In this document: piece by piece, positions 1-64,000 of the stretch
How positions within the stretch are numbered: the stretch's first letter is position 1
Layout: each line of letters starts with the position of its first letter
DNA from: a virus
DNA: 64,000 nt
Direction: 5' to 3' (one strand)
Virus record (IMG/VR): IMGVR_UViG_3300005573_000062
Span: 1 to 64,000 of that record
Program-made: the position numbers and the translations under genes
The notes under the pieces: generated by a model
What the model was told of the DNA's origin: nothing
Seen by the model: only the letters and a program-made list of their open reading frames with translations
The model's database searches: none

Positions 1-117
1 ATTTCCCGAAGGTAGAGGTTACAATACTATTAATTTCGATAAGGTTATTGAGATTTTTGAAAAAGATGGATGGATTAAATTAAAAAAAGAATGTGAAATC
101 AAAAACAAGGAGGAAAA

Positions 118-338
118 ATGATAAAAATAATAGTTGACTATTGGTGGGCAGTAATAATAACAGGATTAATAACCGTCGTCGTTGGAGGAATTGCGGCTGT
201 TTTTGGAGATAGAAATATACAATTAAATCTATCTTTGAACCCATTGGAGTTATAATCGTGCGGGCTGGCTGGGGATTTTTTCTTTTAGGAGTGGTTGGGA
301 TGCTTGCTCGGATGTTAAAATACATTTTAAAAGGATAA
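118..338 (+). pseudogene. Probable two-TM membrane protein split by a frameshift near 211
   Basis: AGGAGG RBS then ATG118 MIKIIVDYWWAVIITGLITVVVGGIAAVFGD; a second hydrophobic helix (IGVIIVRAGWGFFLLGVVGMLARML) follows in the -1 frame 213-338. Confidence 0.45.
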
Positions 339-356
339 TTTTAAGAGGGAAATAAA

Positions 357-587
357 ATGAAAGATAAAATAGTTAAAGAATTAATGATGATACTTTTAAA
401 GAGTACGATCGATGAACCGATTACATTTAGAGTAAGCAACGGAGAAATAACAATAGATGCTGGCTCTATTCTGTTTGTTGTCAAATATTCAGATACTGAA
501 ACTATTAAAGATATTGTGGACACCTATAAAAAGAATAGAAGCATATTGAAGACGATCGAAAAAATAGTCTACGAGATTCGAAAATAG
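357..587 (+). CDS. Hypothetical protein
   Basis: GAGG RBS; 76-aa ORF in the + strand run. Confidence 0.6.
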   Translation: MKDKIVKELMMILLKSTIDEPITFRVSNGEITIDAGSILFVVKYSDTETIKDIVDTYKKNRSILKTIEKIVYEIRK

Positions 588-631
588 ATTGAATTATTTT
601 TTAAAATTTTATCTATTAAACTCCTTCTAAA

Positions 632-660
632 ACCCACGGTTTTAACCGTGGGTAGATGAC
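632..660. mobile_element. Orphan IS200/IS605-family end hairpin
   Basis: ACCCACGGTT-TT-AACCGTGGGT followed by AGATGAC; reverse complement GTCATCTACCCACGGTTAAAACCGTGGG resembles TnpB/IscB element ends. Confidence 0.6.
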
Positions 661-674
661 ATAAGTGAGGATTA

Positions 675-1202
675 ATGTTAAATAAGGATTTAATAAGTAA
701 ATTTTCAGACGGAGTACGAGTAATACTAGTGACAAATAGAAAAGGGAATGAGAAATTTTTTATCTCGAGGCACAGACAAGAATTCGAACAAAAAGTTAAA
801 GAAGAATATGAAAAACTTCAAAGTGGGTTTAGAATATATTCAAATGTAAATAAACGAAATCTTGAAAAAGCAATTAGATTATTTAAGGAACAACAATTAA
901 AAGCTGACTATATTGAACAATTAAGAAAACCATTTTATACCAGAATTGAAAGATATTTTATTTCTGCTCTATCTTCTCCTTCATCAAGAGATGAAAAACA
1001 ATTTATAATAGACATTGATGATTTAAGTATCGAGAATGAAATCAAAAATTTAATGAGTATGAATAATATAAAATCAATCTTCGAATACGGTACAATTACT
1101 GGAAAACATATAGTAGTTGAACCATTTAATGTTAAACTTATTCCTTTGTCTGATAAAGTTCATGTATTAAAAGATGGAATGTTATTAATTGGATTCAAAT
1201 AG
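675..1202 (+). CDS. Phage protein with AEP-like motifs
   Basis: hhhDhDD (FIIDIDD) and TxTGxHh (TITGKHIV) motifs. Confidence 0.4.
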   Translation: MLNKDLISKFSDGVRVILVTNRKGNEKFFISRHRQEFEQKVKEEYEKLQSGFRIYSNVNKRNLEKAIRLFKEQQLKADYIEQLRKPFYTRIERYFISALSSPSSRDEKQFIIDIDDLSIENEIKNLMSMNNIKSIFEYGTITGKHIVVEPFNVKLIPLSDKVHVLKDGMLLIGFK

Positions 1203-1280
1203 GAGAATATGAAAGAAAAAGTGATTCAAAATGAAATGTAACGAAATTTAATTAGAGTTTAATTTAAATACATAATTAGA

Positions 1281-1309
1281 TTGAACGAATTTGCAAATTT
1301 ATATATAAT
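1281..1309 (+). promoter_or_regulatory. sigma70-like promoter
   Basis: TTGAAC-N17-TATAAT upstream of GGAGG RBS. Confidence 0.75.
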
Positions 1310-1327
1310 ATTAATTAGAAGGAGGAA

Positions 1328-1618
1328 GTGAAAATGAATCAAGCAGATGAAATAAAAAAGAAGTTGATAGAATTCCGAGGCAGTTTAGAAACTACTTTCG
1401 ATAATCTTGAGAAATCTATTGCTTTAGCTTCAGAAGCCTATGGAATGGCTAAATTCGTTGATGATGAAGAAGTGATGAATTCATTAGAAAAAGAATTATC
1501 TGATTTAATTAAATCGAAATTTTCTATTCCATGGTACATTCCTAATTTCGTTGTTGATAAAATAGCTAAATACACAATCGAAAAAGTTTATCTGGGATTA
1601 AAGAACGTTGTAAAATGA
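1328..1618 (+). CDS. Hypothetical protein
   Basis: AAGGAGG RBS; stop overlaps next start (ATGA). Confidence 0.7.
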   Translation: MKMNQADEIKKKLIEFRGSLETTFDNLEKSIALASEAYGMAKFVDDEEVMNSLEKELSDLIKSKFSIPWYIPNFVVDKIAKYTIEKVYLGLKNVVK

Positions 1619-1944
1619 TCGCTAGAAAAAATTTAGATAGTCTATATTATCAGGTAGATACCCCAGAAGGAACCCTGCATATTCATATAGATCATAAAGG
1701 AGGTCACGTGGACGAGGTTTTTCTAAGGATAGCACCAATTGGGACTTCAATTAGTAATTTAACCTCGATGCTGGGAGTATTCATTTCTGAAGCTCTGAAA
1801 CGAGGACTTCCATTAGACAAAGCAATTAAACATCTGAACACTAGTAAATCTGGACGGAGAATAATACATGAAAATGTTTCAATCGAAACAATCGAACAGG
1901 CGATTGGCATTGCGCTGGAAAATTTTAGGAATAAGTATAATTAG
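1615..1944 (+). CDS. Stand-alone NrdJ C-terminal (TSCPD-like) domain protein
   Basis: VDTPEGTLHIHI..EVF..GT....ISEALKRGLPL..I..L...AIGIAL matches the TSCPD domain pattern. Confidence 0.65.
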   Translation: MIARKNLDSLYYQVDTPEGTLHIHIDHKGGHVDEVFLRIAPIGTSISNLTSMLGVFISEALKRGLPLDKAIKHLNTSKSGRRIIHENVSIETIEQAIGIALENFRNKYN

Positions 1945-2194
1945 TTGTTTGTTTGGATATATTTATTTAAAATTTTTTAATCCATATTATGTCATTTGGT
2001 TTAAAGGAAACATAATTTTTTGTAAGAAAATAGTCAAAAGAGACAGTAAAATAGATTTTCTAAATTGTTTCGATAAGAAAATGTATCTAAATATAAGTGA
2101 TGAAATAGAGATTGAAGGAACGACTAATAATCCTCAGGGATATGAGAAAGATACAAATAAATCAGAAAAGGTTTTAGAACTGACTGTGGAGTGA
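1868..2194 (+). CDS. Hypothetical membrane-anchored protein
   Basis: N-terminal hydrophobic stretch; start uncertain. Confidence 0.45.
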   Translation: MKMFQSKQSNRRLALRWKILGISIISCLFGYIYLKFFNPYYVIWFKGNIIFCKKIVKRDSKIDFLNCFDKKMYLNISDEIEIEGTTNNPQGYEKDTNKSEKVLELTVE

Positions 2195-2323
2195 AAATGG
2201 ATATATTACGTTTTGAAAATAATCATAGAAAAAGATTGAAAAGATTAGAAAAAGAGGAAGAGAAAAAATTTCCAACATATGCTGAAATTTGTAGATTAAG
2301 AAAGAAAAAAAAAGGAAGAAGAC

Positions 2324-2962
2324 ATGATTATTGTAGGTGGAAGAATATTTGGCGAAGAAATTTACAATCAACTTCAATGTTCTGAAAATAAGACATTTAT
2401 TTTTAATGCAAAAAATTTTAAAATTGGTAATCAAATTGTTTTGGTGGAAGGGATAGTTGATCCTATAGTGGCAAGACACATTTTTCTAGATAACAAGGAT
2501 TCGATTCATTCAGTTGTTCTTAGAAATCCTTGGAGTTTTGAAAGTCGAGAATTCACAAATTTAGTTTTAGAATTTTCTAACATTTATAATTTTAATATTA
2601 TTAATATTCCCGAAATATATGGTAAAAATGTGGATTTTGGATTAGTATTTGAGCTATTTAAAGCTATTAAAAGAGGAACAAAAAAAGAGATAGAGTATGA
2701 GAACAAAGAAAAAATATACGTAATGGAATATAAAGAGTGTATCGGTTTTATGTGTAAAATTTTAAATAGTTCCTTTAAAGGGAGATTTAAGATTCAGGGA
2801 GAGTGTATTATTATAAACGAATTGATTAGATTATTAGATAAGGAACTTAACAGAAAATCAAAAATAAATTTCGTTAAAGTAAAGCCAATCGAATTTTCAG
2901 TTATTGGATATCCATTATTGAGAATTCGAAATTATATCAAAGGAGAATCACATGGAACCTGA
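2324..2962 (+). CDS. Degenerate extended-SDR (epimerase-like) protein
   Basis: MIIVGGRIFG Rossmann-like start; IPEIYG; no YxxxK. Confidence 0.45.
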   Translation: MIIVGGRIFGEEIYNQLQCSENKTFIFNAKNFKIGNQIVLVEGIVDPIVARHIFLDNKDSIHSVVLRNPWSFESREFTNLVLEFSNIYNFNIINIPEIYGKNVDFGLVFELFKAIKRGTKKEIEYENKEKIYVMEYKECIGFMCKILNSSFKGRFKIQGECIIINELIRLLDKELNRKSKINFVKVKPIEFSVIGYPLLRIRNYIKGESHGT

Positions 2963-3146
2963 AACAAAAGAAGTAAATCCTATAGTAAAAAAAATCAATG
3001 AAACAAAACAGAAATATGCAGAAAAGATGCAAGAGCTTCAACAATTAGAAGCCAGAAGAAATGCATTAATAGGAGAAATGTTGAAATTAGAAGGTATGAT
3101 TGAAGCCCTTTTATCTTTAAATGGAGATAAGAATGAAAAAAAGTAA
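2952..3146 (+). CDS. Small coiled-coil protein
   Basis: AGGAG RBS; heptad pattern. Confidence 0.6.
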   Translation: MEPETKEVNPIVKKINETKQKYAEKMQELQQLEARRNALIGEMLKLEGMIEALLSLNGDKNEKK

Positions 3147-3522
3147 TATGCAAAGACATTTGAAAAGAATTTTAGATTATTCGGGGTCAACTGAAAATCT
3201 AAAGTTATTTATCGATTCTTACAAACTTCAATTTTTAATACGATCGGATGGGGTAGGTGTTCAGATTCGAGTTAATGATCCATCTATTTTTCCAATATTG
3301 AGTTTCATAGATAAGTTTAGATTAAAAGCAACATATCGAATATTAAAGATTGAAGATGAAAAATATAATAAAATTTTTGTTTTTAGAAATGCTAAACAGG
3401 CTGTACGTTTTTTTAATAGTTATTTGATAAAAAGATTAGTAGATAATTTCATTTCTAAAATCAAAGTATTAGAACGCGAGAAATCCTTTTTTAATGAAAT
3501 TTCTCTCAACTATAAATTTTAG
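3121..3522 (+). CDS. Hypothetical protein (start likely 3133)
   Basis: GGAG RBS before ATG3133. Confidence 0.55.
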   Translation: MEIRMKKSNMQRHLKRILDYSGSTENLKLFIDSYKLQFLIRSDGVGVQIRVNDPSIFPILSFIDKFRLKATYRILKIEDEKYNKIFVFRNAKQAVRFFNSYLIKRLVDNFISKIKVLEREKSFFNEISLNYKF

Positions 3523-3551
3523 AATATTATTGCTTTTAAATTGAGGCTGTC

Positions 3552-3734
3552 ATGATTAAAACAAAACTTTTTTGTCACTATTGTGAGCAGATTAAGAATA
3601 AAAGAGAGTTCAAGATTGACACTAAAAGACATGTTTGTGATAAGTGTTTATCGACAATGAATCAGTATGATTATGAATATCTCATCTTCTTACGAAGTTT
3701 TAATAATATCATACTGAAAAGAGTTAAACAATGA
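3552..3734 (+). CDS. Small zinc-finger protein
   Basis: CHYC...CDKC. Confidence 0.55.
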   Translation: MIKTKLFCHYCEQIKNKREFKIDTKRHVCDKCLSTMNQYDYEYLIFLRSFNNIILKRVKQ

Positions 3735-4288
3735 AAGTATATTTAGACATGGACGGTGTAATTTGTGACTTTGTTAAAGGTTTGCACACATCTCTTAACA
3801 TTCCTTATAACGAAATAGATTATCCTTATGAATTAGGTAATTATGACATTTTTGGTGAAATAGAAAGAGTAAGAGGTATTCCAAAAGGTAAGCAATATAA
3901 AACTCTTCATGATATTAAATTCTGGGAAAATATTGAAAAAACATTTGAAGCAGATAGACTCGTAAAACTATTAGAAGATATTATCTCAAAAGAAAATATA
4001 TTTATTTTGACCACTGTTCCTCCTAGCTGGAGTTATGCGGCTACAGGAAAATACAAATGGATAACTAAAAATTTAAAAGGATATACTTCTAAACTCATTA
4101 TATCGCCGTTATCAAAATCTTTTTTTGGTAGAGAAGATATTTTATTAATAGATGATGCAGATGAAAACTATAAAGAATATACTGCATCCGGATTCAGTTC
4201 ATATCTAGTTCCGAGACCCTGGAATTCTAGATACAATGAAACAAATAAAGATTGGATAAAAGAAATTTCAGATCTTTTGATGTCATGA
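3731..4288 (+). CDS. 5'(3')-deoxyribonucleotidase (NT5C, HAD family)
   Basis: YLDMDGVICDF, ILTT, K.KW, LLIDD, PWN. Confidence 0.85.
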   Translation: MKVYLDMDGVICDFVKGLHTSLNIPYNEIDYPYELGNYDIFGEIERVRGIPKGKQYKTLHDIKFWENIEKTFEADRLVKLLEDIISKENIFILTTVPPSWSYAATGKYKWITKNLKGYTSKLIISPLSKSFFGREDILLIDDADENYKEYTASGFSSYLVPRPWNSRYNETNKDWIKEISDLLMS

Positions 4289-4674
4289 TAGAATATTTAG
4301 AGGAATACACTTTTTTTAAATACCATATCCAAAGAGAAAATATTCTTAAAAATCTTTTCATTTTATATTTAAGTAAAATAACCACCGGATCTTTTATTCA
4401 CAGAGTATTCGGGATAACAATTTTTTCAATATATAGATTGAGAAAAAAGAATTTAAAAGCTAAAGGAACTTTTTGGGGATCAATTGATTTAGATGTATTT
4501 CCATATATTATAAGACAACAAAATAGTGATATGATACAAAAAGTATTGGAATTAAAAAAAGAATATCCTACTTTGGGGGCAATTAGAATACTCAATCTTT
4601 TGAAATTTAAAGGAGTCGATCCGATTCCTGGATTATCAACAATTAAACGAATTTTGGCTGAGCATAACATATAG
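4252..4674 (+). CDS. HTH protein resembling the IS481-type DNA-binding domain
   Basis: KVLELKKEYPTLGAIRI...L....PGLSTIKRIL; no DDE domain. Confidence 0.55.
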   Translation: MDKRNFRSFDVMIEYLEEYTFFKYHIQRENILKNLFILYLSKITTGSFIHRVFGITIFSIYRLRKKNLKAKGTFWGSIDLDVFPYIIRQQNSDMIQKVLELKKEYPTLGAIRILNLLKFKGVDPIPGLSTIKRILAEHNI

Positions 4675-4696
4675 TCTAACATTGCTTTTTTAATAG

Positions 4697-4981
4697 ATGA
4701 AAATAGATTTTTCTTTTTTATTGTCTAAAAACAATAATACGAAAGATGTAGTCTTTTCTAAGGTCGTTCTCTATAATAAAAGCTACAAGGTGTATGAATA
4801 TTGTTTTGGTCCTTTCGATTACTATTACAAATTTCATACTGACAGATTGAAAAAGTTAAGTTTAAAATATAATTTGAATTTATTTATATTCTTCGAAGTA
4901 TATAAAGATAAATATATAATTAATTTTGATCGAGGACAAATTAACTATGGAGAAATTAAAAAATTTATTAACGTTAATTAA
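4697..4981 (+). CDS. Hypothetical protein
   Basis: ORF directly after an ATTGCTTTTT motif. Confidence 0.5.
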   Translation: MKIDFSFLLSKNNNTKDVVFSKVVLYNKSYKVYEYCFGPFDYYYKFHTDRLKKLSLKYNLNLFIFFEVYKDKYIINFDRGQINYGEIKKFINVN

Positions 4982-5627
4982 AAATTTGTTAAAACCTATA
5001 TCTTCAAAACTTGCCGCAATTCAACAGATAGAATCTGAAAAATCAGAAATTTCGTCTGAACCAGCCGGAGTTTTTAAAGAAAATAAGAAATGGGAATATA
5101 TTATTATTCATCATAGTGCAACATCAGATTCAAGAGCTAAAGATTGGGAATCTATTAGACGCTATCATATGAGTTATCGATTTAATGACAAGATAATAAC
5201 GAAGGAACAGTATGATTATTATATAGCGATAGGGAAATCAGGAGATTTACAGAAACCCTGGAAAGATATAGGATACCATTTTGGAGTAGAATACATCGAT
5301 GGACAGTTAAAAGTATTAGAAGGAAGATCTTTAAATGAATCTGGGGCACACTCGGGTATTCCAGGCGACACTCGTTTTAATGATCACGGTATAGGTATAT
5401 GTTTAGTTGGTAGTTATGATAATAAAGAACCGAATGAAGAACAGATTAATGTATTAATTGATTTAGTTATATCTTTAATTAAAAAATTTGATATAAGTAT
5501 AGATAAAGTTATCGGTCATAGAGAAGTCTACGATCTGCTTAGAAAGCCAAGAATGAAGTCGTGTCCAGGATCAAAATTCAACATGATAGATTTTCGAAGG
5601 AGACTTCATGACCGAATTATACATTAA
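4926..5627 (+). CDS. N-acetylmuramoyl-L-alanine amidase (Amidase_2), probable endolysin
   Basis: IIIHHSAT, DIGYHF, EGR, GAH, GIGICLVG, GHRE, KSCPG. Confidence 0.9.
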   Translation: MIEDKLTMEKLKNLLTLIKNLLKPISSKLAAIQQIESEKSEISSEPAGVFKENKKWEYIIIHHSATSDSRAKDWESIRRYHMSYRFNDKIITKEQYDYYIAIGKSGDLQKPWKDIGYHFGVEYIDGQLKVLEGRSLNESGAHSGIPGDTRFNDHGIGICLVGSYDNKEPNEEQINVLIDLVISLIKKFDISIDKVIGHREVYDLLRKPRMKSCPGSKFNMIDFRRRLHDRIIH

Positions 5628-5775
5628 CTTTGAGGCTAATACTGCTATTTTTATTCTTGATGATGAAAAAATAGTATTTTCATTAAAGAGTCTAGAAGAT
5701 AAATTGAAAACAATTGGAGATATAATTTATTTATTCAAGTTAGAAGATACTGTTGAAATTAATGTTAAAAATTAA
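5608..5775 (+). CDS. 55-aa hypothetical protein (below ORF-track cutoff)
   Basis: AGGAG RBS; MTELYINFEANTAIFILDD...; fills the gap to the convergent gene. Confidence 0.55.
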   Translation: MTELYINFEANTAIFILDDEKIVFSLKSLEDKLKTIGDIIYLFKLEDTVEINVKN

Positions 5776-6734
5776 AAATTTTTCAATTCTTCTGAAAATC
5801 TATATTTCGGACTATACTTAATCTCATTTATTGCCTTATTAATATCTATCATATTTTTTCGGGAATCCAAACTATTTAATTCGTTGTCTATTTGAATTCT
5901 GGACGAAGAGTTAAATCTTTTTATTATGATATTAGCTATTTCTATTAATGAAAAATGTTCAAATGAACCAATATTTAGAATATTAGATTCAGAGTCAATA
6001 GATTTCAACATTCCTTCTATTACATCATTTACACTCACAACATTTTTAATTATATGACCATCTTCACATAATATAATATTTTCGTTGTTTTTAGCTTTAT
6101 TTATAATTGTTCCTATTAATCCATGATAAACCCCGTCTTTTAATTGATCTTTTCCATAAACAATTGGAAATCTTAATATTTTTACTTTATGTTTTGATTT
6201 TAATTTCCAGAAAATATTTTCTTGATATAACTTAGAAATAGCATAAATATTTAAAGGAATAGTTAAATCATTTTCATTATTCTTAAATGCTTTTAATGAC
6301 GTATGACAAGACGGGCAAAAACAATCAAAAGTATTAAATTTTTCATAATCTCTGATAGGATTTTTTATAAAGTTTTTACATTTAGTACATAGATACTTAC
6401 CTTCTCCATAAACCTGTGTCGTGGACGGTATTATAATGTGTTTATTATTATGATGTAATAGTTCTTCGTATAATATAGTAGACAATACAATATTCTTTTG
6501 AATTGTATCCCCTGGCTTCAATTCTGATTCATTAACCCCATTTTTAGAAGCCATGTGTATTATTATATCAGCCCATTCTATATATTTTTTAAACACTCTT
6601 TTATTAGAAAATCCATTTTTAGTTTCAACTTGAGGAGACGGTTGGGTATCGAAATTTACTATATCGTGTGTTTTAAGATGAGGAATCAAAGCAGTTCCAA
6701 GAAATCCTGAACCTCCAGTAATCAGTATATTCAT
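5772..6734 (-). CDS. NAD-dependent epimerase/dehydratase with Zn-ribbon insert
   Basis: ITGGSGFLG, STTQVYG, YAISK; CTKC...CPSC. Confidence 0.88.
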   Translation of the reverse strand: MNILITGGSGFLGTALIPHLKTHDIVNFDTQPSPQVETKNGFSNKRVFKKYIEWADIIIHMASKNGVNESELKPGDTIQKNIVLSTILYEELLHHNNKHIIIPSTTQVYGEGKYLCTKCKNFIKNPIRDYEKFNTFDCFCPSCHTSLKAFKNNENDLTIPLNIYAISKLYQENIFWKLKSKHKVKILRFPIVYGKDQLKDGVYHGLIGTIINKAKNNENIILCEDGHIIKNVVSVNDVIEGMLKSIDSESNILNIGSFEHFSLIEIANIIIKRFNSSSRIQIDNELNSLDSRKNMIDINKAINEIKYSPKYRFSEELKNF

Positions 6735-6958
6735 AGAGTTTTCTCCTTAACTATTTCATCTACCATTTTATTTTTTATTATGAAACGGGTTGCTTTTTTA
6801 GGATCATCAAATTCTATTCCTTTTATTCTAATCGATTTAATATTTAAACCAAAGGCTTTTCTTAAACATTTCGATATTGCTGCGGTAGGAGAAGTAGCAT
6901 ATATTGCTCTTAAAAACTTCGATTCTGGAATTTCTATTATATATAATTTTGTATCCAT
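6731..6958 (-). CDS. Hypothetical protein
   Basis: Overlapping gene in the minus-strand operon. Confidence 0.55.
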   Translation of the reverse strand: MDTKLYIIEIPESKFLRAIYATSPTAAISKCLRKAFGLNIKSIRIKGIEFDDPKKATRFIIKNKMVDEIVKEKTL

Positions 6959-7587
6959 TTTTTTCTTTCCTCTGTTATCTTTTTTAAATTAAATTCTCTT
7001 TTGTTTATATTATTATATATAGTTTTGCCTAATCGTTCAATCTTCTTAGCAAATTTGAAAAAGTATGAATCTAAATGAGGAGGAACCCAACCACCCGATC
7101 TGCAAATGAAAATATCAGTGATTGTTCCTTTTACATTGAGATTTCTGAGAGTTGACACCTTTGTTCTATTTTTATCGTAATAAAAATGGTTAGGATAGAC
7201 CCATTCTGGATAAATCCATAGTATAGGATTTGATAAGAATGAAATCCAGTTTCCGCAATACAACTTTGAAGTTGGTTCCTGGTCTGAATGCGAATCTAAG
7301 TGTATAATTAAAGCCTGGGAATCTTTATTCTTAAAAAAATGATATGCTTCTTTATGACTATCTGTAACATATATTTCGTTAATGTTAAAATTTAATCGTT
7401 TTTTTAACATATCAAATAGTGTAAAAGGTGTTGGAATCCCGGATATTTTCCATTTTTCTATGTCATAATGCAAATATCTGAGAATCCATCCTTCGCCTGA
7501 ATCTGAATATCTTCCGATTTCTGCTAGATTGATTGGATCTCTGGGCTTTACCCAGAAATCGAAATCAATTGAAAGATATATTTTCAT
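6937..7587 (-). CDS. UPF0489/arginase-like metal hydrolase
   Basis: LSIDFDFW, DSH, HLDSHSD, CGNW, ICRSGGWVPPHLD. Confidence 0.65.
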   Translation of the reverse strand: MKIYLSIDFDFWVKPRDPINLAEIGRYSDSGEGWILRYLHYDIEKWKISGIPTPFTLFDMLKKRLNFNINEIYVTDSHKEAYHFFKNKDSQALIIHLDSHSDQEPTSKLYCGNWISFLSNPILWIYPEWVYPNHFYYDKNRTKVSTLRNLNVKGTITDIFICRSGGWVPPHLDSYFFKFAKKIERLGKTIYNNINKREFNLKKITEERKKWIQNYI

Positions 7588-7792
7588 TTTTAATCTCTTT
7601 AGCTTTTTCTTTTAATTTTCTAAATTCGTAATACAGATGATTTATTTTCTTAGACAATTCCTTTCTTTTCTTGACATTTATTTTTAATTCATTTAAAAGT
7701 CTCCTATTTTTCTCGGATAGATATTTTCGTATTTTTCTAGCTTCGTTTATTTCTTGTTTTAGATCTTTTAAATGCATTTTAATCATTTTCAA
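7565..7792 (-). CDS. Coiled-coil hypothetical protein
   Basis: First gene after the minus-strand promoter. Confidence 0.55.
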   Translation of the reverse strand: MKMIKMHLKDLKQEINEARKIRKYLSEKNRRLLNELKINVKKRKELSKKINHLYYEFRKLKEKAKEIKNENISFN

Positions 7793-7826
7793 CCTCTCAT
7801 TGACTTTTTAAATTTTATTTATTAAT

Positions 7827-7855
7827 ATTATATAAAAATTTTGATTTTCGTTCAA
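7827..7855 (-). promoter_or_regulatory. sigma70-like promoter for the minus-strand operon
   Basis: Reverse complement TTGAAC-N17-TATAAT. Confidence 0.75.
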
Positions 7856-7860
7856 TCTGA

Positions 7861-7878
7861 TATAAAATTGCTTATTTT
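7861..7878 (+). promoter_or_regulatory. Putative late promoter
   Basis: TATAAAATTGCTTATTTT, 5 nt before ATG7884; recurrent motif. Confidence 0.65.
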
Positions 7879-7883
7879 CTGCA

Positions 7884-9392
7884 ATGGCGTCGTATAAACA
7901 CGAAAAAGAAAACATAGGATATCCTATTACCAGTATCGAAATTGAAAAAGATACAAGTGAGCCAACTGAAGAAGAACTCGAAGAAGTCGAAAAACCTATA
8001 AAACAAACGCCTGGGTATTCTAGAATATTTGAATTTGATGCAACATTAAAATCTTTTCTTTACAAATATTCACAAGAAATAGAAGATAAAATAAAAGAAT
8101 TCGTCGATTCAATAGATTGGAAAAATTTGAATAAAGATGAAATAATAAATTATATTAACAAAACGATTGAAAAGATTGGAGGCCGTGAAGAATTTGAAAA
8201 ATTAATAAATAAACAACCGTCGCTGATAGAGAGTATTGTAAAAACATATTTGATAGAAAAAATTAAACAAGATTTTCCAAAAAATATTAAGATAGATGAA
8301 AATATTAAAAATAAATCGATAGAAGAAATGATTGATTATTATATAAGCAATTTAAAAATTTCAGATTCCGAAAATACAGAACCAAGTGAAAGAGAAAAAT
8401 ACGATAGTATTATTAAGTTATGGAATGAAATTAAAGAAGACTGGCCATTAACTAAATTATTTAATTTTGAAAGTAAATCGATAACAATTGATCCTGTTTT
8501 ACTTAAAAATATCAAAGTGTTAGAAGATAAAACTCATACTTTATCAGAGGCAATAGAAGCTTTTGGTATATTGTCTAATTTACTTGCCCCTATTCAATTG
8601 GATGATGTATACGGTTATTTAGTAGATAAAGAAATTTTACATTATATTGGATCAGATACTGTAGTTCGTGTCGGTACTGCTTCTGTTGTAAGTGGAAAAG
8701 AACCAAAAGAATATCCAGTTGTAATGAATAAACGAGGTATGATATTTGTTCCTTTCTCAAAAAAATTGGTTGAGAAAACTGAACGAGGGGTATATGTAGC
8801 AAAGAAAGGAAGTCGAATATATTTAAATGAAAATATTCGTAAAGATCGTTATGTTCTAAAAGAAGAAAAAGATTGGATAATACTTCCTTATGACGTAAAA
8901 GTTTCTAAAGTACAGCGATTTTCAGGAAGAGATATTTCATTGGAATATAAAGATGGTAAACTCAAAAAAATCCATATACACCCATTTTATTTAGTAGAGA
9001 CCGAAGACGAGTTTTTTTCTCATCGATTTTTTTATATTTCTTCAGAAGATCTTACAGAATATAAAAGAAAGGTTTTTTCTAATTTATCTGAGATTCCTTG
9101 GATTTCTAGGGAATTCTCTAATTCTCCAGAGACCCCAATTTCTAATAGTCCAGTAGAAGAACCTGGGAATCCATATTATCAATCGATGCATAATAGTCCT
9201 GCTGATTATTTAGCTATGCCAAACGTAGGAGATACTTTAGGCGAAAGAAGAATTGATCGTGGATATTCAGGAGATGCAGAATATAGTAATAAAGATTACA
9301 TCAAATTGTATAAAGAAAAGAAAAAAGAAGAATTGAAAGAAAAATTAAAAGAACATCCTTACTGTGCATTCTTTCTGAAAAGAGATCTATAA
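7884..9392 (+). CDS. Hypothetical protein, putative virion/head-associated
   Basis: 502-aa ORF after late motif. Confidence 0.6.
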   Translation: MASYKHEKENIGYPITSIEIEKDTSEPTEEELEEVEKPIKQTPGYSRIFEFDATLKSFLYKYSQEIEDKIKEFVDSIDWKNLNKDEIINYINKTIEKIGGREEFEKLINKQPSLIESIVKTYLIEKIKQDFPKNIKIDENIKNKSIEEMIDYYISNLKISDSENTEPSEREKYDSIIKLWNEIKEDWPLTKLFNFESKSITIDPVLLKNIKVLEDKTHTLSEAIEAFGILSNLLAPIQLDDVYGYLVDKEILHYIGSDTVVRVGTASVVSGKEPKEYPVVMNKRGMIFVPFSKKLVEKTERGVYVAKKGSRIYLNENIRKDRYVLKEEKDWIILPYDVKVSKVQRFSGRDISLEYKDGKLKKIHIHPFYLVETEDEFFSHRFFYISSEDLTEYKRKVFSNLSEIPWISREFSNSPETPISNSPVEEPGNPYYQSMHNSPADYLAMPNVGDTLGERRIDRGYSGDAEYSNKDYIKLYKEKKKEELKEKLKEHPYCAFFLKRDL

Positions 9393-9443
9393 TATATTTT
9401 GACGTTTTTAATTAAAGTTATTTTTAAAAAAAGGAGAAATAGA

Positions 9444-10139
9444 ATGGACAATAGAATAAATCCAAATAATGCAGATGTATTATACGATGAGAGTGGAGTT
9501 ACAATCGCCAACATTAAAGTGTTTGGTCCTAATACTGTTAATCAGTATGCTGTTCAAAGAGAAACAATGGCCAAAAGATTGGCAGATAAAGAAATAAATA
9601 CAACAACCGAAATTCTTACTAATCTATTTAAAAAAGCAGGATATGATGCAATAAAAGTAAATTATGTAGATCCTAAAATTACTTTGGATGAAAAAGATAA
9701 CATAAGCGGAAATATTAGATATTCATTTTTCGTTACAGATAAAGAAGGAACTAAAAAAGTCAATTTTGACTTAGTCTACAAAGAAGGAAAAGCTGAACTT
9801 CCTGATCTTTCCTCTATAAAAAGTGAAGTTAAAAATATAAAAACAGAAGAGAAAGAAAAAGAAGATCAAATAAAAACTGAGATAGAAAAACAATATGCTC
9901 CAGTAGCGGGCGTACAATTGGATGAAGACGGCGATATTAAGAAAGAAGCATCGGCTGGACCTAATAATGGTTCTTTTCATGCAGATATAATAAACGTCGA
10001 TAAAACTTGGATTCCCTTTCTTAAAAAGGGAGATATTATTGATATCGATGGAATGCCTTATGAGGTTGTCGGTGAAGATTATAACAAAATGTCTCAAAAC
10101 TCGGATGGTTCATTCATAACATTAAAGTTAAAGAGGTAA
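9444..10139 (+). CDS. Hypothetical protein, putative head-associated
   Basis: AGGAG RBS before ATG9444; internal KKEAS linker. Confidence 0.6.
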   Translation: MDNRINPNNADVLYDESGVTIANIKVFGPNTVNQYAVQRETMAKRLADKEINTTTEILTNLFKKAGYDAIKVNYVDPKITLDEKDNISGNIRYSFFVTDKEGTKKVNFDLVYKEGKAELPDLSSIKSEVKNIKTEEKEKEDQIKTEIEKQYAPVAGVQLDEDGDIKKEASAGPNNGSFHADIINVDKTWIPFLKKGDIIDIDGMPYEVVGEDYNKMSQNSDGSFITLKLKR

Positions 10140-10145
10140 CTCAAC

Positions 10146-11534
10146 ATGGCACTGTCTAATTGGATATATGAAATAATAGGTCTTTCTAAAAAATCAGAAA
10201 AGATTTTCAGTAATAAAACTTTTAATATTATAGATCCTTACTCAATCGGTGAAGAACCCCAACAGAGAATTAGATCCGTAACGCTAATAGTTGATTCTGA
10301 TGAAGATGAAAAATTTTATGTTTCTTTGTCATGGAAAGACACATTAAAAGAAATATTTTCAAAGAAATTTGATTCTTCCGAAAAAGCGATAGAAGCATTT
10401 AAAATTTTAAAGGAAGATTTATCCAAATTAGACGATTATATTAAAAATGATGATTTAGATAAAGCTGAAGAAGAGTCTAAAAAATTTTTAGATTACTTAG
10501 TAAATGAAAGTAAAAAGAGTGAACTAGGAGAACTAATTTCAGAAAGTAGCATACCCAATCTAAAAATGGATAATTTTATAATAAAAACATATAATCCTTC
10601 TTTGATTACTCCTATTCTTCCTAAATCTTTTTCAGATAATAGAAATCTTCCAAGTAAAACATTTCACGATAAGAATGGTAACATAGGAATAAATGGATTT
10701 TATTATGATAAATTTTTTGTAGAAAATAAAGTCATTAGTAATCTTGTTTTAATAGAAAAAAATCAAGGATTAAATTCTAATTATTTTGTTATAGCAGATA
10801 AAGATGAAGACAATTTTAATAAAATAGAATTAGAGATAAAAAGAGTGATAACTGACGATACTCCAGATATACAAGTAGAAGAACCAAAAGATAATACTAT
10901 TGCCTTTGGAAGTGGAAGAAGAGGTAAACCTTTAACAGATGAAGAAAGACTAGAAAGACATAAAACAATATTTCCTAATGACGATGTAGAAAGTACAGAA
11001 GACCTACCTCAAAGAGGAACCGGTAAAGGGATTGCTCCGTCTAAAGATGAACCTCGAAAATATTATAAATTTAAAACTGATAACGTGAAACAAGATAGAA
11101 CTCAGAAATTCGGTTCTCAAAATCCCTGGAATGCTAAGATGGAATATGACATGGATGGAACCAAATCATCTGAAAAGGCAATTTCATTTGAAACTCCATT
11201 AATAATAGATAAAGAAAACAATAAATATAATATAACATTTTTCAACGGAAAGAGTGAAAAATTAGATTTAGATACTTTGAAATCATACTTAAAATTATCA
11301 CACTTCGATTCGGAAATAATAGAAAAAATTTTAAAATCAGCTGAAAAAGGAAAAGTAATATTATACGGAAAAAATTTTGATCTGATAAAAGAATTCAATG
11401 TTAAAGTAAAAGCTTTATTAAATAAATATAAATATGAAGATGCTTTAGCCCTTTTAGAAAAAAATTCTTCTATCAGTGAATTCAACGATCTTATTAAGAT
11501 TCTTAAAACTGCGCACAATGAAAATGTATTATGA
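10146..11534 (+). CDS. Multi-domain hypothetical protein, putative head-associated
   Basis: GAGGT RBS; C-terminal DLIKILKTA. Confidence 0.6.
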   Translation: MALSNWIYEIIGLSKKSEKIFSNKTFNIIDPYSIGEEPQQRIRSVTLIVDSDEDEKFYVSLSWKDTLKEIFSKKFDSSEKAIEAFKILKEDLSKLDDYIKNDDLDKAEEESKKFLDYLVNESKKSELGELISESSIPNLKMDNFIIKTYNPSLITPILPKSFSDNRNLPSKTFHDKNGNIGINGFYYDKFFVENKVISNLVLIEKNQGLNSNYFVIADKDEDNFNKIELEIKRVITDDTPDIQVEEPKDNTIAFGSGRRGKPLTDEERLERHKTIFPNDDVESTEDLPQRGTGKGIAPSKDEPRKYYKFKTDNVKQDRTQKFGSQNPWNAKMEYDMDGTKSSEKAISFETPLIIDKENNKYNITFFNGKSEKLDLDTLKSYLKLSHFDSEIIEKILKSAEKGKVILYGKNFDLIKEFNVKVKALLNKYKYEDALALLEKNSSISEFNDLIKILKTAHNENVL

Positions 11535-12226
11535 TAAAGGAATTCATCCATTCCCTTTTTACTCGTTCAGTACAACCGAGTTCAATAAAAAGTCTAGATT
11601 CTACGTTAGTTCCCGAAGGTCCTGCTACTGTTTTTAATACCTCAAATCAGGATTATATTTATGTTGAAGATTTAAATTTAAGAATTCCAAAAACAGTTGG
11701 AATTGATTTAGGTCAATTCTATACACAGAAACAAATACTCGAGTCTGTCGACTTAAAAAGAAAGATAAATGAAGGTTTAATATCCATTCAACCGATTGGG
11801 ACTTCTCCATCTTTAGAAAAAGTTTTAATTAAATCAATTGATTCATTAGTAGTTGAAAATGTAAACGTTGCTAATACTATAGAAACTAAGACTATTAAAG
11901 AAATAATCGAACCTGAAAGTTTTATCACTACTGATACATTTCAAAATGCTAGACCTAACACTGGAGATATTATCGTTGATGGGTATAAATCAAAAACGAT
12001 TTTTATTGTTAATACTGGAGTAAATCCATTAAATTACAATATACTTGCTAGTGTGGATGGCAATAATTACGATTTTTTTATAACTAAAAATGGTGCTTTA
12101 AACAGTGGATCTAATGCAGTTCTAGTAGAAGATCGTGCATTTTATTCTATTAGAATCGAAGTGAAGTCAAAAAATCTAGGTGCTTCAACGACAGTAATTA
12201 CTAAGGGATATTTATTAGGAGTATAA
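11531..12226 (+). CDS. Putative virion protein with C-terminal beta-sandwich
   Basis: KTIFIVNTG.NPL.YNI.AS.DG..Y...YSIRIEVKS pattern. Confidence 0.5.
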   Translation: MIKEFIHSLFTRSVQPSSIKSLDSTLVPEGPATVFNTSNQDYIYVEDLNLRIPKTVGIDLGQFYTQKQILESVDLKRKINEGLISIQPIGTSPSLEKVLIKSIDSLVVENVNVANTIETKTIKEIIEPESFITTDTFQNARPNTGDIIVDGYKSKTIFIVNTGVNPLNYNILASVDGNNYDFFITKNGALNSGSNAVLVEDRAFYSIRIEVKSKNLGASTTVITKGYLLGV

Positions 12227-12227
12227 C

Positions 12228-13454
12228 ATGCCGATAATAGAACAGGATTCTAATGGAAATATTATAATTCCAGAATCTCCTTCCTTTTCTCCAGATTCAT
12301 TAGTAATGGATAAAGATGGAAATTTTATAAATCCTGCTAAAGAAGACGGTAATTTACAAATATTGTCCAATCAAGTAGTAACCAAATTGAATTTAACTTT
12401 ATCAGATTTATTAAATGGAATCAAAGGAATAGATAATAAAGATATATCTACTTTAGAGCAAAAAATTATTGATTTACAAACATTTTTAAATGGTAAGTTA
12501 AATTTATCTATACAAGATTTGGCTAATGCCCTAGAACAGATAACAGTTACTATTGATAATATAATAGGGATTAAAGATACTACAGGAATGCAAATCAATC
12601 CTGCTACCTTTGAAAGTATTCAAGGATTAAATACTTTACTTTCAGATATAAAAACTTTAATAAATTCATTAGATACAAAAACTACTATAGTAAATACCAA
12701 TGATGTTAAAGTTACAAGTTCAGTATTACCTACGGGTGCAGCTAAAGAAACGGGAGGAAATCTTGATTTAATTAAATCAAATACAGATAAGATAGATATT
12801 CCTTTATCTACTCGTGCTACTGAAACTACTTTACAAGATGTAGATACTAATGTAATAGCATTAGGCCCAAAGGTTGATGCTATCAAAACTCAATTAGATA
12901 CAAGAGTAAGAGGTCTTTTTGATGCTGATGGTAATTCAATTAATTCTATTGCTATTCCAATAATTGGGTATAGAGGAATTTCAAGTTTAAGTGCCACAAT
13001 AGACCAATATTATGCTTTTAATAAGCAGATGTTTTATTATGGCTATCCTATAAATATTAATGGTAATGACACAAATGTTATGGCATTAATAAATCCTGCG
13101 AATAGCAGAAAAACGATTTTAATAAAAAGAATATATATAGCAAGAAATCAGGATAACAATAATGGTGTTTTCTTTTCTATTAGATCAGGGGCTACGGTAT
13201 CTCCAGGAACACCTGTAACTCCATTATCCACAATAGGTGATGGAACTTCAGCTGCAATTTTATATACCGCTCCTGCGGTAACTGCCACAGGAAATTTAAT
13301 ATTTGTTATGGCATTAAATGCTAATGAAAGCAGTAAGCAAGAAGATTATAATTTAAATTACGGATTAAATACAGGAGAAAATTTACTTATAATAGGTAAC
13401 GCTACTGCTAATGGAACTCCGTGTTTTGTTACTCTTAATTGGGTGGAGGTATAG
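12228..13454 (+). CDS. Putative fibre-like virion protein
   Basis: Repeated (P/A)AKE/ATE knob motifs, coiled coil, beta-rich C-terminus. Confidence 0.5.
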   Translation: MPIIEQDSNGNIIIPESPSFSPDSLVMDKDGNFINPAKEDGNLQILSNQVVTKLNLTLSDLLNGIKGIDNKDISTLEQKIIDLQTFLNGKLNLSIQDLANALEQITVTIDNIIGIKDTTGMQINPATFESIQGLNTLLSDIKTLINSLDTKTTIVNTNDVKVTSSVLPTGAAKETGGNLDLIKSNTDKIDIPLSTRATETTLQDVDTNVIALGPKVDAIKTQLDTRVRGLFDADGNSINSIAIPIIGYRGISSLSATIDQYYAFNKQMFYYGYPININGNDTNVMALINPANSRKTILIKRIYIARNQDNNNGVFFSIRSGATVSPGTPVTPLSTIGDGTSAAILYTAPAVTATGNLIFVMALNANESSKQEDYNLNYGLNTGENLLIIGNATANGTPCFVTLNWVEV

Positions 13455-13455
13455 G

Positions 13456-14094
13456 ATGTTTGATTTAATAACATTAGACTACCCACAATTTATAAACATA
13501 GTTACTAAAAAGAAAGCAAGAATACAATATTTGGAAAAAGAAAATCAATATTGCCTATTTGCGTATGATGGCCCAATTAAATATTACACTTGTATTTATA
13601 AACAAGACCCAAAGATTGATAATTTTGACTGGGTTACAGAGCAGCAAAATCTAAATGATTTTGAAAGTAAATACAAATCTAGTGCCAATAGACCAATTGG
13701 AATTAGCCCTGTGGAAGGTGAGAGCATTTTTAAATCTTTTTTGTTAGAAATTCTAGATAACCAACAGCAAGGAATTATAGAAATAGATATAGCAGAAGTT
13801 TACGGTAAAGATATAGAATTAAGAAGGGTTAGACCAAGACCTATTCAAGCAAAAATGGGAGATAAGGTTCATTTTGAAGTCTGGGCTAAGGAAGGGTATG
13901 GGTTACCTACTGACGTTCCTTTGCGAAAATTTGGAGAGACCTATCTTGAAGGTGGAGATGGTTGGTCTGGCCTCTGGTATGAAGGAGTAGGAACTGCTCA
14001 AATTCCACAAATTTTTATATTAAAATTAATATATGATAAAGGAACAGATTTAACTTATAGGAGATTCTACTTAGATGTTGAGGTAATAATTTAA
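13456..14094 (+). CDS. Hypothetical (virion) protein
   Basis: GGAGGT upstream of ATG13456. Confidence 0.55.
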   Translation: MFDLITLDYPQFINIVTKKKARIQYLEKENQYCLFAYDGPIKYYTCIYKQDPKIDNFDWVTEQQNLNDFESKYKSSANRPIGISPVEGESIFKSFLLEILDNQQQGIIEIDIAEVYGKDIELRRVRPRPIQAKMGDKVHFEVWAKEGYGLPTDVPLRKFGETYLEGGDGWSGLWYEGVGTAQIPQIFILKLIYDKGTDLTYRRFYLDVEVII

Positions 14095-15251
14095 TGCTAG
14101 ATTCATTTTTGAATAAAATAATTAAAACTGCTCAAAAAGAGATATTAGATAAACCTATAAAAGGTTTAATATTAGTATTTGAAGGTTTAGACGGTTCTGG
14201 TAAATCCACGCAAACAGAATTAGTTGCTAAGATTTTTAAAAAAATAGGAAAAGAAGTTATTATATCTAGATGGAACTCTTCTAAAAAAATTTCAGATGTA
14301 GTTAAATTTTTAAAAAATAAAAAAGATCTTAAACCTCAAACCTGGACTCTGTTAGAAGCTGCGGATTTGTATGAAAGATTAAGAAAAGATATTCTACCTG
14401 TTGTCCAGAATGGAGGAGTTGCTATTTTAGATAGATACTATTATACCGCATTAGTTAGAGGATGTATTAGAGGAGCAGATCCTGAATGGATAAATGAAAT
14501 ATATAAATATGTTCCTGAACCCGACTACATTTTTTATTTTAGAATTAATCCTATTATTTCTTTATCTAGAGTATTAAAAAGATCTAAAGAGCTATCAATT
14601 TCTGATATTTTTGACATAAATGAGGTTCTTAAATTCTATGAATCAGGACAAGATCTTTCTTTTCATGAAAATAAATTAGTAAATTTCTATTTTTTTCAGA
14701 AAAAGATGACTGAATTATATGATACAATATTTAAAGAGTATAAAGATAAAGTATGTGTTTTAGATGCATCTAAAGACATATTATCTGTTTACGGCGATAT
14801 TATCAAATTTCTAAGGAATGAAAAAGTATTGACTGGATTTAGAACCTTTAGAGATATGATATATTTCGTTGAACTACCTAAAGGATCATTGAAAGTTTCG
14901 AAAGAGAATGAAGTAATGATGCCTTGTAATTATGGTTTTATTCCTAATACAATCGGTGAAGACTTAATGGAAGTAGATGTCTTAGTAGGTGATAATGAAA
15001 ATAGTGATTTAGTTGTTAAATTATATCATTACAATAAAAAAGATGAATTTTCAGAAGTAAAATATGCAATAGGATTTTCTTCAGTCGAAGAAGTTATTAA
15101 AGCATATACTCAAATTTATCCAAATAGAAAAATGAAATATGGAATAATGAAGTTTGAAGATTTTAAGAAAGAAATTAACAAAGAAGATGATTTTAGATCT
15201 ATAGAAAATCTGTTGAAATCGTATATAGGTGAGGGTACATATGGATTATAA
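14094..15251 (+). CDS. tmk: Thymidylate kinase fused to inorganic pyrophosphatase-like domain
   Basis: FEGLDGSGKST, LDRY (dTMP kinase); ELPKGS...PCNYGFIPNTIGED..EVDV (family I PPase). Confidence 0.85.
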   Translation: MLDSFLNKIIKTAQKEILDKPIKGLILVFEGLDGSGKSTQTELVAKIFKKIGKEVIISRWNSSKKISDVVKFLKNKKDLKPQTWTLLEAADLYERLRKDILPVVQNGGVAILDRYYYTALVRGCIRGADPEWINEIYKYVPEPDYIFYFRINPIISLSRVLKRSKELSISDIFDINEVLKFYESGQDLSFHENKLVNFYFFQKKMTELYDTIFKEYKDKVCVLDASKDILSVYGDIIKFLRNEKVLTGFRTFRDMIYFVELPKGSLKVSKENEVMMPCNYGFIPNTIGEDLMEVDVLVGDNENSDLVVKLYHYNKKDEFSEVKYAIGFSSVEEVIKAYTQIYPNRKMKYGIMKFEDFKKEINKEDDFRSIENLLKSYIGEGTYGL

Positions 15252-15762
15252 AATTAAGCCAGGAGAGATCTATCCTGGAGATATATTATTATTTTCAGGA
15301 AAAGGATTTATTTCAAGAGGTATAAAATTTTTTACAAATTCTGAATACTCCCATGTTGCAATTGCTGTTTCCGGAACAGAATGTATAGAAGCAACTGCTG
15401 CAGGAGTAGAAAAAAGTGATATACAAACATTAATAAATAAAACTGAACACTTTTGTGTAAGAAGAATAGATTTGACAATGGAACAAGCTGAAAAAATAAA
15501 GGAAAGAGCTTATCAACTTTTATATGAAAGTTACGATTTTCTTCAATTTATAAGTATGATTCCTTACCTTTTACTTAGAAAAATAGGAATAACATGGAAT
15601 TCTCTTATATTTAATTCTAGAGTTAGAATGATTTGTTCTGAATTGGTTGGGGTATGTTTAAAATATGCAGATGTTATTAATACTCCTAATTATTATATAA
15701 AAAGATATACTCCTGATTCTTGGTATAAATTTGAGAAGGCTAAAACAATTTTAGAATTATGA
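15241..15762 (+). CDS. Permuted papain-like NlpC/P60 (YiiX-like) hydrolase
   Basis: PGDILL, YSHVAI, IEA, YDF, CSELV, TP. Confidence 0.85.
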   Translation: MDYKIKPGEIYPGDILLFSGKGFISRGIKFFTNSEYSHVAIAVSGTECIEATAAGVEKSDIQTLINKTEHFCVRRIDLTMEQAEKIKERAYQLLYESYDFLQFISMIPYLLLRKIGITWNSLIFNSRVRMICSELVGVCLKYADVINTPNYYIKRYTPDSWYKFEKAKTILEL

Positions 15763-18581
15763 AACTTTTTAAAAACAAAAATCATCCTTTGATTCCTGTT
15801 TTGAATGAGTGGAAAAAATTAAATAAAATGGAATCTAGAACTTTAGATTCTATTGATGAAGAACCTATCTTAAAAACATTCAAAATCGATGGAGAATTAA
15901 CTGCTGTTTATTATAACAATGGAGATGTAGAATTAGTATCGAAGACAGGAACAATTCGAAAAGAACTTCCTTTGTGTGAAGAAATTAAAGATGCTTTAAA
16001 GGAATATAAAGAAGTTATTCTTATTGGAGAATTATATGGGGTGGATGAAAATGGGAAAATGCTTCCTTTTAATGAAACATCTAGTATTTTGAGAACGCCT
16101 ACTTCAGAAGAAGAAAAAAGAATTCGATTGTCTGTGATTCAAATATTATCAGCAGACAAATTGTTTTTTGATTCTGTCATTGAAAGTTACTCTTTAGTTA
16201 AAGAATTATTTAGTGAATATACATATATTCATCCTATGCCTGAAGTAACAAAAGATTTAAATGATATTTGGACAGTTGAGATAGCAACAAAAAATTACGA
16301 AGGATTTGTTTTATATTATCCAGATAAAATAGTAAAAGTTAAACCGAAATTGGAATTTGATTTAGCTGTTATATTTGTTGAGATTAGTGATATACACCCA
16401 GATAGAATGGGGGCTCTAGGACTTGCTTTTATGGATGAAGAAAGAAATTTTAGATATGCTGGAAAAGCGGGAACTGGGTTTTCTAATAAGGATAGATATG
16501 ATTGGTTAGAATATGGAAAAGAAAGAGAAGTAAGAAAAGAGGATAACAAAATTTTTATAAAACCAGATAGAGTTGTAAAAATAGAGGCAATGGATGTTTT
16601 TATTAGAGAAGCTGAAACGTATGATCAGGATTTAAATTATATTGGAGATAAAACATCTGGGATATTAAGACAACCTGTATTTATAGAAATACGAGAGGAT
16701 AAAGAAGCGACCCCTGAAGATATTAGAATAGAACAGATTCCTAATTGGAATAAATTAGTAAAAACCTCATCTTTATCAGTTGTTTCATATATTCAATATA
16801 TTAAAAATCATAAGAATTCAAAAGGAGAACCTGCTCCTTGGGTAATAAAAGAGCATAATACTGGAAGAATACTTTCATCCCATAAAACCAAAGAAGAAGC
16901 TGAAAAGCACTTAAAACAAATATATTATTTCAGACATAAAAAAGCAGGGTATCAAATGGAATTAGATGATTATTTAAAGGAACGTCTTTTTGAAAAATAT
17001 TTAAATGATCATATTAATTCAGTAAAAGATAATGTTAAAAAGATAGTGTTTAAGTATCCTCAATATATAAAAGCATTAGAGAATGTAGAAGAACATGATA
17101 AACTTAAAAATTTAGAGCCTGAAAGAACTCCATATATTGAATTAACATATAAGAAATTGTATGGGATTAAAGATCTATCTGAAGAAGAACAACAGGCTCT
17201 ATTTCATCATATCAAAAATAGTAAGCATCATCCTGAATATTGGGATGATTTAGTACAGAATGTAAGGAATGATCCCGATAATGCAACTCAAGAAGTGAAT
17301 GTTTCTAAAATGCCAGATGAATATCTCTTGGAAATGGTTGCAGATTGGAAAGCTACTGCTGATGTACTAGGAAATACCGCTAGATCCTGGTTTGAAAAAC
17401 AAAACGGAAAAAGATGGATTTTTACTTCACATCAAATTGATTTAATTAACAAATTTATAGATGTTCTAGAACCTCAAGAATCTAATGAGGAAAGAAATCT
17501 TATACAATCAGTAGAAGAAGAGATAAAAGCAGTTAAGTTATACACAGATTTCCGGGATAAAACAAATGATGAAAAAGTAAAAGATGTTTATAATCATGTA
17601 ATTGATGAAGAAATGGAGCATGCAGAAGAATTTTTAGATGCACTAAAGAATACCAGAGAAGCACTTTTCATGAATGCATATTTTCCTAGTCATCCGGATA
17701 AAATAGTCATACCTGAGGCTAAAAAAACAGAAAAAGACATATGGAACTATTACGATTCTATAAAAGAAAAGATGCTTAATTATCTTAAAGGGTATGATAT
17801 TGTACTTAGAATCATAACTGATTCTGGGCCTATAATTGTACGGCATGACCCCAAAACAGGTGAGAATATTAAAATAAATACTATTGAAGATTTTGACAGA
17901 TGGAATAATGGTAGAGTTATCGAATTTCATAGAGCTATTCCTTCATCTAAAACAGATCTCTTATGGATAGATTTTGATCCTCATGAAGAATACGATAAAA
18001 AAGATATTTTTAAAATTATGTCTGAGATTGAAGAACAAGTTAAAGATAATTTCGATGTTAATAAAATAGAAACTTTTTCTACTGGGGGTAGAGGATACCA
18101 TATGTTTATATACTTAAAATCCGAAATTGATGTAGATGAAGCTAGAAAAGAATTAAAAAGACTTTTAGATGAAATTTCAGAAAATCATGAAAAAATAACT
18201 ACTGGAATAGCAAATAAGGATGAAATGAGATTAGATATTTCAACTTTGCACTATGGCGGTAGTTTAAGATCTCCTTTTTCTCTTAATATAACATCTGGGA
18301 TTCCTGAAAAACCGATCAATATAACTATTAGTCATTTGCTATCTTTTATTAAAACTGGGGATCAAGATGAAATCATTAAAACTGAATATGGGATTCTACG
18401 CGAATTGTCAGATGAAGGATTAATAAATAACGATATTTTAGGTAAATTATTGGAAAAAACAGATTTTGGTAAAAGGATGAGGGAAGAAACAGAAAGAAAA
18501 ATTAATAATGAAATTTCTAAAGAAGAGTATAAAAACAATATAATAAAGTTAGTCGAAGAACTTCTAGCTGCTTTAATATAA
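15759..18581 (+). CDS. Polyprotein: ATP-dependent DNA ligase + small domain + DUF5662/HD-like + ferritin-like + LigD-type AEP primase-polymerase
   Basis: KIDGE, GELY, EGFV, KVK, GKAGTGF, LRQPVF..REDK; HD..K...HH..N.HHPEYW...EMVADW; EEEIKAV.LY...EEMEH; HPDK...YY, IDFDP, TGGRGYH, SPFSL. Confidence 0.85.
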   Translation: MKLFKNKNHPLIPVLNEWKKLNKMESRTLDSIDEEPILKTFKIDGELTAVYYNNGDVELVSKTGTIRKELPLCEEIKDALKEYKEVILIGELYGVDENGKMLPFNETSSILRTPTSEEEKRIRLSVIQILSADKLFFDSVIESYSLVKELFSEYTYIHPMPEVTKDLNDIWTVEIATKNYEGFVLYYPDKIVKVKPKLEFDLAVIFVEISDIHPDRMGALGLAFMDEERNFRYAGKAGTGFSNKDRYDWLEYGKEREVRKEDNKIFIKPDRVVKIEAMDVFIREAETYDQDLNYIGDKTSGILRQPVFIEIREDKEATPEDIRIEQIPNWNKLVKTSSLSVVSYIQYIKNHKNSKGEPAPWVIKEHNTGRILSSHKTKEEAEKHLKQIYYFRHKKAGYQMELDDYLKERLFEKYLNDHINSVKDNVKKIVFKYPQYIKALENVEEHDKLKNLEPERTPYIELTYKKLYGIKDLSEEEQQALFHHIKNSKHHPEYWDDLVQNVRNDPDNATQEVNVSKMPDEYLLEMVADWKATADVLGNTARSWFEKQNGKRWIFTSHQIDLINKFIDVLEPQESNEERNLIQSVEEEIKAVKLYTDFRDKTNDEKVKDVYNHVIDEEMEHAEEFLDALKNTREALFMNAYFPSHPDKIVIPEAKKTEKDIWNYYDSIKEKMLNYLKGYDIVLRIITDSGPIIVRHDPKTGENIKINTIEDFDRWNNGRVIEFHRAIPSSKTDLLWIDFDPHEEYDKKDIFKIMSEIEEQVKDNFDVNKIETFSTGGRGYHMFIYLKSEIDVDEARKELKRLLDEISENHEKITTGIANKDEMRLDISTLHYGGSLRSPFSLNITSGIPEKPINITISHLLSFIKTGDQDEIIKTEYGILRELSDEGLINNDILGKLLEKTDFGKRMREETERKINNEISKEEYKNNIIKLVEELLAALI

Positions 18582-18592
18582 AATTGCGTTTT
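18577..18592 (+). promoter_or_regulatory. Putative late promoter
   Basis: TATAAAATTGCGTTTT. Confidence 0.6.
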
Positions 18593-18600
18593 AATTGGTT

Positions 18601-20625
18601 ATGAATTCGTTTAAAATTGCTGCGGAGACCGGTCCTTACTGGATTAGCCCAAAAGGGAAAGTATATAAAGTGGATGAGCCTACTCATGAAGTGTGGGCTA
18701 ATATTAATTTCGATAAATCACCACATGAATTATTGAAAGAAGGCTGGGTAAGAATTCAACTTAATCCTTCTGGAATTTCTGGTATTGCTATTCAGGTGGA
18801 TTCACTTAATAATCTATCTGAGTCTGTTGACGATTTCGTTTATCAAAATCGAGGATATTATATAATAGTCGACGCAGGAAATAAAAATTATAATATAAAT
18901 TACGATGAATTTTTAGATTCTGGCAAAAGTTTAAGATCTTATATTGAATCTAAAAGTCCAATCGGTCCAACTTCAAGATTAAGAGGTGGTATCATGAATG
19001 ATTTTATTAAAGAATTAATAAAAGAAGCTGATTTTTATAAAGAAAAACAGGAACAAAAACCTATCAAATTCAAAGTAACTCCTTCTGAAAAAGGTAAAGA
19101 TTCTGAAACAAAAGAAGAAGCAACTTTTATGGATGTTAAAAATATTCAACAGGTTTCTGAAGAACTTAGAAAGTTAATATCTGATGTCGTATCTTTACAA
19201 AAAGTTGAATCTGAACTCAAGGAAAAACAAAGAAAATTTGAAGAAGCACAAAAAATAGTTCATGATAAATTGCATGAATTTTTAAAAAAATCATATATAT
19301 CTGTAATAGCTTTAGTAGGTAAAACTCCTAAAGATGTAATCGAATTTAAAAAAGAACTAGGAGACGTGCTCGATAAAAAGACGTTTGAGCGATACAGAAT
19401 AGAGCAGGAAGAAATAGAAAAAACTTTGCTTAATATAACTCAATTGAGTGCTAAAGTAGAAGAAGAATTTAATAAAAGAATACTCAATTTATATGATAAA
19501 TTAGAAAAAAATACAATGTATTTAGATAATGTTTTAAGAGCGATGGTTCGTGATGCTTCCGAAATGACATACGTAATAGGAGCAATGAAAGAGGTCGGAA
19601 AACCAGAAAGATACGCGATATATAAATCTTCTGTTGAAAAATCTCTTGAGAAAATTAGTCAAGAATTTAAAAACGGAAAAGAAATAGTAGAAAGTATTAG
19701 AAAATATATAAATGAATTTTTAAAAGATGTTGTTAATTCAGATGAGCATTTCCAAAAAGTTGTTAAAATTTTCGAAAGTGGAAGACTTGCAGACTATCTA
19801 TATGTTGATCTAGATGAGGAAATTAAACAAAAACTTTTAGGAGAGGATAAATTACAGTCGATGATTGAATTAAAATTCAAAGAAAAGTATCCTAATAGTG
19901 ATATAAAATCTGAAGTTGAAAAAAGAATACAAACAATTAAGAAAGATAATAAAGATATATCAGATGATGATGCTAGAAAAATGGTATTTAAAGAATTGTT
20001 TAATGAATTAGGTGGGCATACATATCCATCAGTGTACGAAGAAAAAGGGAAAGAATTACTTCAAACCCAATATAGAGAACAAGCTAGGGAACTCTTAAAG
20101 AATATTTTGCTTTCAAAAAATCCAGAATTAGCAAAGGATGAAACGAAATTAAATGAAGAAATCGATAAATATCTTAGTCAATATTTTAAAGGTTCGGAAG
20201 ATATCGAGAAGATTCTTAAAGAAGTTCAAAAAATTCCTTTACCTCATTTAGAAAAAGAATTAAAAAAATCGTTCTTAGAAAAGATTATAATAAATAAAGA
20301 TTACAAAAAGATTGATTTGATTTCTAAACTTTTAGAATCTAATTATGATTTAAATACAGCAATCCAGGTTATAGCTACTATTTCTGATATATCTATACCT
20401 GAAGTAGAAGCACTATCAAGTGCTCTCGATGCGTTGAATACTACAGCTGAATTGATCATCTCAGAAAGTAATAAATTGCAAGAATCGATTGCTAATATAA
20501 AAGAAGCAGGTAAAGAAATAGAAGAAGTTCTTTCTAAAAAAGTAGAAACAGAAGTAGAACCGACTTTTCAACCTGAGTTTGCTCTTGCTCCTGCTTCGTT
20601 AAAAAGCAAGATTGATATAAAATAA
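18601..20625 (+). CDS. Large helical protein, putative internal head protein
   Basis: GPYWISPKG..H...GWVRI N-domain then coiled coils; internal RBS+ATG at 18994. Confidence 0.6.
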   Translation: MNSFKIAAETGPYWISPKGKVYKVDEPTHEVWANINFDKSPHELLKEGWVRIQLNPSGISGIAIQVDSLNNLSESVDDFVYQNRGYYIIVDAGNKNYNINYDEFLDSGKSLRSYIESKSPIGPTSRLRGGIMNDFIKELIKEADFYKEKQEQKPIKFKVTPSEKGKDSETKEEATFMDVKNIQQVSEELRKLISDVVSLQKVESELKEKQRKFEEAQKIVHDKLHEFLKKSYISVIALVGKTPKDVIEFKKELGDVLDKKTFERYRIEQEEIEKTLLNITQLSAKVEEEFNKRILNLYDKLEKNTMYLDNVLRAMVRDASEMTYVIGAMKEVGKPERYAIYKSSVEKSLEKISQEFKNGKEIVESIRKYINEFLKDVVNSDEHFQKVVKIFESGRLADYLYVDLDEEIKQKLLGEDKLQSMIELKFKEKYPNSDIKSEVEKRIQTIKKDNKDISDDDARKMVFKELFNELGGHTYPSVYEEKGKELLQTQYREQARELLKNILLSKNPELAKDETKLNEEIDKYLSQYFKGSEDIEKILKEVQKIPLPHLEKELKKSFLEKIIINKDYKKIDLISKLLESNYDLNTAIQVIATISDISIPEVEALSSALDALNTTAELIISESNKLQESIANIKEAGKEIEEVLSKKVETEVEPTFQPEFALAPASLKSKIDIK

Positions 20626-20674
20626 CTTTTTTCAAGATAAAAAAGAAATTACGCTTTTAAGGCGAAAAGTTTCA

Positions 20675-22303
20675 ATGGATATAATAAACGAAATTTTCTC
20701 CGGTGAAATAAATAAAACAATAGCTGATAGAATTTTTAATTCATTGGATTCTGTATTTGATCCGTCCTATTGGTTTCTTAAAGAATTAAATATTAATTTA
20801 TACGACAATCAAATCGAAATCCTCAATGCAGTTACAAATCTGAATGAAAAATATGTTGCTATAATAGGTGGAAGATCCTCCGGAAAAACATTTGCAGTTG
20901 CAGGGGGAATAGTTTTTTTATGTATTATTTATCCAAAACTTCAAGTTGGAGTTTTCGGTCCTAAAGCAGCACAAGCAATAAGGATATTAGATGAAATAAA
21001 TTTTAGAGTTTTAAACGATAAAATCAAAAACACTTACTTAGAAATGGAACGTTGTAATAAAACATATCTTTTGTTTAAAAATAAATCATCTATTTTAGCT
21101 CAATCGGCGGCCCAAGAAACAGAAGGAGAAGGTTATCATTTTGACATTTTAGTATGCGACGAATCTCAACGAATTTCTGACTTCTCTTTTTCTCAAAGAC
21201 TAGCTCCAATGATTTCTTCCTCTTCAATTGGAAAAATTATTCAATTGGGAGTTCCTTTATATAAAGGGCATTTCTGGAGAGCCTTTCAGGAAGGAAGTCA
21301 GTATACTAAAATAATTCACGATTGGAAGAAATGTCCTAAATATCATTTAGGCGGTTCAATTAAGATAAATAATCAATTATATCCCAGAACGATAATTGAA
21401 CAAATGCCCAAGTCGTTAAAAATTAAAAATTTTCCAGATAATCCAGAATTGTGGTTTGAATCTACTACTAATATGTCAGAAGAAGACTTTATTACACAAT
21501 ATGAAATGGGATGGTTAAATAATCTAAGTTTAGTATTGACTGAGGACGATCAGATAAAATTATCTTCAGGATCTTTTGAACCATTAGAAGTTGGACATCC
21601 CTACGAAGAATATTATTTCGGTTTAGATTTTGCAGGAGGAGTAGCAATTGGGAATAAAGAAAAAAGTGATTTTACAGCTATCTCAGTTATTAGAAAGACT
21701 CCTGACAATAGAAAAGAAGTAGTATTTTCTCATGAATGGAAAGGTGATTTATCTACTCAAGTTGGAGAAATAATATATTTAATACATCCGCAAAAAGGAA
21801 GATTCAAATGTAAATTTGGGCTGGCAGATTATGGAAACATGGGGTCAGGACTTGTGGATATAATGATTAAAGAAGGAATTCCTATTAGAGGTTTATATTT
21901 TCATAGTAAAGATCCTAAGAGTGGAAAAAATTTCAAAAATGCTATGATAGATCATCTTATATTTGAATTACGAAATGATCGATTCTTTTATCCTTATTCA
22001 GCTATTCACAATATGACTCCTAGAAATGACGTTTATAAATTATTAAAAAAACACTTTGAAGAATGGTGTTCTTTGGAAAGACACATTTCATCTTCAGGGA
22101 TAAATCACGATATCAAATCACCAGATGAATTGCATGATGATGGGTGTTTCTCAAATGCTCTTGCTGTTTTTGCAGCAGATAATATGTTGACAGATGGACT
22201 AGCAGTAGGATATCAACTTCCAGGTGTTAAAAGATGTAATGGACTTTTCAAATCAAATATTTTTAATAGCGGCGGAAAAACATGGATAAGAAAGATATTT
22301 TAA
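20675..22303 (+). CDS. terL: Terminase large subunit
   Basis: YDNQ, GGRSSGKT, LVCDESQ, FGLDFAG, SDFTA, HDD. Confidence 0.92.
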   Translation: MDIINEIFSGEINKTIADRIFNSLDSVFDPSYWFLKELNINLYDNQIEILNAVTNLNEKYVAIIGGRSSGKTFAVAGGIVFLCIIYPKLQVGVFGPKAAQAIRILDEINFRVLNDKIKNTYLEMERCNKTYLLFKNKSSILAQSAAQETEGEGYHFDILVCDESQRISDFSFSQRLAPMISSSSIGKIIQLGVPLYKGHFWRAFQEGSQYTKIIHDWKKCPKYHLGGSIKINNQLYPRTIIEQMPKSLKIKNFPDNPELWFESTTNMSEEDFITQYEMGWLNNLSLVLTEDDQIKLSSGSFEPLEVGHPYEEYYFGLDFAGGVAIGNKEKSDFTAISVIRKTPDNRKEVVFSHEWKGDLSTQVGEIIYLIHPQKGRFKCKFGLADYGNMGSGLVDIMIKEGIPIRGLYFHSKDPKSGKNFKNAMIDHLIFELRNDRFFYPYSAIHNMTPRNDVYKLLKKHFEEWCSLERHISSSGINHDIKSPDELHDDGCFSNALAVFAADNMLTDGLAVGYQLPGVKRCNGLFKSNIFNSGGKTWIRKIF

Positions 22304-22446
22304 TGCGATTATATCAGATTTCAAATGAATTAAAAGAAATAGAGGTTTTTCTTAAGAATGAAACAGATTTATATTATGATTATTTAAGACATGCAATGCA
22401 AAATCTAAAAAAAGAAATGGAAATTTTGGAGGATGACAATGAATGA
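22303..22446 (+). CDS. 47-aa hypothetical protein
   Basis: TAATG coupling; MRLYQISNELKEIE...; fills the terL-portal gap. Confidence 0.5.
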   Translation: MRLYQISNELKEIEVFLKNETDLYYDYLRHAMQNLKKEMEILEDDNE

Positions 22447-23962
22447 AAATAAAGAAGGAATAAAAAAGGTCGGTGAACTATGGAATTCAGACTTAAATAA
22501 ACGAGTAATAACAAAACAGGCGTCGGCCGCTGGATCTGTTACTCTTACGAGCGCTCAATTTTATACTCCAGAATTAACTCCTGAAACCTGGCTATTACCA
22601 AAAAGTAGACAAGAAGTTTTAAGATGGGCTAGAATATATTTCAATCTTGAACCTTATATTCAGTCTATTATAATGTTTCATAGCAGATATCCTTTTTCTA
22701 AATTTAAGTTAATTGGAGAAGATAAAGGAATTGTAGAATTTTTCAACGAAGTCGTTGATAATGAAAGATGGAATCTATATGAATTTATCTTACAGGCTAG
22801 TTTATCATATCATCTTTACGGTGAAGCAATTCCAATGGGAGAATGGGATGAAAAAGATAAAAAGTGGAAAAAATTTATATTGTTAGAACCTGAATTAGTC
22901 GAGGTTAAACAAGGATTATTTGACGATGAAACTAAATTTGAACTTATTCTAACAGATGAAATTAAAAAACAAATAAACGATCCAAATGTAGATACTAGTA
23001 AAATTCCCGAAGCCGTAGTTGAAGCAATTAAATCAAATAAGAATATCAGATTAGATAACAAAAATGTTTCAATAATTGCTAGACTTACAAGTCCATCTGC
23101 TCTTAGGGGTACTCCAATTATACAATGTTTATTTAAAGTTTTAATTTATCAAGATTATATTCGTTTAGCTCAAATGAGAATAGCAGAACGACACCAACTT
23201 CCTTTTGAATTATGGACACTTGGCAACATAGATAAAAATATTCTTCCGTCAGATGAAGATCTTGAGAATTTTAAAAATATGATTAATTCAGCTATTCAAA
23301 ATCCTCCTTTTTCAATGGTTTATCCTCCAATAGTAGATTATAAAGTTCTCGGAGTAAAAGATAAATTATTGAATATATATGAAGATCTAGGATATGTTGA
23401 AAATCAGATTTTGGTTGGTTTAGGAGTCAATAAAAATTTGATACTAGGTGAAGGTCCTTCCTTTTCAAATACAAAAACAATATCTTTAAATAAATTGATG
23501 ATGGAATATCAAATTATAAGAGATACCTTCGAGAGATGGATTTACAATCATGTCTTTAGACGTATAAGTGAAGAAAATGATTTTTTTATACATAAGGGAA
23601 AGTTTAAAAAACTTATTCTTCCTAAAATCGAATGGGAAAAGAGTCTTAGATTGGATGAGGATGATGAAAGAAAAGTATATCAAGAACTTCATTCAAAAGG
23701 ATTTGTTTCCACTAAAACTCTGTTCAGCAAGTTTAGTAATTTAGATTATGATATGGAACGCAGACAACTCGAGGAGGAAAAAGGAACAATTTACGATAAA
23801 ACAGATGGGAAAAGAATTCCTGAAAAATTTGATCAATCTAAAGAAGAAGTTAGATCAGATAAGACTGTGGGGTTGGAGACCCCCCCTCTTCCGACCCCAC
23901 CTACTATGACAGAAGAGGTAAAACCTGAACTTCCTCTTCCTGAGATAAAAATAGGAGAATAG
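22433..23962 (+). CDS. Portal protein
   Basis: Follows terL; YHLYGEAIP, RGTPII, GLGV...LILGEGPSFS; 509 aa. Confidence 0.85.
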   Translation: MTMNENKEGIKKVGELWNSDLNKRVITKQASAAGSVTLTSAQFYTPELTPETWLLPKSRQEVLRWARIYFNLEPYIQSIIMFHSRYPFSKFKLIGEDKGIVEFFNEVVDNERWNLYEFILQASLSYHLYGEAIPMGEWDEKDKKWKKFILLEPELVEVKQGLFDDETKFELILTDEIKKQINDPNVDTSKIPEAVVEAIKSNKNIRLDNKNVSIIARLTSPSALRGTPIIQCLFKVLIYQDYIRLAQMRIAERHQLPFELWTLGNIDKNILPSDEDLENFKNMINSAIQNPPFSMVYPPIVDYKVLGVKDKLLNIYEDLGYVENQILVGLGVNKNLILGEGPSFSNTKTISLNKLMMEYQIIRDTFERWIYNHVFRRISEENDFFIHKGKFKKLILPKIEWEKSLRLDEDDERKVYQELHSKGFVSTKTLFSKFSNLDYDMERRQLEEEKGTIYDKTDGKRIPEKFDQSKEEVRSDKTVGLETPPLPTPPTMTEEVKPELPLPEIKIGE

Positions 23963-23965
23963 AAT

Positions 23966-24220
23966 ATGGCAATAGAAAAAAAAGGATCACCAGAAAAAAT
24001 TAGAACAATATTAAAAAATGTTGAACAATTCAATTCAGAAAGAGAATTGATAAGTGATTCTGCTAATAAAGTTAAATGTCCTATGTGTTTTAGATTAATT
24101 GCTAAAAAAGCAAATGATTGTATTGATATTAAATATAAAGATGAAGTTGTATTGATTAAAAAAGCAGAAAAAATATCGATAAAATGTCCGCATTGCGGAG
24201 CTGTTATTGATATATTATAA
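23966..24220 (+). CDS. Com-like zinc-ribbon protein
   Basis: KCPMCFRLIAK...IKCPHCG. Confidence 0.65.
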   Translation: MAIEKKGSPEKIRTILKNVEQFNSERELISDSANKVKCPMCFRLIAKKANDCIDIKYKDEVVLIKKAEKISIKCPHCGAVIDIL

Positions 24221-24235
24221 TATAAAATTGCTTTT
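24221..24235 (+). promoter_or_regulatory. Putative late promoter for the head operon
   Basis: TATAAAATTGCTTTT. Confidence 0.65.
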
Positions 24236-24310
24236 ATTTTGAAACGTTAAAATCTAGAGTTCAGCAGGGCGCCTTCCAGTCCGTTAATGAACCTGTAAAA
24301 GAGACGATTT

Positions 24311-24532
24311 ATGGAAAACGAGAATCAGGTTCAGGACATCGAAATATTAAAAGAAGAAGACAATATAAAAAAAGTAGTTTCTAATGCTTTACAAAAATTC
24401 ATGGGTAAAGCATTGGATTTAGCTAGAATTAGCGAAATGAGTGATCGAAGTTTCAATCAATTTCAAAAATCATTAAAGGATGAGTGCTATAATTTAATAG
24501 ATCAAATTACTGTTTTGATCTCTAAAAAATAA
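24311..24532 (+). CDS. Hypothetical protein
   Basis: 73-aa ORF in head operon. Confidence 0.6.
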   Translation: MENENQVQDIEILKEEDNIKKVVSNALQKFMGKALDLARISEMSDRSFNQFQKSLKDECYNLIDQITVLISKK

Positions 24533-24534
24533 TT

Positions 24535-24867
24535 ATGAGATTCGAGGATACCTGGCATAAAAAGATAAGTAAAATTGCAGGACATGCTCAAGATGAATCA
24601 TTAGAAATATTGCAGGATTTGTTAGATTCTGGATACGACAGAGTGCAATTAAAAACAAGTCCTAATGCTTGTTCTGTCTGCCTAAAGCACCAAGATGAAA
24701 TCAAAGATCTTGAAGAATACTTATCAAAGTTGAATTACGACGCTCCTATAGCTGAATGGACTCATCCAGATGATAAAAGTTGTTATCTTTTAGTTTATAA
24801 AGATATGCCAGATGAAGATCACCCAGAAGTAGCAGTTTATTATGATGGGAGTTATCAAGAATTATGA
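24535..24867 (+). CDS. MuF-like head morphogenesis domain protein
   Basis: ACSVC...HPDDKSC resembles MuF C..C...HPxCRC. Confidence 0.5.
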   Translation: MRFEDTWHKKISKIAGHAQDESLEILQDLLDSGYDRVQLKTSPNACSVCLKHQDEIKDLEEYLSKLNYDAPIAEWTHPDDKSCYLLVYKDMPDEDHPEVAVYYDGSYQEL

Positions 24868-27518
24868 TTTACAAGATTGGAAGTATAGGAAACATCATTT
24901 CGGTAGTTAAAAAGAATGTTACTCCATCTGTTAAACCTTCAGTTACCCCTAAAGTAACTCAGAATGTTACAGAGATTCCAGAAGGACGAGCAGGATTCTC
25001 CGGAACCCCTGTTCAGGTAGAGCCGCTGGATAAAGAGAATTTTTTATATTTTTGGGCTAGAGCAATTTCAGCAGGAGAAACATCAGGTCCAAATGGAAAT
25101 GGAGATTATTTTCCATTGGCCGAATTAATTAAATCGTATAAAACGTTTATTGGAAGAGGATTGTTTTTAAATCACGATTCCAAAGACGTCGAGAAATCTG
25201 TAGGAAAAGTTATAGATTCTCAAATAGTAGTAGATCCGGAAACCAAAGAAGTTTGGATTGAGTGTCTTTGTAAAGTTGATAAAAAACTTTATCCAGACAT
25301 TTGTAGAAAGATAGAAACAGGGGTCATTGATTCTGTTTCTATGGGGTGTTCGTGTGGTTCAGCCGTTTGCTCTATTTGCAATAAAGAAGCACATGCAGTT
25401 GAAGAATTTTGTGACCATCTTAGATATGGATTATTGACAAAATTTAATGTTGACGGGAAAGAATCTCTGTGCTATTCAATCAATAAAGATATTAATTTTG
25501 TTGAATTATCCCTAGTCGCTACACCGGCTGATTCAAAAGCTAAAATAAGAGATTTGATAGCTAAACTTAAACTAAATCGAATCTCAAATTCAAAAAGTGA
25601 GGTAAATATGGAAATACAGAGTGGAAAAACAGAAGATAAAGAAATAAAGATCAAAACGACTAAAGAAGAACAGGATTCTTCAAAAGATCCTTCTTTAGAA
25701 AAAATGCAGGATAATCTTGAAAAAGTTAAAACAACTAAAGATGAACAAGATGAATTAAAAAAAGTTCTTATGAAATTAAATGCATCTGAATATCTTAGTT
25801 TACTTAATTTCATCGAGAAGAAATCTGAAAAAGATTTATCTAATATCGAACGACATAAATCTTCAGAATATGAACAATTTCAAAAAGTAAACGATGAAAT
25901 TGAATCAGAAACGAAGAAAACAAAAGTAGATCCTGAATTAAAAGATTTAAAGGAATCTATTGTGTCTAGAAAAGCAGGCCAGATCGATGATCCTAAAGAC
26001 AAAGAGATGAAAGATATTGAAGAAAAGGATTTAAAAGAGATAAAAAAGAAGATTATCGAAAGATTGACTGAAAAATTAGCTAAGTTGAATAAAGAGGCTG
26101 AAGCTAAAGAAGGTGGAAAAGAATATTATTATTTTACAGGATCAAAAGAACCCAAACCTGCTTTTCCATCAGAACAAAAGGTTCAGTATAGCAGCCCGTC
26201 AGCTGGCAAAGATCCAACTCAGGTTGAAGAAGGGAAAACAACTAAAGATCTCGAGGAACAATATAAAGAAGAACAGAAGAAACCAGCAGACGAATGGAGT
26301 AAAGCTCAGGAAAGTGTTAAAAAGGAAGTCGAATCTGAAAATACTATTGAAAAATCTAAAAAGATAATAGGATTTGCTTCTGATAATGATGTTAAAATAT
26401 TTAGGGTTGCTAATAAAGCTGGGCAAGAGAATCTTTTAATATTTAAAAATGATGTTCTAGTAGGAGAAATTCCATTAAATGCTAAAGAGATGACAGATGA
26501 GGCTTCTAAGTTTATATCTGATAAAATTAAAAAATTAAGGGAAGAAGGAAAACCAGAGGATCAGGCTATAGCTATAGCTTACAGCATGGCTAGAGAAAAA
26601 GGATATGATGTTCCGGAGAAAAAAGCTGAATTGAATACTCAAGCTATTAAATCGGTTGTTGATGAGAAAAAAGAAGAAAAGTCTGAAAAAGCTCCAAAGG
26701 ATGAAAAAAAATCTGAAAAAGAGGAATCTAAAAAGGATACAAAGCCTTCAAAAGAAGAGAAGAAAGAACCTCTTAAATTAGATGAATTACTTAAAGAGAC
26801 TCCTAAAATGGATGAACTCAAAGAAACTCCTAAGACTGAAGAGAAAAAAGAAGAACCTAAATTAGACGAACTAATGAAAGAAGCCCCTAAGTCTGAAGAG
26901 AAAAAAGAGGAGCCAATGAAAGAAGCTCCTAAATTAGAAGAAAAAAAGGAAGAGCTTAAGGAAGAAGAAAAAGAAACAGGCACAGAAAAAGTGATAAAAA
27001 AGATGCATGATTTGTGGGAGAAGTTTAATATCAAAACAAAAATTGAACCCAGAAAATCTGCACAGCCTGTTTATGATTATATTTTAAATCTCTTGGAAAT
27101 ATTTGAAAGAGAAATAAGTCCTTCAAAAGAAGAAGGTGCTAAAGAAAAAGAAAAGAAGATAGAGGCTGAATTGGCGTTAGAAAGAACAAAATCAGCCCTT
27201 AGAGAAAAGTTGATATATGCGAGAAACCTCGTAGAGGAAATGTTGCAGAAAGGAATGATAGCTGTTGACGAATCTGCAATGAAACATGCACAAGCAGAAG
27301 GGAAAACAGTGATGGAATCTAAAAAAATAGGTATAGAAGCTTCTGTTAACAAACAGGTAGCGGATTTACTTAAAATGGATGACAAATCTCTGAAAGCTTT
27401 TGCAGATTCAGTTGGAAGGATTAATGTCACAGCTTCAAAGAAAGTTCTAAGTAATCCAATTAATGTTCCAGTCGATTCGAATGATGAAGATTGGATTGAA
27501 AAATTAGATTGGAAATAA
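24864..27518 (+). CDS. Prohead maturation protease fused to scaffold
   Basis: NGDYFP..EL, LFLNH, GKVIDS, SVSMGC..CSIC..CDH, ELSLVATPAD; then a long K/E-rich coiled region. Confidence 0.85.
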   Translation: MIYKIGSIGNIISVVKKNVTPSVKPSVTPKVTQNVTEIPEGRAGFSGTPVQVEPLDKENFLYFWARAISAGETSGPNGNGDYFPLAELIKSYKTFIGRGLFLNHDSKDVEKSVGKVIDSQIVVDPETKEVWIECLCKVDKKLYPDICRKIETGVIDSVSMGCSCGSAVCSICNKEAHAVEEFCDHLRYGLLTKFNVDGKESLCYSINKDINFVELSLVATPADSKAKIRDLIAKLKLNRISNSKSEVNMEIQSGKTEDKEIKIKTTKEEQDSSKDPSLEKMQDNLEKVKTTKDEQDELKKVLMKLNASEYLSLLNFIEKKSEKDLSNIERHKSSEYEQFQKVNDEIESETKKTKVDPELKDLKESIVSRKAGQIDDPKDKEMKDIEEKDLKEIKKKIIERLTEKLAKLNKEAEAKEGGKEYYYFTGSKEPKPAFPSEQKVQYSSPSAGKDPTQVEEGKTTKDLEEQYKEEQKKPADEWSKAQESVKKEVESENTIEKSKKIIGFASDNDVKIFRVANKAGQENLLIFKNDVLVGEIPLNAKEMTDEASKFISDKIKKLREEGKPEDQAIAIAYSMAREKGYDVPEKKAELNTQAIKSVVDEKKEEKSEKAPKDEKKSEKEESKKDTKPSKEEKKEPLKLDELLKETPKMDELKETPKTEEKKEEPKLDELMKEAPKSEEKKEEPMKEAPKLEEKKEELKEEEKETGTEKVIKKMHDLWEKFNIKTKIEPRKSAQPVYDYILNLLEIFEREISPSKEEGAKEKEKKIEAELALERTKSALREKLIYARNLVEEMLQKGMIAVDESAMKHAQAEGKTVMESKKIGIEASVNKQVADLLKMDDKSLKAFADSVGRINVTASKKVLSNPINVPVDSNDEDWIEKLDWK
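26750..26965 (+). repeat. Tandem coding repeat EEKKEEP(K)LDELMKE(A/T)PK in the scaffold
   Basis: 3-4 imperfect copies. Confidence 0.8.
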
Positions 27519-27538
27519 ATTAAGGAGGAAAAACTAGT

Positions 27539-28039
27539 ATGATAGACATAGTGAAAGAAGTGAATAGACTCCCAGGTTATAAGCCCAGTGGTGATATAAT
27601 ATCTGGTCAAGTTGTAAAACTTGTCGATAGTGTTACTATAAAAGCTTATGATGGGTCAGGTGAACCTCTTGGTTTCGCTTTAGATGATACTAAAGTTATA
27701 AATCCTGCAAATATACCGACGACTAAAGTTCCGTCTGGTTTTGCAAGATTGATAATGGATAAACCGAGTGGGGAATTTGTTCCGACTGGTGTGTTCTATA
27801 GTGAAATAAACAGAGGCGGGCTTGTCTCTGTTGGCGTGAACGGAGGAGTATATAATCTTCTGGACGATGGAAGAGGATCTCCTTTTGTAACTGGCGATAC
27901 ATATAATGTGGGTGCTCCTGCGTATGTTAATGCCAGCGGATTAGTAACTGCTGATAGCAATTCAGGTGCGAATCCCAAGGTCGGAATTATAATGAAAGCT
28001 CCTACTGATGGAGTTCTTCAGATAAAAGCATTAATATAA
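27539..28039 (+). CDS. Capsid cement/decoration protein
   Basis: Between scaffold and MCP; beta-tulip-like G.P.YV..SG.VT....VG. Confidence 0.7.
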   Translation: MIDIVKEVNRLPGYKPSGDIISGQVVKLVDSVTIKAYDGSGEPLGFALDDTKVINPANIPTTKVPSGFARLIMDKPSGEFVPTGVFYSEINRGGLVSVGVNGGVYNLLDDGRGSPFVTGDTYNVGAPAYVNASGLVTADSNSGANPKVGIIMKAPTDGVLQIKALI

Positions 28040-28052
28040 GGAGATTGAAAAT

Positions 28053-28934
28053 ATGGAAAATATGACCCCTATAGAAGTTGAAGCAAAGCTTAATGCTTTG
28101 TATAGATCCCCAGGCGGGATAGATAAAATAGCCCAAAGAATGCTTTTCCCGATAAAAAGAGACTTACTTTACGAGGGAAGGATTAGACAGATATTCACGA
28201 CCTATAAGTTGAGTCTCGGTGAAGAAGCAGTCTTTGACGGTGATGTGAATATACCGGCCGTTTCTTTGTCTGTAAAAGGTCTTCCTGAACAGGCGTTTGC
28301 GTATTCTGACAGAATCAGGATCGAAACCAGCCCGATAGCTGTTAAAGTTATCTTGAGATGGAATGAAACGAACTTCAGAAAATTTGACCTTTTGAACAGG
28401 TCGCAGGAACGTGCTAAATCAGTGCTTCAGATGGAAGAAGATGTAAGAGGTATTAAAGTTATAGATGCTGCTTCTGAACTTTTCCACTCTGCGATTCCTG
28501 ATGGTGGAGTTGGTGCTCTTACCCCGTCTGCGATGGCGAAAGGTATTGCTACTCTTAGGAAATTCCAGCAGATAGCTGCCAAATTGTTTATCAATCCTAT
28601 AAGGATGGAAGACTTGATGCTGTTGAACGTCAGTGCATCTGGTGGTAGTGGTACTGGTATATATTCACCTTATGTGCAAGAACAGATTCTTAAATCTGGT
28701 AGACTTGGCGTAATATGGGGAACTGAAGTTGTTGAATCTAACCGAGTTGCCGACAACAAAGCTTACATTCTTGCTCCGGCTGAATATGTAGGTGTAATGG
28801 CGATAAGAACTGACCTTTCTGTTGAAACGATGAAAGATGTCAATCAGTTTGGTGACATATTCGTTATATGGGAAGACGTTGGTTTCTTAGTGAGATACTC
28901 AAGAGGTATCTTACCGCTAGCGGTTACTCTGTAA
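28053..28934 (+). CDS. Major capsid protein (HK97 fold, no delta domain)
   Basis: PIKRDLLYEG.IR..., QERAK...MEED, G.IWG..V..S..V....Y; strong RBS; high-expression codon use. Confidence 0.88.
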   Translation: MENMTPIEVEAKLNALYRSPGGIDKIAQRMLFPIKRDLLYEGRIRQIFTTYKLSLGEEAVFDGDVNIPAVSLSVKGLPEQAFAYSDRIRIETSPIAVKVILRWNETNFRKFDLLNRSQERAKSVLQMEEDVRGIKVIDAASELFHSAIPDGGVGALTPSAMAKGIATLRKFQQIAAKLFINPIRMEDLMLLNVSASGGSGTGIYSPYVQEQILKSGRLGVIWGTEVVESNRVADNKAYILAPAEYVGVMAIRTDLSVETMKDVNQFGDIFVIWEDVGFLVRYSRGILPLAVTL

Positions 28935-28952
28935 CTGATTGTTATACTTTAA

Positions 28953-28979
28953 AGGGCGGAGGTTTTATTCCTCCGCCCT
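28953..28979 (+). terminator. GC-rich hairpin after MCP (terminator or stabiliser)
   Basis: AGGGCGGAGG-TTTTATT-CCTCCGCCCT; no U-tract on + strand. Confidence 0.6.
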
Positions 28980-29001
28980 AAAAGAATAGGAGAAGACAAG
29001 T

Positions 29002-29703
29002 ATGGAAACGACTAAAACGACAGAAATATACGTAGCAATTAAAGAAACGAATATATTCGATCTTTACATTACATTTACAAATGGGAAGCAAATACAAGTA
29101 AGATTAAAGAAAGGAGATATTCTTCCCGTTGAAATGTTAAACAAAGGAGATTTAGAAAAGTCTCTCAAGTTTGGCGGGTTAGGACGATTAATCCGTGCAG
29201 GAATAATTAAAAAAGTAGATTCCAAAGAAGAAGCTGAAAAGCTCTCTGAAGAATTAAAAAAACAAAAACTTCCTTCTGAAATCGAAACTCAGGAATTGTT
29301 GAACAAATACAACAACGTAAATTCTTTCGACCAGAAAAAAATGGAAGAAAAAAGAGAAGAGGGGCAGGTACAAAATCTTCAATCTGATTCCCCTTCACAG
29401 GTTGAAGCATTCGCGGTAGCAACAAACAAAGCCGGAGAACCAACAGTTCAACCGACAGAATTAAACAGAGACAGAGAAAAAAAGAAATCGGCCTTCGACG
29501 AATATCAACCGATGTCAGATCTTTCAAAAGTTACTACAGTAGAAGATTTTAAAAAATTAAATCACTTTGACAAACTATACTTCATCAAAGGAACTAAAAA
29601 TATAGATCTTCTAAAAGATATAACCGAAGTAATAAAAGAACGCCAGGTTATAAACAACTGCAAACTTAAAATAGAAGAGCTAGAAAAAAATACGCAGGCT
29701 TAA
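29002..29703 (+). CDS. Hypothetical head-associated protein
   Basis: AGGAG RBS; follows MCP. Confidence 0.65.
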   Translation: METTKTTEIYVAIKETNIFDLYITFTNGKQIQVRLKKGDILPVEMLNKGDLEKSLKFGGLGRLIRAGIIKKVDSKEEAEKLSEELKKQKLPSEIETQELLNKYNNVNSFDQKKMEEKREEGQVQNLQSDSPSQVEAFAVATNKAGEPTVQPTELNRDREKKKSAFDEYQPMSDLSKVTTVEDFKKLNHFDKLYFIKGTKNIDLLKDITEVIKERQVINNCKLKIEELEKNTQA

Positions 29704-29790
29704 TCCTGGTCAGTTCTAGAATGAAATTAATAAAAGTATTAAACTGCTAAAAGAAATTTAATCTGGGGTGCCCTGGTTAATCCAGGGCAC
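29694..29790 (-). repeat. GGATTAACC...CAGATTAA element copy 1, with hairpin 29768-29790
   Basis: GTGCCCTGG-TTAAT-CCAGGGCAC; reverse complement aligns to 60531-60610 and 61543-61575. Confidence 0.65.
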
Positions 29791-29804
29791 TCGAAAATAA
29801 ACAC

Positions 29805-30278
29805 ATGGCAACACCTAGAGAAGAAAAACTACTACACGACACAAAATTAATCATCCCAGAATCATTCATCGCTGGGGCTTCTGATGAAAAAATCCTACTC
29901 TTCATCGACCTGGTCATCAACGACATCAACACTTGGCCACCTTTCACAATCTTCGACAGGGAATCTTTTCCGGAAAATCGACTAGGAATCTTATACATGG
30001 GCATCGGCTACATGACCCAACTCTTCAAACTAATGGAAGTAACCCTTCAGGACTTCAACTACAACGACAGCGGTCTAAGCGTCAACATCGACCAAACATC
30101 TAAACTAAATACTTCTATAGAAAAACTCTACAAGATCTACTCACAACAAGTAGAATTTATGAAAAAATCACTACTCGCTGGATACGGGACAGGTATCGCG
30201 ACTCCGAGATTCCAGTCGCAAATCTCAGCCTTCCTTAAGATTTCCTTGGGAACCTCGTTTTCTTGGCGCGGTCGATAA
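29805..30278 (+). CDS. Head-tail adaptor
   Basis: Position after MCP; helical D..I..FID....IN..P pattern; YNDSGLSV. Confidence 0.65.
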   Translation: MATPREEKLLHDTKLIIPESFIAGASDEKILLFIDLVINDINTWPPFTIFDRESFPENRLGILYMGIGYMTQLFKLMEVTLQDFNYNDSGLSVNIDQTSKLNTSIEKLYKIYSQQVEFMKKSLLAGYGTGIATPRFQSQISAFLKISLGTSFSWRGR

Positions 30279-30334
30279 AAGTATTTATTTTTTATACCTT
30301 TTTTTCTAAATTTAAACAACTTTTTAATCTTGAA

Positions 30335-30363
30335 TTGAATAACCTTTCTTTCTTATATATAAT
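30335..30363 (+). promoter_or_regulatory. sigma70-like promoter
   Basis: TTGAAT-N17-TATAAT. Confidence 0.75.
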
Positions 30364-30375
30364 GTATTTAATTGT

Positions 30376-32256
30376 ATGATAAAAAAATTAAATACAAAAG
30401 AGATTTTCGAAAAATATTCTGAAGATGAAATCCTTACTATGTTAAATGAATCGAGTGACTGGCATAACTTTGCAAATAAACTAGGATGCACTAAAAGGAG
30501 TTATTATAAATTACACGATTATTTTTATAATAAAGTACTCGAAAGATTTAAGATTGATGAGATACGAAAAATATCATTAAATAATACGCAAGAAGAAGCT
30601 TGTAAGATATTGAAGTGTACCCCATGTAGTTATCAGAAAATTCAGGATTATCTTTATGAAGATATTTTCAAAAGATTCAAGGAAGATGAAATTATTTCAA
30701 TACTGCAAAATAACGAAAGAAAACAAGCATGCGAAAAATTAGAGTGTTCAGTACGAAATTATATAGTGTTAGATCGTTTTAGACTTTCTAAAGTGGTACA
30801 ATCAGATCCCCAAGCAAAAAAATTAAATACAAAAGAGGTTTTAGAAAAATATCCAGAAGATAAAATTATTGCTACTTTGAATGAATCACGTAATGGGCGT
30901 GAGGTTATGTATAAACTAGGGTGCACCAGGAAGAGTTATTTTGAGTTGATTAATTATTTCTATAATAAAATATTCGAAAATTTTAAAGCCGATGAAATAC
31001 GGAATATTGTATCAAATAATGGGCAAGAGGAAGCCTGCAAAATATTAAAATGTACACGATATGGCTACCAAAAGCTTCAGGACTACCTTTATGATGACAT
31101 TTTTAAGAGATTCAAAGAAGATGAAATAGTTTCAATATTACAAAACAATAAAAGGCAACAAGCTTGTGAGAAATTAGAATGTTCAGTACGAAATTATTAT
31201 AAATTACTAAATTGTTTTAGACTTTCTGAGGTATTATCGCCAGATCTCCAAGTAAAGAAAGAAAAGAAAGAAGAATATAAAAAAGTTATTAATGCATATT
31301 CTAAAGAAGACTTATTAAAAATATTAACTACTAATAGTCCAAAAGATGCTTGTGGTATATTAAAATGTAGAACAAGCATATATTATCAACTTCTTAAAGA
31401 ATTTAATCTTCCTTTTCAAGGTAAAATCAACTATGTTAATGGAATGAAAAGAAAACATGAAAATAAATACAATGAAGTATTTCAAAGATTCACAAAGGAT
31501 CAAATAAAAGAGATACTAATTAAAGAAGATCGAGGGGATTCCTGTAAACTATTAAATATATCAAAAGGAATCTATTATAAACTGCTCAAATATTTTAATC
31601 TTCCTACAAAAGTGGGGCAAAGGAGAAACACTGTTTTTAAATACACCAACGAGCAATTGATAGAATTATATAAAAAATATAATGGGAATATTGTTAGACT
31701 AGTAGAAGAAGAAAAAATAGAAAGGGGATGGGTTATTCGGGCTAGATTAGAAAAACTTGGATATAAAGGAGTCGGGGATACTGAAAGCAGACCGTCTTGG
31801 TGTAAGGGGAAAACAAAAGAAACAGATCCTATATTAAAAAAAATATCTGAAAAACTAAAAGAGGGGTATAGAACAGGGCGTCTTTCAAATGTCAATGCTA
31901 ATCTCGCACAAGCTTTAAATGGGACTCCTAGTACTGAAAAAAAGGTAATGAAGATTTTAGACGAATTAAATTTAACATATATTCATCAGAAGCCAATGGG
32001 CCAATCCCTTCCGGATTTTGTAATAGAAAATAAAAAACTTATTATTCAGGTTCAAGGCTGTTTTTGGCATAGGTGCCTAAAATGTTTTAAAAATAAATTC
32101 TCTAAAGATGAATTACAAGAAGAGCGTTTAAGAGAAATAAAACAGGTTAAATTCTTCTCAAAACGGGGATACCGCACTTTATTTATTTGGGAACATGAAC
32201 TTAGAAATCCAGAATACGTTAAATCTAAAATTCTAAATTTTATATCCCTTCATTGA
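30376..32256 (+). CDS. Free-standing Vsr/DUF559-type endonuclease with ~9 tandem HTH-like repeats
   Basis: STE...PDF....LIIQVQGCFWH.C..C...GYR.LFIWEHEL; NUMOD-like WCKGKTKETDP; ~43-aa repeats. Confidence 0.8.
   Translation: MIKKLNTKEIFEKYSEDEILTMLNESSDWHNFANKLGCTKRSYYKLHDYFYNKVLERFKIDEIRKISLNNTQEEACKILKCTPCSYQKIQDYLYEDIFKRFKEDEIISILQNNERKQACEKLECSVRNYIVLDRFRLSKVVQSDPQAKKLNTKEVLEKYPEDKIIATLNESRNGREVMYKLGCTRKSYFELINYFYNKIFENFKADEIRNIVSNNGQEEACKILKCTRYGYQKLQDYLYDDIFKRFKEDEIVSILQNNKRQQACEKLECSVRNYYKLLNCFRLSEVLSPDLQVKKEKKEEYKKVINAYSKEDLLKILTTNSPKDACGILKCRTSIYYQLLKEFNLPFQGKINYVNGMKRKHENKYNEVFQRFTKDQIKEILIKEDRGDSCKLLNISKGIYYKLLKYFNLPTKVGQRRNTVFKYTNEQLIELYKKYNGNIVRLVEEEKIERGWVIRARLEKLGYKGVGDTESRPSWCKGKTKETDPILKKISEKLKEGYRTGRLSNVNANLAQALNGTPSTEKKVMKILDELNLTYIHQKPMGQSLPDFVIENKKLIIQVQGCFWHRCLKCFKNKFSKDELQEERLREIKQVKFFSKRGYRTLFIWEHELRNPEYVKSKILNFISLH
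30382..31254 (+). repeat. Intragenic tandem duplication, 435-bp period
   Basis: AAAAAATTAAATACAAAAGAG at 30382 and 30817; colinear paralogous halves. Confidence 0.9.
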
Positions 32257-32281
32257 ACCCTCTTTCATTTTCATATATAAT
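32253..32281 (+). promoter_or_regulatory. sigma70-like promoter
   Basis: TTGAAC-N17-TATAAT. Confidence 0.75.
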
Positions 32282-32297
32282 GTAGCTAGGAGGGCCT

Positions 32298-32834
32298 ATG
32301 AAATATTATTCAATTATGTTAAATATCTCAGAACATGAATCAGAAGAAGTCTTTTTCAATCAAAGATATAGTGCATATAAGTTTGCTGAAAGTTTGTTTA
32401 CTGATAAGATAACTTTGATTAAAGAGCTAGAGGATGACACTAAATTAATTCTTCATCTTAAACTGAATGAAGTATATAAACAGAATGAAGAAATAGTTGG
32501 TGAATATGACATAGTAGATACTCGATTAATAAAAATAGAGAAAGAAATACAAGAGGAGGTTAAAGAAGAAGGTAAACCTTACATTCCTTATAAAGAAACC
32601 GAAAAAGAGGTAGAATTAAAACGAGGATTCGATGTATTTATAAATGATGAAGAGCCTGATTTTAGAATATTTCCTATTTTTGACAAATCGAAGGATTTTA
32701 AGATTAAAAATGAATTTTTGATTAAAGAACCGATAGAGTTAAAAAATAATAGATATGGAACATCTAAAAAGGTTACTAAAGTTTATGCAAAGATAACAGT
32801 GCATACAGTTATCGTCAAATGTATGGACGATTGA
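32298..32834 (+). CDS. Hypothetical protein (moron)
   Basis: Own promoter and AGGAGG RBS. Confidence 0.65.
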   Translation: MKYYSIMLNISEHESEEVFFNQRYSAYKFAESLFTDKITLIKELEDDTKLILHLKLNEVYKQNEEIVGEYDIVDTRLIKIEKEIQEEVKEEGKPYIPYKETEKEVELKRGFDVFINDEEPDFRIFPIFDKSKDFKIKNEFLIKEPIELKNNRYGTSKKVTKVYAKITVHTVIVKCMDD

Positions 32835-32855
32835 TATATTATTTCGTTTTTATGT

Positions 32856-33755
32856 ATGGGTATCCCATCTCCAGTCACAAACATACATACTAAAAATTTA
32901 GATATTTCTACAAGAGAGAAGAAGATAACTTGGGATCCTTCGAGTGATCTTACTGTAACATCATATAATATATATCGTTCAGAAGTGTCATATGGAGACT
33001 TCGAGAAGATAAATACTGATCCAATCACTGATTTATTTTATACTGATACAGTTCCTCTTACTGAAGTATATCCTTTTCAATGGTGGTATAAAGTTACTGC
33101 AGTAAATCCGGATGGGGAAAGTGATTTAGCCGCTACTTTTCCTTCAACAGATATAGATATCGATGCATTTATCAATCAGCCTTTTGACCCAGCGGTTCCT
33201 CAAGTATTGAGTGAACAAAATTTATTGAAACCGGATGATGGAACTCAATTTCAATATTTGAGATCTACTAAAATAAATCCAAGATGGTTTCTCGAGATTC
33301 GAAGAAGACATAAATGGTTGTTGGAAATGGGAGGAACGAAGGTATGGTTGTTGAAGAGGAAATATAGTGGACAGCTGTGTCCTAACTTTGATCAACTTAG
33401 AAATCAACATCGACAGATGGCAGTAGGAACAATCGATCCTTGCTATGGAACAAAATATCTAGGAGGATACCACACTCCTATCAATATAATGATCAGTTTT
33501 GTAAATCCGAAAGTAAGAAGCGTAAAGTTTAAAGAATATGGAATAGAAATAGACTATACTGCTACAAATTGGACTCTTTGGGAACCGAATCTTTTAGATC
33601 GAGACATTATTGTCAGAGTAGATAATGGTGAAAGATATGAGGCTTTAAATATAACTAGAACATCCTGGAGAGGAGTAATTCTAAGTCAACGCTTGGATTT
33701 AAGACTTATAGAACCCACGAGTATTCTATATAAAATTCCAGTCCCCCAACCATAA
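32856..33755 (+). CDS. Neck/head-closure protein with N-terminal Fn3 domain
   Basis: ITWD...YNIYRS...YKVTAVN.DGES; CP...CYGT.Y.GGY. Confidence 0.65.
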   Translation: MGIPSPVTNIHTKNLDISTREKKITWDPSSDLTVTSYNIYRSEVSYGDFEKINTDPITDLFYTDTVPLTEVYPFQWWYKVTAVNPDGESDLAATFPSTDIDIDAFINQPFDPAVPQVLSEQNLLKPDDGTQFQYLRSTKINPRWFLEIRRRHKWLLEMGGTKVWLLKRKYSGQLCPNFDQLRNQHRQMAVGTIDPCYGTKYLGGYHTPINIMISFVNPKVRSVKFKEYGIEIDYTATNWTLWEPNLLDRDIIVRVDNGERYEALNITRTSWRGVILSQRLDLRLIEPTSILYKIPVPQP

Positions 33756-33778
33756 TATAAAATTACTTTTTAATTGCA

Positions 33779-34366
33779 ATGCCTTATTTAATACAGGAAC
33801 AAGATTCTAGAATCGGTCCTTATATACTTCAGAAGAAATTAAGAAGCGCATTTGTACTCAGTCTTAGAGAATCACTTAAAACAGATCCTCATTATACTTA
33901 TGTGAATATAATAAATTCAGACATGACTGATTTCTTGAATACAAAGGTAGAAATAACAGATACCTTTCCACTTGAATCTATCAAAATTCCTACTATTATT
34001 GTATCGAAATTTTCAGATAGAGGAAGTACTTTCTTTTTTGGAGATGATTTAATAGAAGAAAGTTCAACAACCAAAACTAGAGGAAACATTCTACTTGGCA
34101 CTATTGGAATAGATGTATTCGCTTTTAGTAGCATAGAAAGAGACGAAATCTGTGATAAAGTTTACTACTATCTAAGAGCGGTAAGAGACAAATTTGGATC
34201 TTTAGGAATAGAATTGAGAGATGTAAAAGTTGATCCTCCTTCAGAAACTGAATATGGTGGAAGAATACTCTACAAAGGAGGAATTTCAACTAATACAATA
34301 TCAGAATGGATAATAGTTGAAAATACAGGAGACAAGATTACTGACATTGAAACTAATTTAATATAA
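33779..34366 (+). CDS. Tail terminator/completion protein
   Basis: Precedes sheath; P.IIV, IDVFA.S..ERDEI.D. Confidence 0.65.
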   Translation: MPYLIQEQDSRIGPYILQKKLRSAFVLSLRESLKTDPHYTYVNIINSDMTDFLNTKVEITDTFPLESIKIPTIIVSKFSDRGSTFFFGDDLIEESSTTKTRGNILLGTIGIDVFAFSSIERDEICDKVYYYLRAVRDKFGSLGIELRDVKVDPPSETEYGGRILYKGGISTNTISEWIIVENTGDKITDIETNLI

Positions 34367-34378
34367 AATTGCTTTTTT
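34362..34378 (+). promoter_or_regulatory. Putative late promoter for the tail operon
   Basis: TATAAAATTGCTTTTTT. Confidence 0.65.
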
Positions 34379-34408
34379 TAAGACAAACACTATTAAAGAG
34401 GTGAAAAC

Positions 34409-35749
34409 ATGGCCGGACAAATAATACCAGGAGTTCAAGTCACATTAGTTCCTACTAATGAAAATTTAAACATTCCATTGAGCACAGCAGAAGTATGTTT
34501 TATCGGTACAGGTAAAACAACTATCTCTGTCGAAGATGAAGTTGTAACAAAAGGAAGTGGAGATCACGATAATTTAAATGTAGAATCAGAAAGAACCGTC
34601 TCCTCTCTAGCTAGCAAAATTTGGGATGAAAAACAAAATCAATACATATTAGACACTGATTATAAATTAGATTCAGAAAATCCAAATGCAGTCACCTGGA
34701 TAAGTGGAGGAAATGCTCCTACCGCTGGAACGAAATATACAGTTTCATATGAAATAGATAAAATTGATTCTGATTATGACTTTAAAAGTTTTTTTACTAT
34801 ATCAGATATAATCAAAGAATATGGTGAAATAAATACAACAAATACAATTTCTCTTGCTTCTTACCTATATTTTTTAAATGGTGGTAAAAAAATAAATGTA
34901 GTTCAGGTTAAACCTGTAAGTGGCAACATTACATACGCTGGTTTTACGAGTGCATTGGGAAAGTTAGCACTGAAAGAAGTTGACATAATCGTTCCTTTAT
35001 TTACAAATTCAACAGGGTTTGAAACTCTTTTTACTGATGTAAAAGCGCACGTCTATCAACTCTCGCAACCAAGTGAAGGAAAAAATAGAATAGCATTTGT
35101 ATGCCCACAAAATACGACGACATTCAATGGATATAAGACTCTTGGAACGAGTTTGGCCTCATCTAGAATGATTTTAACATATCCTCATACGATAAGTGTA
35201 AGCATAAATGGATCAGTATATAGTGTATCTGGAATGTATTTGAATGCTGCAATGTGCGGTATTCTTGGAGATACGGATACCAAATTGTCAGACCCTCTTA
35301 CTAGAAAAGAATTATTCGGGATATACGAGGTGCCAACAACACTTTTGAGATCTCAAATCGAAGAATTAATAACAAATGGAGTTCTAGTAGTTGAAACTTC
35401 TCCTCTTCAAACTATAAGAGTTGTTTATGGAATAACAACAGATACAACGTCAACAAATACAATCGAAATAAGTTTGGTTAGAATTGGAGATTTCTTTACT
35501 AAACTTTTGAAAAATATACTAGATAAAATGTTTATTGGAACCACTATTGAAAGTGGAACTTTTTCTTCAATAGAAGGAACTATAAGACAAATAGTTGAAT
35601 CTTTAGTAAAATCGAGAGTGCTTATTGGATCTTCAAATTTGTCGATTGCACGAGATTCTCAAAATCCAACTAAAATAAATATTTCGTTGAGAATTACTCC
35701 AGTCTATCCGCTTAACTACATAGACGTGAAATTCTCGATAGGATTATAA
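34409..35749 (+). CDS. Tail sheath protein
   Basis: PGV, FIGTG, FLNGG, L..NGV.V, EIS.VRI.D, PVYPLNYI. Confidence 0.9.
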   Translation: MAGQIIPGVQVTLVPTNENLNIPLSTAEVCFIGTGKTTISVEDEVVTKGSGDHDNLNVESERTVSSLASKIWDEKQNQYILDTDYKLDSENPNAVTWISGGNAPTAGTKYTVSYEIDKIDSDYDFKSFFTISDIIKEYGEINTTNTISLASYLYFLNGGKKINVVQVKPVSGNITYAGFTSALGKLALKEVDIIVPLFTNSTGFETLFTDVKAHVYQLSQPSEGKNRIAFVCPQNTTTFNGYKTLGTSLASSRMILTYPHTISVSINGSVYSVSGMYLNAAMCGILGDTDTKLSDPLTRKELFGIYEVPTTLLRSQIEELITNGVLVVETSPLQTIRVVYGITTDTTSTNTIEISLVRIGDFFTKLLKNILDKMFIGTTIESGTFSSIEGTIRQIVESLVKSRVLIGSSNLSIARDSQNPTKINISLRITPVYPLNYIDVKFSIGL

Positions 35750-35766
35750 AGGGAGGAATTTAAGTT

Positions 35767-36300
35767 ATGACAATACCACTAGCAGCTACTAGAGCAAAAT
35801 TACCAAGATCGATTGCAATTTTAGGAAGTTCTGAAATATCAACAATTGATTGGCTAAATGTAACGACATCTACGATCAATTCAGTTGTTCAAAATATGGC
35901 AAAAATTGGAGCAGTTCAAAAAATTTCGATAGATCAAAATATTGATCTGCATGAATGGAGAGAATTTGATCCAGATAATCAGGGACTTGTAGTTGAGTGG
36001 GCTCCTGGAAAAGAAACAATAAGTTTCACTCTTGAAGGCGTTATATTATACTCAGGAGATATTTTGGATCGCTTTGGGTTTGGGGTAGAATCTTTACTTG
36101 AAATGAAATTTCCTTTCGTTATACAAATAAAAGAAGATAGATATAAATCAGATTTTCAGACTATAGAATCTAGATCCACCTATTTGTTAGGATGCAGATT
36201 CAAGAAAAGACCTATAAGCATCGATATTGGAAGTGCAGACTTAATAAAACAGAGTTGCGATGGAAACGCTGCTAGATTAATAAGAACTGGTTGGTTTTAA
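35767..36300 (+). CDS. Tail tube protein
   Basis: Follows sheath; IGAVQ.I......RE.....E..PG. Confidence 0.8.
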   Translation: MTIPLAATRAKLPRSIAILGSSEISTIDWLNVTTSTINSVVQNMAKIGAVQKISIDQNIDLHEWREFDPDNQGLVVEWAPGKETISFTLEGVILYSGDILDRFGFGVESLLEMKFPFVIQIKEDRYKSDFQTIESRSTYLLGCRFKKRPISIDIGSADLIKQSCDGNAARLIRTGWF

Positions 36301-36319
36301 AAGAAAAGGAGGTTGTTAA

Positions 36320-36715
36320 ATGGAACTTCAAGAATTAGCAGGATTAGGAAAGATAAGAAAAGAATTAACACTATTTAAAAATACAAAGTTAGTAATGCAT
36401 TCTTTGTCTGTTGAAGAACAGGAAGAAGTTTTAAAAGCATTAGCAGGCTCACCAGATGATTTGCTCTATAAAACATATAGATTACAAATTGAAACACTCG
36501 TAAGAGCAATAGAGCAATTGGGAAATGTGAAATTTTTCAACATCGAGGAAGGTCGCAAAGTTCTCATGTCTCTTCAAAAGGATTTTTTCAAACTTCTTTG
36601 GGACGAATACGAAAAATTAGAAAGTGAAAATAAAGATACTTTTGAGACCTTAAAAAAAAATTCGGAAATGACTACAGTCGCCTCATCTGGAAATACTGCA
36701 AAACATTCAAAATAA
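36320..36715 (+). CDS. Tail assembly chaperone (gpG-like)
   Basis: Between tube and TMP; ends with LKKN over an A9 run. Confidence 0.8.
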   Translation: MELQELAGLGKIRKELTLFKNTKLVMHSLSVEEQEEVLKALAGSPDDLLYKTYRLQIETLVRAIEQLGNVKFFNIEEGRKVLMSLQKDFFKLLWDEYEKLESENKDTFETLKKNSEMTTVASSGNTAKHSK

Positions 36716-36963
36716 GACCCAAAGATTTAAAGTATATTCCTCAATCAGAAATTGAATGGGCCTTTTTTCATTTAGTTGAAGATCAAAAAGAAGAAATAGA
36801 CAAAATAAAAACATTTTTGAGAGTATTAAATCCTTCGATTGAGATGGATAATAATAACGAAAATTTAAATAAAATAGTTTATGAAAGTGAAAATTTTGAC
36901 GAGAAAATAAAAAATGAATATGGAGTGGGGTTCAACGAACTTCTAGAACAACTTGGAGAATAA
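36658..36963 (+). CDS. -1 frameshift extension of the chaperone (gpGT-like)
   Basis: Open -1 frame KFGNDYSRLIWKYCKTFKIRP...QLGE*, stopping at 36963 adjacent to TMP ATG36964. Confidence 0.85.
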   Translation, partial: KFGNDYSRLIWKYCKTFKIRPKDLKYIPQSEIEWAFFHLVEDQKEEIDKIKTFLRVLNPSIEMDNNNENLNKIVYESENFDEKIKNEYGVGFNELLEQLGE

Positions 36964-38748
36964 ATGGCAGAAGAAAAACCAGTAAATCCGGATAAATCTT
37001 CAATTCCAAATAATGATAAATTGAAAGAAGCAGAAGAGATTTATAAACGTATTGAAGCTGAAATAAAATCATCTGCAAGTACGTATAATGAATTAATGAA
37101 GTCATCCGAAAAATTTAAGGATTTACAAAAAGAGATAGTTGAATATTTTAAAGCAGGTAAAATAGATGTAGGAGTTTACGATAATCTTAAAAAAGACTTA
37201 GAAAAATCTAAAGAAGTATATAAAGAAATTGCAAAAGAAACACAAAGTACTTTCTCAAAAGTAATAGACGATACAGGCAGTTTAGCTAAAAAAGGGATAG
37301 ATGGAATTTTGGAAAAATTCGATCTATCAATGGAAACCTTAAATCTTCCAGGAATTATCTTAGCTATATTTCAAAATTTAGATGCTGCTAGAGTTATAGG
37401 TGGATTTGCAGGTGAAACAGCAAAAATTTTTGGTAAAATTGGGGATTCTGCTGGAAAAAATTTTGCAAATGAGTTTGGGAAAAGTATGACTCACGCTGGA
37501 GAAAGTACATCCATGACATTTAGATTTGTGACTGATCAACTTAGAGATCAATTAGCACAAGATTTTTTTAAGTTAGGATTACAAATACGAGGGGTAACAG
37601 GATCACAATTTGCAGCATTATCAAATGATTTAATAGTAGTTTCTCAAGCCTTTAAAATTCCATTAGATAATATAGCTAAATATACATTTGCATTTCAAGA
37701 TATTTTCAGAGTGAATACTGAGAGAGCAATGAAATCGATAAAAGATGTTATTACTAATGCATATACACTAGGGGTTGCTCCTGAAAGATTTTTAAATTTA
37801 ATAGCGAATCAAACAGAACAATTTAAATTACAAAGAATACAAATTTCTGAAGTAAGTGATACATATAGACGATTCTATCAAGGATTAGGATTAGGAGTTG
37901 AAGTAAGTGAGGAATTAACACAAAAAGTGGTATCTTCATTAGCACAACTTTCGTCAGGTAAACTTGCTGCATATATATCTCTGACAACAGGATTTACTGG
38001 TGAAGATCTAACAGATACAATGTTGGACTTTTATAGAGGGCAGGCCTCAGGACAGAATACTACAAATAGTCGTTTAGAACTAGTTCAAAATACTTTAAAA
38101 GTTCTTCAAGAAAAATTTCCTGAGATAACAAAAAATCAGTATGTAGGAGTAAAAGCTGTAATGGAAATATTTGGGATACAACAGATGGAAGTAGGTGTTA
38201 GATTATATGATGCTTTAAGTAAACAAATAAAAGGAATATCCTCAAATAATGATTTAATGAGTACTGTTAATGATATACTAACAGATACGCACAGTGCAGT
38301 AGAACAAGGATTAGGTTTAATTCTTAATGCTCTTAGTTGGCTTATACGACTTGCTCTAGGTGCTTATAATTTTTTTGTTGGTGAAATATCTGAGTCTTTT
38401 TTAACACCTTTAGAAACACAAATTCAAAAACAAAGTGCATTATTGGGTGCAAATTTCGAACCTTTAAAGATTGATAAACAAATGACAAGTAAAGGATTAA
38501 GTAAATTAGATGTAATAATGATTCAACAAGCAGAAACAAATAAACATCTAACTAATTTAACAGAAGTTACAAAAGCATCAGCTATAGCAACTACTTCATC
38601 TTTAACTGGATTACCAATGGGAGGAGGGGCACAGGCTGTAGCAGCTCAAGCTTCATTAATTAAACAGTTTGTGACATTAAAAGTTGATGTAGATCCAAGA
38701 TTAAAAGGATTTTTAGATTTTACTCAACAAAATTCAGCGACTGCATAA
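36964..38748 (+). CDS. Tape measure protein
   Basis: Helical, follows the G/GT pair. Confidence 0.75.
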   Translation: MAEEKPVNPDKSSIPNNDKLKEAEEIYKRIEAEIKSSASTYNELMKSSEKFKDLQKEIVEYFKAGKIDVGVYDNLKKDLEKSKEVYKEIAKETQSTFSKVIDDTGSLAKKGIDGILEKFDLSMETLNLPGIILAIFQNLDAARVIGGFAGETAKIFGKIGDSAGKNFANEFGKSMTHAGESTSMTFRFVTDQLRDQLAQDFFKLGLQIRGVTGSQFAALSNDLIVVSQAFKIPLDNIAKYTFAFQDIFRVNTERAMKSIKDVITNAYTLGVAPERFLNLIANQTEQFKLQRIQISEVSDTYRRFYQGLGLGVEVSEELTQKVVSSLAQLSSGKLAAYISLTTGFTGEDLTDTMLDFYRGQASGQNTTNSRLELVQNTLKVLQEKFPEITKNQYVGVKAVMEIFGIQQMEVGVRLYDALSKQIKGISSNNDLMSTVNDILTDTHSAVEQGLGLILNALSWLIRLALGAYNFFVGEISESFLTPLETQIQKQSALLGANFEPLKIDKQMTSKGLSKLDVIMIQQAETNKHLTNLTEVTKASAIATTSSLTGLPMGGGAQAVAAQASLIKQFVTLKVDVDPRLKGFLDFTQQNSATA

Positions 38749-38750
38749 TT

Positions 38751-40514
38751 ATGTCTAGATTAACTGTAGATCAGATCATTGATTTTAAAGTGTATATTAC
38801 TACTTGTTATCATGAAAGTGAATATACCCCTGAATTGATAGAGTGCCTTTCTCCATTTCTTATTAAAGAAGAAAAATTGGGATCCTATTTTTTTCTTACA
38901 TATCAAATAGATGATTATGTAACTGATTTTACAATTTCTAGAAATGTAACAGGAAATCCTGCTAGACTTTCAATATCAATTTTTCCAGAATCTATTAATT
39001 CCAAAATTACTTTTAGATATAATTTGAATGGGATAGAACTTCCTGTTTTCAGAAGAATGGATTTTATAGAAATTAAAGTTGCTTCTTCTTTTGTTAATCC
39101 CAATAAAATAGAAACTCAGTATGATAAAGATTTAAAATATGTATTATCAAATTCAAATGCAAAAAACAATTCTAAATATGACTATCTGTATAAAACTAGA
39201 TTTAGAGGATTTATCACCACGATAAATGAAAGTGATTCTGCAGATGATGGAATTAAATATAATTTAGATGGATTTTCTATTTTATATTATTTATCGATGA
39301 CTCCTTTTATTCAGAATCTAGCTCTTTTTACTGATACTTTTTTAGAAACCCAACGCATGCATCTTTTAGCTAATCAATACATTGTTCTGTATGGAGATTT
39401 ATTACAAAATCTTCAAGATACTATAAGTAGAGTTAAGTTGATGATGGAAGAAATATTTATGTGTTCTAGCACAATATATAAACAACTTAATTATTATAAA
39501 TCAGAAGGATTCGTAACAGATGAATACTACGTTGCTAACGTTGGATTTATAGATGTACAGAAAAAGAAATTGTCAGAATATTTAACAGATTCTAAAAAAA
39601 TCAAAGGGACACAGGCTCTTCTTATTCCTCTTGCGGAACTATATTGTAATATTAAGTCAGATGATTTATTATATAAGATATATAAATCGTATGTATTCGA
39701 TGTTGAAATCCAGTTTTCAGGAAGCAATAAAGATTTTATTTCTAATTATCTATATCTTTTACAAGTATTAAATAATTTTAAAGAAAACATCCAATATGTT
39801 TTATTTGAGAAAGGGGATGGAACAATAGTTTATGATAGAATTCGTATTGAACAACCTCCACTGGATACCCTCCATGAAGATTTATTTTTAAGATATTCTT
39901 ATCGAGAAACAGCAGATAATTATTATACTGAAGTATTGAGTACTCCAGGCACAGCATTAAAATTATTTGATGATTCCATACGAGAAGCCCTTTTCAAGAG
40001 TAGTGGATATGCTATAGATGAACTTAGACGTTTTGGGTATAGAAGACCTGAAGTTCAAACTAATCCAAATGTCAGTGATCCTATTGCTTTACAATATTAT
40101 TCTACTGTATATAAGATACAGAATAATTCTCAACTTTTAACTTTAGATATCCAGTATCCTTATTTAGCGAATATAAATATAGGAGACATGATATGGTTTA
40201 AAGGAAAAAATCTAACAGGATTTGTAACAGAAATAACAGAAAGTATCAATTTTGGTGGTAGAAGTGAAAGTAGAATATCTATGTCATTTTTAAGAAAAAC
40301 TAAAGTGATAGATCCTAAAAAGGATAAAGGAGAAATATCAGGATTTACTAAATTCGATAAGTTGAATATCGAAGATTCTTATGGTATAAAATATAATCTA
40401 TATATTGAAGATATACCCGAGTATCAATTTATAAGTGATTTTTACAAAGGAAAAATTAAAATTTTTAGTTTTCCGGAATATAGATACGAAAGACAACAGA
40501 TAATAAAAAGTTGA
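38751..40514 (+). CDS. Baseplate hub protein
   Basis: FRGFITTI.E, F..GDG.IV, RFG.R, I.IGD.I.....GFV.EI.E. Confidence 0.7.
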   Translation: MSRLTVDQIIDFKVYITTCYHESEYTPELIECLSPFLIKEEKLGSYFFLTYQIDDYVTDFTISRNVTGNPARLSISIFPESINSKITFRYNLNGIELPVFRRMDFIEIKVASSFVNPNKIETQYDKDLKYVLSNSNAKNNSKYDYLYKTRFRGFITTINESDSADDGIKYNLDGFSILYYLSMTPFIQNLALFTDTFLETQRMHLLANQYIVLYGDLLQNLQDTISRVKLMMEEIFMCSSTIYKQLNYYKSEGFVTDEYYVANVGFIDVQKKKLSEYLTDSKKIKGTQALLIPLAELYCNIKSDDLLYKIYKSYVFDVEIQFSGSNKDFISNYLYLLQVLNNFKENIQYVLFEKGDGTIVYDRIRIEQPPLDTLHEDLFLRYSYRETADNYYTEVLSTPGTALKLFDDSIREALFKSSGYAIDELRRFGYRRPEVQTNPNVSDPIALQYYSTVYKIQNNSQLLTLDIQYPYLANINIGDMIWFKGKNLTGFVTEITESINFGGRSESRISMSFLRKTKVIDPKKDKGEISGFTKFDKLNIEDSYGIKYNLYIEDIPEYQFISDFYKGKIKIFSFPEYRYERQQIIKS

Positions 40515-40544
40515 CGGATATAAAATAACTTTTTTAATAAGAAA

Positions 40545-41036
40545 ATGAGAGTATTTGATAAATTAACAGATTTAGCAACAAATAGATTTTCATCACTTAG
40601 ACTTGGTCAAGTAATAAATGATTTGGATGAAAATGGAATGTATTCAGTCCGATGGCTGGATACTGAAGCAGGAGGGCGAAGTAATATTTTTATAACATAT
40701 CCGTATTTTAATAATTCTACGAATCCTCCCTGGGGGATAGAGTGCGGAATTGAAAAAGGAACTATTGGAATATTTGGATTTTTAAGTGATAATCATGCAG
40801 TTCTATTGTCAACGATTATTTCGTGGATTAATAATTATAATGTTGGATTCGATAAAACTGGAAAAATAAAGAGTGGGGAAATAAGAATTACTAGTAAAAA
40901 TGGTGCTAAAGTTTATATGGATTTAGAAGGTAATTTGAAATTTTCTACTAAAAGACTATCAATAAATTTAAATGAAAAAGATGGACAAATAGAAATAAAC
41001 GGTCCTAAAGTTCTAGTTAATGGGAGAGAAATTTAA
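40545..41036 (+). CDS. Baseplate spike (gpV/gp5 OB-fold)
   Basis: G.V...G...VRW, GEI.I.S.NGA.V.MD; ends V.VNG. Confidence 0.65.
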   Translation: MRVFDKLTDLATNRFSSLRLGQVINDLDENGMYSVRWLDTEAGGRSNIFITYPYFNNSTNPPWGIECGIEKGTIGIFGFLSDNHAVLLSTIISWINNYNVGFDKTGKIKSGEIRITSKNGAKVYMDLEGNLKFSTKRLSINLNEKDGQIEINGPKVLVNGREI

Positions 41037-41719
41037 TGGCTCAACTCGGATTTAAAAAAATTCCATTGATTTTTGTGTTTGATGCTCCTATAAAAAAAGG
41101 AAATTTCGTATCTAATGCTTTAAATTTCATAGGACAGGGACCTGACGTTTTTTTAATTAAAATGATAGCAAAGGTTCTAAAATTAGCAGATTTGAGTAAT
41201 AAAATAATACTGCCTCTTTTAGTAAATCCACAGAATTTGAATATTACAAAACAACCAAAAGTAATAACAACACTTACAAAAAAAGGACTTCTTGCACAAT
41301 ACTGGCCAGCTATTCCAGACACCGTTTCAATTTCTGGAACAGCTGCTAGTAATCAGTCCTTTATGATATTAAATCAATTTGATATGCTTACAAAAACAAT
41401 GGAAGACGGTGTAAGAAATCCTGTTATAATGCTGTATAAATTTGGATTAGGATCCTATAGAGGATATGTCGAAAATTTTAAAGTAGGGATAGATGCAACT
41501 CATCCTAATATTTTCAACTATACTTTTGACTTTAAATTTTTAGATAGAGAACACTTCAGAATGTTCTTATACGCAATTACAACTACATCATTGAATACAT
41601 TAATTCAAAATCCTGTTAAAGCAGTAAAGGATCAAATTTCAATGGGAGCTTCTGAAATAATGAGCAGTTCTAATATAACAGGAAGTAAAGGACTGTTAAG
41701 AAATAAATACAAACTATGA
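41036..41719 (+). CDS. Tail tube initiator-like baseplate protein
   Basis: LVNPQNL.I.K, ISG, YRGY.E.F....A..P..FNYTF.F. Confidence 0.6.
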   Translation: MAQLGFKKIPLIFVFDAPIKKGNFVSNALNFIGQGPDVFLIKMIAKVLKLADLSNKIILPLLVNPQNLNITKQPKVITTLTKKGLLAQYWPAIPDTVSISGTAASNQSFMILNQFDMLTKTMEDGVRNPVIMLYKFGLGSYRGYVENFKVGIDATHPNIFNYTFDFKFLDREHFRMFLYAITTTSLNTLIQNPVKAVKDQISMGASEIMSSSNITGSKGLLRNKYKL

Positions 41720-42141
41720 GTGACATTAATATAATACAAAACACAGAAACTTTAAATCAAGATGTGGATATTTCTTTTGATTTTTTTGGAAAAATAAATT
41801 TAATAGAAAATAAAGAAAAAATTAAACAATTTATTGGAAAATTTTTATCTACTGAAATAGGCACATCGAAAACTGATGAAAATTATGGAACATCTTTATC
41901 ATCTTTAATTGGAGATACTTTAGATGAATATTCATATGGATTAATACGACAAGAAGTAATAAATTCATTAGCATATGCAATAAATAAATATAATGACACT
42001 ACAGATAATGAAGATGAACAAATTGATAGTTTAGATTCAATAAATTTTTCAATGGATGAAAATGAACCTAGAAAAGTAAAAATAGATTTAAAGATTATTA
42101 TGAAAAGTGGAAGTTCAATTGAATTAGGAGTTAAAATATAA
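41716..42141 (+). CDS. gp25-like sheath initiator
   Basis: DI.FD..G.I.LI....IKQ.I...L.T..G.....YGT.L..LIG. Confidence 0.8.
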   Translation: MSDINIIQNTETLNQDVDISFDFFGKINLIENKEKIKQFIGKFLSTEIGTSKTDENYGTSLSSLIGDTLDEYSYGLIRQEVINSLAYAINKYNDTTDNEDEQIDSLDSINFSMDENEPRKVKIDLKIIMKSGSSIELGVKI

Positions 42142-42142
42142 T

Positions 42143-43603
42143 ATGTCAATAAATCCTAAAACAAAAGAAGATTTTATAGAATCGATGAAAAGTTTCATTG
42201 CTGATTATAATAGTAAGAATGGAACAAATATAGATATTCGGGATGGTACTGTTTTTAAAGATTTGATAATAGATAGCCCTTCAGTTGAATTTGAAAAAGT
42301 TTATAATGATATTACTTATGCTAGTAAATTATCTTCACTTGAATATTCAAATGAAATAGAAGATTCAGATTTAGATCTTATTGGACTTAACTATGGATTA
42401 ACAAGATTGGGATCTTCCATTTCAACGGTAGATGTTACATTTATAACAACATTCACTGAAGACGCTCCTCCTACTAATAATATAATAATAAATACCGGAG
42501 TTCAAGTTAAAGTTCCATCATCTGTAGGATCTCCAGAAATACAGTTCAAAACTATTGAATCAAAACAAATAGATTCATCTCGTCCGGACGACTATTTATA
42601 TACTGATTTTGATGGAACAATAAGATATGCAGTTACTGTAAAATGTGAATGTTTAACCCCAGGTTCTGTAGGAAATGTTCAAACTGGAGCGATAAAAGAA
42701 ATAATAACACCAATAGCTGGGATTGGAAAAGTTACTAATCCTTCTCCTGGAATAGGCGGTAGAGACGTTGAAAGTAATTCAGATTTTGCTAAAAGAATAA
42801 AAGGAAAGCTAAGTGGAAATTCTATTGGAACGGATTCTGGAATAAAAACACTCTTATATACAGACGAAAGAGTAAAAGATATTAATATTATAAGAGCAGG
42901 GGATTCAGACGCGATTAGAAATATATATGGAGGAGAAGTTGATGTCATCGTATTAAAGGAAGATAGACAAACATACAGTTTTCAGATCGAATATATAGAT
43001 CCTGATAAAAAAATATATTTTCCAATAAAGCCATATATAGATTCTCCCGATGAAGTAACAGTAACTGGTACACAATTGGGAAATCCACAACACAATTTTT
43101 CAGTTAATATTTACAAAGATAAAGGTATTTATAAAGATTCAATAAAAGATTCTTCTTATTTAACTTTTAATTCAAACGATTTACCTGATCTTAATAGTAT
43201 AGTTACAATTACATATCCATATGATAAATTAATAGTAGATCTTCAAGCGATTATAGATCAAAAAGAAAATCATATTATCGGATCTGATATTTTGATTAGA
43301 AAAGCATATAAAAAGAATGTTTTATTAACCTGTGAAGTCGAAATATATTCTGGTTATGATAAAAATAAGGTATCAGATAATATAAGTGATTCTTTGTCAT
43401 CGTATATACAAAATTTAAGTTTGGGGCAAAGAGTAGATTATTCGGATTTAATAAATGAACTTTCTAAAATTGATGGAGTAGATTCAATTACAATTGTTGG
43501 ACAAACATTTCCAATATATACAAAAAAGAATGAATATATTGTATTGAAGTCATTAGCTGTAAATATAGGAACTGAATTTTCTAAAACATATACATATGCT
43601 TAA
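42143..43603 (+). CDS. Baseplate J-like wedge protein
   Basis: LD.IG.NYGLTR, C..PG..GN, GGRD.ES...F..R, G.VDV. Confidence 0.9.
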   Translation: MSINPKTKEDFIESMKSFIADYNSKNGTNIDIRDGTVFKDLIIDSPSVEFEKVYNDITYASKLSSLEYSNEIEDSDLDLIGLNYGLTRLGSSISTVDVTFITTFTEDAPPTNNIIINTGVQVKVPSSVGSPEIQFKTIESKQIDSSRPDDYLYTDFDGTIRYAVTVKCECLTPGSVGNVQTGAIKEIITPIAGIGKVTNPSPGIGGRDVESNSDFAKRIKGKLSGNSIGTDSGIKTLLYTDERVKDINIIRAGDSDAIRNIYGGEVDVIVLKEDRQTYSFQIEYIDPDKKIYFPIKPYIDSPDEVTVTGTQLGNPQHNFSVNIYKDKGIYKDSIKDSSYLTFNSNDLPDLNSIVTITYPYDKLIVDLQAIIDQKENHIIGSDILIRKAYKKNVLLTCEVEIYSGYDKNKVSDNISDSLSSYIQNLSLGQRVDYSDLINELSKIDGVDSITIVGQTFPIYTKKNEYIVLKSLAVNIGTEFSKTYTYA

Positions 43604-44336
43604 TTTTATAACTAGATTTAATCGAAGAAAAATTCCATATAATAAAACAGAAATTAGAACTATCCCTAGTTCTGGACCTTATGTCATTAGACTAGAAGAG
43701 GTACCATTTAAAGAAGATCCTTCTTCGATTGACGTTGTACACAATATTCACTTCACAGAAATAACTACAAATAACCCACAATTAAATGAATTTTATGTGG
43801 ATTACACTTCAGCTTTTATATATTTTTCTTCTGAAAATGCAGGAAATCAAGTTACTATAAATTACAAAGGCATTGGAAGCTTGATAATGGCAGAAGATGT
43901 AAATGAATTACAGGACGCTGCACATACATTGGATGACCTTAAACTCGATAAGATAGTAGGAATAAATAATAATTTAATATTAATAGATTCAGATGGTAGC
44001 GCAATTAAAGATTCAAATGTTAATATTTCAGATTTAATTGTCACAGATCATAACTTATGGACGTCACAAAGAATTTATAATGAAATATATAAAATTAAAA
44101 AAATATATAAAGAAATCCCATCTGGAGATATTAATGGAACAAATCGAATATTTACATTACAACACACACCTATTATCGATAGTGAAAAAGTATATTTAAA
44201 TGGATTACTTTTAAAGTCTAAATCTTTATATCCTAGTGATTATGACTATGAAATCACAGATGTTACTATTAATTTTTCTAGCACAACTTTACCTAGAACA
44301 GGAGATAGCTTGATAGCGAGCTATGAATATATATGA
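43596..44336 (+). CDS. Tail/baseplate fibre-associated protein (paralog A)
   Basis: Paralog of 44333; C-terminal VYLNGL domain. Confidence 0.65.
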   Translation: MLNFITRFNRRKIPYNKTEIRTIPSSGPYVIRLEEVPFKEDPSSIDVVHNIHFTEITTNNPQLNEFYVDYTSAFIYFSSENAGNQVTINYKGIGSLIMAEDVNELQDAAHTLDDLKLDKIVGINNNLILIDSDGSAIKDSNVNISDLIVTDHNLWTSQRIYNEIYKIKKIYKEIPSGDINGTNRIFTLQHTPIIDSEKVYLNGLLLKSKSLYPSDYDYEITDVTINFSSTTLPRTGDSLIASYEYI

Positions 44337-45034
44337 CTCCATTAAACTTCATTAAAAGATATCCAAGTAGAACTACTCCAATAGCTAAAAATGAGTACAG
44401 AATAGTGCCTTCTTCTTCTCCGTATGCTATTAGACTAGAAGAAGTTCCAGATAAAATACGAGAATTTTCTATCGACGGTTTTACTGTGGATACTGAAAAT
44501 CCTCCAGCTCCAAATAAATATTTTGTCGATTTAGATTTAGGAGTCGTATGGTTTAATTCTTATAACAGTGGTTCGAATGTAATTATTCATTATTGGGGCA
44601 CTGGAAGTATTGTAGCAGCTGAAGATGTAAACGATTTACAAGATGGAGTCACATATTTAGAAAATAGTTATGTTTCAAAAGTTATAGGAAATGAAAATAA
44701 TATTGTTTTATTAAATGATGAAGGTGGAATAAAAGGAAGTGAAAAGACATTTAATGACGACGGGATAACAGTAAATGATATTTGGTCAGCAAATAAAATA
44801 ATTCAAAGAGAAGTTTATGGAGAAAGACCTTCTGGAGAAATAAATGGGAGTAATATAATATTTGTTTTATTATATACGCCTATTGATGGAACAGAACGAA
44901 TATACCTGAATGGATTGAGACTAGAGAAGAACGAAGATTATACTTTAAACGAAAAAACTATAACGATGTCATACGCCCCTTCAATGGGGTCAAAAATAAT
45001 AGTTGATTATAAAAGGAGGTATTTAAATGGCTAG
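44333..45034 (+). CDS. Tail/baseplate fibre-associated protein (paralog B)
   Basis: IRLEEVP, G.GS..AEDVN.LQD and YLNGL shared with 43596. Confidence 0.65.
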   Translation: MTPLNFIKRYPSRTTPIAKNEYRIVPSSSPYAIRLEEVPDKIREFSIDGFTVDTENPPAPNKYFVDLDLGVVWFNSYNSGSNVIIHYWGTGSIVAAEDVNDLQDGVTYLENSYVSKVIGNENNIVLLNDEGGIKGSEKTFNDDGITVNDIWSANKIIQREVYGERPSGEINGSNIIFVLLYTPIDGTERIYLNGLRLEKNEDYTLNEKTITMSYAPSMGSKIIVDYKRRYLNG

Positions 45035-46193
45035 AACACAAATTGACTTAGAAGTGCAATCTCTAGATCAATCTTTAAGTGGTTCTAAAATTAAAGACGG
45101 TGCTATTACTGATATTAAAATAGCATCAAATGCGAATATATCTACATCGAAATTAGCAGATGGAGCTAACTTTATATTAAAAAATGGAAGTGTTGCTTTT
45201 TCTGCTAATCAATCAATGGGAGGATATAAATTAACTAACTTAGCAGATGGTGTGAATTCAGGAGATGCTGTAAATAAATCACAGTTAGATGCTGTCACCT
45301 CGCTCATCCAGAGCATGGAGTGGTTATCCTCTGTATTATCTGTTGCTACTACTCCTCCAAGCAATCCTTCAACTGGAGATAGATATTTAATAAATGGAAC
45401 TGGACAGGGAGATTGGAGTGGACACGATAATCAAATAGCAGAATGGAGTGGAAGTTCTTGGACATATACGACTCCAACAACTGGAACATTTGTTAGTGCT
45501 GATAATGAACCTTCAAAATTGTATTTATTTGGTGGTTCAAGTTGGTCCGAAAAGTATTTTGAATCAACAACTGCATCTACTGGTTTAACGAAAGTTGGTT
45601 TTGATATAAGAGTAAATTCAACTCTTGCTGGTTCAGGATTGACTTTCGATTCTGGAATAATATCTGTTGGGGCAGGAACGGGTATTGTTGTTGATACAGA
45701 TAGTGTATCTGTTGATGTAGGTACTACTGCAAATAAAATAGTGCAGTTAGACAACAATGCTAAATTACCTGCTGTTGATGGTAGTCAGCTGATAAATATA
45801 AATGCAGCTACTCTCGATTCATTGGATTCAACTGACTTCTTGAGAACGAGCGCAAGTTCAGCAGTAAGTAGTGGATATACCCTCAGTATAAATAGTGGAG
45901 CTATACTAAATATACTTGGAACTTTACAATTAGGAGGAACAACTGTAACTGCTACTGCTGCTCAACTTAACGATCTTGGAACTATTGTGGTAAGAGAGAC
46001 CCCCAGCGGTCTTGTTAATGGTTCTAATACTGATTTTACATTAGCACACACTCCAAAATCAGGAACAGAAGAAGTATATCTGAACGGCTTACTCCAAGAT
46101 CCAACTAACGACTATACTATATCTACAAATACAATTACTTTCGTAGCAGCTCCTAAGACTGGAGATAAAATAAGAGTATCTTATAGATATTAA
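45027..46193 (+). CDS. Fibre protein with DUF2793-like domain
   Basis: TPP..P..GDRYL.....GDW.GH...IA.W....W; DAVNK.QLD; LPAVDGS. Confidence 0.7.
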   Translation: MARTQIDLEVQSLDQSLSGSKIKDGAITDIKIASNANISTSKLADGANFILKNGSVAFSANQSMGGYKLTNLADGVNSGDAVNKSQLDAVTSLIQSMEWLSSVLSVATTPPSNPSTGDRYLINGTGQGDWSGHDNQIAEWSGSSWTYTTPTTGTFVSADNEPSKLYLFGGSSWSEKYFESTTASTGLTKVGFDIRVNSTLAGSGLTFDSGIISVGAGTGIVVDTDSVSVDVGTTANKIVQLDNNAKLPAVDGSQLININAATLDSLDSTDFLRTSASSAVSSGYTLSINSGAILNILGTLQLGGTTVTATAAQLNDLGTIVVRETPSGLVNGSNTDFTLAHTPKSGTEEVYLNGLLQDPTNDYTISTNTITFVAAPKTGDKIRVSYRY

Positions 46194-46206
46194 TACGAGG
46201 TAAATC

Positions 46207-48945
46207 ATGGGTGGAACACAAATTAGAGGAGAACAGATATTAGATTCATCTATTACATCTGTAGATCTTCAAGATGGATCTATTATTCAATCAAAAATAG
46301 ATACATTGAGACCTGTTTCAAATAATAACAATACTATTAAAATAAAAGCTGGAATACTTAAGAAAAAAGATGGAACAGGAGCGATAAAATTCTCTGAAAC
46401 AAATACTTCAGCTTTTGATCCTGTTATTATAAGCGGTAATACAAGATATGATTTGGTAGGAATAGATACAACAGGAACTTTATCAATAATTAAAGGAACA
46501 GAAGGAAATCCAGGAAGTGTTCCACCCTATCCTCAAGATAAATTCATAGTAGCAGAAGTAAAAATAGATGAAACTAGTAATGTTATAATTTCTGATTCAG
46601 ATATTACAGATGTAAGAGCTTCTTTTGAAATAGACAATCCAAATTTTATCATACAAGGTGATACTTATATAAATATAAACGATACTGGGGATGGATATAT
46701 AAGTTTAGTTGAGGATGGAACTGAAGTTGTTAGAATAAACAATGGCAACGTCGGCATCGGGACGACGAGCCCGAATCAGAAATTAGATGTAGCTGGTTCT
46801 ATGAATCTTGGTGGTCATTTAATAATGCCAATAGGTGGATATAATATAAAATTAATTGGTAATAACAGTGGTTTGACTATTATAGGTGGCAATGCGTCAC
46901 ATACAGGAAGCAATATTGGTTTATACGGCTATCAACATGCATCTAATCCTAATATAATTACTTTTAATAGGGGAAATGGCTCAATATCAATTGAAGAAGC
47001 AAGATTTGATGCAAATGGGAATTTAGGAATTGGCACTGCTTCTCCTGGTGCTAAACTGGATGTAAATGGTAGCGGTTCTTTTAGCGGACAGATATACTCA
47101 AGCGGAACGGCAGGAAATTACTTTGCTGGTAATGTCGGCATCGGGACGACAAATCCTGCATATAAATTAGATGTTGTTGGTGATAGTAGGATAAGTGGAC
47201 AAGCAATAATAACAGGGACAGCGACAGTTCAAGGGAATGCTTTTTCCGTTGGTGGTTCTAACTTTGTTGTTAATGCCGGCAATGTCGGCATCGGGACGAC
47301 AAATCCTGCATATAAATTAGATGTTGTTGATAGTGTGAGAATTGGTAGTGGAGTTAGTGGAATTTATTTAACTAATGGACGTATTTGGAGTGAAAATAAT
47401 GCAATACAACTTGTAGGCAATAATGCTCCTGTATGGTTAGGAAATTCAGTAAATTCTCCTATTTTATCTATTGTATCTAATAACGTTGGGATTGGAACAA
47501 CTACCCCATCAGAAAAACTTGTTGTTGTAGGTAATATTAAATTAAGTGGTAATCTACTTTTAGGTGATGGTACCTCAGGTGATAAAATCTTAATAGCTAA
47601 CAATGCAGATACTAATAAACCTGCATTCAAATATAATGATACAACTAAAAAATGGCAGTATTCCAACGATGGTTCTACTTGGAATGACATAGGTTCAGGG
47701 AGTGGAGGTACTCCTGGAGGATCTAACGGACAAATTCAATATAACAACAATGGAGTATTTGGTGGTGCGTCTGCTCTTTACTACGATAGTGTTAATAATA
47801 GATTAGGTTTAGGTTTATCTAATCCAACTCATAAGTTTCATTTGACTTCAAGTGGAGATAATAAGGATATATTATTTATTCAAGAAACTACGGGTGGAGC
47901 TGGTAATACAGCTAATATTGCTTTCAAGACTAACCCTGGGACTGGAGATACGGATGCAGTAATGGGAAGAATAAAAGTCATAGATCAAGGTAGTTTTAAT
48001 GCAGATATGGCTTTTGAGGTAAAGGGAAATTCAACTAATGATCAAACTACAACTGAGGTTATGCGAATTACAAATGTGGGTCGTGTTGGTATAAAAACTG
48101 CAAGTCCTTCATATGATTTGCATGTAGCTGGTTCAGGTTATTTTAGTTCACTGTCTGCTAATAGTTTAGGAGCAACAAATTTAAATTTAACAAATCTGAG
48201 TTCAACTTGGTTTTATTTATCAAATAATACATTGACTTTAAGACCCACAAATCAATTTGTCAATAATTATTTAGTACTGGCAGCTGAATCTTCTTCAGCT
48301 ACAGCGGTTTTAAAGTTAACACAGAGTGCTTTTACGCGTGGTAATGATGCATATATAAGTTTGGACTCAGTTCTCACAATAAAAACTTCTCATTGGGGAG
48401 ATGTTGGTGCTCCTCCAGCCATGAGTTTTAATTTAGATACAACTTCATTTATTTACTTACGTAATGATCTGTATAGGGTTGGTATTTTTAATACTTCCCC
48501 AGTAGAAGCTTTGGATGTGATAGGAAATATTAAAACTGATTCTTCAGTTATTATTAACCCTACTCCAAATAATACAACAGCTTCAGGAACTCTTATAAAT
48601 GCCACTGCGGGTGAAAATCTAAGTGCTGGTGATATTTGTTATCTTAAATCAGATGGAAAGTATTGGAAAGCAAATGCCACTTCAAGTTCTACAATGCCTG
48701 CCTGTGTGATGGCTACACAAGCAATAAGTGCTAATACTACAGGTAAATTTTTAATTCAAGGTTATTGGAAAAATACCTCTTTAAGTTTAACGATAGGTGG
48801 TTTGATTTATATGTCAACAACTTCAGGTGGTATTACTCAGACTGCTCCAAATGCTACAGGAAATCAAATTCAAGTATTAGGATATGCTACTGCTTCAGAT
48901 ACTATTTATTTTAATCCGAACTTAATGTTGTTGGAGGTAGCATAA
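46207..48945 (+). CDS. Long tail-fibre-like protein
   Basis: About 8 (G)NVGIGTT.P..KLDV-type repeats; C-terminal cement-like beta-tulip domain. Confidence 0.8.
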   Translation: MGGTQIRGEQILDSSITSVDLQDGSIIQSKIDTLRPVSNNNNTIKIKAGILKKKDGTGAIKFSETNTSAFDPVIISGNTRYDLVGIDTTGTLSIIKGTEGNPGSVPPYPQDKFIVAEVKIDETSNVIISDSDITDVRASFEIDNPNFIIQGDTYININDTGDGYISLVEDGTEVVRINNGNVGIGTTSPNQKLDVAGSMNLGGHLIMPIGGYNIKLIGNNSGLTIIGGNASHTGSNIGLYGYQHASNPNIITFNRGNGSISIEEARFDANGNLGIGTASPGAKLDVNGSGSFSGQIYSSGTAGNYFAGNVGIGTTNPAYKLDVVGDSRISGQAIITGTATVQGNAFSVGGSNFVVNAGNVGIGTTNPAYKLDVVDSVRIGSGVSGIYLTNGRIWSENNAIQLVGNNAPVWLGNSVNSPILSIVSNNVGIGTTTPSEKLVVVGNIKLSGNLLLGDGTSGDKILIANNADTNKPAFKYNDTTKKWQYSNDGSTWNDIGSGSGGTPGGSNGQIQYNNNGVFGGASALYYDSVNNRLGLGLSNPTHKFHLTSSGDNKDILFIQETTGGAGNTANIAFKTNPGTGDTDAVMGRIKVIDQGSFNADMAFEVKGNSTNDQTTTEVMRITNVGRVGIKTASPSYDLHVAGSGYFSSLSANSLGATNLNLTNLSSTWFYLSNNTLTLRPTNQFVNNYLVLAAESSSATAVLKLTQSAFTRGNDAYISLDSVLTIKTSHWGDVGAPPAMSFNLDTTSFIYLRNDLYRVGIFNTSPVEALDVIGNIKTDSSVIINPTPNNTTASGTLINATAGENLSAGDICYLKSDGKYWKANATSSSTMPACVMATQAISANTTGKFLIQGYWKNTSLSLTIGGLIYMSTTSGGITQTAPNATGNQIQVLGYATASDTIYFNPNLMLLEVA

Positions 48946-49958
48946 TGGCTATCTCTAAAATTGGTGGGGTATCTTTAAGTTCACTTTCTAAATTATTGGG
49001 TGTTCCATTATCAAGTATTACCAAAATTGGTGGATTTGATAAACAACCTTCTGTTTCTTATGAATGGGTAACTTATAACTGGGGAGGGAATTTAGGACAA
49101 TTTTGGGCTTGTTTTGAGCCTAACAGTAGGTATTTTTGGTGTTGTTCCCCAGGGACTACAGCTCTTAAAAAAGTAAATTATGATACTTTTCAAACGGTAT
49201 TAACTTATAATTTACCTTATACTGCAGAAATGGTATATGCGGGAGATTCAACTTATATATACGCAAAAAATTATAGTAATAATGTTTTTTTCAGAATTAA
49301 TAAATCAACAGGAGCAGTAACTACATTCAGTCAAGGAACTCCAGCTTATTTTTTAGTTGATAATTCATTAACATATATTTATTTAGATAGTAATATTACA
49401 GATAAAACAATAAAAGTTATATCAAAAGATACATTTTCTTTAGTTACTACAATAAATTTGAATGATTGGTACGGAGGATCTTTTGTATATGCTGGAGGAT
49501 ATATATGGGTTACAGGAGGGTCATCCCCTTCATATTTACGAAAAATAGATCCTTCAACTAATACTTTGGTAGCAACTTATACGATGCCATCGTCGTCATA
49601 TTCATCTACTATAAATAGAAGGAATGGATATTTGTATATACTTGGTTGGGGAGTTTCTGGAGTATATAAATTTGATATACAAAATTCCTCTGGGTCTGTA
49701 GAAGCAACAGGACCTTATAATTGGTTAGGTGGAACATTTTGGGAATTTGGAAATGATACTAATCCTATATTATGGTGTAGTAGAGCAAATACTTCAGCTA
49801 GTGTAATAGATTATTATGATTCTAATTCACATACTTTTGGGACTGTAACAACAGGAATAACAAGTAATCGTGTACAAGTTCAAAGTGTAAATAGCGATGG
49901 AGAAGTATTAGCATCTACAGATACAGGATATATTATTTTAAAAAGAAAAGTAATATAA
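48945..49958 (+). CDS. Beta-propeller receptor-binding-like protein
   Basis: IWVT....L.KIDP.TN.LVAT blades; N-terminal SKI.GV repeat. Confidence 0.6.
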   Translation: MAISKIGGVSLSSLSKLLGVPLSSITKIGGFDKQPSVSYEWVTYNWGGNLGQFWACFEPNSRYFWCCSPGTTALKKVNYDTFQTVLTYNLPYTAEMVYAGDSTYIYAKNYSNNVFFRINKSTGAVTTFSQGTPAYFLVDNSLTYIYLDSNITDKTIKVISKDTFSLVTTINLNDWYGGSFVYAGGYIWVTGGSSPSYLRKIDPSTNTLVATYTMPSSSYSSTINRRNGYLYILGWGVSGVYKFDIQNSSGSVEATGPYNWLGGTFWEFGNDTNPILWCSRANTSASVIDYYDSNSHTFGTVTTGITSNRVQVQSVNSDGEVLASTDTGYIILKRKVI

Positions 49959-49982
49959 ATATATTGTAAGGAGAAAAGTTAT

Positions 49983-50438
49983 ATGAAAATAAGAGTTGAT
50001 TCAAATGGAAATATTTTAGTAGTAGCAAGAGATAGTGAGACAGTAAGTGATTCTATAGCAATTCAAGATAATGAGGATTTATTACAGAATCCAGCTAAAT
50101 ATCAATATATAAATGGAACTTTGGTAAAAAGAAATTATGTTTCATTATCCACAAATAAAACAGATACTAATAACAACGGTATTCCTGATTGTTCAACAGG
50201 ATTAAATCATACTATTACTGCTACTTTTTATAATAGTGATGATACAATAGATACTACTGTTAATGGAACATTTAGTTTAATATTTTTAAACCAAGGCGGG
50301 CAGAGTAAAACTTACAGTATAACAATAACAAATGGAGTAGGAAGTATTGATTTGACTTCTGATTGGAGTGGAATTTATAGTATAATAGTTAATGATTCAA
50401 CGAGGTATTGTGGTGTGTTGTTTATAGAATTTATCTAA
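49983..50438 (+). CDS. Ig-like fibre-associated protein
   Basis: Beta-rich; ITNGVG.I.L....G.Y.I. Confidence 0.5.
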   Translation: MKIRVDSNGNILVVARDSETVSDSIAIQDNEDLLQNPAKYQYINGTLVKRNYVSLSTNKTDTNNNGIPDCSTGLNHTITATFYNSDDTIDTTVNGTFSLIFLNQGGQSKTYSITITNGVGSIDLTSDWSGIYSIIVNDSTRYCGVLFIEFI

Positions 50439-50456
50439 TAAAATTAAGGAGGTAAA

Positions 50457-50741
50457 ATGATACAATATTCATTTTCAAGAGTCGAGTTATTAAAAGATAG
50501 AACAACTAACAATGTAGTGGGTTTAATTACAGGAATGTCAGCTAATGATAGTGTTACGAATATGTCTTCCTATATAGATACCTCTTATAGTTTACCTACT
50601 CCTGTTGCATCATTAACGGATGATGAAATACGAAATATATGTTTGCAAATAGCTCAAGATAGTGGTTGGTATTCCATTTTGTATAATCAAATCCAATCTC
50701 TAAATAATCAACCAGTATCGACTTCAGTAACTGGAATATAA
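50457..50741 (+). CDS. Small fibre-associated protein
   Basis: AAGGAGGT RBS; similar to 50753. Confidence 0.5.
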   Translation: MIQYSFSRVELLKDRTTNNVVGLITGMSANDSVTNMSSYIDTSYSLPTPVASLTDDEIRNICLQIAQDSGWYSILYNQIQSLNNQPVSTSVTGI

Positions 50742-50752
50742 GGAGAAGAAAA

Positions 50753-51007
50753 ATGATAATAACTATAACTTTTACAGATAGTAAAGATGTTAATAATAAA
50801 ATAACCGGATTTACAGCTAATTTTTCAGCTACAGAAGACAGTTATACCTCAACTTCTTCTGTTAGTGTAACACTTAGCGCTCCTGTTGACTCATTGTCTA
50901 CCGATGAAAGAATAAAGGAATTGGATATGAATACAGTCATTAAATCGTTAAAAGACGATTTAGTAGTTAAAGGTGCAACCATAACTAAAATGACAATTTC
51001 TATATAA
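50753..51007 (+). CDS. Small fibre-associated protein
   Basis: L..PV.SL..DE shared with 50457. Confidence 0.5.
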   Translation: MIITITFTDSKDVNNKITGFTANFSATEDSYTSTSSVSVTLSAPVDSLSTDERIKELDMNTVIKSLKDDLVVKGATITKMTISI

Positions 51008-51031
51008 ATAGAATAAGAATTAAGTAATATT

Positions 51032-51265
51032 ATGGAAAACAAAGAATTAAAAGATTTGTTAAAAGAAGCAAATAGTCAACTTCAATTAAAAGCTCGATTC
51101 TCATATAATATTAATGTATATATAAATTCAACTGGAAATGATGTAATAGAAATAAAAGAAGACATTTTTCCTACATGGTATTTTATTAGAGGAGATAAAA
51201 AGTATTGTAAAGAATTTTTAGAAGATATAGCAAAATTATGTGGTGTAGAAATTGAAATAAAATAA
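51032..51265 (+). CDS. Hypothetical protein
   Basis: 77-aa ORF. Confidence 0.5.
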   Translation: MENKELKDLLKEANSQLQLKARFSYNINVYINSTGNDVIEIKEDIFPTWYFIRGDKKYCKEFLEDIAKLCGVEIEIK

Positions 51266-51275
51266 GGAGAATATT

Positions 51276-51569
51276 ATGATAAAAAAGTTAGAAATGAAAC
51301 TAATAGAAATACTTATAAAAGCTAAAATTGGAGAATGGATAGCTAAATTATTTTCTAAGCTCAAAGGAAACAAAACTGAAATAGCTCTTGTCTTGTTTGT
51401 AATAATAAAGTTTTGTATCTATAGTAGTATAATTCCATCCCAATTTATTCCAGTTGCTAATAAAGTAGCAGAGTCACTTTATCCAATTATAGCAATATCT
51501 TTTGGTGATAAAGTAAGAAGATATTGGGAATCTCTAAAAAAAGTCGGAGATGAAATAATAAACAAGTAA
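51276..51569 (+). CDS. Holin-like membrane protein
   Basis: LKG.KT.IA followed by two hydrophobic segments. Confidence 0.45.
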   Translation: MIKKLEMKLIEILIKAKIGEWIAKLFSKLKGNKTEIALVLFVIIKFCIYSSIIPSQFIPVANKVAESLYPIIAISFGDKVRRYWESLKKVGDEIINK

Positions 51570-51587
51570 TTTAAAATTGCTTTTTTA

Positions 51588-52019
51588 TTGAAAGTATTGG
51601 AGACAGAAATGTCAAAATTTAATGAAACGATTAGAGGAATCGAGGATAGATTAGATCTTCTACAGGATAATATTCAAGCAATCAAAGATGATCTTAAGAT
51701 ACTCGATTCGATTTCTACAAAAATAGACGTTTTGACAGAACAAGTGAAAAGTCACGATATAATCTTAAATGGGAATGGGTCTGAAGGTTTAAAGTCAAAA
51801 ATTTCAAGGTTTGAAGAAATAATAAGCGTTTTGAAAGAAAAGATAGACAATATTGTCACTTTATTATTTGGAGACCTAAATAACGAAGGTATCAAATCAA
51901 AAATTAATCTTATAGATTTTAAGATAGGTCTCATATCTGCTATCGGCGGTGTAGCCGGTGCAGTAGCAGTCACGATAATGTCTGACACTATAGTTAATTT
52001 AATTAAAAAAATATTTTAA
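51588..52019 (+). CDS. Coiled-coil protein with C-terminal TM helix
   Basis: L.GNG.EG.KS.I twice; hydrophobic tail; late motif at 51570. Confidence 0.55.
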   Translation: MKVLETEMSKFNETIRGIEDRLDLLQDNIQAIKDDLKILDSISTKIDVLTEQVKSHDIILNGNGSEGLKSKISRFEEIISVLKEKIDNIVTLLFGDLNNEGIKSKINLIDFKIGLISAIGGVAGAVAVTIMSDTIVNLIKKIF

Positions 52020-52033
52020 TTTTAGGAAATACA

Positions 52034-53047
52034 ATGGGATATCCTTTTTATGGAGTATACCTATACAATACTCCATATGTATATTATGGGCCAGATGGAA
52101 TAATAACATCATTAACTCAGAATCTTTATTATCATATTAATGCTGATCCAACTATTTATACTTTTTATTGGGTTATTCCAGAGGATTTGATAGATCTATC
52201 TGTGGAAAATATAGAATGGAAGATATGGATTTCAGAAACCCCCTTTTTTCAAATCTACGATGAATATACAAAGGATACTCCTGGGGTTGTATATCACAAT
52301 CAGGGGCCGGTTAGAGGATTTGATATCGGTTTATTAAACGGGAATAGAGAGTATGAAGACAGAGTATTTTATGTTAAAATGTTAAATAGTATAGGGTTTG
52401 AAAGTGCAGCATTACAAGTGATCGTTCCCAAAGACTATACTGAAGAATTTGCTGAAAGATTATTACTGAATACCCCAGTTTCGAATATATATGATCGAGA
52501 CTTATTAAAACTGTCGATAGAACAAAGAACAAAAAAGTATTATGCAGTATTATTTAGAATGCTTGGAGAAAATTTCGATATTTTAAATATGGCGATTAGA
52601 AAAGCTATCTATGATACTTCTCTATACTTATGCACAGATGAAGTTTTATATGAAAATTTTGGAGCCCCTTTTGGATGGGAAAAACCAGAAGGAATGGATT
52701 TTTTATTGTATAGACATATAATTCAAGGAGTGTATGAAAGTGTTCAGTATCAAGGAACTCCTCAATCGATTATAGAAATAATAAAAAGATTTACAGGGGT
52801 ATCTCCCGATATAATTCCATATAGCAATCTAATAAATTTTATTTGTGTAGATAATCAGAGTGACGAAAAAGTTTCTTTTGTAAAAGATTCTATAGGAGAT
52901 TTATATATTATATCAAGAGCAGCAGCAGGATTTGGTATTAAAATAAAAGTTAATAATGATGGAAATTTCGTGATTGATATTCCTAGTTTAAAATATTTGT
53001 TAAATAAATTTATTCCTTGTCATATTTATTCAACGGTGAGAACATGA
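52034..53047 (+). CDS. Baseplate wedge protein (gpI/gp7-like)
   Basis: LYENFG...., YR..I.......GT..SI...I..FTG, IP.H. Confidence 0.65.
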   Translation: MGYPFYGVYLYNTPYVYYGPDGIITSLTQNLYYHINADPTIYTFYWVIPEDLIDLSVENIEWKIWISETPFFQIYDEYTKDTPGVVYHNQGPVRGFDIGLLNGNREYEDRVFYVKMLNSIGFESAALQVIVPKDYTEEFAERLLLNTPVSNIYDRDLLKLSIEQRTKKYYAVLFRMLGENFDILNMAIRKAIYDTSLYLCTDEVLYENFGAPFGWEKPEGMDFLLYRHIIQGVYESVQYQGTPQSIIEIIKRFTGVSPDIIPYSNLINFICVDNQSDEKVSFVKDSIGDLYIISRAAAGFGIKIKVNNDGNFVIDIPSLKYLLNKFIPCHIYSTVRT

Positions 53048-54807
53048 AAAAAGAAAATTGGCAAAACGGACAACCTATTATTACAAATGATCTAGTATGG
53101 GCTTCAGAATCAAAAGAAGAAGCTATAAAAGAAAGATTAACAGATTTTGTGTCTAAAGGGGTAGTAGACAACAGCCAACTAAATGGAGAATCTATTCCTT
53201 TTGAAATCTATAAAGACGACGATATCCACTTTACAGTTAAAACTGGGGTAGGATTTTCTTTAACTGGAGAAAGAATCTTAATAAATCAAAATACTCCATA
53301 TAATGAAAATAATCCAAATCATACATCAGATGATGGACATGGAAATCAGATTTCTACTCCTCAATCAACAGGAAATCAATATATTCCTATTTTAAATCAA
53401 CCTACAATATATGTATGGATAACATATTTAGAAACAACAAATTTAGAATCCCAGTGGATACGAGTAGCAGATGATGGACAAACTTTATTATATGTAAAAA
53501 AAGAGGATGGATATAAAATAGAACAAACAACTACTTCCACTCCTCCAGACAATAATAATTCTATTTTATTAGGAACGATAACAACAGATTCTCAAGGAAA
53601 AATAAGTACAATAGATTATTCATTGAGAGAAAAAGCTACTATAAATGCTAGAAAAGTATCTGGAAATATCGGAACAATCAATGATCGTCCTTCAACATAT
53701 CAGGGAAATGTCAATATACAGGATCATCTATACTCTATAGGTTCTGGAATTGTTACCCCTTTCAACCCACATGGGTTGTCAGCCCAAGACTTAGGAATTG
53801 AATTACCAGAAGGGAAAGAACATCAATCTAAATTTCACACATCTGGGATTTTTTCGAATGATCCCAATTCAACTTCATTTGCTTTATACGGAATAGCTAC
53901 TGTAGAAAGTGCAACAAATAAAGATATATTTAGAATAAAAGCATTGAGTAGTTATAAAAATGAAGGGGTTTTAATAAACGGAATTTATATAGATCCTAGT
54001 ATATTATATAATGATACTACTTTTACTTTTGATACCCAAAATGCTGGATTATATTTATTTGTTTTAGATTCTACTCAGAAAAAAATTATTATGCTTGGAC
54101 CTTATACTGGTGAAAATGATCCAAATTATTCAAATTCATTAAATAATATAAATTACTTACCTTTATGGCAAGTATGGTGGGTATCAAATCCAAATCCAGA
54201 AGATCAAAATAATTTTGATTTAGTGAATACTAAAGATTTAAGAGTATTTGGGAATACTTCTGAATATAATATCCAGGGGCATATAATCAATGGGTTATTA
54301 GAAGGAGCATCTTTTACTAATAGAAATACGACAATATATTATGCCAGAGTTATTGGAACCCAATCTAATAATCTATTCAATGTCGTCGGACAAGATATAT
54401 CGATAAAGATCGACAATGGTGGACAACAAAATTGGACTTTTGTTGGAAAAGGATCATTATCTATTGACGGAGTTATTTATCAGCTGAATTCAAATATAAC
54501 TGGATTATTAGCAGAAAAAACAAAAGACAACAAAATTAAATTATTAGCAAAAACTAAAATAGAAATAGTAGAAGGAAGTGCTTTACAAAATCTTGGATTT
54601 ACTTCAGGAACGATAGATAGCGGAGATCCGAAAGAAATAAAAAGTATCGGTGATTTAATACCTTCTAGTTTAGAAATATATTATAATCAATCTGATCCAG
54701 ATAAATTAGATTATTTAATTTTTTCGTCTAATAACAAAAGGTTTAAAGAACAAATAATATATGATTCTGAAGATAATATAATTGGAGTAACTAGTACACA
54801 AATATGA
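53044..54807 (+). CDS. Baseplate/tail-fibre anchor protein (paralog 1)
   Basis: MKKENWQN.QP..TNDL.WASESKEEAIKER shared with 57847. Confidence 0.6.
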   Translation: MKKENWQNGQPIITNDLVWASESKEEAIKERLTDFVSKGVVDNSQLNGESIPFEIYKDDDIHFTVKTGVGFSLTGERILINQNTPYNENNPNHTSDDGHGNQISTPQSTGNQYIPILNQPTIYVWITYLETTNLESQWIRVADDGQTLLYVKKEDGYKIEQTTTSTPPDNNNSILLGTITTDSQGKISTIDYSLREKATINARKVSGNIGTINDRPSTYQGNVNIQDHLYSIGSGIVTPFNPHGLSAQDLGIELPEGKEHQSKFHTSGIFSNDPNSTSFALYGIATVESATNKDIFRIKALSSYKNEGVLINGIYIDPSILYNDTTFTFDTQNAGLYLFVLDSTQKKIIMLGPYTGENDPNYSNSLNNINYLPLWQVWWVSNPNPEDQNNFDLVNTKDLRVFGNTSEYNIQGHIINGLLEGASFTNRNTTIYYARVIGTQSNNLFNVVGQDISIKIDNGGQQNWTFVGKGSLSIDGVIYQLNSNITGLLAEKTKDNKIKLLAKTKIEIVEGSALQNLGFTSGTIDSGDPKEIKSIGDLIPSSLEIYYNQSDPDKLDYLIFSSNNKRFKEQIIYDSEDNIIGVTSTQI

Positions 54808-55571
54808 TTTTAAAGGTATTATATGTTATTTTAAAGAAAGCATTAACTAAGATAAATTGGATAATTGACAATCTTATAAATTATCATAGTATAACTATTA
54901 CTAGTAGTCAATCTTTTACTGTACCTGATGGTGTGGATACTCTCTATATAACTGCATGCGCTGGAGGGGCTGGGGGAACGGATGGAAATCCAAGTCCAGG
55001 AAATAAATTGGATGGAGGTGGTAGTGGAGCTTTTTGTGTAGATTATCCTATACAGGTATATCCAAATATGACATTAAATATTGTGATTGGTAATGGTGGT
55101 AGTGTTGGGGTGATAGGAGAACCTACATATATAAGATATGGAGATTCATCATCAACCAGTTATCTTTTATATTTAGGAGGAGGAGGAAATCCATCCTCAG
55201 GAGTTAAAACATACGGAGGAACTTTTTTAGGAGTAATAATACTTCCATCAAGTAATGGGGGGACTTATATTACTATGTCTTACCCAGATGATTCTATATT
55301 ATATCAGTATGGATTTCCTGGCGCAGGAGGAGGATCAGCAGGAGCAATTGGTACAAATTCTCCTGGAAAGTGTGGTAATCCTAATATTCCTAATTATGGA
55401 GATATGATTGGAGGATACCCATTTTTTTCGGATTTATCAGGGGCAGGAGGAATGGGAGCACTTAAAGAAGCAAATGGAACAACACACCCAGCACAACCTG
55501 GTAAAAATGGATTTATGAAAATAAAATATTTTACTAAGAAAAAAGCAAAGTTATTAGAAAAAATAATATGA
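54804..55571 (+). CDS. Glycine-rich tail adhesin-like protein 1
   Basis: F.VPDGV..LYITACAGG.GG, GGGSGA, G..G...I.Y. Confidence 0.7.
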   Translation: MILKVLYVILKKALTKINWIIDNLINYHSITITSSQSFTVPDGVDTLYITACAGGAGGTDGNPSPGNKLDGGGSGAFCVDYPIQVYPNMTLNIVIGNGGSVGVIGEPTYIRYGDSSSTSYLLYLGGGGNPSSGVKTYGGTFLGVIILPSSNGGTYITMSYPDDSILYQYGFPGAGGGSAGAIGTNSPGKCGNPNIPNYGDMIGGYPFFSDLSGAGGMGALKEANGTTHPAQPGKNGFMKIKYFTKKKAKLLEKII

Positions 55572-56503
55572 ACTATTTTCTTATCAATTTAAGTCAAAAA
55601 ATTTTAAAAATAATCAAATTTTTAATTTCATTATTTTTTACTTCAACAACTAAACATGAATTGATTTTTTATCAAAGTGGATTTTTTAGAGTGCCTGATA
55701 ATGTAGATACAATATATATAACTGCTTGTGCTGGAGGAGGTTCTGGGGGTAGTTTATATAATGTAGCAGGAGGGTTGAGAGCATGTGGAGGAGGAGGTAG
55801 TGGAGCCTATTGCGTAAATTATCCACTTAAAGTTATTCCAGGTTCTGAAATAAGCATAATAGTCGGAGCAGGAGGAATAGCTCCTACTACAAGTAATGGA
55901 GGAAGTAATGGAGGAAATACATATATTGAAAATATCGCATTAAGAGGAGGAAGAGGCGGAAAATCAGATTCAGATGGTAGAGGAGGAGGAAATGGGGGAT
56001 TTGTTTGGAATTTCCCAGAAAGTCCAGGAGGGACAGCTGGGCATGACGGATCTGACGGAGGATTTTTATTTAATAAATCAACTTATTATCATTATAACTA
56101 TTTGAAATATTTAAGAGATACTTTATTTTTTACTTATTGTTTTCCTGGTGCTGGAGGAGGTGGAGGAGATTCATACGTAACTACTCAAGGAAAAGGAGGT
56201 AGGTGTGGAGATCCATCTTCTTATGATTTACCTTCTACTCCTACTTCTGGAGATTATCCTGGAGGAGAAATATGGCAGTATGCTATGTCAGGAGGTGGAG
56301 GAGCAAGTTCACCTTGGGGGAAAGGAGGAAAAGGAAGTGGTTTTAATTCAAATGGAAATTTAGTACCTCCTGAAAACGGTTCAGGATACGGTTCTGGAGG
56401 TGGAGGAGCCGCTATACCTGCCGGTTCAACATGGGGATATTCACAAAAAGGAGGTAATGGAGCTCCAGGATTTGTATATATCAAATATTATCAACCGATT
56501 TAG
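55568..56503 (+). CDS. Glycine-rich tail adhesin-like protein 2
   Basis: Same domain; close paralog of 56507. Confidence 0.7.
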   Translation: MNYFLINLSQKILKIIKFLISLFFTSTTKHELIFYQSGFFRVPDNVDTIYITACAGGGSGGSLYNVAGGLRACGGGGSGAYCVNYPLKVIPGSEISIIVGAGGIAPTTSNGGSNGGNTYIENIALRGGRGGKSDSDGRGGGNGGFVWNFPESPGGTAGHDGSDGGFLFNKSTYYHYNYLKYLRDTLFFTYCFPGAGGGGGDSYVTTQGKGGRCGDPSSYDLPSTPTSGDYPGGEIWQYAMSGGGGASSPWGKGGKGSGFNSNGNLVPPENGSGYGSGGGGAAIPAGSTWGYSQKGGNGAPGFVYIKYYQPI

Positions 56504-56506
56504 ATT

Positions 56507-57433
56507 ATGAATTATTTTATATTAAGACTTAGTAGAAGGTTGTTAGAACTTTTAGAATCTATAACTTCATTATTTTTTACTTCGACAATCAAACATGAAT
56601 TGATTTTTTATCAAAGTGGATTTTTTAGGGTACCTGACAATGTAGATATAATATACGTAACGGCGATAGCAGGAGGAGGATCTGGATGTACTTTTATTAT
56701 GAGTGGCTACCATGGTGGTGGCGGAGGAGGAGGTAGTGGAGCGTATTGTGTAAATTATCCACTTAAAGTTATTCCAGGTTCTGAAATAAGTATAATAGTC
56801 GGGGCGGGAGGAACAGCTCCTGGAAGTACAGGAGGAAGTAATGGAGGTAATACCCAATGTGCAGGATTAATTCTTTTAGGAGGACAAGGAGGGCAACTAA
56901 GTACTAATCCAGAAGGAGGAAATGGAGGTTCAGTTTGGGATTTTCCAGGAGCTTCTGGAGGAAATTCAGGAAAAGATGGAGTTAATGGCGGATTTCTTTT
57001 TAATAAAACGTATACAGATAGTCACTATTATTCATTGTATCATTTAAAAGAATTTGAAGATCTTAATTTTTTTACTTATAGCTTTCCTGGTGCTGGAGGA
57101 GGTGGAGGATGGCCAGGTCCTGGAGGTTCATCTGGTTCAGGTGGTAAATGTGGAGATCCATCTTCTTATGATTTACCTTCTACTCCTACTTTTGGAGATT
57201 ACTCTGGAGGAATAGGTGGATCAGGAGGATATTCAGGAGGCGGAGGAGCAAGTTCTCCTTGGGGGCAAGGAGGAAAAGGTGGAGTTAATTATAACGAACC
57301 TGGAGGTTATCCTCCTGAAAATGGTTCAGGATATGGTTCTGGAGGGGGTGGGGCAGGAGTAGATAATTGGGGTACAACAGGAGGTAATGGAACTTCAGGA
57401 TTTGTATATATTAAGTATTATCAACCTAATTAA
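56507..57433 (+). CDS. Glycine-rich tail adhesin-like protein 3
   Basis: Same domain. Confidence 0.7.
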   Translation: MNYFILRLSRRLLELLESITSLFFTSTIKHELIFYQSGFFRVPDNVDIIYVTAIAGGGSGCTFIMSGYHGGGGGGGSGAYCVNYPLKVIPGSEISIIVGAGGTAPGSTGGSNGGNTQCAGLILLGGQGGQLSTNPEGGNGGSVWDFPGASGGNSGKDGVNGGFLFNKTYTDSHYYSLYHLKEFEDLNFFTYSFPGAGGGGGWPGPGGSSGSGGKCGDPSSYDLPSTPTFGDYSGGIGGSGGYSGGGGASSPWGQGGKGGVNYNEPGGYPPENGSGYGSGGGGAGVDNWGTTGGNGTSGFVYIKYYQPN

Positions 57434-57442
57434 GGAGTTAAT

Positions 57443-57850
57443 ATGTCAAATTATGCAATAATAAAAGATAATAGAGTAATAAACGTAATAGTAGCAGATC
57501 AATTATTTATCAATAAATGGCTTCCTATGAGTGGTTTTGATTTAGCGATATTACAGGATAAAGAAAAAGGACATATTGGACAATTATATAAAGATAATAA
57601 ATTTTATGAATTATACACAGTAAAAGAAGATTTTTCAAGTCAAATAGATGGAAATAAAAATATCTTCACTCTTTCAAAAATACCAATGAAAGATTATGAA
57701 ATTCCAGGAGGTAAAGAAGATATAAATGTAATACTAAATGATAAAAATATAGACTTTAATTACGAAAATAATAGTATTATTTTATCTACTACCCCACAAA
57801 AAGAAGATATATTAATAGTTTTTTATAAGACAGTACGAGAAATAATATGA
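57443..57850 (+). CDS. Fibre-associated protein
   Basis: YAII.D..V.NVIVAD N-domain plus IDG.K.IFTL beta-domain. Confidence 0.55.
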   Translation: MSNYAIIKDNRVINVIVADQLFINKWLPMSGFDLAILQDKEKGHIGQLYKDNKFYELYTVKEDFSSQIDGNKNIFTLSKIPMKDYEIPGGKEDINVILNDKNIDFNYENNSIILSTTPQKEDILIVFYKTVREII

Positions 57851-59574
57851 AAAAAGAAAATTGGCAAAATGAACAACCAGTTTTAACTAACGATTTAACA
57901 TGGGCTTCAGAGTCTAAAGAAGAGGCTATTAAAGAAAGAACTATTGACTTTTTTCAGAGTGGAGTAATTAAAAATTATTTAAATGAATTCGTATTTGGAG
58001 TAAATTCAGAAGATCCAACTTCATTAGATGTAAAGACCGGAGTAGCATACAACAAGGACGGAGAAAGAATAATAATAGATACTCTTATACAATATAATCC
58101 AGACGCTCCTAATACATATTCTCCTGATGGACTTGGAGGATTTGTATTAACACCTCAATCAACTGGATCATTAAAAATACCGATAACAGCAAATAAATAT
58201 ACTTATATATTTATCTCTTATTTAGAAACAACAGATCCTAGTGTATATGTACTTCAATACGAAACGTCGAAAAGATTGTATACTAAACATTTAGACGGGT
58301 ATATAATAACTAAAGTAGAAAGTGATACAATTGTTCAAGATCCTTATTCTTCACTAGGAATAGGTGATAGTTATATCTGTTTAGGTTATGTTTATCGAGA
58401 AACAGGACAAAATTTAATTCCTACTAATTTCAACTATCAAAATAAAAAATATTTAATTCCTCAATCTGGATTAATTTCATTAAATAACGTTAAAAGCGAT
58501 AAAAGTGATAGAACTACTACATATGATTATAGTCAAACAATTTCTATAAATGATCATGTTAAAGCAGTCGGTTCTGGAACTATAACTCCTAATAATCCTC
58601 ATGGACTGACTTTAAATGACATCGGATTAGAGGTTGAAGTGCTTTCTAATCATGAGCAAGTATTTCATCAAACACAATTTTATAACGCATTAGGAATACC
58701 GACGGATAGTTTAGAAGTTTATGTTAATTACGTTAGTACTAGAACTGATGAGCTATATGTTAGAGAAATAGAAAAGGGGGATTATGTCTCAATAAATGGA
58801 AATCGAATAAGTAATCAGGATATTGATTCTGAAACACAAATATTATTATATAATGGTAGTGTATTACTATCATCTGGAAAATACATTGTTTATTTAGATT
58901 CAATAGATAAAAAAATTAAATTAGCGAGTGATGCAGATAATACAAATAAAAATTATATAGTAATATACAAAGAGATAACTACTCTTTTAAATGTTTCTCC
59001 ATTAAATGTCTTAGATGATCCTAATAACTTAAAATTGTATGAAGTTTATTTTTCTCAGACTAAAGACTATTCTAATATCGACGAAGTGCAAGGTTCTCCG
59101 GCAAATGGTTTATCCAACTTTTTATATAAAATAGATTTTAGAAAATTCAAGTTGACAAATTATTTTTCTTCTCCAACCTGGCTTAAATTTACTAAAACAT
59201 TTATTGATTTCAAAACTCAAACACAATTATATACTACTAAATCAAAATTAATGACACTTCCTCCTGGAACTTTTCTTCATTCAATTAAAATAAAACCAAG
59301 GGTTCCAATGATTACATCACCTAATCAGTCTGGGAATCCTTCTAATTTATCAATTGGAACAGATACTTCAAAAAATGAATTTACAATAGACTATGATATA
59401 AATGTTGCAGAATCAGATTCTAATTATCAACTTACAAATTTAAATCGTATTTACTCTAATAATTCATTCGATATTTATGCACATTTAACTGTATTAAATC
59501 CTCCAAGTCAAGGATTAAATACTCTCTTTCGAGGTGAGGTAGATATATGGATTTTAGTCAGTTCAACTTTATAA
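57847..59574 (+). CDS. Baseplate/tail-fibre anchor protein (paralog 2)
   Basis: N-terminal half paralogous to 53044 (TPQSTG, GSG..TP.NPHGL). Confidence 0.6.
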   Translation: MKKENWQNEQPVLTNDLTWASESKEEAIKERTIDFFQSGVIKNYLNEFVFGVNSEDPTSLDVKTGVAYNKDGERIIIDTLIQYNPDAPNTYSPDGLGGFVLTPQSTGSLKIPITANKYTYIFISYLETTDPSVYVLQYETSKRLYTKHLDGYIITKVESDTIVQDPYSSLGIGDSYICLGYVYRETGQNLIPTNFNYQNKKYLIPQSGLISLNNVKSDKSDRTTTYDYSQTISINDHVKAVGSGTITPNNPHGLTLNDIGLEVEVLSNHEQVFHQTQFYNALGIPTDSLEVYVNYVSTRTDELYVREIEKGDYVSINGNRISNQDIDSETQILLYNGSVLLSSGKYIVYLDSIDKKIKLASDADNTNKNYIVIYKEITTLLNVSPLNVLDDPNNLKLYEVYFSQTKDYSNIDEVQGSPANGLSNFLYKIDFRKFKLTNYFSSPTWLKFTKTFIDFKTQTQLYTTKSKLMTLPPGTFLHSIKIKPRVPMITSPNQSGNPSNLSIGTDTSKNEFTIDYDINVAESDSNYQLTNLNRIYSNNSFDIYAHLTVLNPPSQGLNTLFRGEVDIWILVSSTL

Positions 59575-60506
59575 ATCGATTAAAATCAATTTATTATAAA
59601 CTTTTTCCTTCTAAAATAAAACTTTATCCTTCATCCTATCATATTTTATCTAATTATTATGATTCCTTTAATCTACAGATAAAAGAAGCATGGAAATACA
59701 CCAGAGGGACTGGAGTTAAAGTCGCGATTCTTGATACTGGAATAGATTTTAATCATTCAGATTTAAAAAGTGGAGTAATAAAAGTACAGGATATAACAAC
59801 AGATAGAAATCCATTAGATCGTGTAGGGCATGGAACTCACGTTGCAGGAATAATAGGAGCCAGAGGAAAGATGACTGGAGTTGCTCCAGATTGTGAATTA
59901 TATTCGATTAAGGTGTTAAATGATCAAGGGTCGGGTACAGATGAGTGGTTATATCAAGGAATTCTATCAGCTATAGATTTGAAAGTTAATATTATAAACA
60001 TGTCACTGGGAAGTACAATATACAATCCTAGGGTTGAAAGTGCAATAAAAAAAGCATACGACCAAGGAATAATACTTATTGCAGCAGCAGGTAATGACGG
60101 ATATGTAGGAAATGGGGTTGATACTATAGGATACCCAGCTAAGTTCGACGAAGTAATAGCAGTAGGAGCAATTGATCCAAATGGGAACAGAGCGTCTTTC
60201 TCTTCAGTCGGGAAAGAACTAGATATTTGTACTTTTGGAACCAATATCACAAGTACCTGGCCGAACAATTTATATGTTAAACTTTCAGGAACCTCGATGG
60301 CCTGTCCTTTTATAACTGGGGTTGCAGCACTAATCTATTCTTCTCACAACATTCTACGTATATCGAAACATGAAATTCAGAATACTCACGAAATGCTAGA
60401 CCACTTAAAACGTCATTGTATCGACCTCGGCCCTCAAGGGATAGATGAATTATACGGAAATGGAGCACTCAATCTAGCAGATCCAGATTCCTTCTTTAAA
60501 GACTGA
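59547..60506 (+). CDS. Subtilisin-like S8 serine protease
   Basis: ILDTG, HGTHVAG, AAAGN, GTSMACP. Confidence 0.93.
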   Translation: MDFSQFNFINRLKSIYYKLFPSKIKLYPSSYHILSNYYDSFNLQIKEAWKYTRGTGVKVAILDTGIDFNHSDLKSGVIKVQDITTDRNPLDRVGHGTHVAGIIGARGKMTGVAPDCELYSIKVLNDQGSGTDEWLYQGILSAIDLKVNIINMSLGSTIYNPRVESAIKKAYDQGIILIAAAGNDGYVGNGVDTIGYPAKFDEVIAVGAIDPNGNRASFSSVGKELDICTFGTNITSTWPNNLYVKLSGTSMACPFITGVAALIYSSHNILRISKHEIQNTHEMLDHLKRHCIDLGPQGIDELYGNGALNLADPDSFFKD

Positions 60507-60519
60507 TCATAATATTCTT

Positions 60520-61000
60520 TTTACATACTCCTAGGATTAACCCGTCACACCCAGATTAATTTTTGTTTTAAATTAATATTCTTTTATTATTTTTAAGTTT
60601 TATCTTAACCGGACATAATTCTTCAAATTGAGGACTAATCGCGCGTCGCCCGAAAAATCGCGGGGTTCAAAAGTGTCAAAAGGCCGTACACTCACAACCT
60701 TAGTTGGTTGTGAGTGGGAGGCTCGAATAGGAAGTGCCTTTTTTTTAAGGCAGTATCCAGGCTAAAGTAGGGGTATTTTAGTTAGATATATATTATATAA
60801 TATAGATTAGATATTTATTTATTATTACTATTATTATTGATATATTTTTTTATATCAGTAGTATTTATATATTTATCTATATTAATAATAGAAATACTTT
60901 TTTTATTATGTTTATCTTTAATATTTCTATTAACGCGTACACGCGTATAATATATATTAGGGAGGTTTCCGAGTGAAAAACTCGGAGAAATGAAGACAGA
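60520..61000. other. Candidate replication origin or packaging region
   Basis: Hairpins at 60689-60716 and 60968-60986 flank an extremely AT-rich core containing ACGCGT-AC-ACGCGT (60933-60946). Confidence 0.4.
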
Positions 61001-61495
61001 TGATTGGGTTTTCATGTAGTTCAGGTATCCTTTTGATCCAGCAAGTTGATTTATGTTTGTTTTGATCGAGTATTTTCTGTTCATTTCAGTTCTCTACTTT
61101 TGATTTTTTTGAGAAGATTGTATTGGGTCTCCGATTACTAGACTGGGGGTCAAGATTCCAGATCTTGGCTAGTCGTCTAGGAAGAATCATAGGGGTATTA
61201 ACTTTGATTCGTTTAACTTCACGCAATAAGCGCTCTTCGAGATAACCGTAATCCTCGGCCACGGAATAAAACCACGCTTCCTGGGTATTAGCCGTTATCA
61301 TGAAATGCAATCTATCTGGGTTTTACACCTTTATCCTGCTTTTTGAGCAGTTGCCCAACAACTCGGGTTTTGGATTATAATTGGGAGAGTTCAGCATCCT
61401 AACTTCTTGATACCTATCCTCCTACAATTTTCTCAAAATTCTCTTTTCTGTACTTCCGGCGGAGAGAATTGAACCGTCTTAATTTTATAAGCAAT

Positions 61496-61524
61496 ATTAT
61501 ATTAAGATTTTAAAATTTATTCAA
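61496..61524 (-). promoter_or_regulatory. sigma70-like promoter firing toward the intergenic region
   Basis: Reverse complement TTGAAT-N17-TATAAT. Confidence 0.7.
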
Positions 61525-61622
61525 CGACATTTTAAAATAGTCCCAGGATTAACCGGGCACTGCAGGCTTAACTTTTTTATGTTCTATATATAAATTCATT
61601 AAATTGCTATTTTTCGCTTAGA

Positions 61623-61651
61623 TTGAATGATTTTAAATTCTTTTATATAAT
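61623..61651 (+). promoter_or_regulatory. sigma70-like promoter (near-leaderless HU-like gene)
   Basis: TTGAAT-N17-TATAAT, ATG 8 nt downstream. Confidence 0.75.
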
Positions 61652-61659
61652 AAACAAAA

Positions 61660-62064
61660 ATGAGCAAGTATTTCGGCTTAATAAATCCAAAAAGATATTA
61701 TCATCTTCTGGGTCTCAAGACTGGTCTTTCTGAAGAAAAGATACAGGAGATCTTCGAGGCTCTGGTTGATCTGATTGATCAGGAATTCAATACTTCAGGA
61801 TATGCATACATTCCAAAGATCGCATTGCTTCGAAGGAAGGTACGACACAAAAGAGTCATGAAGGCTGGGTATTACCCGAGTTTTAACGAGCCAGAGGTAG
61901 ATCCCGAGACCGGCGCACTTAGACCGAAAATGAAATATTTTGAGGAACGGGTATACCCAGAGCGGGTTAGAGTCTGGGTAAGATGGAGCAACCCTTTTAT
62001 TGCTAGGTTGGTTCCGAAGCCTAAAGGATATAAACATAATGCAAAACGACATCAAAATTGTTAA
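61660..62064 (+). CDS. HU/IHF-like DNA-binding protein
   Basis: KTGLS.......EALVDLI......G...IP.I..L..K.R..R...DPETG....PER.RV....S. Confidence 0.7.
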   Translation: MSKYFGLINPKRYYHLLGLKTGLSEEKIQEIFEALVDLIDQEFNTSGYAYIPKIALLRRKVRHKRVMKAGYYPSFNEPEVDPETGALRPKMKYFEERVYPERVRVWVRWSNPFIARLVPKPKGYKHNAKRHQNC

Positions 62065-63478
62065 AATGTCAATTAAGGACAAGGTATATATTGATATCCG
62101 GGAGAACCGTGAATTGTACAACACTCTTAGTGTTCTCGGGATCTCTCCTAACCCTCTTTTCTATCTACGAAAAAAAATAGCTTCGCTAGCTAATGAACCT
62201 CAATACCTTTTCTCAGTAATGTCGAACCCTGAACAAACTTTTTTGGCTTTCTATCGAGGATTGCTTCCTAGAATAATAGAAACTCTGCAAGAAAGAAATA
62301 TTCCGTTTGAAATACTGGATTACCGGGTAAAAGGAGAGTCTATCAACATCTTTATTAAACCTTCTGTCAATCTTTTCGACTATCAAAGCAGAGCATTAGA
62401 GAAACTATCTAAATTAGAAAATGCAATTCTTGTATCTGAATGCGGTTCAGGAAAAACAGTAATGGGAGTAGCTTTAATAAGCACATTTAAAGTATCAACC
62501 TTAATTATTGTGCCAACTCTTCAAATTCAACAACAATGGAAAACTTCGCTGATAAAAATGACGGATATAAAAAGAAAAGATATAGGGATGATAGGACAGG
62601 GGATATCTAATCTTTCTAAAATAACTATTTCTACTTATCAAAGTTTGGAAAGGATGGAACCGAAGCAATTAGAAGAATTAAATGCTAAATTTGGATGCTT
62701 GATTGTAGACGAGGCCCATCGGGTATCTGCCAGGATTCTTTGTGAAGTAGCTAACAAATCTCCTGCTTTCTATCGTTTTGGATTTACTGCAACGCCACAA
62801 AGAAAAGATCAAAAAGACATACTTATATTTAATTCAATCAGCCATAATATTATCGACGTTAAATCTGAAGAACTACAAAAAGCAGGACGTCTAATTATTC
62901 CTTCTGTCAGATTTGTTAAAATAAATACAGGAATCCAGATTACTGAGTGTTATCGTTGGAATGGAGCTGAGAAGGTTGTTGAGAAAGATTGGACTACTTT
63001 ATTTACTAGACTGACCGAGTCTACAACTAGAACAAACATTATTTTGGACAATATAGAAAAAACAGTTTTAGAAAATCACATATGTTTAGTATTAACGAAT
63101 CGTAAAGCTTATTGCGAATATTTATCTAGAAAGTTAAATGAAAGAGGAATATCTTCAAATTACATAAATGGGCACATTGCAAAAAGCGATCGAGAAGCAA
63201 TTTTAAAGAATATGGGATCTAAAATAAAAGTTTTATTTTCTACATACCAATTGGCGAGTGAAGGGCTGGATGTTCCAATTCTTTCTTGCCTGCATCTTAT
63301 TTCGCCAACTTCCAACGAGAACTTAGTCAAACAGGCATCAGGGAGAGTTCGTAGAGCAATCGAAGGCAAGAAAGCTTTAATAATAGATTATGTAGATGAG
63401 GATAGCAAAGAATTATTTAATATGTATAAGCTCAGACGACGTTATTACAAAAAATTTGGATTTGTCATTGAAAATTAA
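62039..63478 (+). CDS. Superfamily 2 (DEAH) helicase, XPB/UvsW-like
   Basis: LFDYQ, CGSGKT, DEAH, TATP.RKD, EGLDVP, QASGRVRR; start uncertain. Confidence 0.9.
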   Translation: MQNDIKIVKMSIKDKVYIDIRENRELYNTLSVLGISPNPLFYLRKKIASLANEPQYLFSVMSNPEQTFLAFYRGLLPRIIETLQERNIPFEILDYRVKGESINIFIKPSVNLFDYQSRALEKLSKLENAILVSECGSGKTVMGVALISTFKVSTLIIVPTLQIQQQWKTSLIKMTDIKRKDIGMIGQGISNLSKITISTYQSLERMEPKQLEELNAKFGCLIVDEAHRVSARILCEVANKSPAFYRFGFTATPQRKDQKDILIFNSISHNIIDVKSEELQKAGRLIIPSVRFVKINTGIQITECYRWNGAEKVVEKDWTTLFTRLTESTTRTNIILDNIEKTVLENHICLVLTNRKAYCEYLSRKLNERGISSNYINGHIAKSDREAILKNMGSKIKVLFSTYQLASEGLDVPILSCLHLISPTSNENLVKQASGRVRRAIEGKKALIIDYVDEDSKELFNMYKLRRRYYKKFGFVIEN

Positions 63479-63496
63479 TTGAAATTCATATATAAT
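63468..63496 (+). promoter_or_regulatory. sigma70-like promoter
   Basis: TTGAAA-N17-TATAAT. Confidence 0.7.
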
Positions 63497-63518
63497 ATCA
63501 AAGATAGTAGGAGGTTCA

Positions 63519-63767
63519 ATGGATGTAACGATAATAAAACATGGGGTTCCAATAAAAATAGAAGTAACGGAGAAAGAGTATCTAGACATATTGAGAAAGT
63601 GGATCAGTCTTGTGATATACAATATCAATAATATTCTAAGTCTTATCCCTGTGGATTGGTCTCCTGAACTAAGATCAGAAATAATAAGTAAAGCTATTAA
63701 ACCGTTTCACTATTTTTTACAAGAGGAATTAGAGAGACAATATGACGTCAACAAAACACTTCTTTGA
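63519..63767 (+). CDS. Hypothetical protein
   Basis: AGGAGGT RBS. Confidence 0.65.
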   Translation: MDVTIIKHGVPIKIEVTEKEYLDILRKWISLVIYNINNILSLIPVDWSPELRSEIISKAIKPFHYFLQEELERQYDVNKTLL

Positions 63768-64000
63768 TTTACGTTCAGTCAGAAAAATCAACGTCAATGA
63801 AAAAGTCATTGAATGTGAAGTTGAATGTGAAAAATGCCAGTATTTAAAATTATGCAATGAAATTTCTACTGAAAAATTTCAATATAAATTATTTTCTAAA
63901 ACATTTGGAAGTTACTTGATTAAAAATAACGTCATATTTCCTGTTATTAAAGAAGATCAGAAAACAACTGAATTGATGTATAAAATGTTATTAAAAATTT
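63742..64000 (+). CDS. Partial hypothetical protein (runs off window)
   Basis: Open frame MTSTKHFFDLRSV...CEVECEKCQYLKLC... Confidence 0.5.
   Translation, partial: MTSTKHFFDLRSVRKINVNEKVIECEVECEKCQYLKLCNEISTEKFQYKLFSKTFGSYLIKNNVIFPVIKEDQKTTELMYKMLLKI

Follow-up and report, generated by a model that had tools for sequence, protein, structure and literature searches.

Do the Lys-x-Ala strings scattered through the head genes of this phage mark places where a head protease cuts? The window is a 64,000-nucleotide stretch of viral DNA (positions 1 to 64,000 of IMG/VR record IMGVR_UViG_3300005573_000062), part of a 126-kb phage genome. A sequence-only reading of its left part had listed 15 peptide strings at leaders and domain junctions, and had proposed that the protease encoded at 24864 cuts after [KR]-x-A to release head cargo, so that the leaders could act as capsid-loading tags. 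All 15 strings are present in the genes to which they were assigned, and six of them align with a conserved K-x-A (or V-x-A) in relatives: those in the portal, the MuF-like protein, the 9444 protein, the scaffold (NVTAS), the island at 18994 and the kinase leader. This part of the proposal is supported by comparison; the support does not extend to the sites in the 940-aa protein, to scaffold SRKAG, NKEAE and EKKAE, or to the site near the end of the 10146 protein, and the motif as first written is not enriched in the window. Judging from sequence comparisons, we give a probability of about 60% to the reading that a head protease of this phage family recognizes and cuts a hydrophobic-x-Lys-x-Ala motif, which survives at a handful of sites in the window. 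A few of the K-x-A strings are probably cut sites because relatives keep the same signal at the same places; the remaining ones would be ordinary occurrences in a Lys-rich proteome. Literature searches found no published description of such a code in head genes.

Motif frequencies in the window and in related phages

Expected counts come from shuffling the residues within each of the 17 proteins encoded between 7.9 and 27.5 kb (6,493 aa) 200 times. The enrichment of [KR]-x-[AS] that had been suggested as a check, and whose absence had been named as counting against the proposal, does not occur in this region (94 observed versus 101.7 expected, z -0.8; 87 versus 104.4 in the tail proteins), K-x-A is not enriched either (31 versus 29.5), and [KR]-x-A stands at 46 versus 37.4 (z 1.5). 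An unbiased scan of all a-x-b pairs places K-x-A at rank 147 of 298 in the head module of the window (32 versus 31.9). [ILMV]-x-K-x-A is weakly elevated there (13 versus 8.0, z 1.8, rank 17 of 263) and matches expectation in the rest of the 126-kb genome (29 versus 29.2). The pattern [ILMV]-x-[KRV]-x-A-[SGTA] is found 11 times in head genes versus 3.4 expected, a number reached by none of 400 shuffles, and 11 times versus 11.2 elsewhere in the genome; it was shaped partly by the same sites that it scores, and the sharper motifs were chosen post hoc. N-terminal sites, with the Ala at or before residue 32, occur in 4 of 18 head genes and 5 of 156 others (Fisher one-sided p 0.007).

The related phages display a much stronger signal. 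Across about 25 related loci and the cultured Bacillus phage G, hydrophobic-x-K-x-A tops the patterns of its kind (z 4.5–8.2). In the distant relatives [ILMV]-x-K-x-A ranks first of 219–263 hydrophobic-x-a-x-b patterns, with 37 sites versus 9.8 expected in L088 (z 8.2), 30 versus 8.0 in L100 (z 7.6), 26 versus 8.6 in L107 (z 5.6) and 18 versus 6.3 in L102 (z 4.5), and plain K-x-A ranks 1–5 of about 300 a-x-b pairs in nine of the ten loci tested; these counts are not independent, because the relatives are akin to one another. The closer clade, L103, has little signal (K-x-A 13 versus 13.6; the sharper motif 7 versus 3.7). The enrichment in relatives and phage G is restricted to head genes. In G001, a complete 192-kb relative, the head locus has 29 sites versus 10.4 (z 5.9), and six of the seven other 20-kb stretches have z values from -2.0 to 1.2, the excess in the seventh coming from a single 933-aa protein with 11 sites. 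Phage G proteins gp8–gp27 carry 17 sites versus 4.5 expected (reached by none of 1000 shuffles). The protease gp19 has seven of them, placed on either side of its core and 22 aa short of the C-terminal end.

The protease and the probable family signal

25017..25565, + strand: protease domain (approximately residues 52–234 of the 884-aa protease-scaffold fusion, gene 24864–27518), the presumed enzyme reading the motif

The 24864 gene was correctly taken to encode a head protease, and its fold is that of T4 gp21 and the herpesvirus assemblins. The domain matches phrog_18299 ('head maturation protease', E 9.2e-20) and phrog_2774 (E 1.7e-34), with no sequence match in Pfam or PDB. Its AF2 model is confident at about residues 60–230 (pLDDT >90), and the segments on both sides of the core are modelled as disordered (pLDDT <50, residues 1–50 and 234–259). 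The best structural match is T4 gp21 (5jbl_A, Z 11.1, rmsd 2.9 Å, 129 aa), followed by the assemblins (Z 8–10 overall; 10.1 for those of VZV and PrV), and His104 and Ser159 are invariant in eight sequences. The phage family would mature its head with its own serine protease, in this phage the N-terminal domain of the fusion.

In relatives the motif lies directly downstream of the protease domain (16 of 17) and in the N-terminal leaders of capsid proteins, and single polyproteins carry it many times, at domain joints and directly before enzyme domains, as in L107, where it is 5 aa upstream of an LMW phosphatase domain. Its places (after the protease domain, at the scaffold C-terminus, at the portal N-terminus and in capsid leaders) are those expected of a head protease. 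Ser and Ala are favored after the motif Ala and Gln is unusual, and Val replaces the Lys in some portals and capsid leaders of relatives as well. The probable family signal is a hydrophobic residue at P5, Lys or Val at P3 and Ala at P1, followed by Ser, Gly, Thr or Ala. We infer that this motif is cut and that the proteins lose their leaders; by analogy with herpesvirus assemblins, the cut would probably follow the Ala. Mature N-termini for proteins of these phages were not found in the literature (main texts only for the phage G and Arash papers); those two papers report particle proteomes, and their main texts contain no cleavage mapping.

Candidate sites in the window

22508..22522, + strand: portal I-T-K-Q-A then Ser, residues 26–30, just upstream of the conserved core (portal segment comparison)
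24565..24579, + strand: I-S-K-I-A then Gly, residues 11–15 of the 110-aa protein at 24535, called MuF-like in the sequence-only reading (alignment)
9936..9950, + strand: I-K-K-E-A then Ser, residues 165–169 of the 231-aa protein at 9444 (homologue alignment)
27420..27434, + strand: I-N-V-T-A then Ser, 27 aa from the scaffold C-terminus (alignment with distant scaffolds)
18994..19029, + strand: M-N-D-F-I-K-E-L-I-K-E-A, residues 132–143 of the 674-aa ORF at 18601 (orthologue alignment)
18601..18621, + strand: M-N-S-F-K-I-A, first seven residues of the same ORF, a weak candidate leader
10146..10196, + strand: 17-residue N-terminal leader of the 462-aa protein at 10146, ending L-S-K-K-S, absent from the earlier list (alignment)
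11499..11513, + strand: I-L-K-T-A, 6 aa from the C-terminus of the 10146 protein (homologue alignment)
14094..14132, + strand: 13-residue N-terminal extension of a thymidylate kinase-InPase fusion, ending I-I-K-T-A then Gln (alignment and AF2)
15759..18581, + strand: 940-aa ligase / DUF5662 / EncFtn-like / primase-polymerase protein (Pfam domains)

Portals have [ILMV]-x-K-x-A no more than 32 aa from the conserved core motif in 20 of 24 distinct N-terminal segments, often in tandem a few residues apart and amid unalignable sequence; the phage G portal has M-A-K-Q-A|A at residues 16–20. A cut in the window portal would remove about 30 aa, and one in the MuF-like protein 15 aa; the latter site is L-N-K-E-A|A-G-N in all 11 distant homologues and identical in L001 (13 of 13 rows). 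In the 9444 protein the signal appears to be kept at the joint directly upstream of a conserved 62-aa C-terminal domain, and the column is [ILV]-x-K-x-A in all eight homologues, some with an unalignable N-terminal flank. The window capsid protein begins where the M-N-D-I-N-K-E-A|S leader of its relatives ends. The capsid I-D-K-I-A|Q, like the kinase leader, has Gln after the Ala and lies in a conserved helix that runs on uninterrupted, which is atypical of a cut site.

The scaffold column of I-N-V-T-A|S reads N-T-K-K-A|S, V-K-K-V-A|S or I-R-K-E-A|S in 11 of 12 distant protease-scaffolds, and one more has R-x-A. From this alignment it is a candidate 'M-site'-like cut that would free the scaffold from its conserved C-terminal tail. 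SRKAG, NKEAE and EKKAE, kept in an 83% relative only, were not borne out as cut sites. The most diagnostic site of the family, just after the protease domain, is missing from the window, where the sequence is I-S-N-S-K|S, as is the N-terminal site of the protease known from the family.

The 18994 island lies at the joint where the N-terminal domain (130 aa) of the 18601 protein meets its long coiled-coil part, and here the signal is presumably kept. F135–A143 is invariant in all four orthologues, down to 41% identity, and at the same joint as LIKEA|D three distant polyproteins have L-K-K-E-A, S-K-Q-A|D-F or L-Q-K-E-A. M-N-S-F-K-I-A is missing from the three orthologues of this ORF, one of which begins right after the putative cut; the sequences aligned with it in two distant polyproteins, K-K-H-A|S and M-K-Q-A|G, immediately precede the same domain. 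F-[IL]-x-x-[IL]-I-K-[TE]-A, which had been said to recur at several sites, fits exactly two, one at the N-terminus of the kinase and the other at residue 132 in the 18601 ORF.

The ATG at 18994 may also be an internal start; a Shine-Dalgarno-like run is found 5–7 nt upstream of it in both the window and L004, whose encoded residues differ there.

Two short leaders, on the 10146 protein and on the kinase-InPase fusion, probably represent the signal as well. Distant homologues of the 10146 protein have M-N-F-F-R-D-V-V-S-H-L-L-K-N-A|F at the aligned place, and 8 of the 10 rows show K-x-A; the sequence is L-S-K-K-A in L004, Ser replaces the Ala in the window, and L107 lacks the site. I-L-K-T-A at the other end of the protein, also listed as a site, is kept only in an 81% relative (L004 has I-L-K-A-A, and 11 distant homologues have L-K-E-L or similar), and its alignment suggests that it probably belongs to a conserved C-terminal helix rather than being a cut site shared across the family. 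In 10 of the 11 distant homologues a family site, K-K-S-S-x-N-K-E-A|T, lies about 20 aa further upstream; the same alignment finds none in the window protein.

Four sites in the 940-aa protein had been placed at domain boundaries, which holds for two of them and fails for the other two. Residues 342–396 form a module that is a separate ORF in two relatives. In the 83%-identical L004 orthologue the four places read L-E-I-E-S, H-K-K-G-N, T-R-E-A-L and F-D-K-T-G, changed or not K-x-A, and the protein has neither an N-terminal leader nor an [ILMV]-x-K-x-A site.

Rival readings and known systems

With Lys at 9% and Ala at 4%, and amphipathic helices of the hydrophobic-x-x-hydrophobic-hydrophobic-K-x-A type being common, a list drawn up by eye might consist of chance strings without a common function. 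The absence of [KR]-x-[AS] and K-x-A enrichment in the window fits this, as do the nine of 15 listed strings that lack support from distant relatives and the behavior of a longer helix-type pattern (hydrophobic-x-x-hydrophobic-hydrophobic-K-x-A), found 14 times genome-wide versus 4.2 in shuffles but versus 7.0 once hydrophobic context is conditioned. We consider chance unlikely nonetheless, as six listed sites fall on columns that keep the motif in homologues of 40–50% identity with unalignable flanks, within the one genome the head genes stand apart from the other genes, and relatives and phage G have a strong, gene-specific enrichment. A real motif could instead dock proteins to the scaffold, portal or capsid interior, the proteins being uncut or cut elsewhere, and several instances are indeed in predicted or likely helices (the kinase leader, capsid I-D-K-I-A and the 10146 C-terminus). 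This seems improbable; cutting is the more typical explanation because the motif occupies segments modelled as disordered on both sides of the protease core, is often in tandem in portals, recurs at the domain joints of single polyproteins, and is followed exactly by the starts of leaderless proteins. The involvement of another enzyme, a host protease or the papain-like C92 peptidase at 15229, is very improbable. The Peptidase_C92 gene (E 1.5e-7) is next to those of the kinase and the 940-aa protein and is kept beside the kinase in five related loci, and peptidase domains that process polyvalent proteins are discussed in PMC5512222. Against this, the motif flanks the gp21/assemblin-fold protease and marks the scaffold junction in 16 of 17 relatives and phage G, the distant head loci L084–L108 have no BLAST match to the window C92 protein, and Ala at P1 followed by Ser or Thr is the assemblin rule as given in PMC4498786.

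The kinase leader warrants separate consideration. All 11 phage orthologues (58–82% identical) have the extension, which conforms to L-x-x-[FI]-I-[KR]-x-[A/S/T]-Q, the last motif position being Ala in nine, Ser in one and Thr in one. It suits a structural helix as well as a tag, because one confident helix (AF2 residues 2–18, pLDDT about 84) crosses the putative cut. For this leader alone, the chance is only a little short of even that it is an oligomerization, lid or other structural or regulatory helix of an enzyme that works in the infected cell, unpackaged and uncut, with K-T-A incidental. The residues after the Ala (Q-Q/K-E-I/L) are conserved as much as those before it, the Ala itself is replaced in two orthologues, and the Gln that follows is unusual for the family motif. 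Other features point to a packaged protein: all three cellular kinases aligned lack the extension, the gene lies amid structural genes in two different gene orders, the InPase domain matches PHROGs 'minor head protein' and 'virion structural protein' and belongs to a clade (PF18823) predicted to be packaged in PMC5512222, and the leader is like those of the 10146 family and distant proteases.

The proposed cutting by the family protease has parallels in herpesvirus assemblin (pseudorabies pUL26, for example), with which it shares the fold, the N-terminal fusion of protease to scaffold, a site that immediately follows the protease domain in relatives and in phage G (R-like), a second site 22–37 aa from the scaffold C-terminus with a conserved tail and, at the candidate phage cuts, Ala before and Ser/Thr after. 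The pseudorabies enzyme has the release site YLQA-T and the maturational site VQA-S, and the maturational cut removes 37 C-terminal residues that bind capsid protein (PMC4498786). Unlike assemblin, the phage family prefers Lys (sometimes Val) at two and a hydrophobic residue at four positions ahead of the Ala, its motif is found as well in the portal, in small head proteins and in enzyme polyproteins, and the window itself has lost the R-like site. Common to the T4 gp21 system are a single short motif in portal, scaffold, protease and extra head proteins, and short N-terminal leaders that terminate in it. However, the enzymes of T4 ((Leu/Ile)-x-Glu) and of the giant phages phiKZ and SPN3US (A-x-E) cut after Glu, whereas here the presumed residue is Ala and the key residue Lys, and the window protease matches no Pfam protease family. 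Propeptides of 20–254 residues are removed by SPN3US gp245, whose cleavage sites end in A-X-E, have Val at P4 and are followed by Ser (PMC10052503).

That the leaders load proteins into the capsid is suggested by analogy only, with T4 and P1, for which leader targeting is established. The first 30 residues of P1 DarB suffice for loading a reporter into capsids (PMC9024508), and DarB and T4 IPIII resemble the window proteins in that a short N-terminal peptide precedes a large or enzymatic protein whose gene is grouped with head genes, but the window kinase leader may, from its model, be a structural helix. The polyvalent proteins described by Iyer et al. 2017 (PMC5512222) are likewise multi-enzyme proteins encoded amid virion genes. 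The 940-aa protein has this architecture without the motif, and the polyvalent-type proteins of relatives have 2H phosphoesterase and LMW phosphatase domains. Processing by internal peptidase domains is proposed in PMC5512222, whereas here the joints carry the motif of a separate head protease.

The head gene block and its protease

The source record is 126,098 bp long, and the window, its first 64 kb, has a G+C content of 27–38%. [quoted passage not shown] The features are listed here, with genes named by their start positions in the window.

14094, thymidylate kinase fused to an InPase domain (PF02223, E 1.4e-25; PF18823, E 1.2e-12)
15229–15762, C92 papain-like peptidase, an enzyme gene upstream of the head block
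940-aa protein with DNA ligase, DUF5662, EncFtn-like and LigD primase-polymerase domains
20675, terminase (phrog_2, E 2.1e-24)
22433, portal (phrog_16240, E 2.4e-47)
24864, protease-scaffold fusion of 884 aa (phrog_18299 'head maturation protease', E 9.2e-20, residues 73–226)
27539, cement protein, between the protease-scaffold and capsid genes
28053, major capsid protein (phrog_2522, E 7.5e-24)

The kinase-InPase fusion and the 940-aa protein each combine several unrelated enzyme domains and are both encoded upstream of the terminase, as expected of polyvalent proteins; the products of 7884, 9444, 10146 and 18601, also 5' of the head block, have no family match. Among the matches listed in searches of 50,697 phage records, Bacillus phage G is the nearest cultured relative (27% identity in the capsid protein, 31% in the portal and 36% in the protease), with actinobacteriophages next; Salmonella phage Arash and Vibrio phage D69 are not among these matches.

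The sequence-only reading had placed a protease at 24864, and both the phrog_18299 match and the gp21/assemblin fold of the model bear this out. Searches of eight members against Pfam (families S77, S78 and S21 were sought) gave no match at E up to 1, and a PDB sequence search with the protease gave none either; the protease was placed by fold search only. An AF2 model of residues 1–259, built from eight sequences, has a core (residues 60–230) with pLDDT above 90 and floppy segments at 1–50 and 234–259. Its best match in VIA-align is T4 gp21 (Z 11.1, rmsd 2.9 Å over 129 aa), with herpesvirus assemblins at Z 7–10 and unrelated MCE-domain rows at Z 6–7; the ten top Foldseek matches are all assemblins or gp21, yet with E about 0.04. 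The modelled protease domain has the gp21/assemblin fold (MEROPS clan SH). His104 and Ser159 are invariant in eight sequences of 41–50% identity and are candidate catalytic residues. The protease-scaffold gene of one related locus (L086:7219–12162) is interrupted by an intein (Intein_splicing, E 2.4e-8; LAGLIDADG_3, E 3.2e-15), inserted directly behind the conserved Ser-Met-Gly-Cys motif with the invariant Ser and so in the presumed active site.

Motif frequency in the window, its relatives and phage G

The idea under study is that a recurring K-x-A motif forms a capsid-targeting and cleavage code read by this protease. All 15 strings quoted in its support were located where they had been placed, but the enrichment proposed as its test does not hold in the window, though the strings are real. 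The pattern [KR]-x-[AS] occurs 94 times against 101.7 expected, with a similar result for the tail proteins, and K-x-A occurs 31 times in the same window proteins against 29.5 expected, ranking 147th of 298 among all a-x-b pairs in the head block. A sharper form, [ILMV]-x-K-x-A, fares somewhat better in the head block (13 observed, 8.0 expected, z 1.8, rank 17 of 263) and is at expectation in the remainder of the genome (29 and 29.2). Two contrasts drawn post hoc are suggestive: the motif has an N-terminal copy in 4 of 18 head genes versus 5 of 156 others (p 0.007), and a relaxed motif, which admits Lys, Arg or Val and takes a small residue behind the Ala, occurs 11 times against 3.4 expected in head genes versus 11 against 11.2 elsewhere. 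A longer leader pattern (hydrophobic-x-x-hydrophobic-hydrophobic-K-x-A) occurs 14 times genome-wide against 4.2 in shuffled sequences, but against 7.0 once the hydrophobic context is kept, and it ranks tenth among residue pairs; it is unconvincing on its own and was set aside.

The relatives give a different picture. The kinase fusion has ten phage orthologues, whose alignment yielded six related loci (L004–L009) in a metagenome scan, and a scan of viral contigs with the portal alignment yielded 26 further loci (L084–L109) with portals 46–53% identical, some of them from complete genomes of 118–193 kb. The motif is unmistakable in the more distant of these relatives. In each of four divergent loci [ILMV]-x-K-x-A ranks first among 219–263 comparable patterns, with 37, 30, 26 and 18 copies observed against 9.8, 8.0, 8.6 and 6.3 expected, and plain K-x-A ranks between first and fifth of about 300 a-x-b pairs in nine of ten loci. 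Across 404 non-redundant K-x-A sites, Ile, Leu, Met or Val is favoured four residues before the Ala, and Ser or Ala directly after it.

This excess is not a genome-wide bias, as seen from comparison of the head locus of a complete 192-kb relative (G001; 29 copies, 10.4 expected) with its other 20-kb stretches, six of seven of which show nothing (z -2.0 to 1.2). The excess in the seventh is owed to a single 933-aa protein (L114:13392–16193, at 53.4–56.2 kb of that genome), which lacks a Pfam match and whose gene lies about 17 kb 5' of the head module; it contains 11 copies, of which the first stops at residue 19. It is likely a polyprotein processed by the protease.

Phage G follows the same pattern, with 17 copies in gp8–gp27 against 4.5 expected, a number reached in none of 1000 shuffles. 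Its gp19 has copies on both sides of the protease core, two of them in tandem just ahead of it, and two near the C-terminus, at a distance of 22 aa in one case; its portal (gp14) has the motif at residues 16–20, in gp20 the motif closes a 12-residue leader, and gp11 contains sites as well. Because phage G is cultured, the rule is directly testable; LC-MS/MS data on its particles are published (PMC12484599, which cites an earlier cryo-EM/proteomics study).

Positions of the candidate cleavage sites

The positions of the motif in relatives are as follows. The protease-scaffold junction, directly 3' of the protease domain, reads [LIMV]-x-K-x-A↓S in 16 of 17 relatives (the arrow marks the presumed cut) and I-L-E-K-V-A↓S in phage G, and further copies lie in the protease's own N-terminal segment and 30–40 aa from the C-terminal end of the scaffold. 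In portals the motif lies in the variable N-terminal segment of 20 of 24 distinct sequences, often twice in succession; in the capsid protein it closes a leader of about ten residues; in large proteins encoded upstream of the terminase it closes a 15-residue leader and recurs about 25 aa from the C-terminus; and in polyproteins with 2H phosphoesterase or LMW phosphatase domains it is found at the joints. Two cases of presence and absence are telling: the capsid protein of the window starts at the point where the relatives' leader stops, and one orthologue of the 18601 protein starts where the window's seven-residue M-N-S-F-K-I-A stops. Val takes the place of Lys at some homologous positions, which supports counting the scaffold string NVTAS as a site, as the sequence-only reading had done.

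The window sites with support from the alignments are these.

Portal, I-T-K-Q-A↓S, a conserved column in relatives
MuF-like protein (110 aa, 24535), I-S-K-I-A↓G, 13 of 13 rows
9444 protein, I-K-K-E-A↓S, 8 of 8 rows
Scaffold, I-N-V-T-A↓S, 27 aa from the C-terminus, with K-x-A at the aligned position of 11 of 12 distant rows
18994, L-I-K-E-A↓D, invariant in 4 of 4 orthologues and sharing its domain joint with the sites of three distant polyproteins
Kinase leader, in all 11 phage orthologues but lacking in three cellular kinases
10146 protein, a 17-residue leader missed by the sequence-only reading, ending K-K-S (window), K-K-A (L004) or K-N-A (distant homologues)

Six of the sites first proposed thus lie on conserved columns, and the others did not carry over. 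The four in the 940-aa protein were dropped after alignment to its L004 orthologue; the scaffold strings SRKAG, NKEAE and EKKAE are kept only in a relative of 83% identity and are unalignable further out; and the C-terminal K-T-A of the 10146 protein was rejected as a family cut site, the distant homologues having theirs about 20 aa upstream, a site that the window lacks. The practical lesson for the window is narrower than for the family: only about six to eight of its sites deserve belief, and the 940-aa repair protein is not marked. A minority of the proposed sites are probably cut by the phage's own protease, of the assemblin/gp21 fold.

Some sites retained in the family have been lost from the window. 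Its protease-scaffold junction reads I-S-N-S-K↓S, and the N-terminal family site of the protease and the C-terminal site of the 10146 family are missing as well; these losses account in part for the weak statistics of the window.

Several other features of these proteins are of note. Within the ORF at 18601–20625, a Shine-Dalgarno-like purine run (18980–18996) is positioned 5–7 nt 5' of an in-frame ATG (Met132); the L004 orthologue has the same arrangement despite different encoded residues, and Met132 is invariant in four orthologues. A nested product of 543 aa may exist, opening with the conserved island of 12 residues. The 940-aa protein is a mosaic whose modules can be swapped: a small basic module (16782–16946, residues 342–396) is an ORF of its own in two related loci (L007, 5929–6180; L005, 20042–20473), and in the L004 orthologue it is directly followed by an additional insert of about 167 aa. 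A segment of 43 residues in the 10146 protein (10902–11030, residues 253–295) is 70% identical to residues 450–492 of L005:2699–5002, in the scaffold part of a protease-scaffold fusion, a likeness suggesting that internal head proteins and scaffolds have exchanged modules. In the window scaffold, the Lys/Glu-rich middle (26760–26960, residues ~633–700) has four repeats ending in [LM]-K-E-[AT]-P-K, in which a motif-like K-E-A/T is followed by Pro.

Leaders, putative cargo and comparison with known maturation systems

To our knowledge, the cut motifs of head proteases have been established for few phages only. Those discussed in the literature consulted end in Glu. In Salmonella phage SPN3US, gp245 is described as cutting after an A-X-E preceded by Val and followed by Ser, and as trimming N-terminal propeptides of 20–254 residues from eight head proteins as well as a C-terminal one of its own (PMC10052503). 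Herpesvirus assemblin is described as fused to its scaffold and as cutting at two sites: the release site follows the protease domain, and at the maturational site the C-terminal 37 residues holding the capsid protein are removed; the pseudorabies virus sites are given as YLQA-T and VQA-S, respectively (PMC4498786). The layout of the present family and its rule of Ala followed by Ser or Thr are closer to the herpesvirus than to the T4 pattern, whereas the need for Lys and the occurrence in many head proteins fit the habit of T4 and the giant phages. The candidate counterpart of the maturational site is the scaffold I-N-V-T-A↓S, which is K-x-A↓S in relatives; the release site is without a counterpart in the window, unlike in 16 of 17 relatives and phage G. 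No description of a Lys-x-Ala head-protease motif was found in the open-access literature searched. The main texts of the particle-proteome papers on phages G and Arash contain no cleavage mapping, and that on Salmonella phage Arash has no occurrence of 'protease' or 'cleav'. As far as this literature extends, the Lys-x-Ala↓Ser rule is not yet described in print.

Phages T4 and P1 are reported to load proteins into capsids by short N-terminal peptides (PMC9024508). Short N-terminal peptides ending in the motif are present here in the kinase-InPase fusion (residues 1–13), the 10146 protein (1–17) and the MuF-like protein (1–15), and they resemble the targeting sequences of T4 IPIII and P1 DarB in being short, N-terminal and motif-ended, in this case in an uncultured phage known from sequence. 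Capsid targeting by these leaders would be by analogy only, and the loading tag is unproven. For the kinase, the leader could be a tag cut at the motif or an ordinary part of the folded protein. The leaders are amphipathic and the kinase gene lies amid structural genes in two different gene orders, both of which favor a tag; the InPase clade was predicted to be packaged by Iyer et al. 2017 (PMC5512222), and the InPase domain of the kinase has further matches to PHROGs whose annotation is head or virion protein. Against a tag, AF2 models residues 2–18 as one helix (pLDDT ~84) that spans the supposed cut, with no floppy leader, Gln always follows the Ala, and conservation is as high downstream of it as upstream. 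With this context on one side and the helix, the constant Gln and the conserved downstream residues on the other, we put a motif-cut tag on the kinase at roughly even odds.

A wider reading, to which we assign a probability of 0.3, is that a large, mostly uncultured group of 120–500-kb phages, together with phage G, has a head protease obeying the herpesvirus rule (after Ala, before Ser, Thr or Gly) with an added Lys determinant, and that the same signal, closing N-terminal leaders of 7–17 residues and marking domain joints, first loads enzyme cargo and later frees it, the cargo entering the host along with the DNA; here it would be the dTMP kinase-pyrophosphatase. If true, Lys-x-Ala↓Ser would be a new specificity for a gp21/assemblin-fold enzyme, and Ala↓Ser specificity an old trait common to phage and herpesvirus assemblins, linking their maturation at the level of substrates besides that of fold. 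It would also provide a sequence rule for predicting injected phage proteins, and mature ends, propeptides and likely packaged or injected proteins would be predictable from sequence in a widespread uncultured phage group.

The surroundings of the kinase gene show some further features. Beside the kinase fusion, both in the window and in five related loci, lies the Peptidase_C92 gene, of the permuted papain-like type; the PHROG label of its family, enoyl-CoA hydratase-like, looks like a misnomer. The ORF at 13411–14094 probably starts at an internal Met (~13456), where three orthologues begin, and the residues 5' of it are poorly conserved. Identity to the L008 proteins is 86% for the 12228 product and 91% for the 13411 product but only 63% for the neighboring kinase, which suggests either strong constraint on both genes or their recent exchange.

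What the first reader, a model, noticed from the sequence alone, without database searches (positions are those of the whole stretch)
14094..18581. Candidate virion-packaged DNA repair kit: ligase/HD/ferritin/primase-polymerase polyprotein plus dTMP kinase-pyrophosphatase
Seen: the 940-aa ORF strings together an ATP-dependent ligase (~15759-16745), a ~50-aa module, a DUF5662/HD-like domain (~16990-17470), a ferritin-like hairpin (~17490-17650) and a LigD-type AEP (~17680-18320). A TMK-PPase fusion lies two genes upstream. Both sit in a late-motif block beside terL and portal rather than with replication genes. Established: ligase+AEP(+phosphoesterase) is the bacterial NHEJ LigD recipe, and PPase domains recur in phage polyvalent proteins. 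Inference: these enzymes are packaged, cleaved apart and injected to seal, heal or circularise the incoming genome, for example against host nucleases. The HD-like domain may replace the LigD phosphoesterase and the PPase may pull ligation and synthesis forward. No Ku gene is recognisable in the window.
Basis: partly seen in the sequence, partly recalled or inferred. Interest (0 to 1): 0.88.

Follow-up and report, generated by a model that had tools for sequence, protein, structure and literature searches.

The report
Phage LigD-like DNA repair polyprotein
A hot-spring phage encodes, just ahead of its DNA-packaging and head genes, one long protein that joins a DNA ligase, a repair-type polymerase, a phosphohydrolase-like domain and a small iron-binding-type hairpin, which looks like a self-contained kit for mending broken DNA, though whether it travels inside the virus particle is unproven.

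Summary
ORF 15759-18581 (940 aa) contains, in the stated order and places, an intact ATP-dependent DNA ligase, a ~60-aa module, a DUF5662 domain with an H..HD..H..HH..D signature and HD-phosphodiesterase-like fold, an EncFtn-like hairpin with all four di-iron residues, and a LigD-type primase-polymerase. A dTMP kinase-InPase fusion and a C92 peptidase lie just upstream. terL and portal lie downstream. An 11-nt motif that also precedes the sheath and protease/scaffold genes heads the block. Ligase+AEP in one chain recurs in 30 of 169 relatives examined. 12 of those 30 also carry the LigD 3'-phosphoesterase, which this protein lacks, and one is a 2659-aa polyprotein that also carries a lytic transglycosylase. 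A close relative keeps the whole fusion plus one more inserted domain. In a complete relative genome the ligase and AEP genes sit between the capsid gene and the next head-region gene. Replication genes, including a DnaG-type primase, lie 45 kb away. No Ku was found in five phage records. Packaging, cleavage and injection remain inference. The kinase-InPase belongs to a separate mobile cassette and is about 37-42 kb from the ligase in two relatives. New variant of a known kind.

The parts
7861..7871 (+). late-type promoter-like motif TATAAAATTGC, 23 nt before the ATG at 7884; heads the gene chain 7884-18581
   Evidence: 5 exact copies in 126 kb, 4 on the + strand at gene starts (7861, 18577, 24221, 34362). 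Promoter function is inferred.
12228..14094 (+). genes X (12228-13454, 408 aa) and Y (13411-14094, 227 aa), the first half of a conserved cassette X-Y-kinase/InPase-C92
   Evidence: 86% and 91% identity in G002, 74% and 74% in G001, always followed by the kinase-InPase and C92 genes. No Pfam or PHROG family. The Atlas model of X resembles BclA-C-terminal-type domains (lead only).
14094..15251 (+). dTMP kinase (residues 29-165, DNA 14178-14588) fused to a polyvalent-protein-type inorganic pyrophosphatase (residues 259-359, DNA 14868-15170)
   Evidence: Thymidylate_kin 1.4e-25, InPase 1.2e-12. P-loop string at residue 31, DRY-type string at 112, acidic PPase string at 288; the same fusion in 9 other cluster representatives at 58-82% identity.
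15229..15762 (+). permuted papain-like C92 (YaeF/YiiX-type) peptidase/amidase, 177 aa
   Evidence: Peptidase_C92 1.5e-07 (32.1 bits, cut-off 27); phrog_1128 1.5e-29. His-containing string at residue 40 and Cys-containing string at 134; their catalytic role is inferred.
15759..16757 (+). ATP-dependent DNA ligase, nucleotidyltransferase + OB domains only (residues 1-333); K42 in KIDG, E91, E181-G182, K193/K195, R304, R312, K315
   Evidence: P. furiosus ligase 2cfm, E 4.3e-06 over 42-327; invariant columns; pLDDT 86-98; Foldseek 3rr5 E 1.2e-17; M. tuberculosis LigD ligase 6nhz 1.5e-14
16767..16955 (+). ~60-aa connector module (residues 337-399), predicted as a beta-hairpin plus a helix; no family
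   Evidence: also found in P0004, P0025, P0050, P0141 and 17 ART-PolyVal proteins, and only once in this genome; no Pfam hit; low pLDDT (36-58).
16959..17474 (+). DUF5662, HD-like metal phosphohydrolase domain (residues 401-572); invariant H418, H446-D447, K450, H484, H490-H491, E493, E525, D529
   Evidence: 9.2e-19; invariant columns in 11 sequences; pLDDT 86.9; HD-GYP 9rbz Z 9.6, rmsd 3.0, 132 aligned; PgpH 4s1b Z 8.9, rmsd 3.6, 138; Bd1817 3tm8 Z 8.6, rmsd 3.2, 127
17481..17666 (+). EncFtn-like two-helix hairpin (residues 575-636) with E588, Y595, E618, H621
   Evidence: 7.9e-09; EncC 7s8t E 7.2e-06; aligned to Rru_A0973 5da5; residue numbers; homodimer score 0.69 vs best control 0.28
17691..18323 (+). 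LigD-type archaeo-eukaryotic primase-polymerase (residues 645-855); D738-x-D740, H781 in GGRGYH, D826
   Evidence: PF21686 29.6 bits over cut-off; NHEJ polymerase 5dmu E 0.005, with the N-terminal HPDK stretch aligned; motif positions; pLDDT 86-97
18324..18581 (+). helical C-terminal tail (residues 856-940) of unknown role, plus the stop codon
   Evidence: found only in P0024 (and in the ortholog P0293, 79% identity); low to middling pLDDT.
18577..18587 (+). second copy of the late-type motif, overlapping the stop codon of the 940-aa ORF and preceding ORF 18595-20625
18595..20625 (+). 676-aa ORF of unknown function between the polyprotein and terL
   Evidence: no family, no phage match, no usable Atlas hit. 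A 693-aa ORF holds the same position in L033.
20675..23962 (+). terminase large subunit (20675-22303) and portal (22433-23962)
   Evidence: phrog_2 2.1e-24; phrog_16240 2.4e-47. Terminase_6N.

Best explanation
The 940-aa ORF encodes a Ku-independent, LigD-like 'heal, fill and seal' enzyme built in the style of phage polyvalent proteins. The LigD-type primase-polymerase fills short gaps or extends 3' ends. The minimal ATP-dependent ligase seals the nick. The DUF5662 HD-like phosphohydrolase most likely cleans blocked 3' ends (3'-phosphate or 2',3'-cyclic phosphate), the job done by the LigD phosphoesterase in relatives. The EncFtn-like hairpin pairs two chains through a shared di-metal site, which could hold two DNA ends or two active sites together without Ku. 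The gene is transcribed with the virion genes from a late-type promoter. I think the protein is most likely loaded into the capsid and delivered with the DNA, so that nicks, gaps and breaks in the incoming genome are mended before phage gene expression. Such damage could come from heat in a hot spring or from host nucleases. Shown here: the domains, their intact catalytic residues, the recurrence of the architecture and the genomic context. Inferred: the HD substrate, dimer-mediated bridging, late timing, packaging and injection. The kinase-InPase next door is a separate cassette. It may also be virion-associated, but it is not a conserved partner.
For: Domains and residues. Folds: ligase by Foldseek at E 1.2e-17. 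The HD-like domain's only full-domain structural matches are HD phosphodiesterases (Z 9.6, 8.9 and 8.6). Recurrence: 30 of 169 relatives have ligase and AEP in one chain, and 12 of those 30 add LigD_N. P0028 is ligase-AEP-LigD_N. Polyvalent style: P0027 (2659 aa) is 2H-ligase-AEP-SLT transglycosylase-CCA-adding enzyme. Other large relatives carry Acb1, GNAT, GGDEF/mCpol and a guanylate kinase. DUF5662 and the connector module recur in 17 ART-PolyVal proteins. The 83%-identical ortholog P0293 keeps the whole fusion and has a further ~163-aa domain inserted exactly at a linker. Context: the block is headed by the motif that also precedes the sheath and protease-scaffold genes. Its genes overlap or lie 1-6 nt apart. 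terL lies 2 genes downstream here and in L033. In G002 (100% complete) the ligase and AEP genes lie between the major head protein homologue and the homologue of window ORF 29805-30278. A dedicated DnaB-like helicase, a DnaG zinc-ribbon frame and PolB lie 45-60 kb away. No Ku was found in 5 of 5 phage records, including the complete one, and no Mu Gam or LigD_N in this genome. Dimer prediction for residues 566-645: 0.69 against a best control of 0.28. This mark was reached by 21 of 30 proteins solved as pairs of one chain and by 0 of 23 solved as single chains. The runs agree in 100% of contacts and the partner pLDDT is at least 83. The model supports binding but does not show it, and solved EncFtn dimers may be remembered. 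InPase relatives are fused to a portal-type protein in E. coli phage vB_Eco4M-7. Iyer et al. 2017 (PMC5512222, passages read) predict that InPase-bearing proteins are packaged. Habitat: a hot-spring metagenome run of one further study holds 0.90 of the sampled words.
Against: There is no direct evidence of packaging. The polypeptide has no MuF, portal or MPTase domain, and the ORFs of the block share no N-terminal leader. No cultured phage in INPHARED has a tblastn match, so no virion proteome can be consulted. Gene position in mosaic phages is weak evidence. In G001/L011 the only recognised neighbour is a homologue of an unnamed window ORF, in L014 no virion gene was recognised, and in L013 the nearest is a tail-fibre gene 4.3 kb away. 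It is the only DNA ligase found in the held 71% of the genome, so it could simply serve replication. The HD-like domain's nearest structures hydrolyse cyclic dinucleotides, not DNA ends, and the tool warns that Z below about 13 for helical domains may reflect only a common arrangement. Foldseek gave no significant match. Most DUF5662 proteins seen are not fused to a ligase (3 of 37 DUF5662-bearing proteins: P0001, P0005, P0006). The late-type motif was not found near the ligase genes of relatives.
Confidence: 0.4

Rival explanations
1. Late but not packaged. The enzyme works in the infected cell on newly replicated concatemers, removing blocked ends, filling gaps and sealing nicks so that the terminase can package intact DNA. 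It is co-transcribed with terL for that reason.
For: It shares the same late-type motif and lies next to terL. No capsid-targeting feature was found. It is the only DNA ligase in the held sequence. A hot-spring habitat implies frequent strand damage (the damage is an inference).
Against: This does not explain why relatives embed the same ligase and AEP in giant polyproteins with a lytic transglycosylase, Acb1 or GNAT. It also does not explain why DUF5662 and the connector module travel with ART-PolyVal proteins.
Confidence: 0.3
2. An ordinary intracellular replication/repair enzyme whose place beside the packaging genes is an accident of mosaic genome shuffling. The ligase seals Okazaki fragments, and the AEP is an auxiliary primase or translesion polymerase.
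For: No second DNA ligase was found. The neighbouring cassette is clearly mobile: 86-91% identity to G002 against 22% for the portal. A TnpB gene splits the ligase and AEP genes in L012.
Against: A DnaG-type zinc-ribbon primase frame sits directly after the DnaB-like helicase, 48 kb away, with PolB nearby. The AEP is of the LigD repair type rather than a replicative PrimPol type (PF21686 hit; PF09250 not found). The gene chain is headed by the motif shared with the sheath and scaffold genes, not by the TTGAA-N17-TATATAAT type seen before other genes.
Confidence: 0.15
3. The HD-like domain is not an end-healing enzyme. It is a self-standing effector that destroys host cyclic (oligo)nucleotide immune signals and is merely strung on the same polyprotein as the ligase and polymerase.
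For: The best structural neighbours are HD-GYP and PgpH cyclic-dinucleotide phosphodiesterases. DUF5662 mostly occurs without a ligase, often with ART-PolyVal. Relatives carry Acb1 and GGDEF/mCpol domains. Iyer et al. 2017 and 2021 (passages read) predict signal-degrading enzymes in injected polyvalent proteins.
Against: Ligase+DUF5662 is kept as a two-domain protein of its own in two relative clusters (P0005, P0006). HD domains of CCA-adding enzymes are known to heal 3' ends (recalled, not checked here). The structural Z scores are within the range the tool calls uncertain for helical folds.
Confidence: 0.25
4. The kit repairs RNA (for example tRNAs cut by host anticodon nucleases) rather than DNA.
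For: Relatives combine the ligase and AEP with 2H phosphoesterase, CCA-adding enzyme and a cyclic-phosphate-processing receiver domain. There is a weak RNA_ligase Pfam hit (1.3e-03).
Against: All top sequence and structure matches of the ligase are DNA ligases with an OB domain. The genome has a separate RNA ligase at 124384-125397. The AEP is of the LigD type, with the N-terminal stretch that aligns to an NHEJ polymerase.
Confidence: 0.07

Closest known systems
Bacterial DNA ligase D (LigD) of the Ku-LigD non-homologous end-joining pathway
   Same: An ATP-dependent ligase (NTase+OB) and a LigD-type AEP polymerase lie in one polypeptide. The ligase model matches M. tuberculosis LigD ligase (Foldseek E 1.5e-14). 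The AEP matches PF21686 and NHEJ polymerases. 12 of 30 fused relatives also carry the LigD 3'-phosphoesterase.
   Different: This protein and genome have no phosphoesterase domain. No Ku was found in any of 5 phage records. An HD-like domain, an EncFtn-like hairpin and a connector module sit between ligase and polymerase. It is encoded by a phage beside its packaging genes.
Mycobacterial LigC / Prim-PolC excision-repair complex (PMC5663958; title and start of abstract seen in the search listing)
   Same: It pairs an AEP polymerase with an ATP-dependent ligase that fills and seals short gaps. That it works without Ku is my recollection, not in the listing. This is the mode of action I favour here.
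   Different: There they are separate cellular proteins working with base-excision enzymes. Here they form a single phage polypeptide with extra domains. No biochemical test was done here.
Phage polyvalent proteins (Iyer et al. 2017, PMC5512222; passages read)
   Same: Several unrelated catalytic domains are strung on one chain. It is encoded among virion genes, and domains are shuffled between close relatives. [quoted passage not shown] DUF5662 and the connector module co-occur with ART-PolyVal.
   Different: 'DNA ligase' does not occur in the main text of that paper, and it reports Primpol only in conjugative-element polyvalent proteins. This chain has no MuF, portal or MPTase domain. The paper's full domain inventory is in external files that I could not see, so DUF5662 or the connector module may correspond to one of its unnamed LPD domains.
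Encapsulated ferritins (EncFtn) of encapsulin nanocompartments
   Same: It is a two-helix hairpin with the E/Y/ExxH di-iron residues at the same spacing and a predicted symmetric dimer. It is encoded next to an HK97-type capsid module.
   Different: Here it is an internal domain of a 940-aa enzyme, not a free cargo protein. No encapsulin-type targeting peptide was identified. Iron binding was not tested.
T4 Pnkp + ligase and other 'healing and sealing' pathways
   Same: The logic is the same: an end-cleaning phosphoesterase plus a ligase, encoded by a phage.
   Different: No polynucleotide 5'-kinase domain was found in the polyprotein. The neighbouring kinase has the canonical thymidylate-kinase P-loop and DRY strings. 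The healing domain is HD-like, not HAD-type (the latter is recalled).

Membership tests
Bacterial LigD | ATP-dependent ligase core (NTase + OB) with the lysine-adenylate motif KxDG and motifs III-VI | tested here: met
   PF04679 37.8 bits; PF01068 32.7 bits; K42, E91, E181-G182, K193/K195, R304/R312/K315 invariant in 4 sequences; Foldseek E 1.2e-17
Bacterial LigD | LigD-type AEP polymerase domain with catalytic DxD, H and D | tested here: met
   PF21686 33.7 bits vs 27.4; D738/D740, H781, D826; aligned to NHEJ polymerase 5dmu, E 0.005
Bacterial LigD | 3'-phosphoesterase domain (LigD_N) | tested here: not met
   No PF13298 hit in the protein or in the 126-kb record. The recalled HxDxR-type motif is absent. 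It is present in 12 of 30 fused relatives.
Bacterial LigD | Works with a Ku homodimer encoded nearby | tested here: not met
   PF02735 was found in 0 of 5 phage records, including the 100%-complete G002. No Mu Gam was found. A host Ku cannot be tested because the host is unknown.
Phage polyvalent proteins (Iyer 2017) | Two or more functionally unrelated catalytic domains in one polypeptide of a phage or conjugative element | tested here: met
   Ligase, HD-like, EncFtn-like and AEP domains plus two unassigned modules. The model has pTM 0.43 with high per-domain pLDDT, that is, independent beads on a string.
Phage polyvalent proteins (Iyer 2017) | [quoted passage not shown] | tested here: met
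   terL lies 2 genes downstream, then portal, protease-scaffold and MCP. L033 has the same layout. In G002 the genes lie between the MCP homologue and the next head-region gene.
Phage polyvalent proteins (Iyer 2017) | Linked by fusion to hallmark domains (MuF, portal, MPTase, ART, lysozyme) | tested here: inconclusive
   P0001 has none. Indirect links: DUF5662 and the connector module with ART-PolyVal in 17 proteins; SLT in P0027; the neighbouring gene has InPase. A search for longer fused forms returned nothing (weak).
Phage polyvalent proteins (Iyer 2017) | Packaged in the virion and delivered with the DNA | not testable with these tools
   There is no isolate, no virion proteome, and no relative among 50,697 phage records.
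HD-domain phosphohydrolases | H...HD...D metal-binding signature on an all-helical core | tested here: met
   H418, H446-D447, H484, H490-H491 and D529 are invariant in 11 sequences. The model has pLDDT 86.9 and is all-helical.
HD-domain phosphohydrolases | Fold match to solved HD enzymes | tested here: inconclusive
   VIA-align: 9rbz Z 9.6 (rmsd 3.0, 132 aligned), 4s1b Z 8.9 (3.6, 138), 3tm8 Z 8.6 (3.2, 127). These are the only matches covering the whole domain, but they lie below the tool's caution line for helical folds. Foldseek gave no E<=1e-3.
EncFtn (encapsulated ferritin) | Two-helix hairpin with Glu, Tyr and ExxH di-iron ligands that forms the metal site across a dimer | tested here: met
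   PF22277 35.6 vs 27. E588, Y595, E618 and H621 are aligned with EncC and Rru_A0973. Dimer prediction: 0.69 vs best control 0.28; mark reached by 21 of 30 proteins solved as pairs and 0 of 23 solved as single chains; 100% contact agreement between runs; partner pLDDT at least 83. The pass may reflect solved EncFtn dimers. The residue roles are recalled.
EncFtn (encapsulated ferritin) | C-terminal encapsulin localisation peptide | not tested
   The domain is internal, and no search for such a peptide was made.
Thymidylate kinase | P-loop and DRY-type motif of dTMP kinases | tested here: met
   PF02223 90.5 bits. The P-loop string is at residue 31 and the DRY-type string at 112. Which residues are diagnostic is recalled.
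InPase (PF18823, polyvalent-protein pyrophosphatase) | Profile match above cut-off; acidic metal-binding cluster | tested here: met
   48.3 bits vs 26.8. The acidic string is at residue 288. Lack of the beta-hairpin insert described by Iyer 2017 was not examined.

The most novel reading that the evidence does not exclude
A tailed phage of a hot spring carries its own Ku-independent DNA break and gap repair machine inside the capsid. The machine is a dimeric LigD-like polyprotein whose HD-like domain cleans ends and whose ferritin-like hairpin bridges two chains. It mends the incoming, heat- or nuclease-damaged genome before any phage gene is expressed. The same ligase-polymerase pair is a widespread, so far undescribed cargo of phage polyvalent proteins (1489 relatives at E<=1e-3 of any of the protein's domains in the representative library, some in 2000-2700-aa chains with cell-wall hydrolase and anti-signalling domains).
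Probability: 0.3. Interest if true: 0.85.

Novelty: new variant of a known kind. Interest (0 to 1): 0.6.

Why it matters
Proteins known to be injected by phages take over transcription (N4 RNA polymerase, T4 Alt) or block restriction (P1 Dar). If a packaged ligase-polymerase-phosphoesterase exists, genome repair would join the tasks a virion brings with it. That would bear on how phages survive restriction, CRISPR cuts and thermal damage. Even if it is not packaged, the family is of interest. It gives a Ku-free, single-chain LigD variant from a hot-spring virus, which may be a thermostable end-healing, gap-filling and sealing enzyme. It gives a first functional context for DUF5662. It also shows an EncFtn-type hairpin used as an internal domain beside an HK97-type capsid module, which bears on the link between encapsulin cargo and phage capsids. 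My searches of the held library found no paper on DUF5662, none combining LigD, phage and polyvalent protein, and one irrelevant paper for 'LigD-like' with 'phage'.

Tried and rejected
Cleavage code. The N-termini of 19 ORFs between 7884 and 30278 show no shared leader. After the ligase domain many relatives have a Lys-rich K-[KT]-[ST]-[SA]-type stretch, and the connector module ends in F-[KR]-H-K-x-[AGS] in the sequences printed. With five junctions I cannot tell either pattern from chance or from ordinary domain ends, so I make no claim of a protease site.

AEP as the replicative primase. Rejected as the main reading, because a DnaG zinc-ribbon frame follows the DnaB-like helicase. Toprim models did not hit, so that primase is identified by its zinc ribbon only.

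Kinase as a polynucleotide 5'-kinase. Considered because a guanylate-kinase domain is fused to the ligase in L014. Set aside because the Thymidylate_kin match is strong and the P-loop and DRY strings are canonical.

Phosphoesterase replaced in position. Rejected. In 9 of the 10 fused relatives that carry the recalled phosphoesterase motif it lies after the AEP, and in 1 it lies between AEP and ligase. P0028 agrees.

Sigma-70 scan of 5500-25000: 90 sites against 111.5 expected, so uninformative.

The late-type motif was not found next to the ligase genes of relatives.

Searches that gave nothing:
- tblastn and megablast against 50,697 phage records, and tblastn with the 676-aa neighbour.
- Atlas search for the 676-aa neighbour.
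- PHROGs for P0001.
- Foldseek on the HD/EncFtn model.
- Pfam (E<=0.01) and PDB phmmer on the extra insert of P0293, whose RadC/JAB likeness rests only on a recalled motif.
- The search for longer fused forms (the tool calls this weak evidence).
- No RNA holder is listed among the sequencing runs.

Names of relatives: 10 of 10 looked-up clusters carry no informative name.

Papers. PMC5512222 and PMC7824862: passages only. PMC5862659: passages only. PMC5663958: title and start of abstract in the listing only. The external files of PMC5512222 with the complete domain inventory were not seen. They may list a ligase or a domain equal to DUF5662.

Full report
WHAT IS THERE. The window is the first 64 kb of a 126,098-bp virus record that CheckV rates 71% complete. 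On the + strand lies a chain of nine genes from 7884 to 18581 that overlap or are separated by at most 6 nt. The last three genes are the finding.

ORF 14094-15251 (385 aa) is a thymidylate kinase (residues 29-165, 90.5 bits) fused to the InPase type of inorganic pyrophosphatase (259-359, 48.3 bits). ORF 15229-15762 (177 aa) is a permuted papain-like C92 peptidase. ORF 15759-18581 (940 aa) matches four Pfam families above their curated cut-offs: DNA_ligase_A_C (216-315), DUF5662 (411-559), EncFtn-like (575-632) and LigD_Prim-Pol (694-842). The ligase nucleotidyltransferase half passes PF01068 in a six-frame search of the genome.

PHROGs has no family for the 940-aa protein. No cultured phage among 50,697 records has a tblastn match.

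ARE THE DOMAINS INTACT?
- Ligase. The protein aligns over residues 42-327 with archaeal ATP-dependent DNA ligases. K42 of KIDG, E91, E181-G182, K193/K195, R304, R312 and K315 are invariant among the four closest sequences. In a whole-protein AlphaFold model (mean pLDDT 83.7, pTM 0.43) residues 1-333 have block pLDDT of 86-98. Foldseek puts DNA ligases first (3rr5, E 1.2e-17). M. tuberculosis LigD ligase (1.5e-14) and T4 ligase (1.7e-14) are also listed. The ligase has no N-terminal DNA-binding domain, so it is a minimal ligase like the LigD ligase domain.
- AEP. It has D738-x-D740, H781 in GGRGYH and D826. Its N-terminal HPDK stretch aligns with an NHEJ polymerase (5dmu, E 0.005).
- DUF5662. 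In an 11-sequence alignment it has invariant H418, H446-D447, K450, H484, H490-H491, E493, E525 and D529. A model of residues 400-640 (pLDDT 86.9) gave no significant Foldseek match. An exhaustive structural alignment found that the only chains covering the whole domain are HD phosphodiesterases: HD-GYP 9rbz (Z 9.6, rmsd 3.0, 132 residues), PgpH 4s1b (Z 8.9, rmsd 3.6, 138) and Bd1817 3tm8 (Z 8.6, rmsd 3.2, 127). The tool warns that such Z values are not decisive for helical folds. Together with the H..HD..H..HH..D signature I accept an HD-type metal phosphohydrolase.
- EncFtn-like hairpin. It aligns with EncC (E 7.2e-06) and Rru_A0973, and keeps E588, Y595, E618 and H621.
- Dimer. A two-helix hairpin cannot form a ferritin-type site alone. 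A homodimer prediction of residues 566-645 scored 0.69 against a best control of 0.28. That mark was reached by 21 of 30 proteins solved as pairs of one chain and by 0 of 23 solved as single chains. The runs agree in 100% of contacts and the partner pLDDT is at least 83. This supports dimerisation but does not show it, and solved EncFtn dimers may be remembered by the model.
- Unassigned parts. The ~60-aa connector module (337-399) and the C-terminal tail (856-940) have no family and low model confidence.

RELATIVES. An exhaustive profile-free search found 1489 proteins at E<=1e-3, and the best 150 were listed. I mapped the six parts of the query onto all 169 proteins then in hand, which were those 150 plus the hits, with one overlap:
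- 67 have the ligase only and 32 the AEP only.
- 30 have ligase and AEP in one chain.
- 17 have DUF5662 plus the connector module. These are the ART-PolyVal proteins.
- 2 have ligase plus DUF5662.
- 1 has AEP-module-EncFtn and 1 has EncFtn-AEP.

None of these 169 had the full order of the query. Among the 30 ligase+AEP proteins, Pfam finds the LigD 3'-phosphoesterase in 12. The family is therefore LigD-like in the full sense, and this member lacks that domain. Where present, the phosphoesterase lies after the AEP, so the HD-like domain does not take its place in the chain.

The other partners are telling. P0027 (2659 aa) reads 2H phosphoesterase - ligase - AEP - SLT lytic transglycosylase - CCA-adding enzyme with HD. 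Twenty further large relatives include PolyA_pol in 3, GGDEF in 2, 2H in 2, and Acb1, GNAT and rubrerythrin in 1 each. A 2789-aa ORF in L014 joins a guanylate kinase to the ligase. This is the style of the polyvalent proteins of Iyer et al. 2017. That paper's main text never mentions a DNA ligase and reports Primpol only in conjugative elements. Its full inventory is in external files that I could not see.

A CLOSE ORTHOLOG. The metagenome scan found a 34-kb contig (L033) with the same gene order. It runs kinase-InPase (385 aa), C92 (178 aa), a 1107-aa ORF, a 693-aa ORF, then ORFs of 542 and 510 aa at the places of terL and portal (these two are assigned by position and size, not tested).

The 1107-aa protein is 71-86% identical to the query domain by domain. 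It keeps all six parts and has about 163 extra residues inserted exactly at the module/HD linker. So the fusion is under selection as one reading frame and grows by insertion at linkers.

Other close fragments show different joins. These are P0036 (ligase end, then an unrelated tail), P0024 (AEP plus tail alone) and P0141 (AEP end, module, other). More distant phages split the parts:
- ligase+DUF5662 as a 531-aa protein, with the AEP three genes downstream (L011, L034);
- ligase and AEP as neighbouring genes (L013);
- ligase and AEP separated by a TnpB gene (L012).

The parts can therefore work as separate proteins. That is compatible with cleavage of the fused form but does not show it.

CONTEXT. 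Downstream lie a 676-aa ORF without any match, terL, portal, a protease-scaffold fusion, the major head protein and the tail sheath. The 11-mer TATAAAATTGC occurs five times in the genome. Four copies are on the + strand just before gene starts: at 7861 (head of the chain), 18577 (overlapping the stop of the 940-aa ORF), 24221 (before the protease-scaffold group) and 34362 (before the sheath). By my rough hand estimate from base composition, about 0.5 copies would be expected by chance; no shuffle control was run. Several other genes are preceded by a TTGAA-N17-TATATAAT type of site. I read the 11-mer as a late-promoter element. This is an inference from the genes it precedes.

Replication genes form their own region: SF2 helicase 62000-63478, DnaB-like helicase 65174-66616, a DnaG zinc-ribbon frame starting at about 66600, and PolB 76807-79065. 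So the AEP is not needed as the replicative primase. The 940-aa ORF does hold the only DNA ligase found. The other ligase, at 124384-125397, is an RNA ligase.

Context in relatives:
- G002 (89,780 bp, 100% complete): the order is portal, protease, major head protein, ligase, TnpB, AEP protein, then a homologue of window ORF 29805-30278.
- L013: a tail-fibre gene lies 4.3 kb upstream.
- L011 and L014: no virion gene was recognised nearby.

That makes two clear cases including L033, one near case and two uninformative ones.

THE KINASE-InPase IS A SEPARATE UNIT. The fusion is conserved in 9 other cluster representatives at 58-82% identity. It always follows genes X and Y and precedes the C92 peptidase, in G001, G002 and L033. 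In G001 this cassette lies after the major head protein and about 42 kb from the ligase. In G002 it lies directly before tail-fibre homologues and about 37 kb from the ligase.

X and Y are 86-91% identical between this phage and G002, although the portals are only 22% identical. The cassette therefore moves between phages. It is always among structural genes. InPase relatives form the C-terminus of a DUF1073 portal-type protein next to MuF in E. coli phage vB_Eco4M-7. So a virion association of this cassette is plausible on its own, but it is not a conserved partner of the ligase polyprotein.

HOW IT MOST LIKELY WORKS. No Ku was found in any of five phage records, and no Mu Gam in this genome. 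I therefore favour a Ku-independent mode like that of mycobacterial LigC/Prim-PolC, which fills and seals short gaps (PMC5663958, listing only). In this reading the HD-like domain removes blocking 3' groups, the AEP fills the gap, and the ligase seals the nick. The EncFtn-like hairpin makes the enzyme at least dimeric.

A hot-spring origin makes heat-induced strand damage a likely substrate. One further study's hot-spring run holds 0.90 of the sampled words, and two other holders may be the source itself. Host nucleases are another possible source of damage.

Late-type transcription, the position among head and packaging genes, and the company this ligase-AEP pair keeps in giant chains with a cell-wall hydrolase all point one way. 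I think delivery inside the virion is the single most likely reading (0.4). A late cytoplasmic role in preparing DNA for packaging (0.3) fits nearly as well. An ordinary replication role (0.15) is not excluded. The substrate of the HD-like domain is open, and a cyclic-nucleotide phosphodiesterase acting as an independent effector is a serious alternative (0.25 for that domain).

VERDICT. Packaging, cleavage and a role for the kinase-InPase are unproven, and the last of these is weakened. This is a new variant of known kinds (LigD; polyvalent proteins). I found no description of it in the searches I ran.

Noticed in passing
L012 11236-12333; genome 119109-120107; L011 2-1114; G002 5506-6606 and 87491-88591: A TnpB/IS605-OrfB-type gene (Cas12f1-like_TNB 1.6e-20) sits exactly between the ligase gene and the AEP gene in L012. 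BLASTP relatives occur in several places in these phage genomes.
   Followed up: partly
window 12228-14094 versus G002 60837-62700: Genes X and Y are 86% and 91% identical between two phages whose portals are 22% identical. Pieces of tail-fibre genes (window 46207-48945, 49983-50438) are also about 91% identical. This looks like recent mosaic exchange of a fibre-linked cassette. The Atlas model of X resembles BclA-C-terminal-type domains (lead only).
   Followed up: partly
window 7861, 18577, 24221, 34362 (+ strand); variant at 51572: A conserved AATATAAAATTGC(T/G)TTT element lies just before virion-gene starts. It is probably the late promoter of this phage. A different TTGAA-N17-TATATAAT type precedes genes at 1328, 30376, 63519, 68413 and 75840.
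   Followed up: partly
L033 11198-11725 (residues ~400-575 of P0293): The close ortholog has about 163 extra residues inserted at the module/HD linker. They carry an HNHPSG-x5-PS-xx-D string that I recall as the RadC/JAB motif. Pfam (E<=0.01) and PDB sequence searches found nothing.
   Followed up: partly
protein P0170 (557 aa, metagenome): Its DUF5662 domain is split into 17-180 and 509-556 by an insert of about 330 residues at the conserved EM.AD-W motif. By eye the insert has intein-like ends and an HNH-like middle. One ligase+AEP relative has an Intein_splicing hit. If this is an intein, it marks that motif as functionally critical.
   Followed up: no
genome 124384-125397 (outside the window): A separate RNA ligase (PHA02142 OB-fold 2.6e-31 + RNA_ligase 1.1e-22).
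   Followed up: no
L014 15-15063: Three giant ORFs lie in a row (1120, 2789 and 1107 aa). The middle one has guanylate kinase, DNA ligase and DUF7831. A GroEL-like gene follows.
   Followed up: partly
window 24864-27518: The head protease is fused to a long Lys/Glu-rich scaffold-like region (884 aa). Its residues 540-587 are 71% identical to part of an otherwise unrelated ORF in L012 (16118-17554) and weakly match DUF6496/phrog_2423.
   Followed up: no
genome ~66600-67640 (outside the window): A DnaG-type zinc-ribbon frame (44.3 bits) lies directly after the DnaB-like helicase. Toprim profiles did not hit, so its catalytic domain is very divergent or absent.
   Followed up: no
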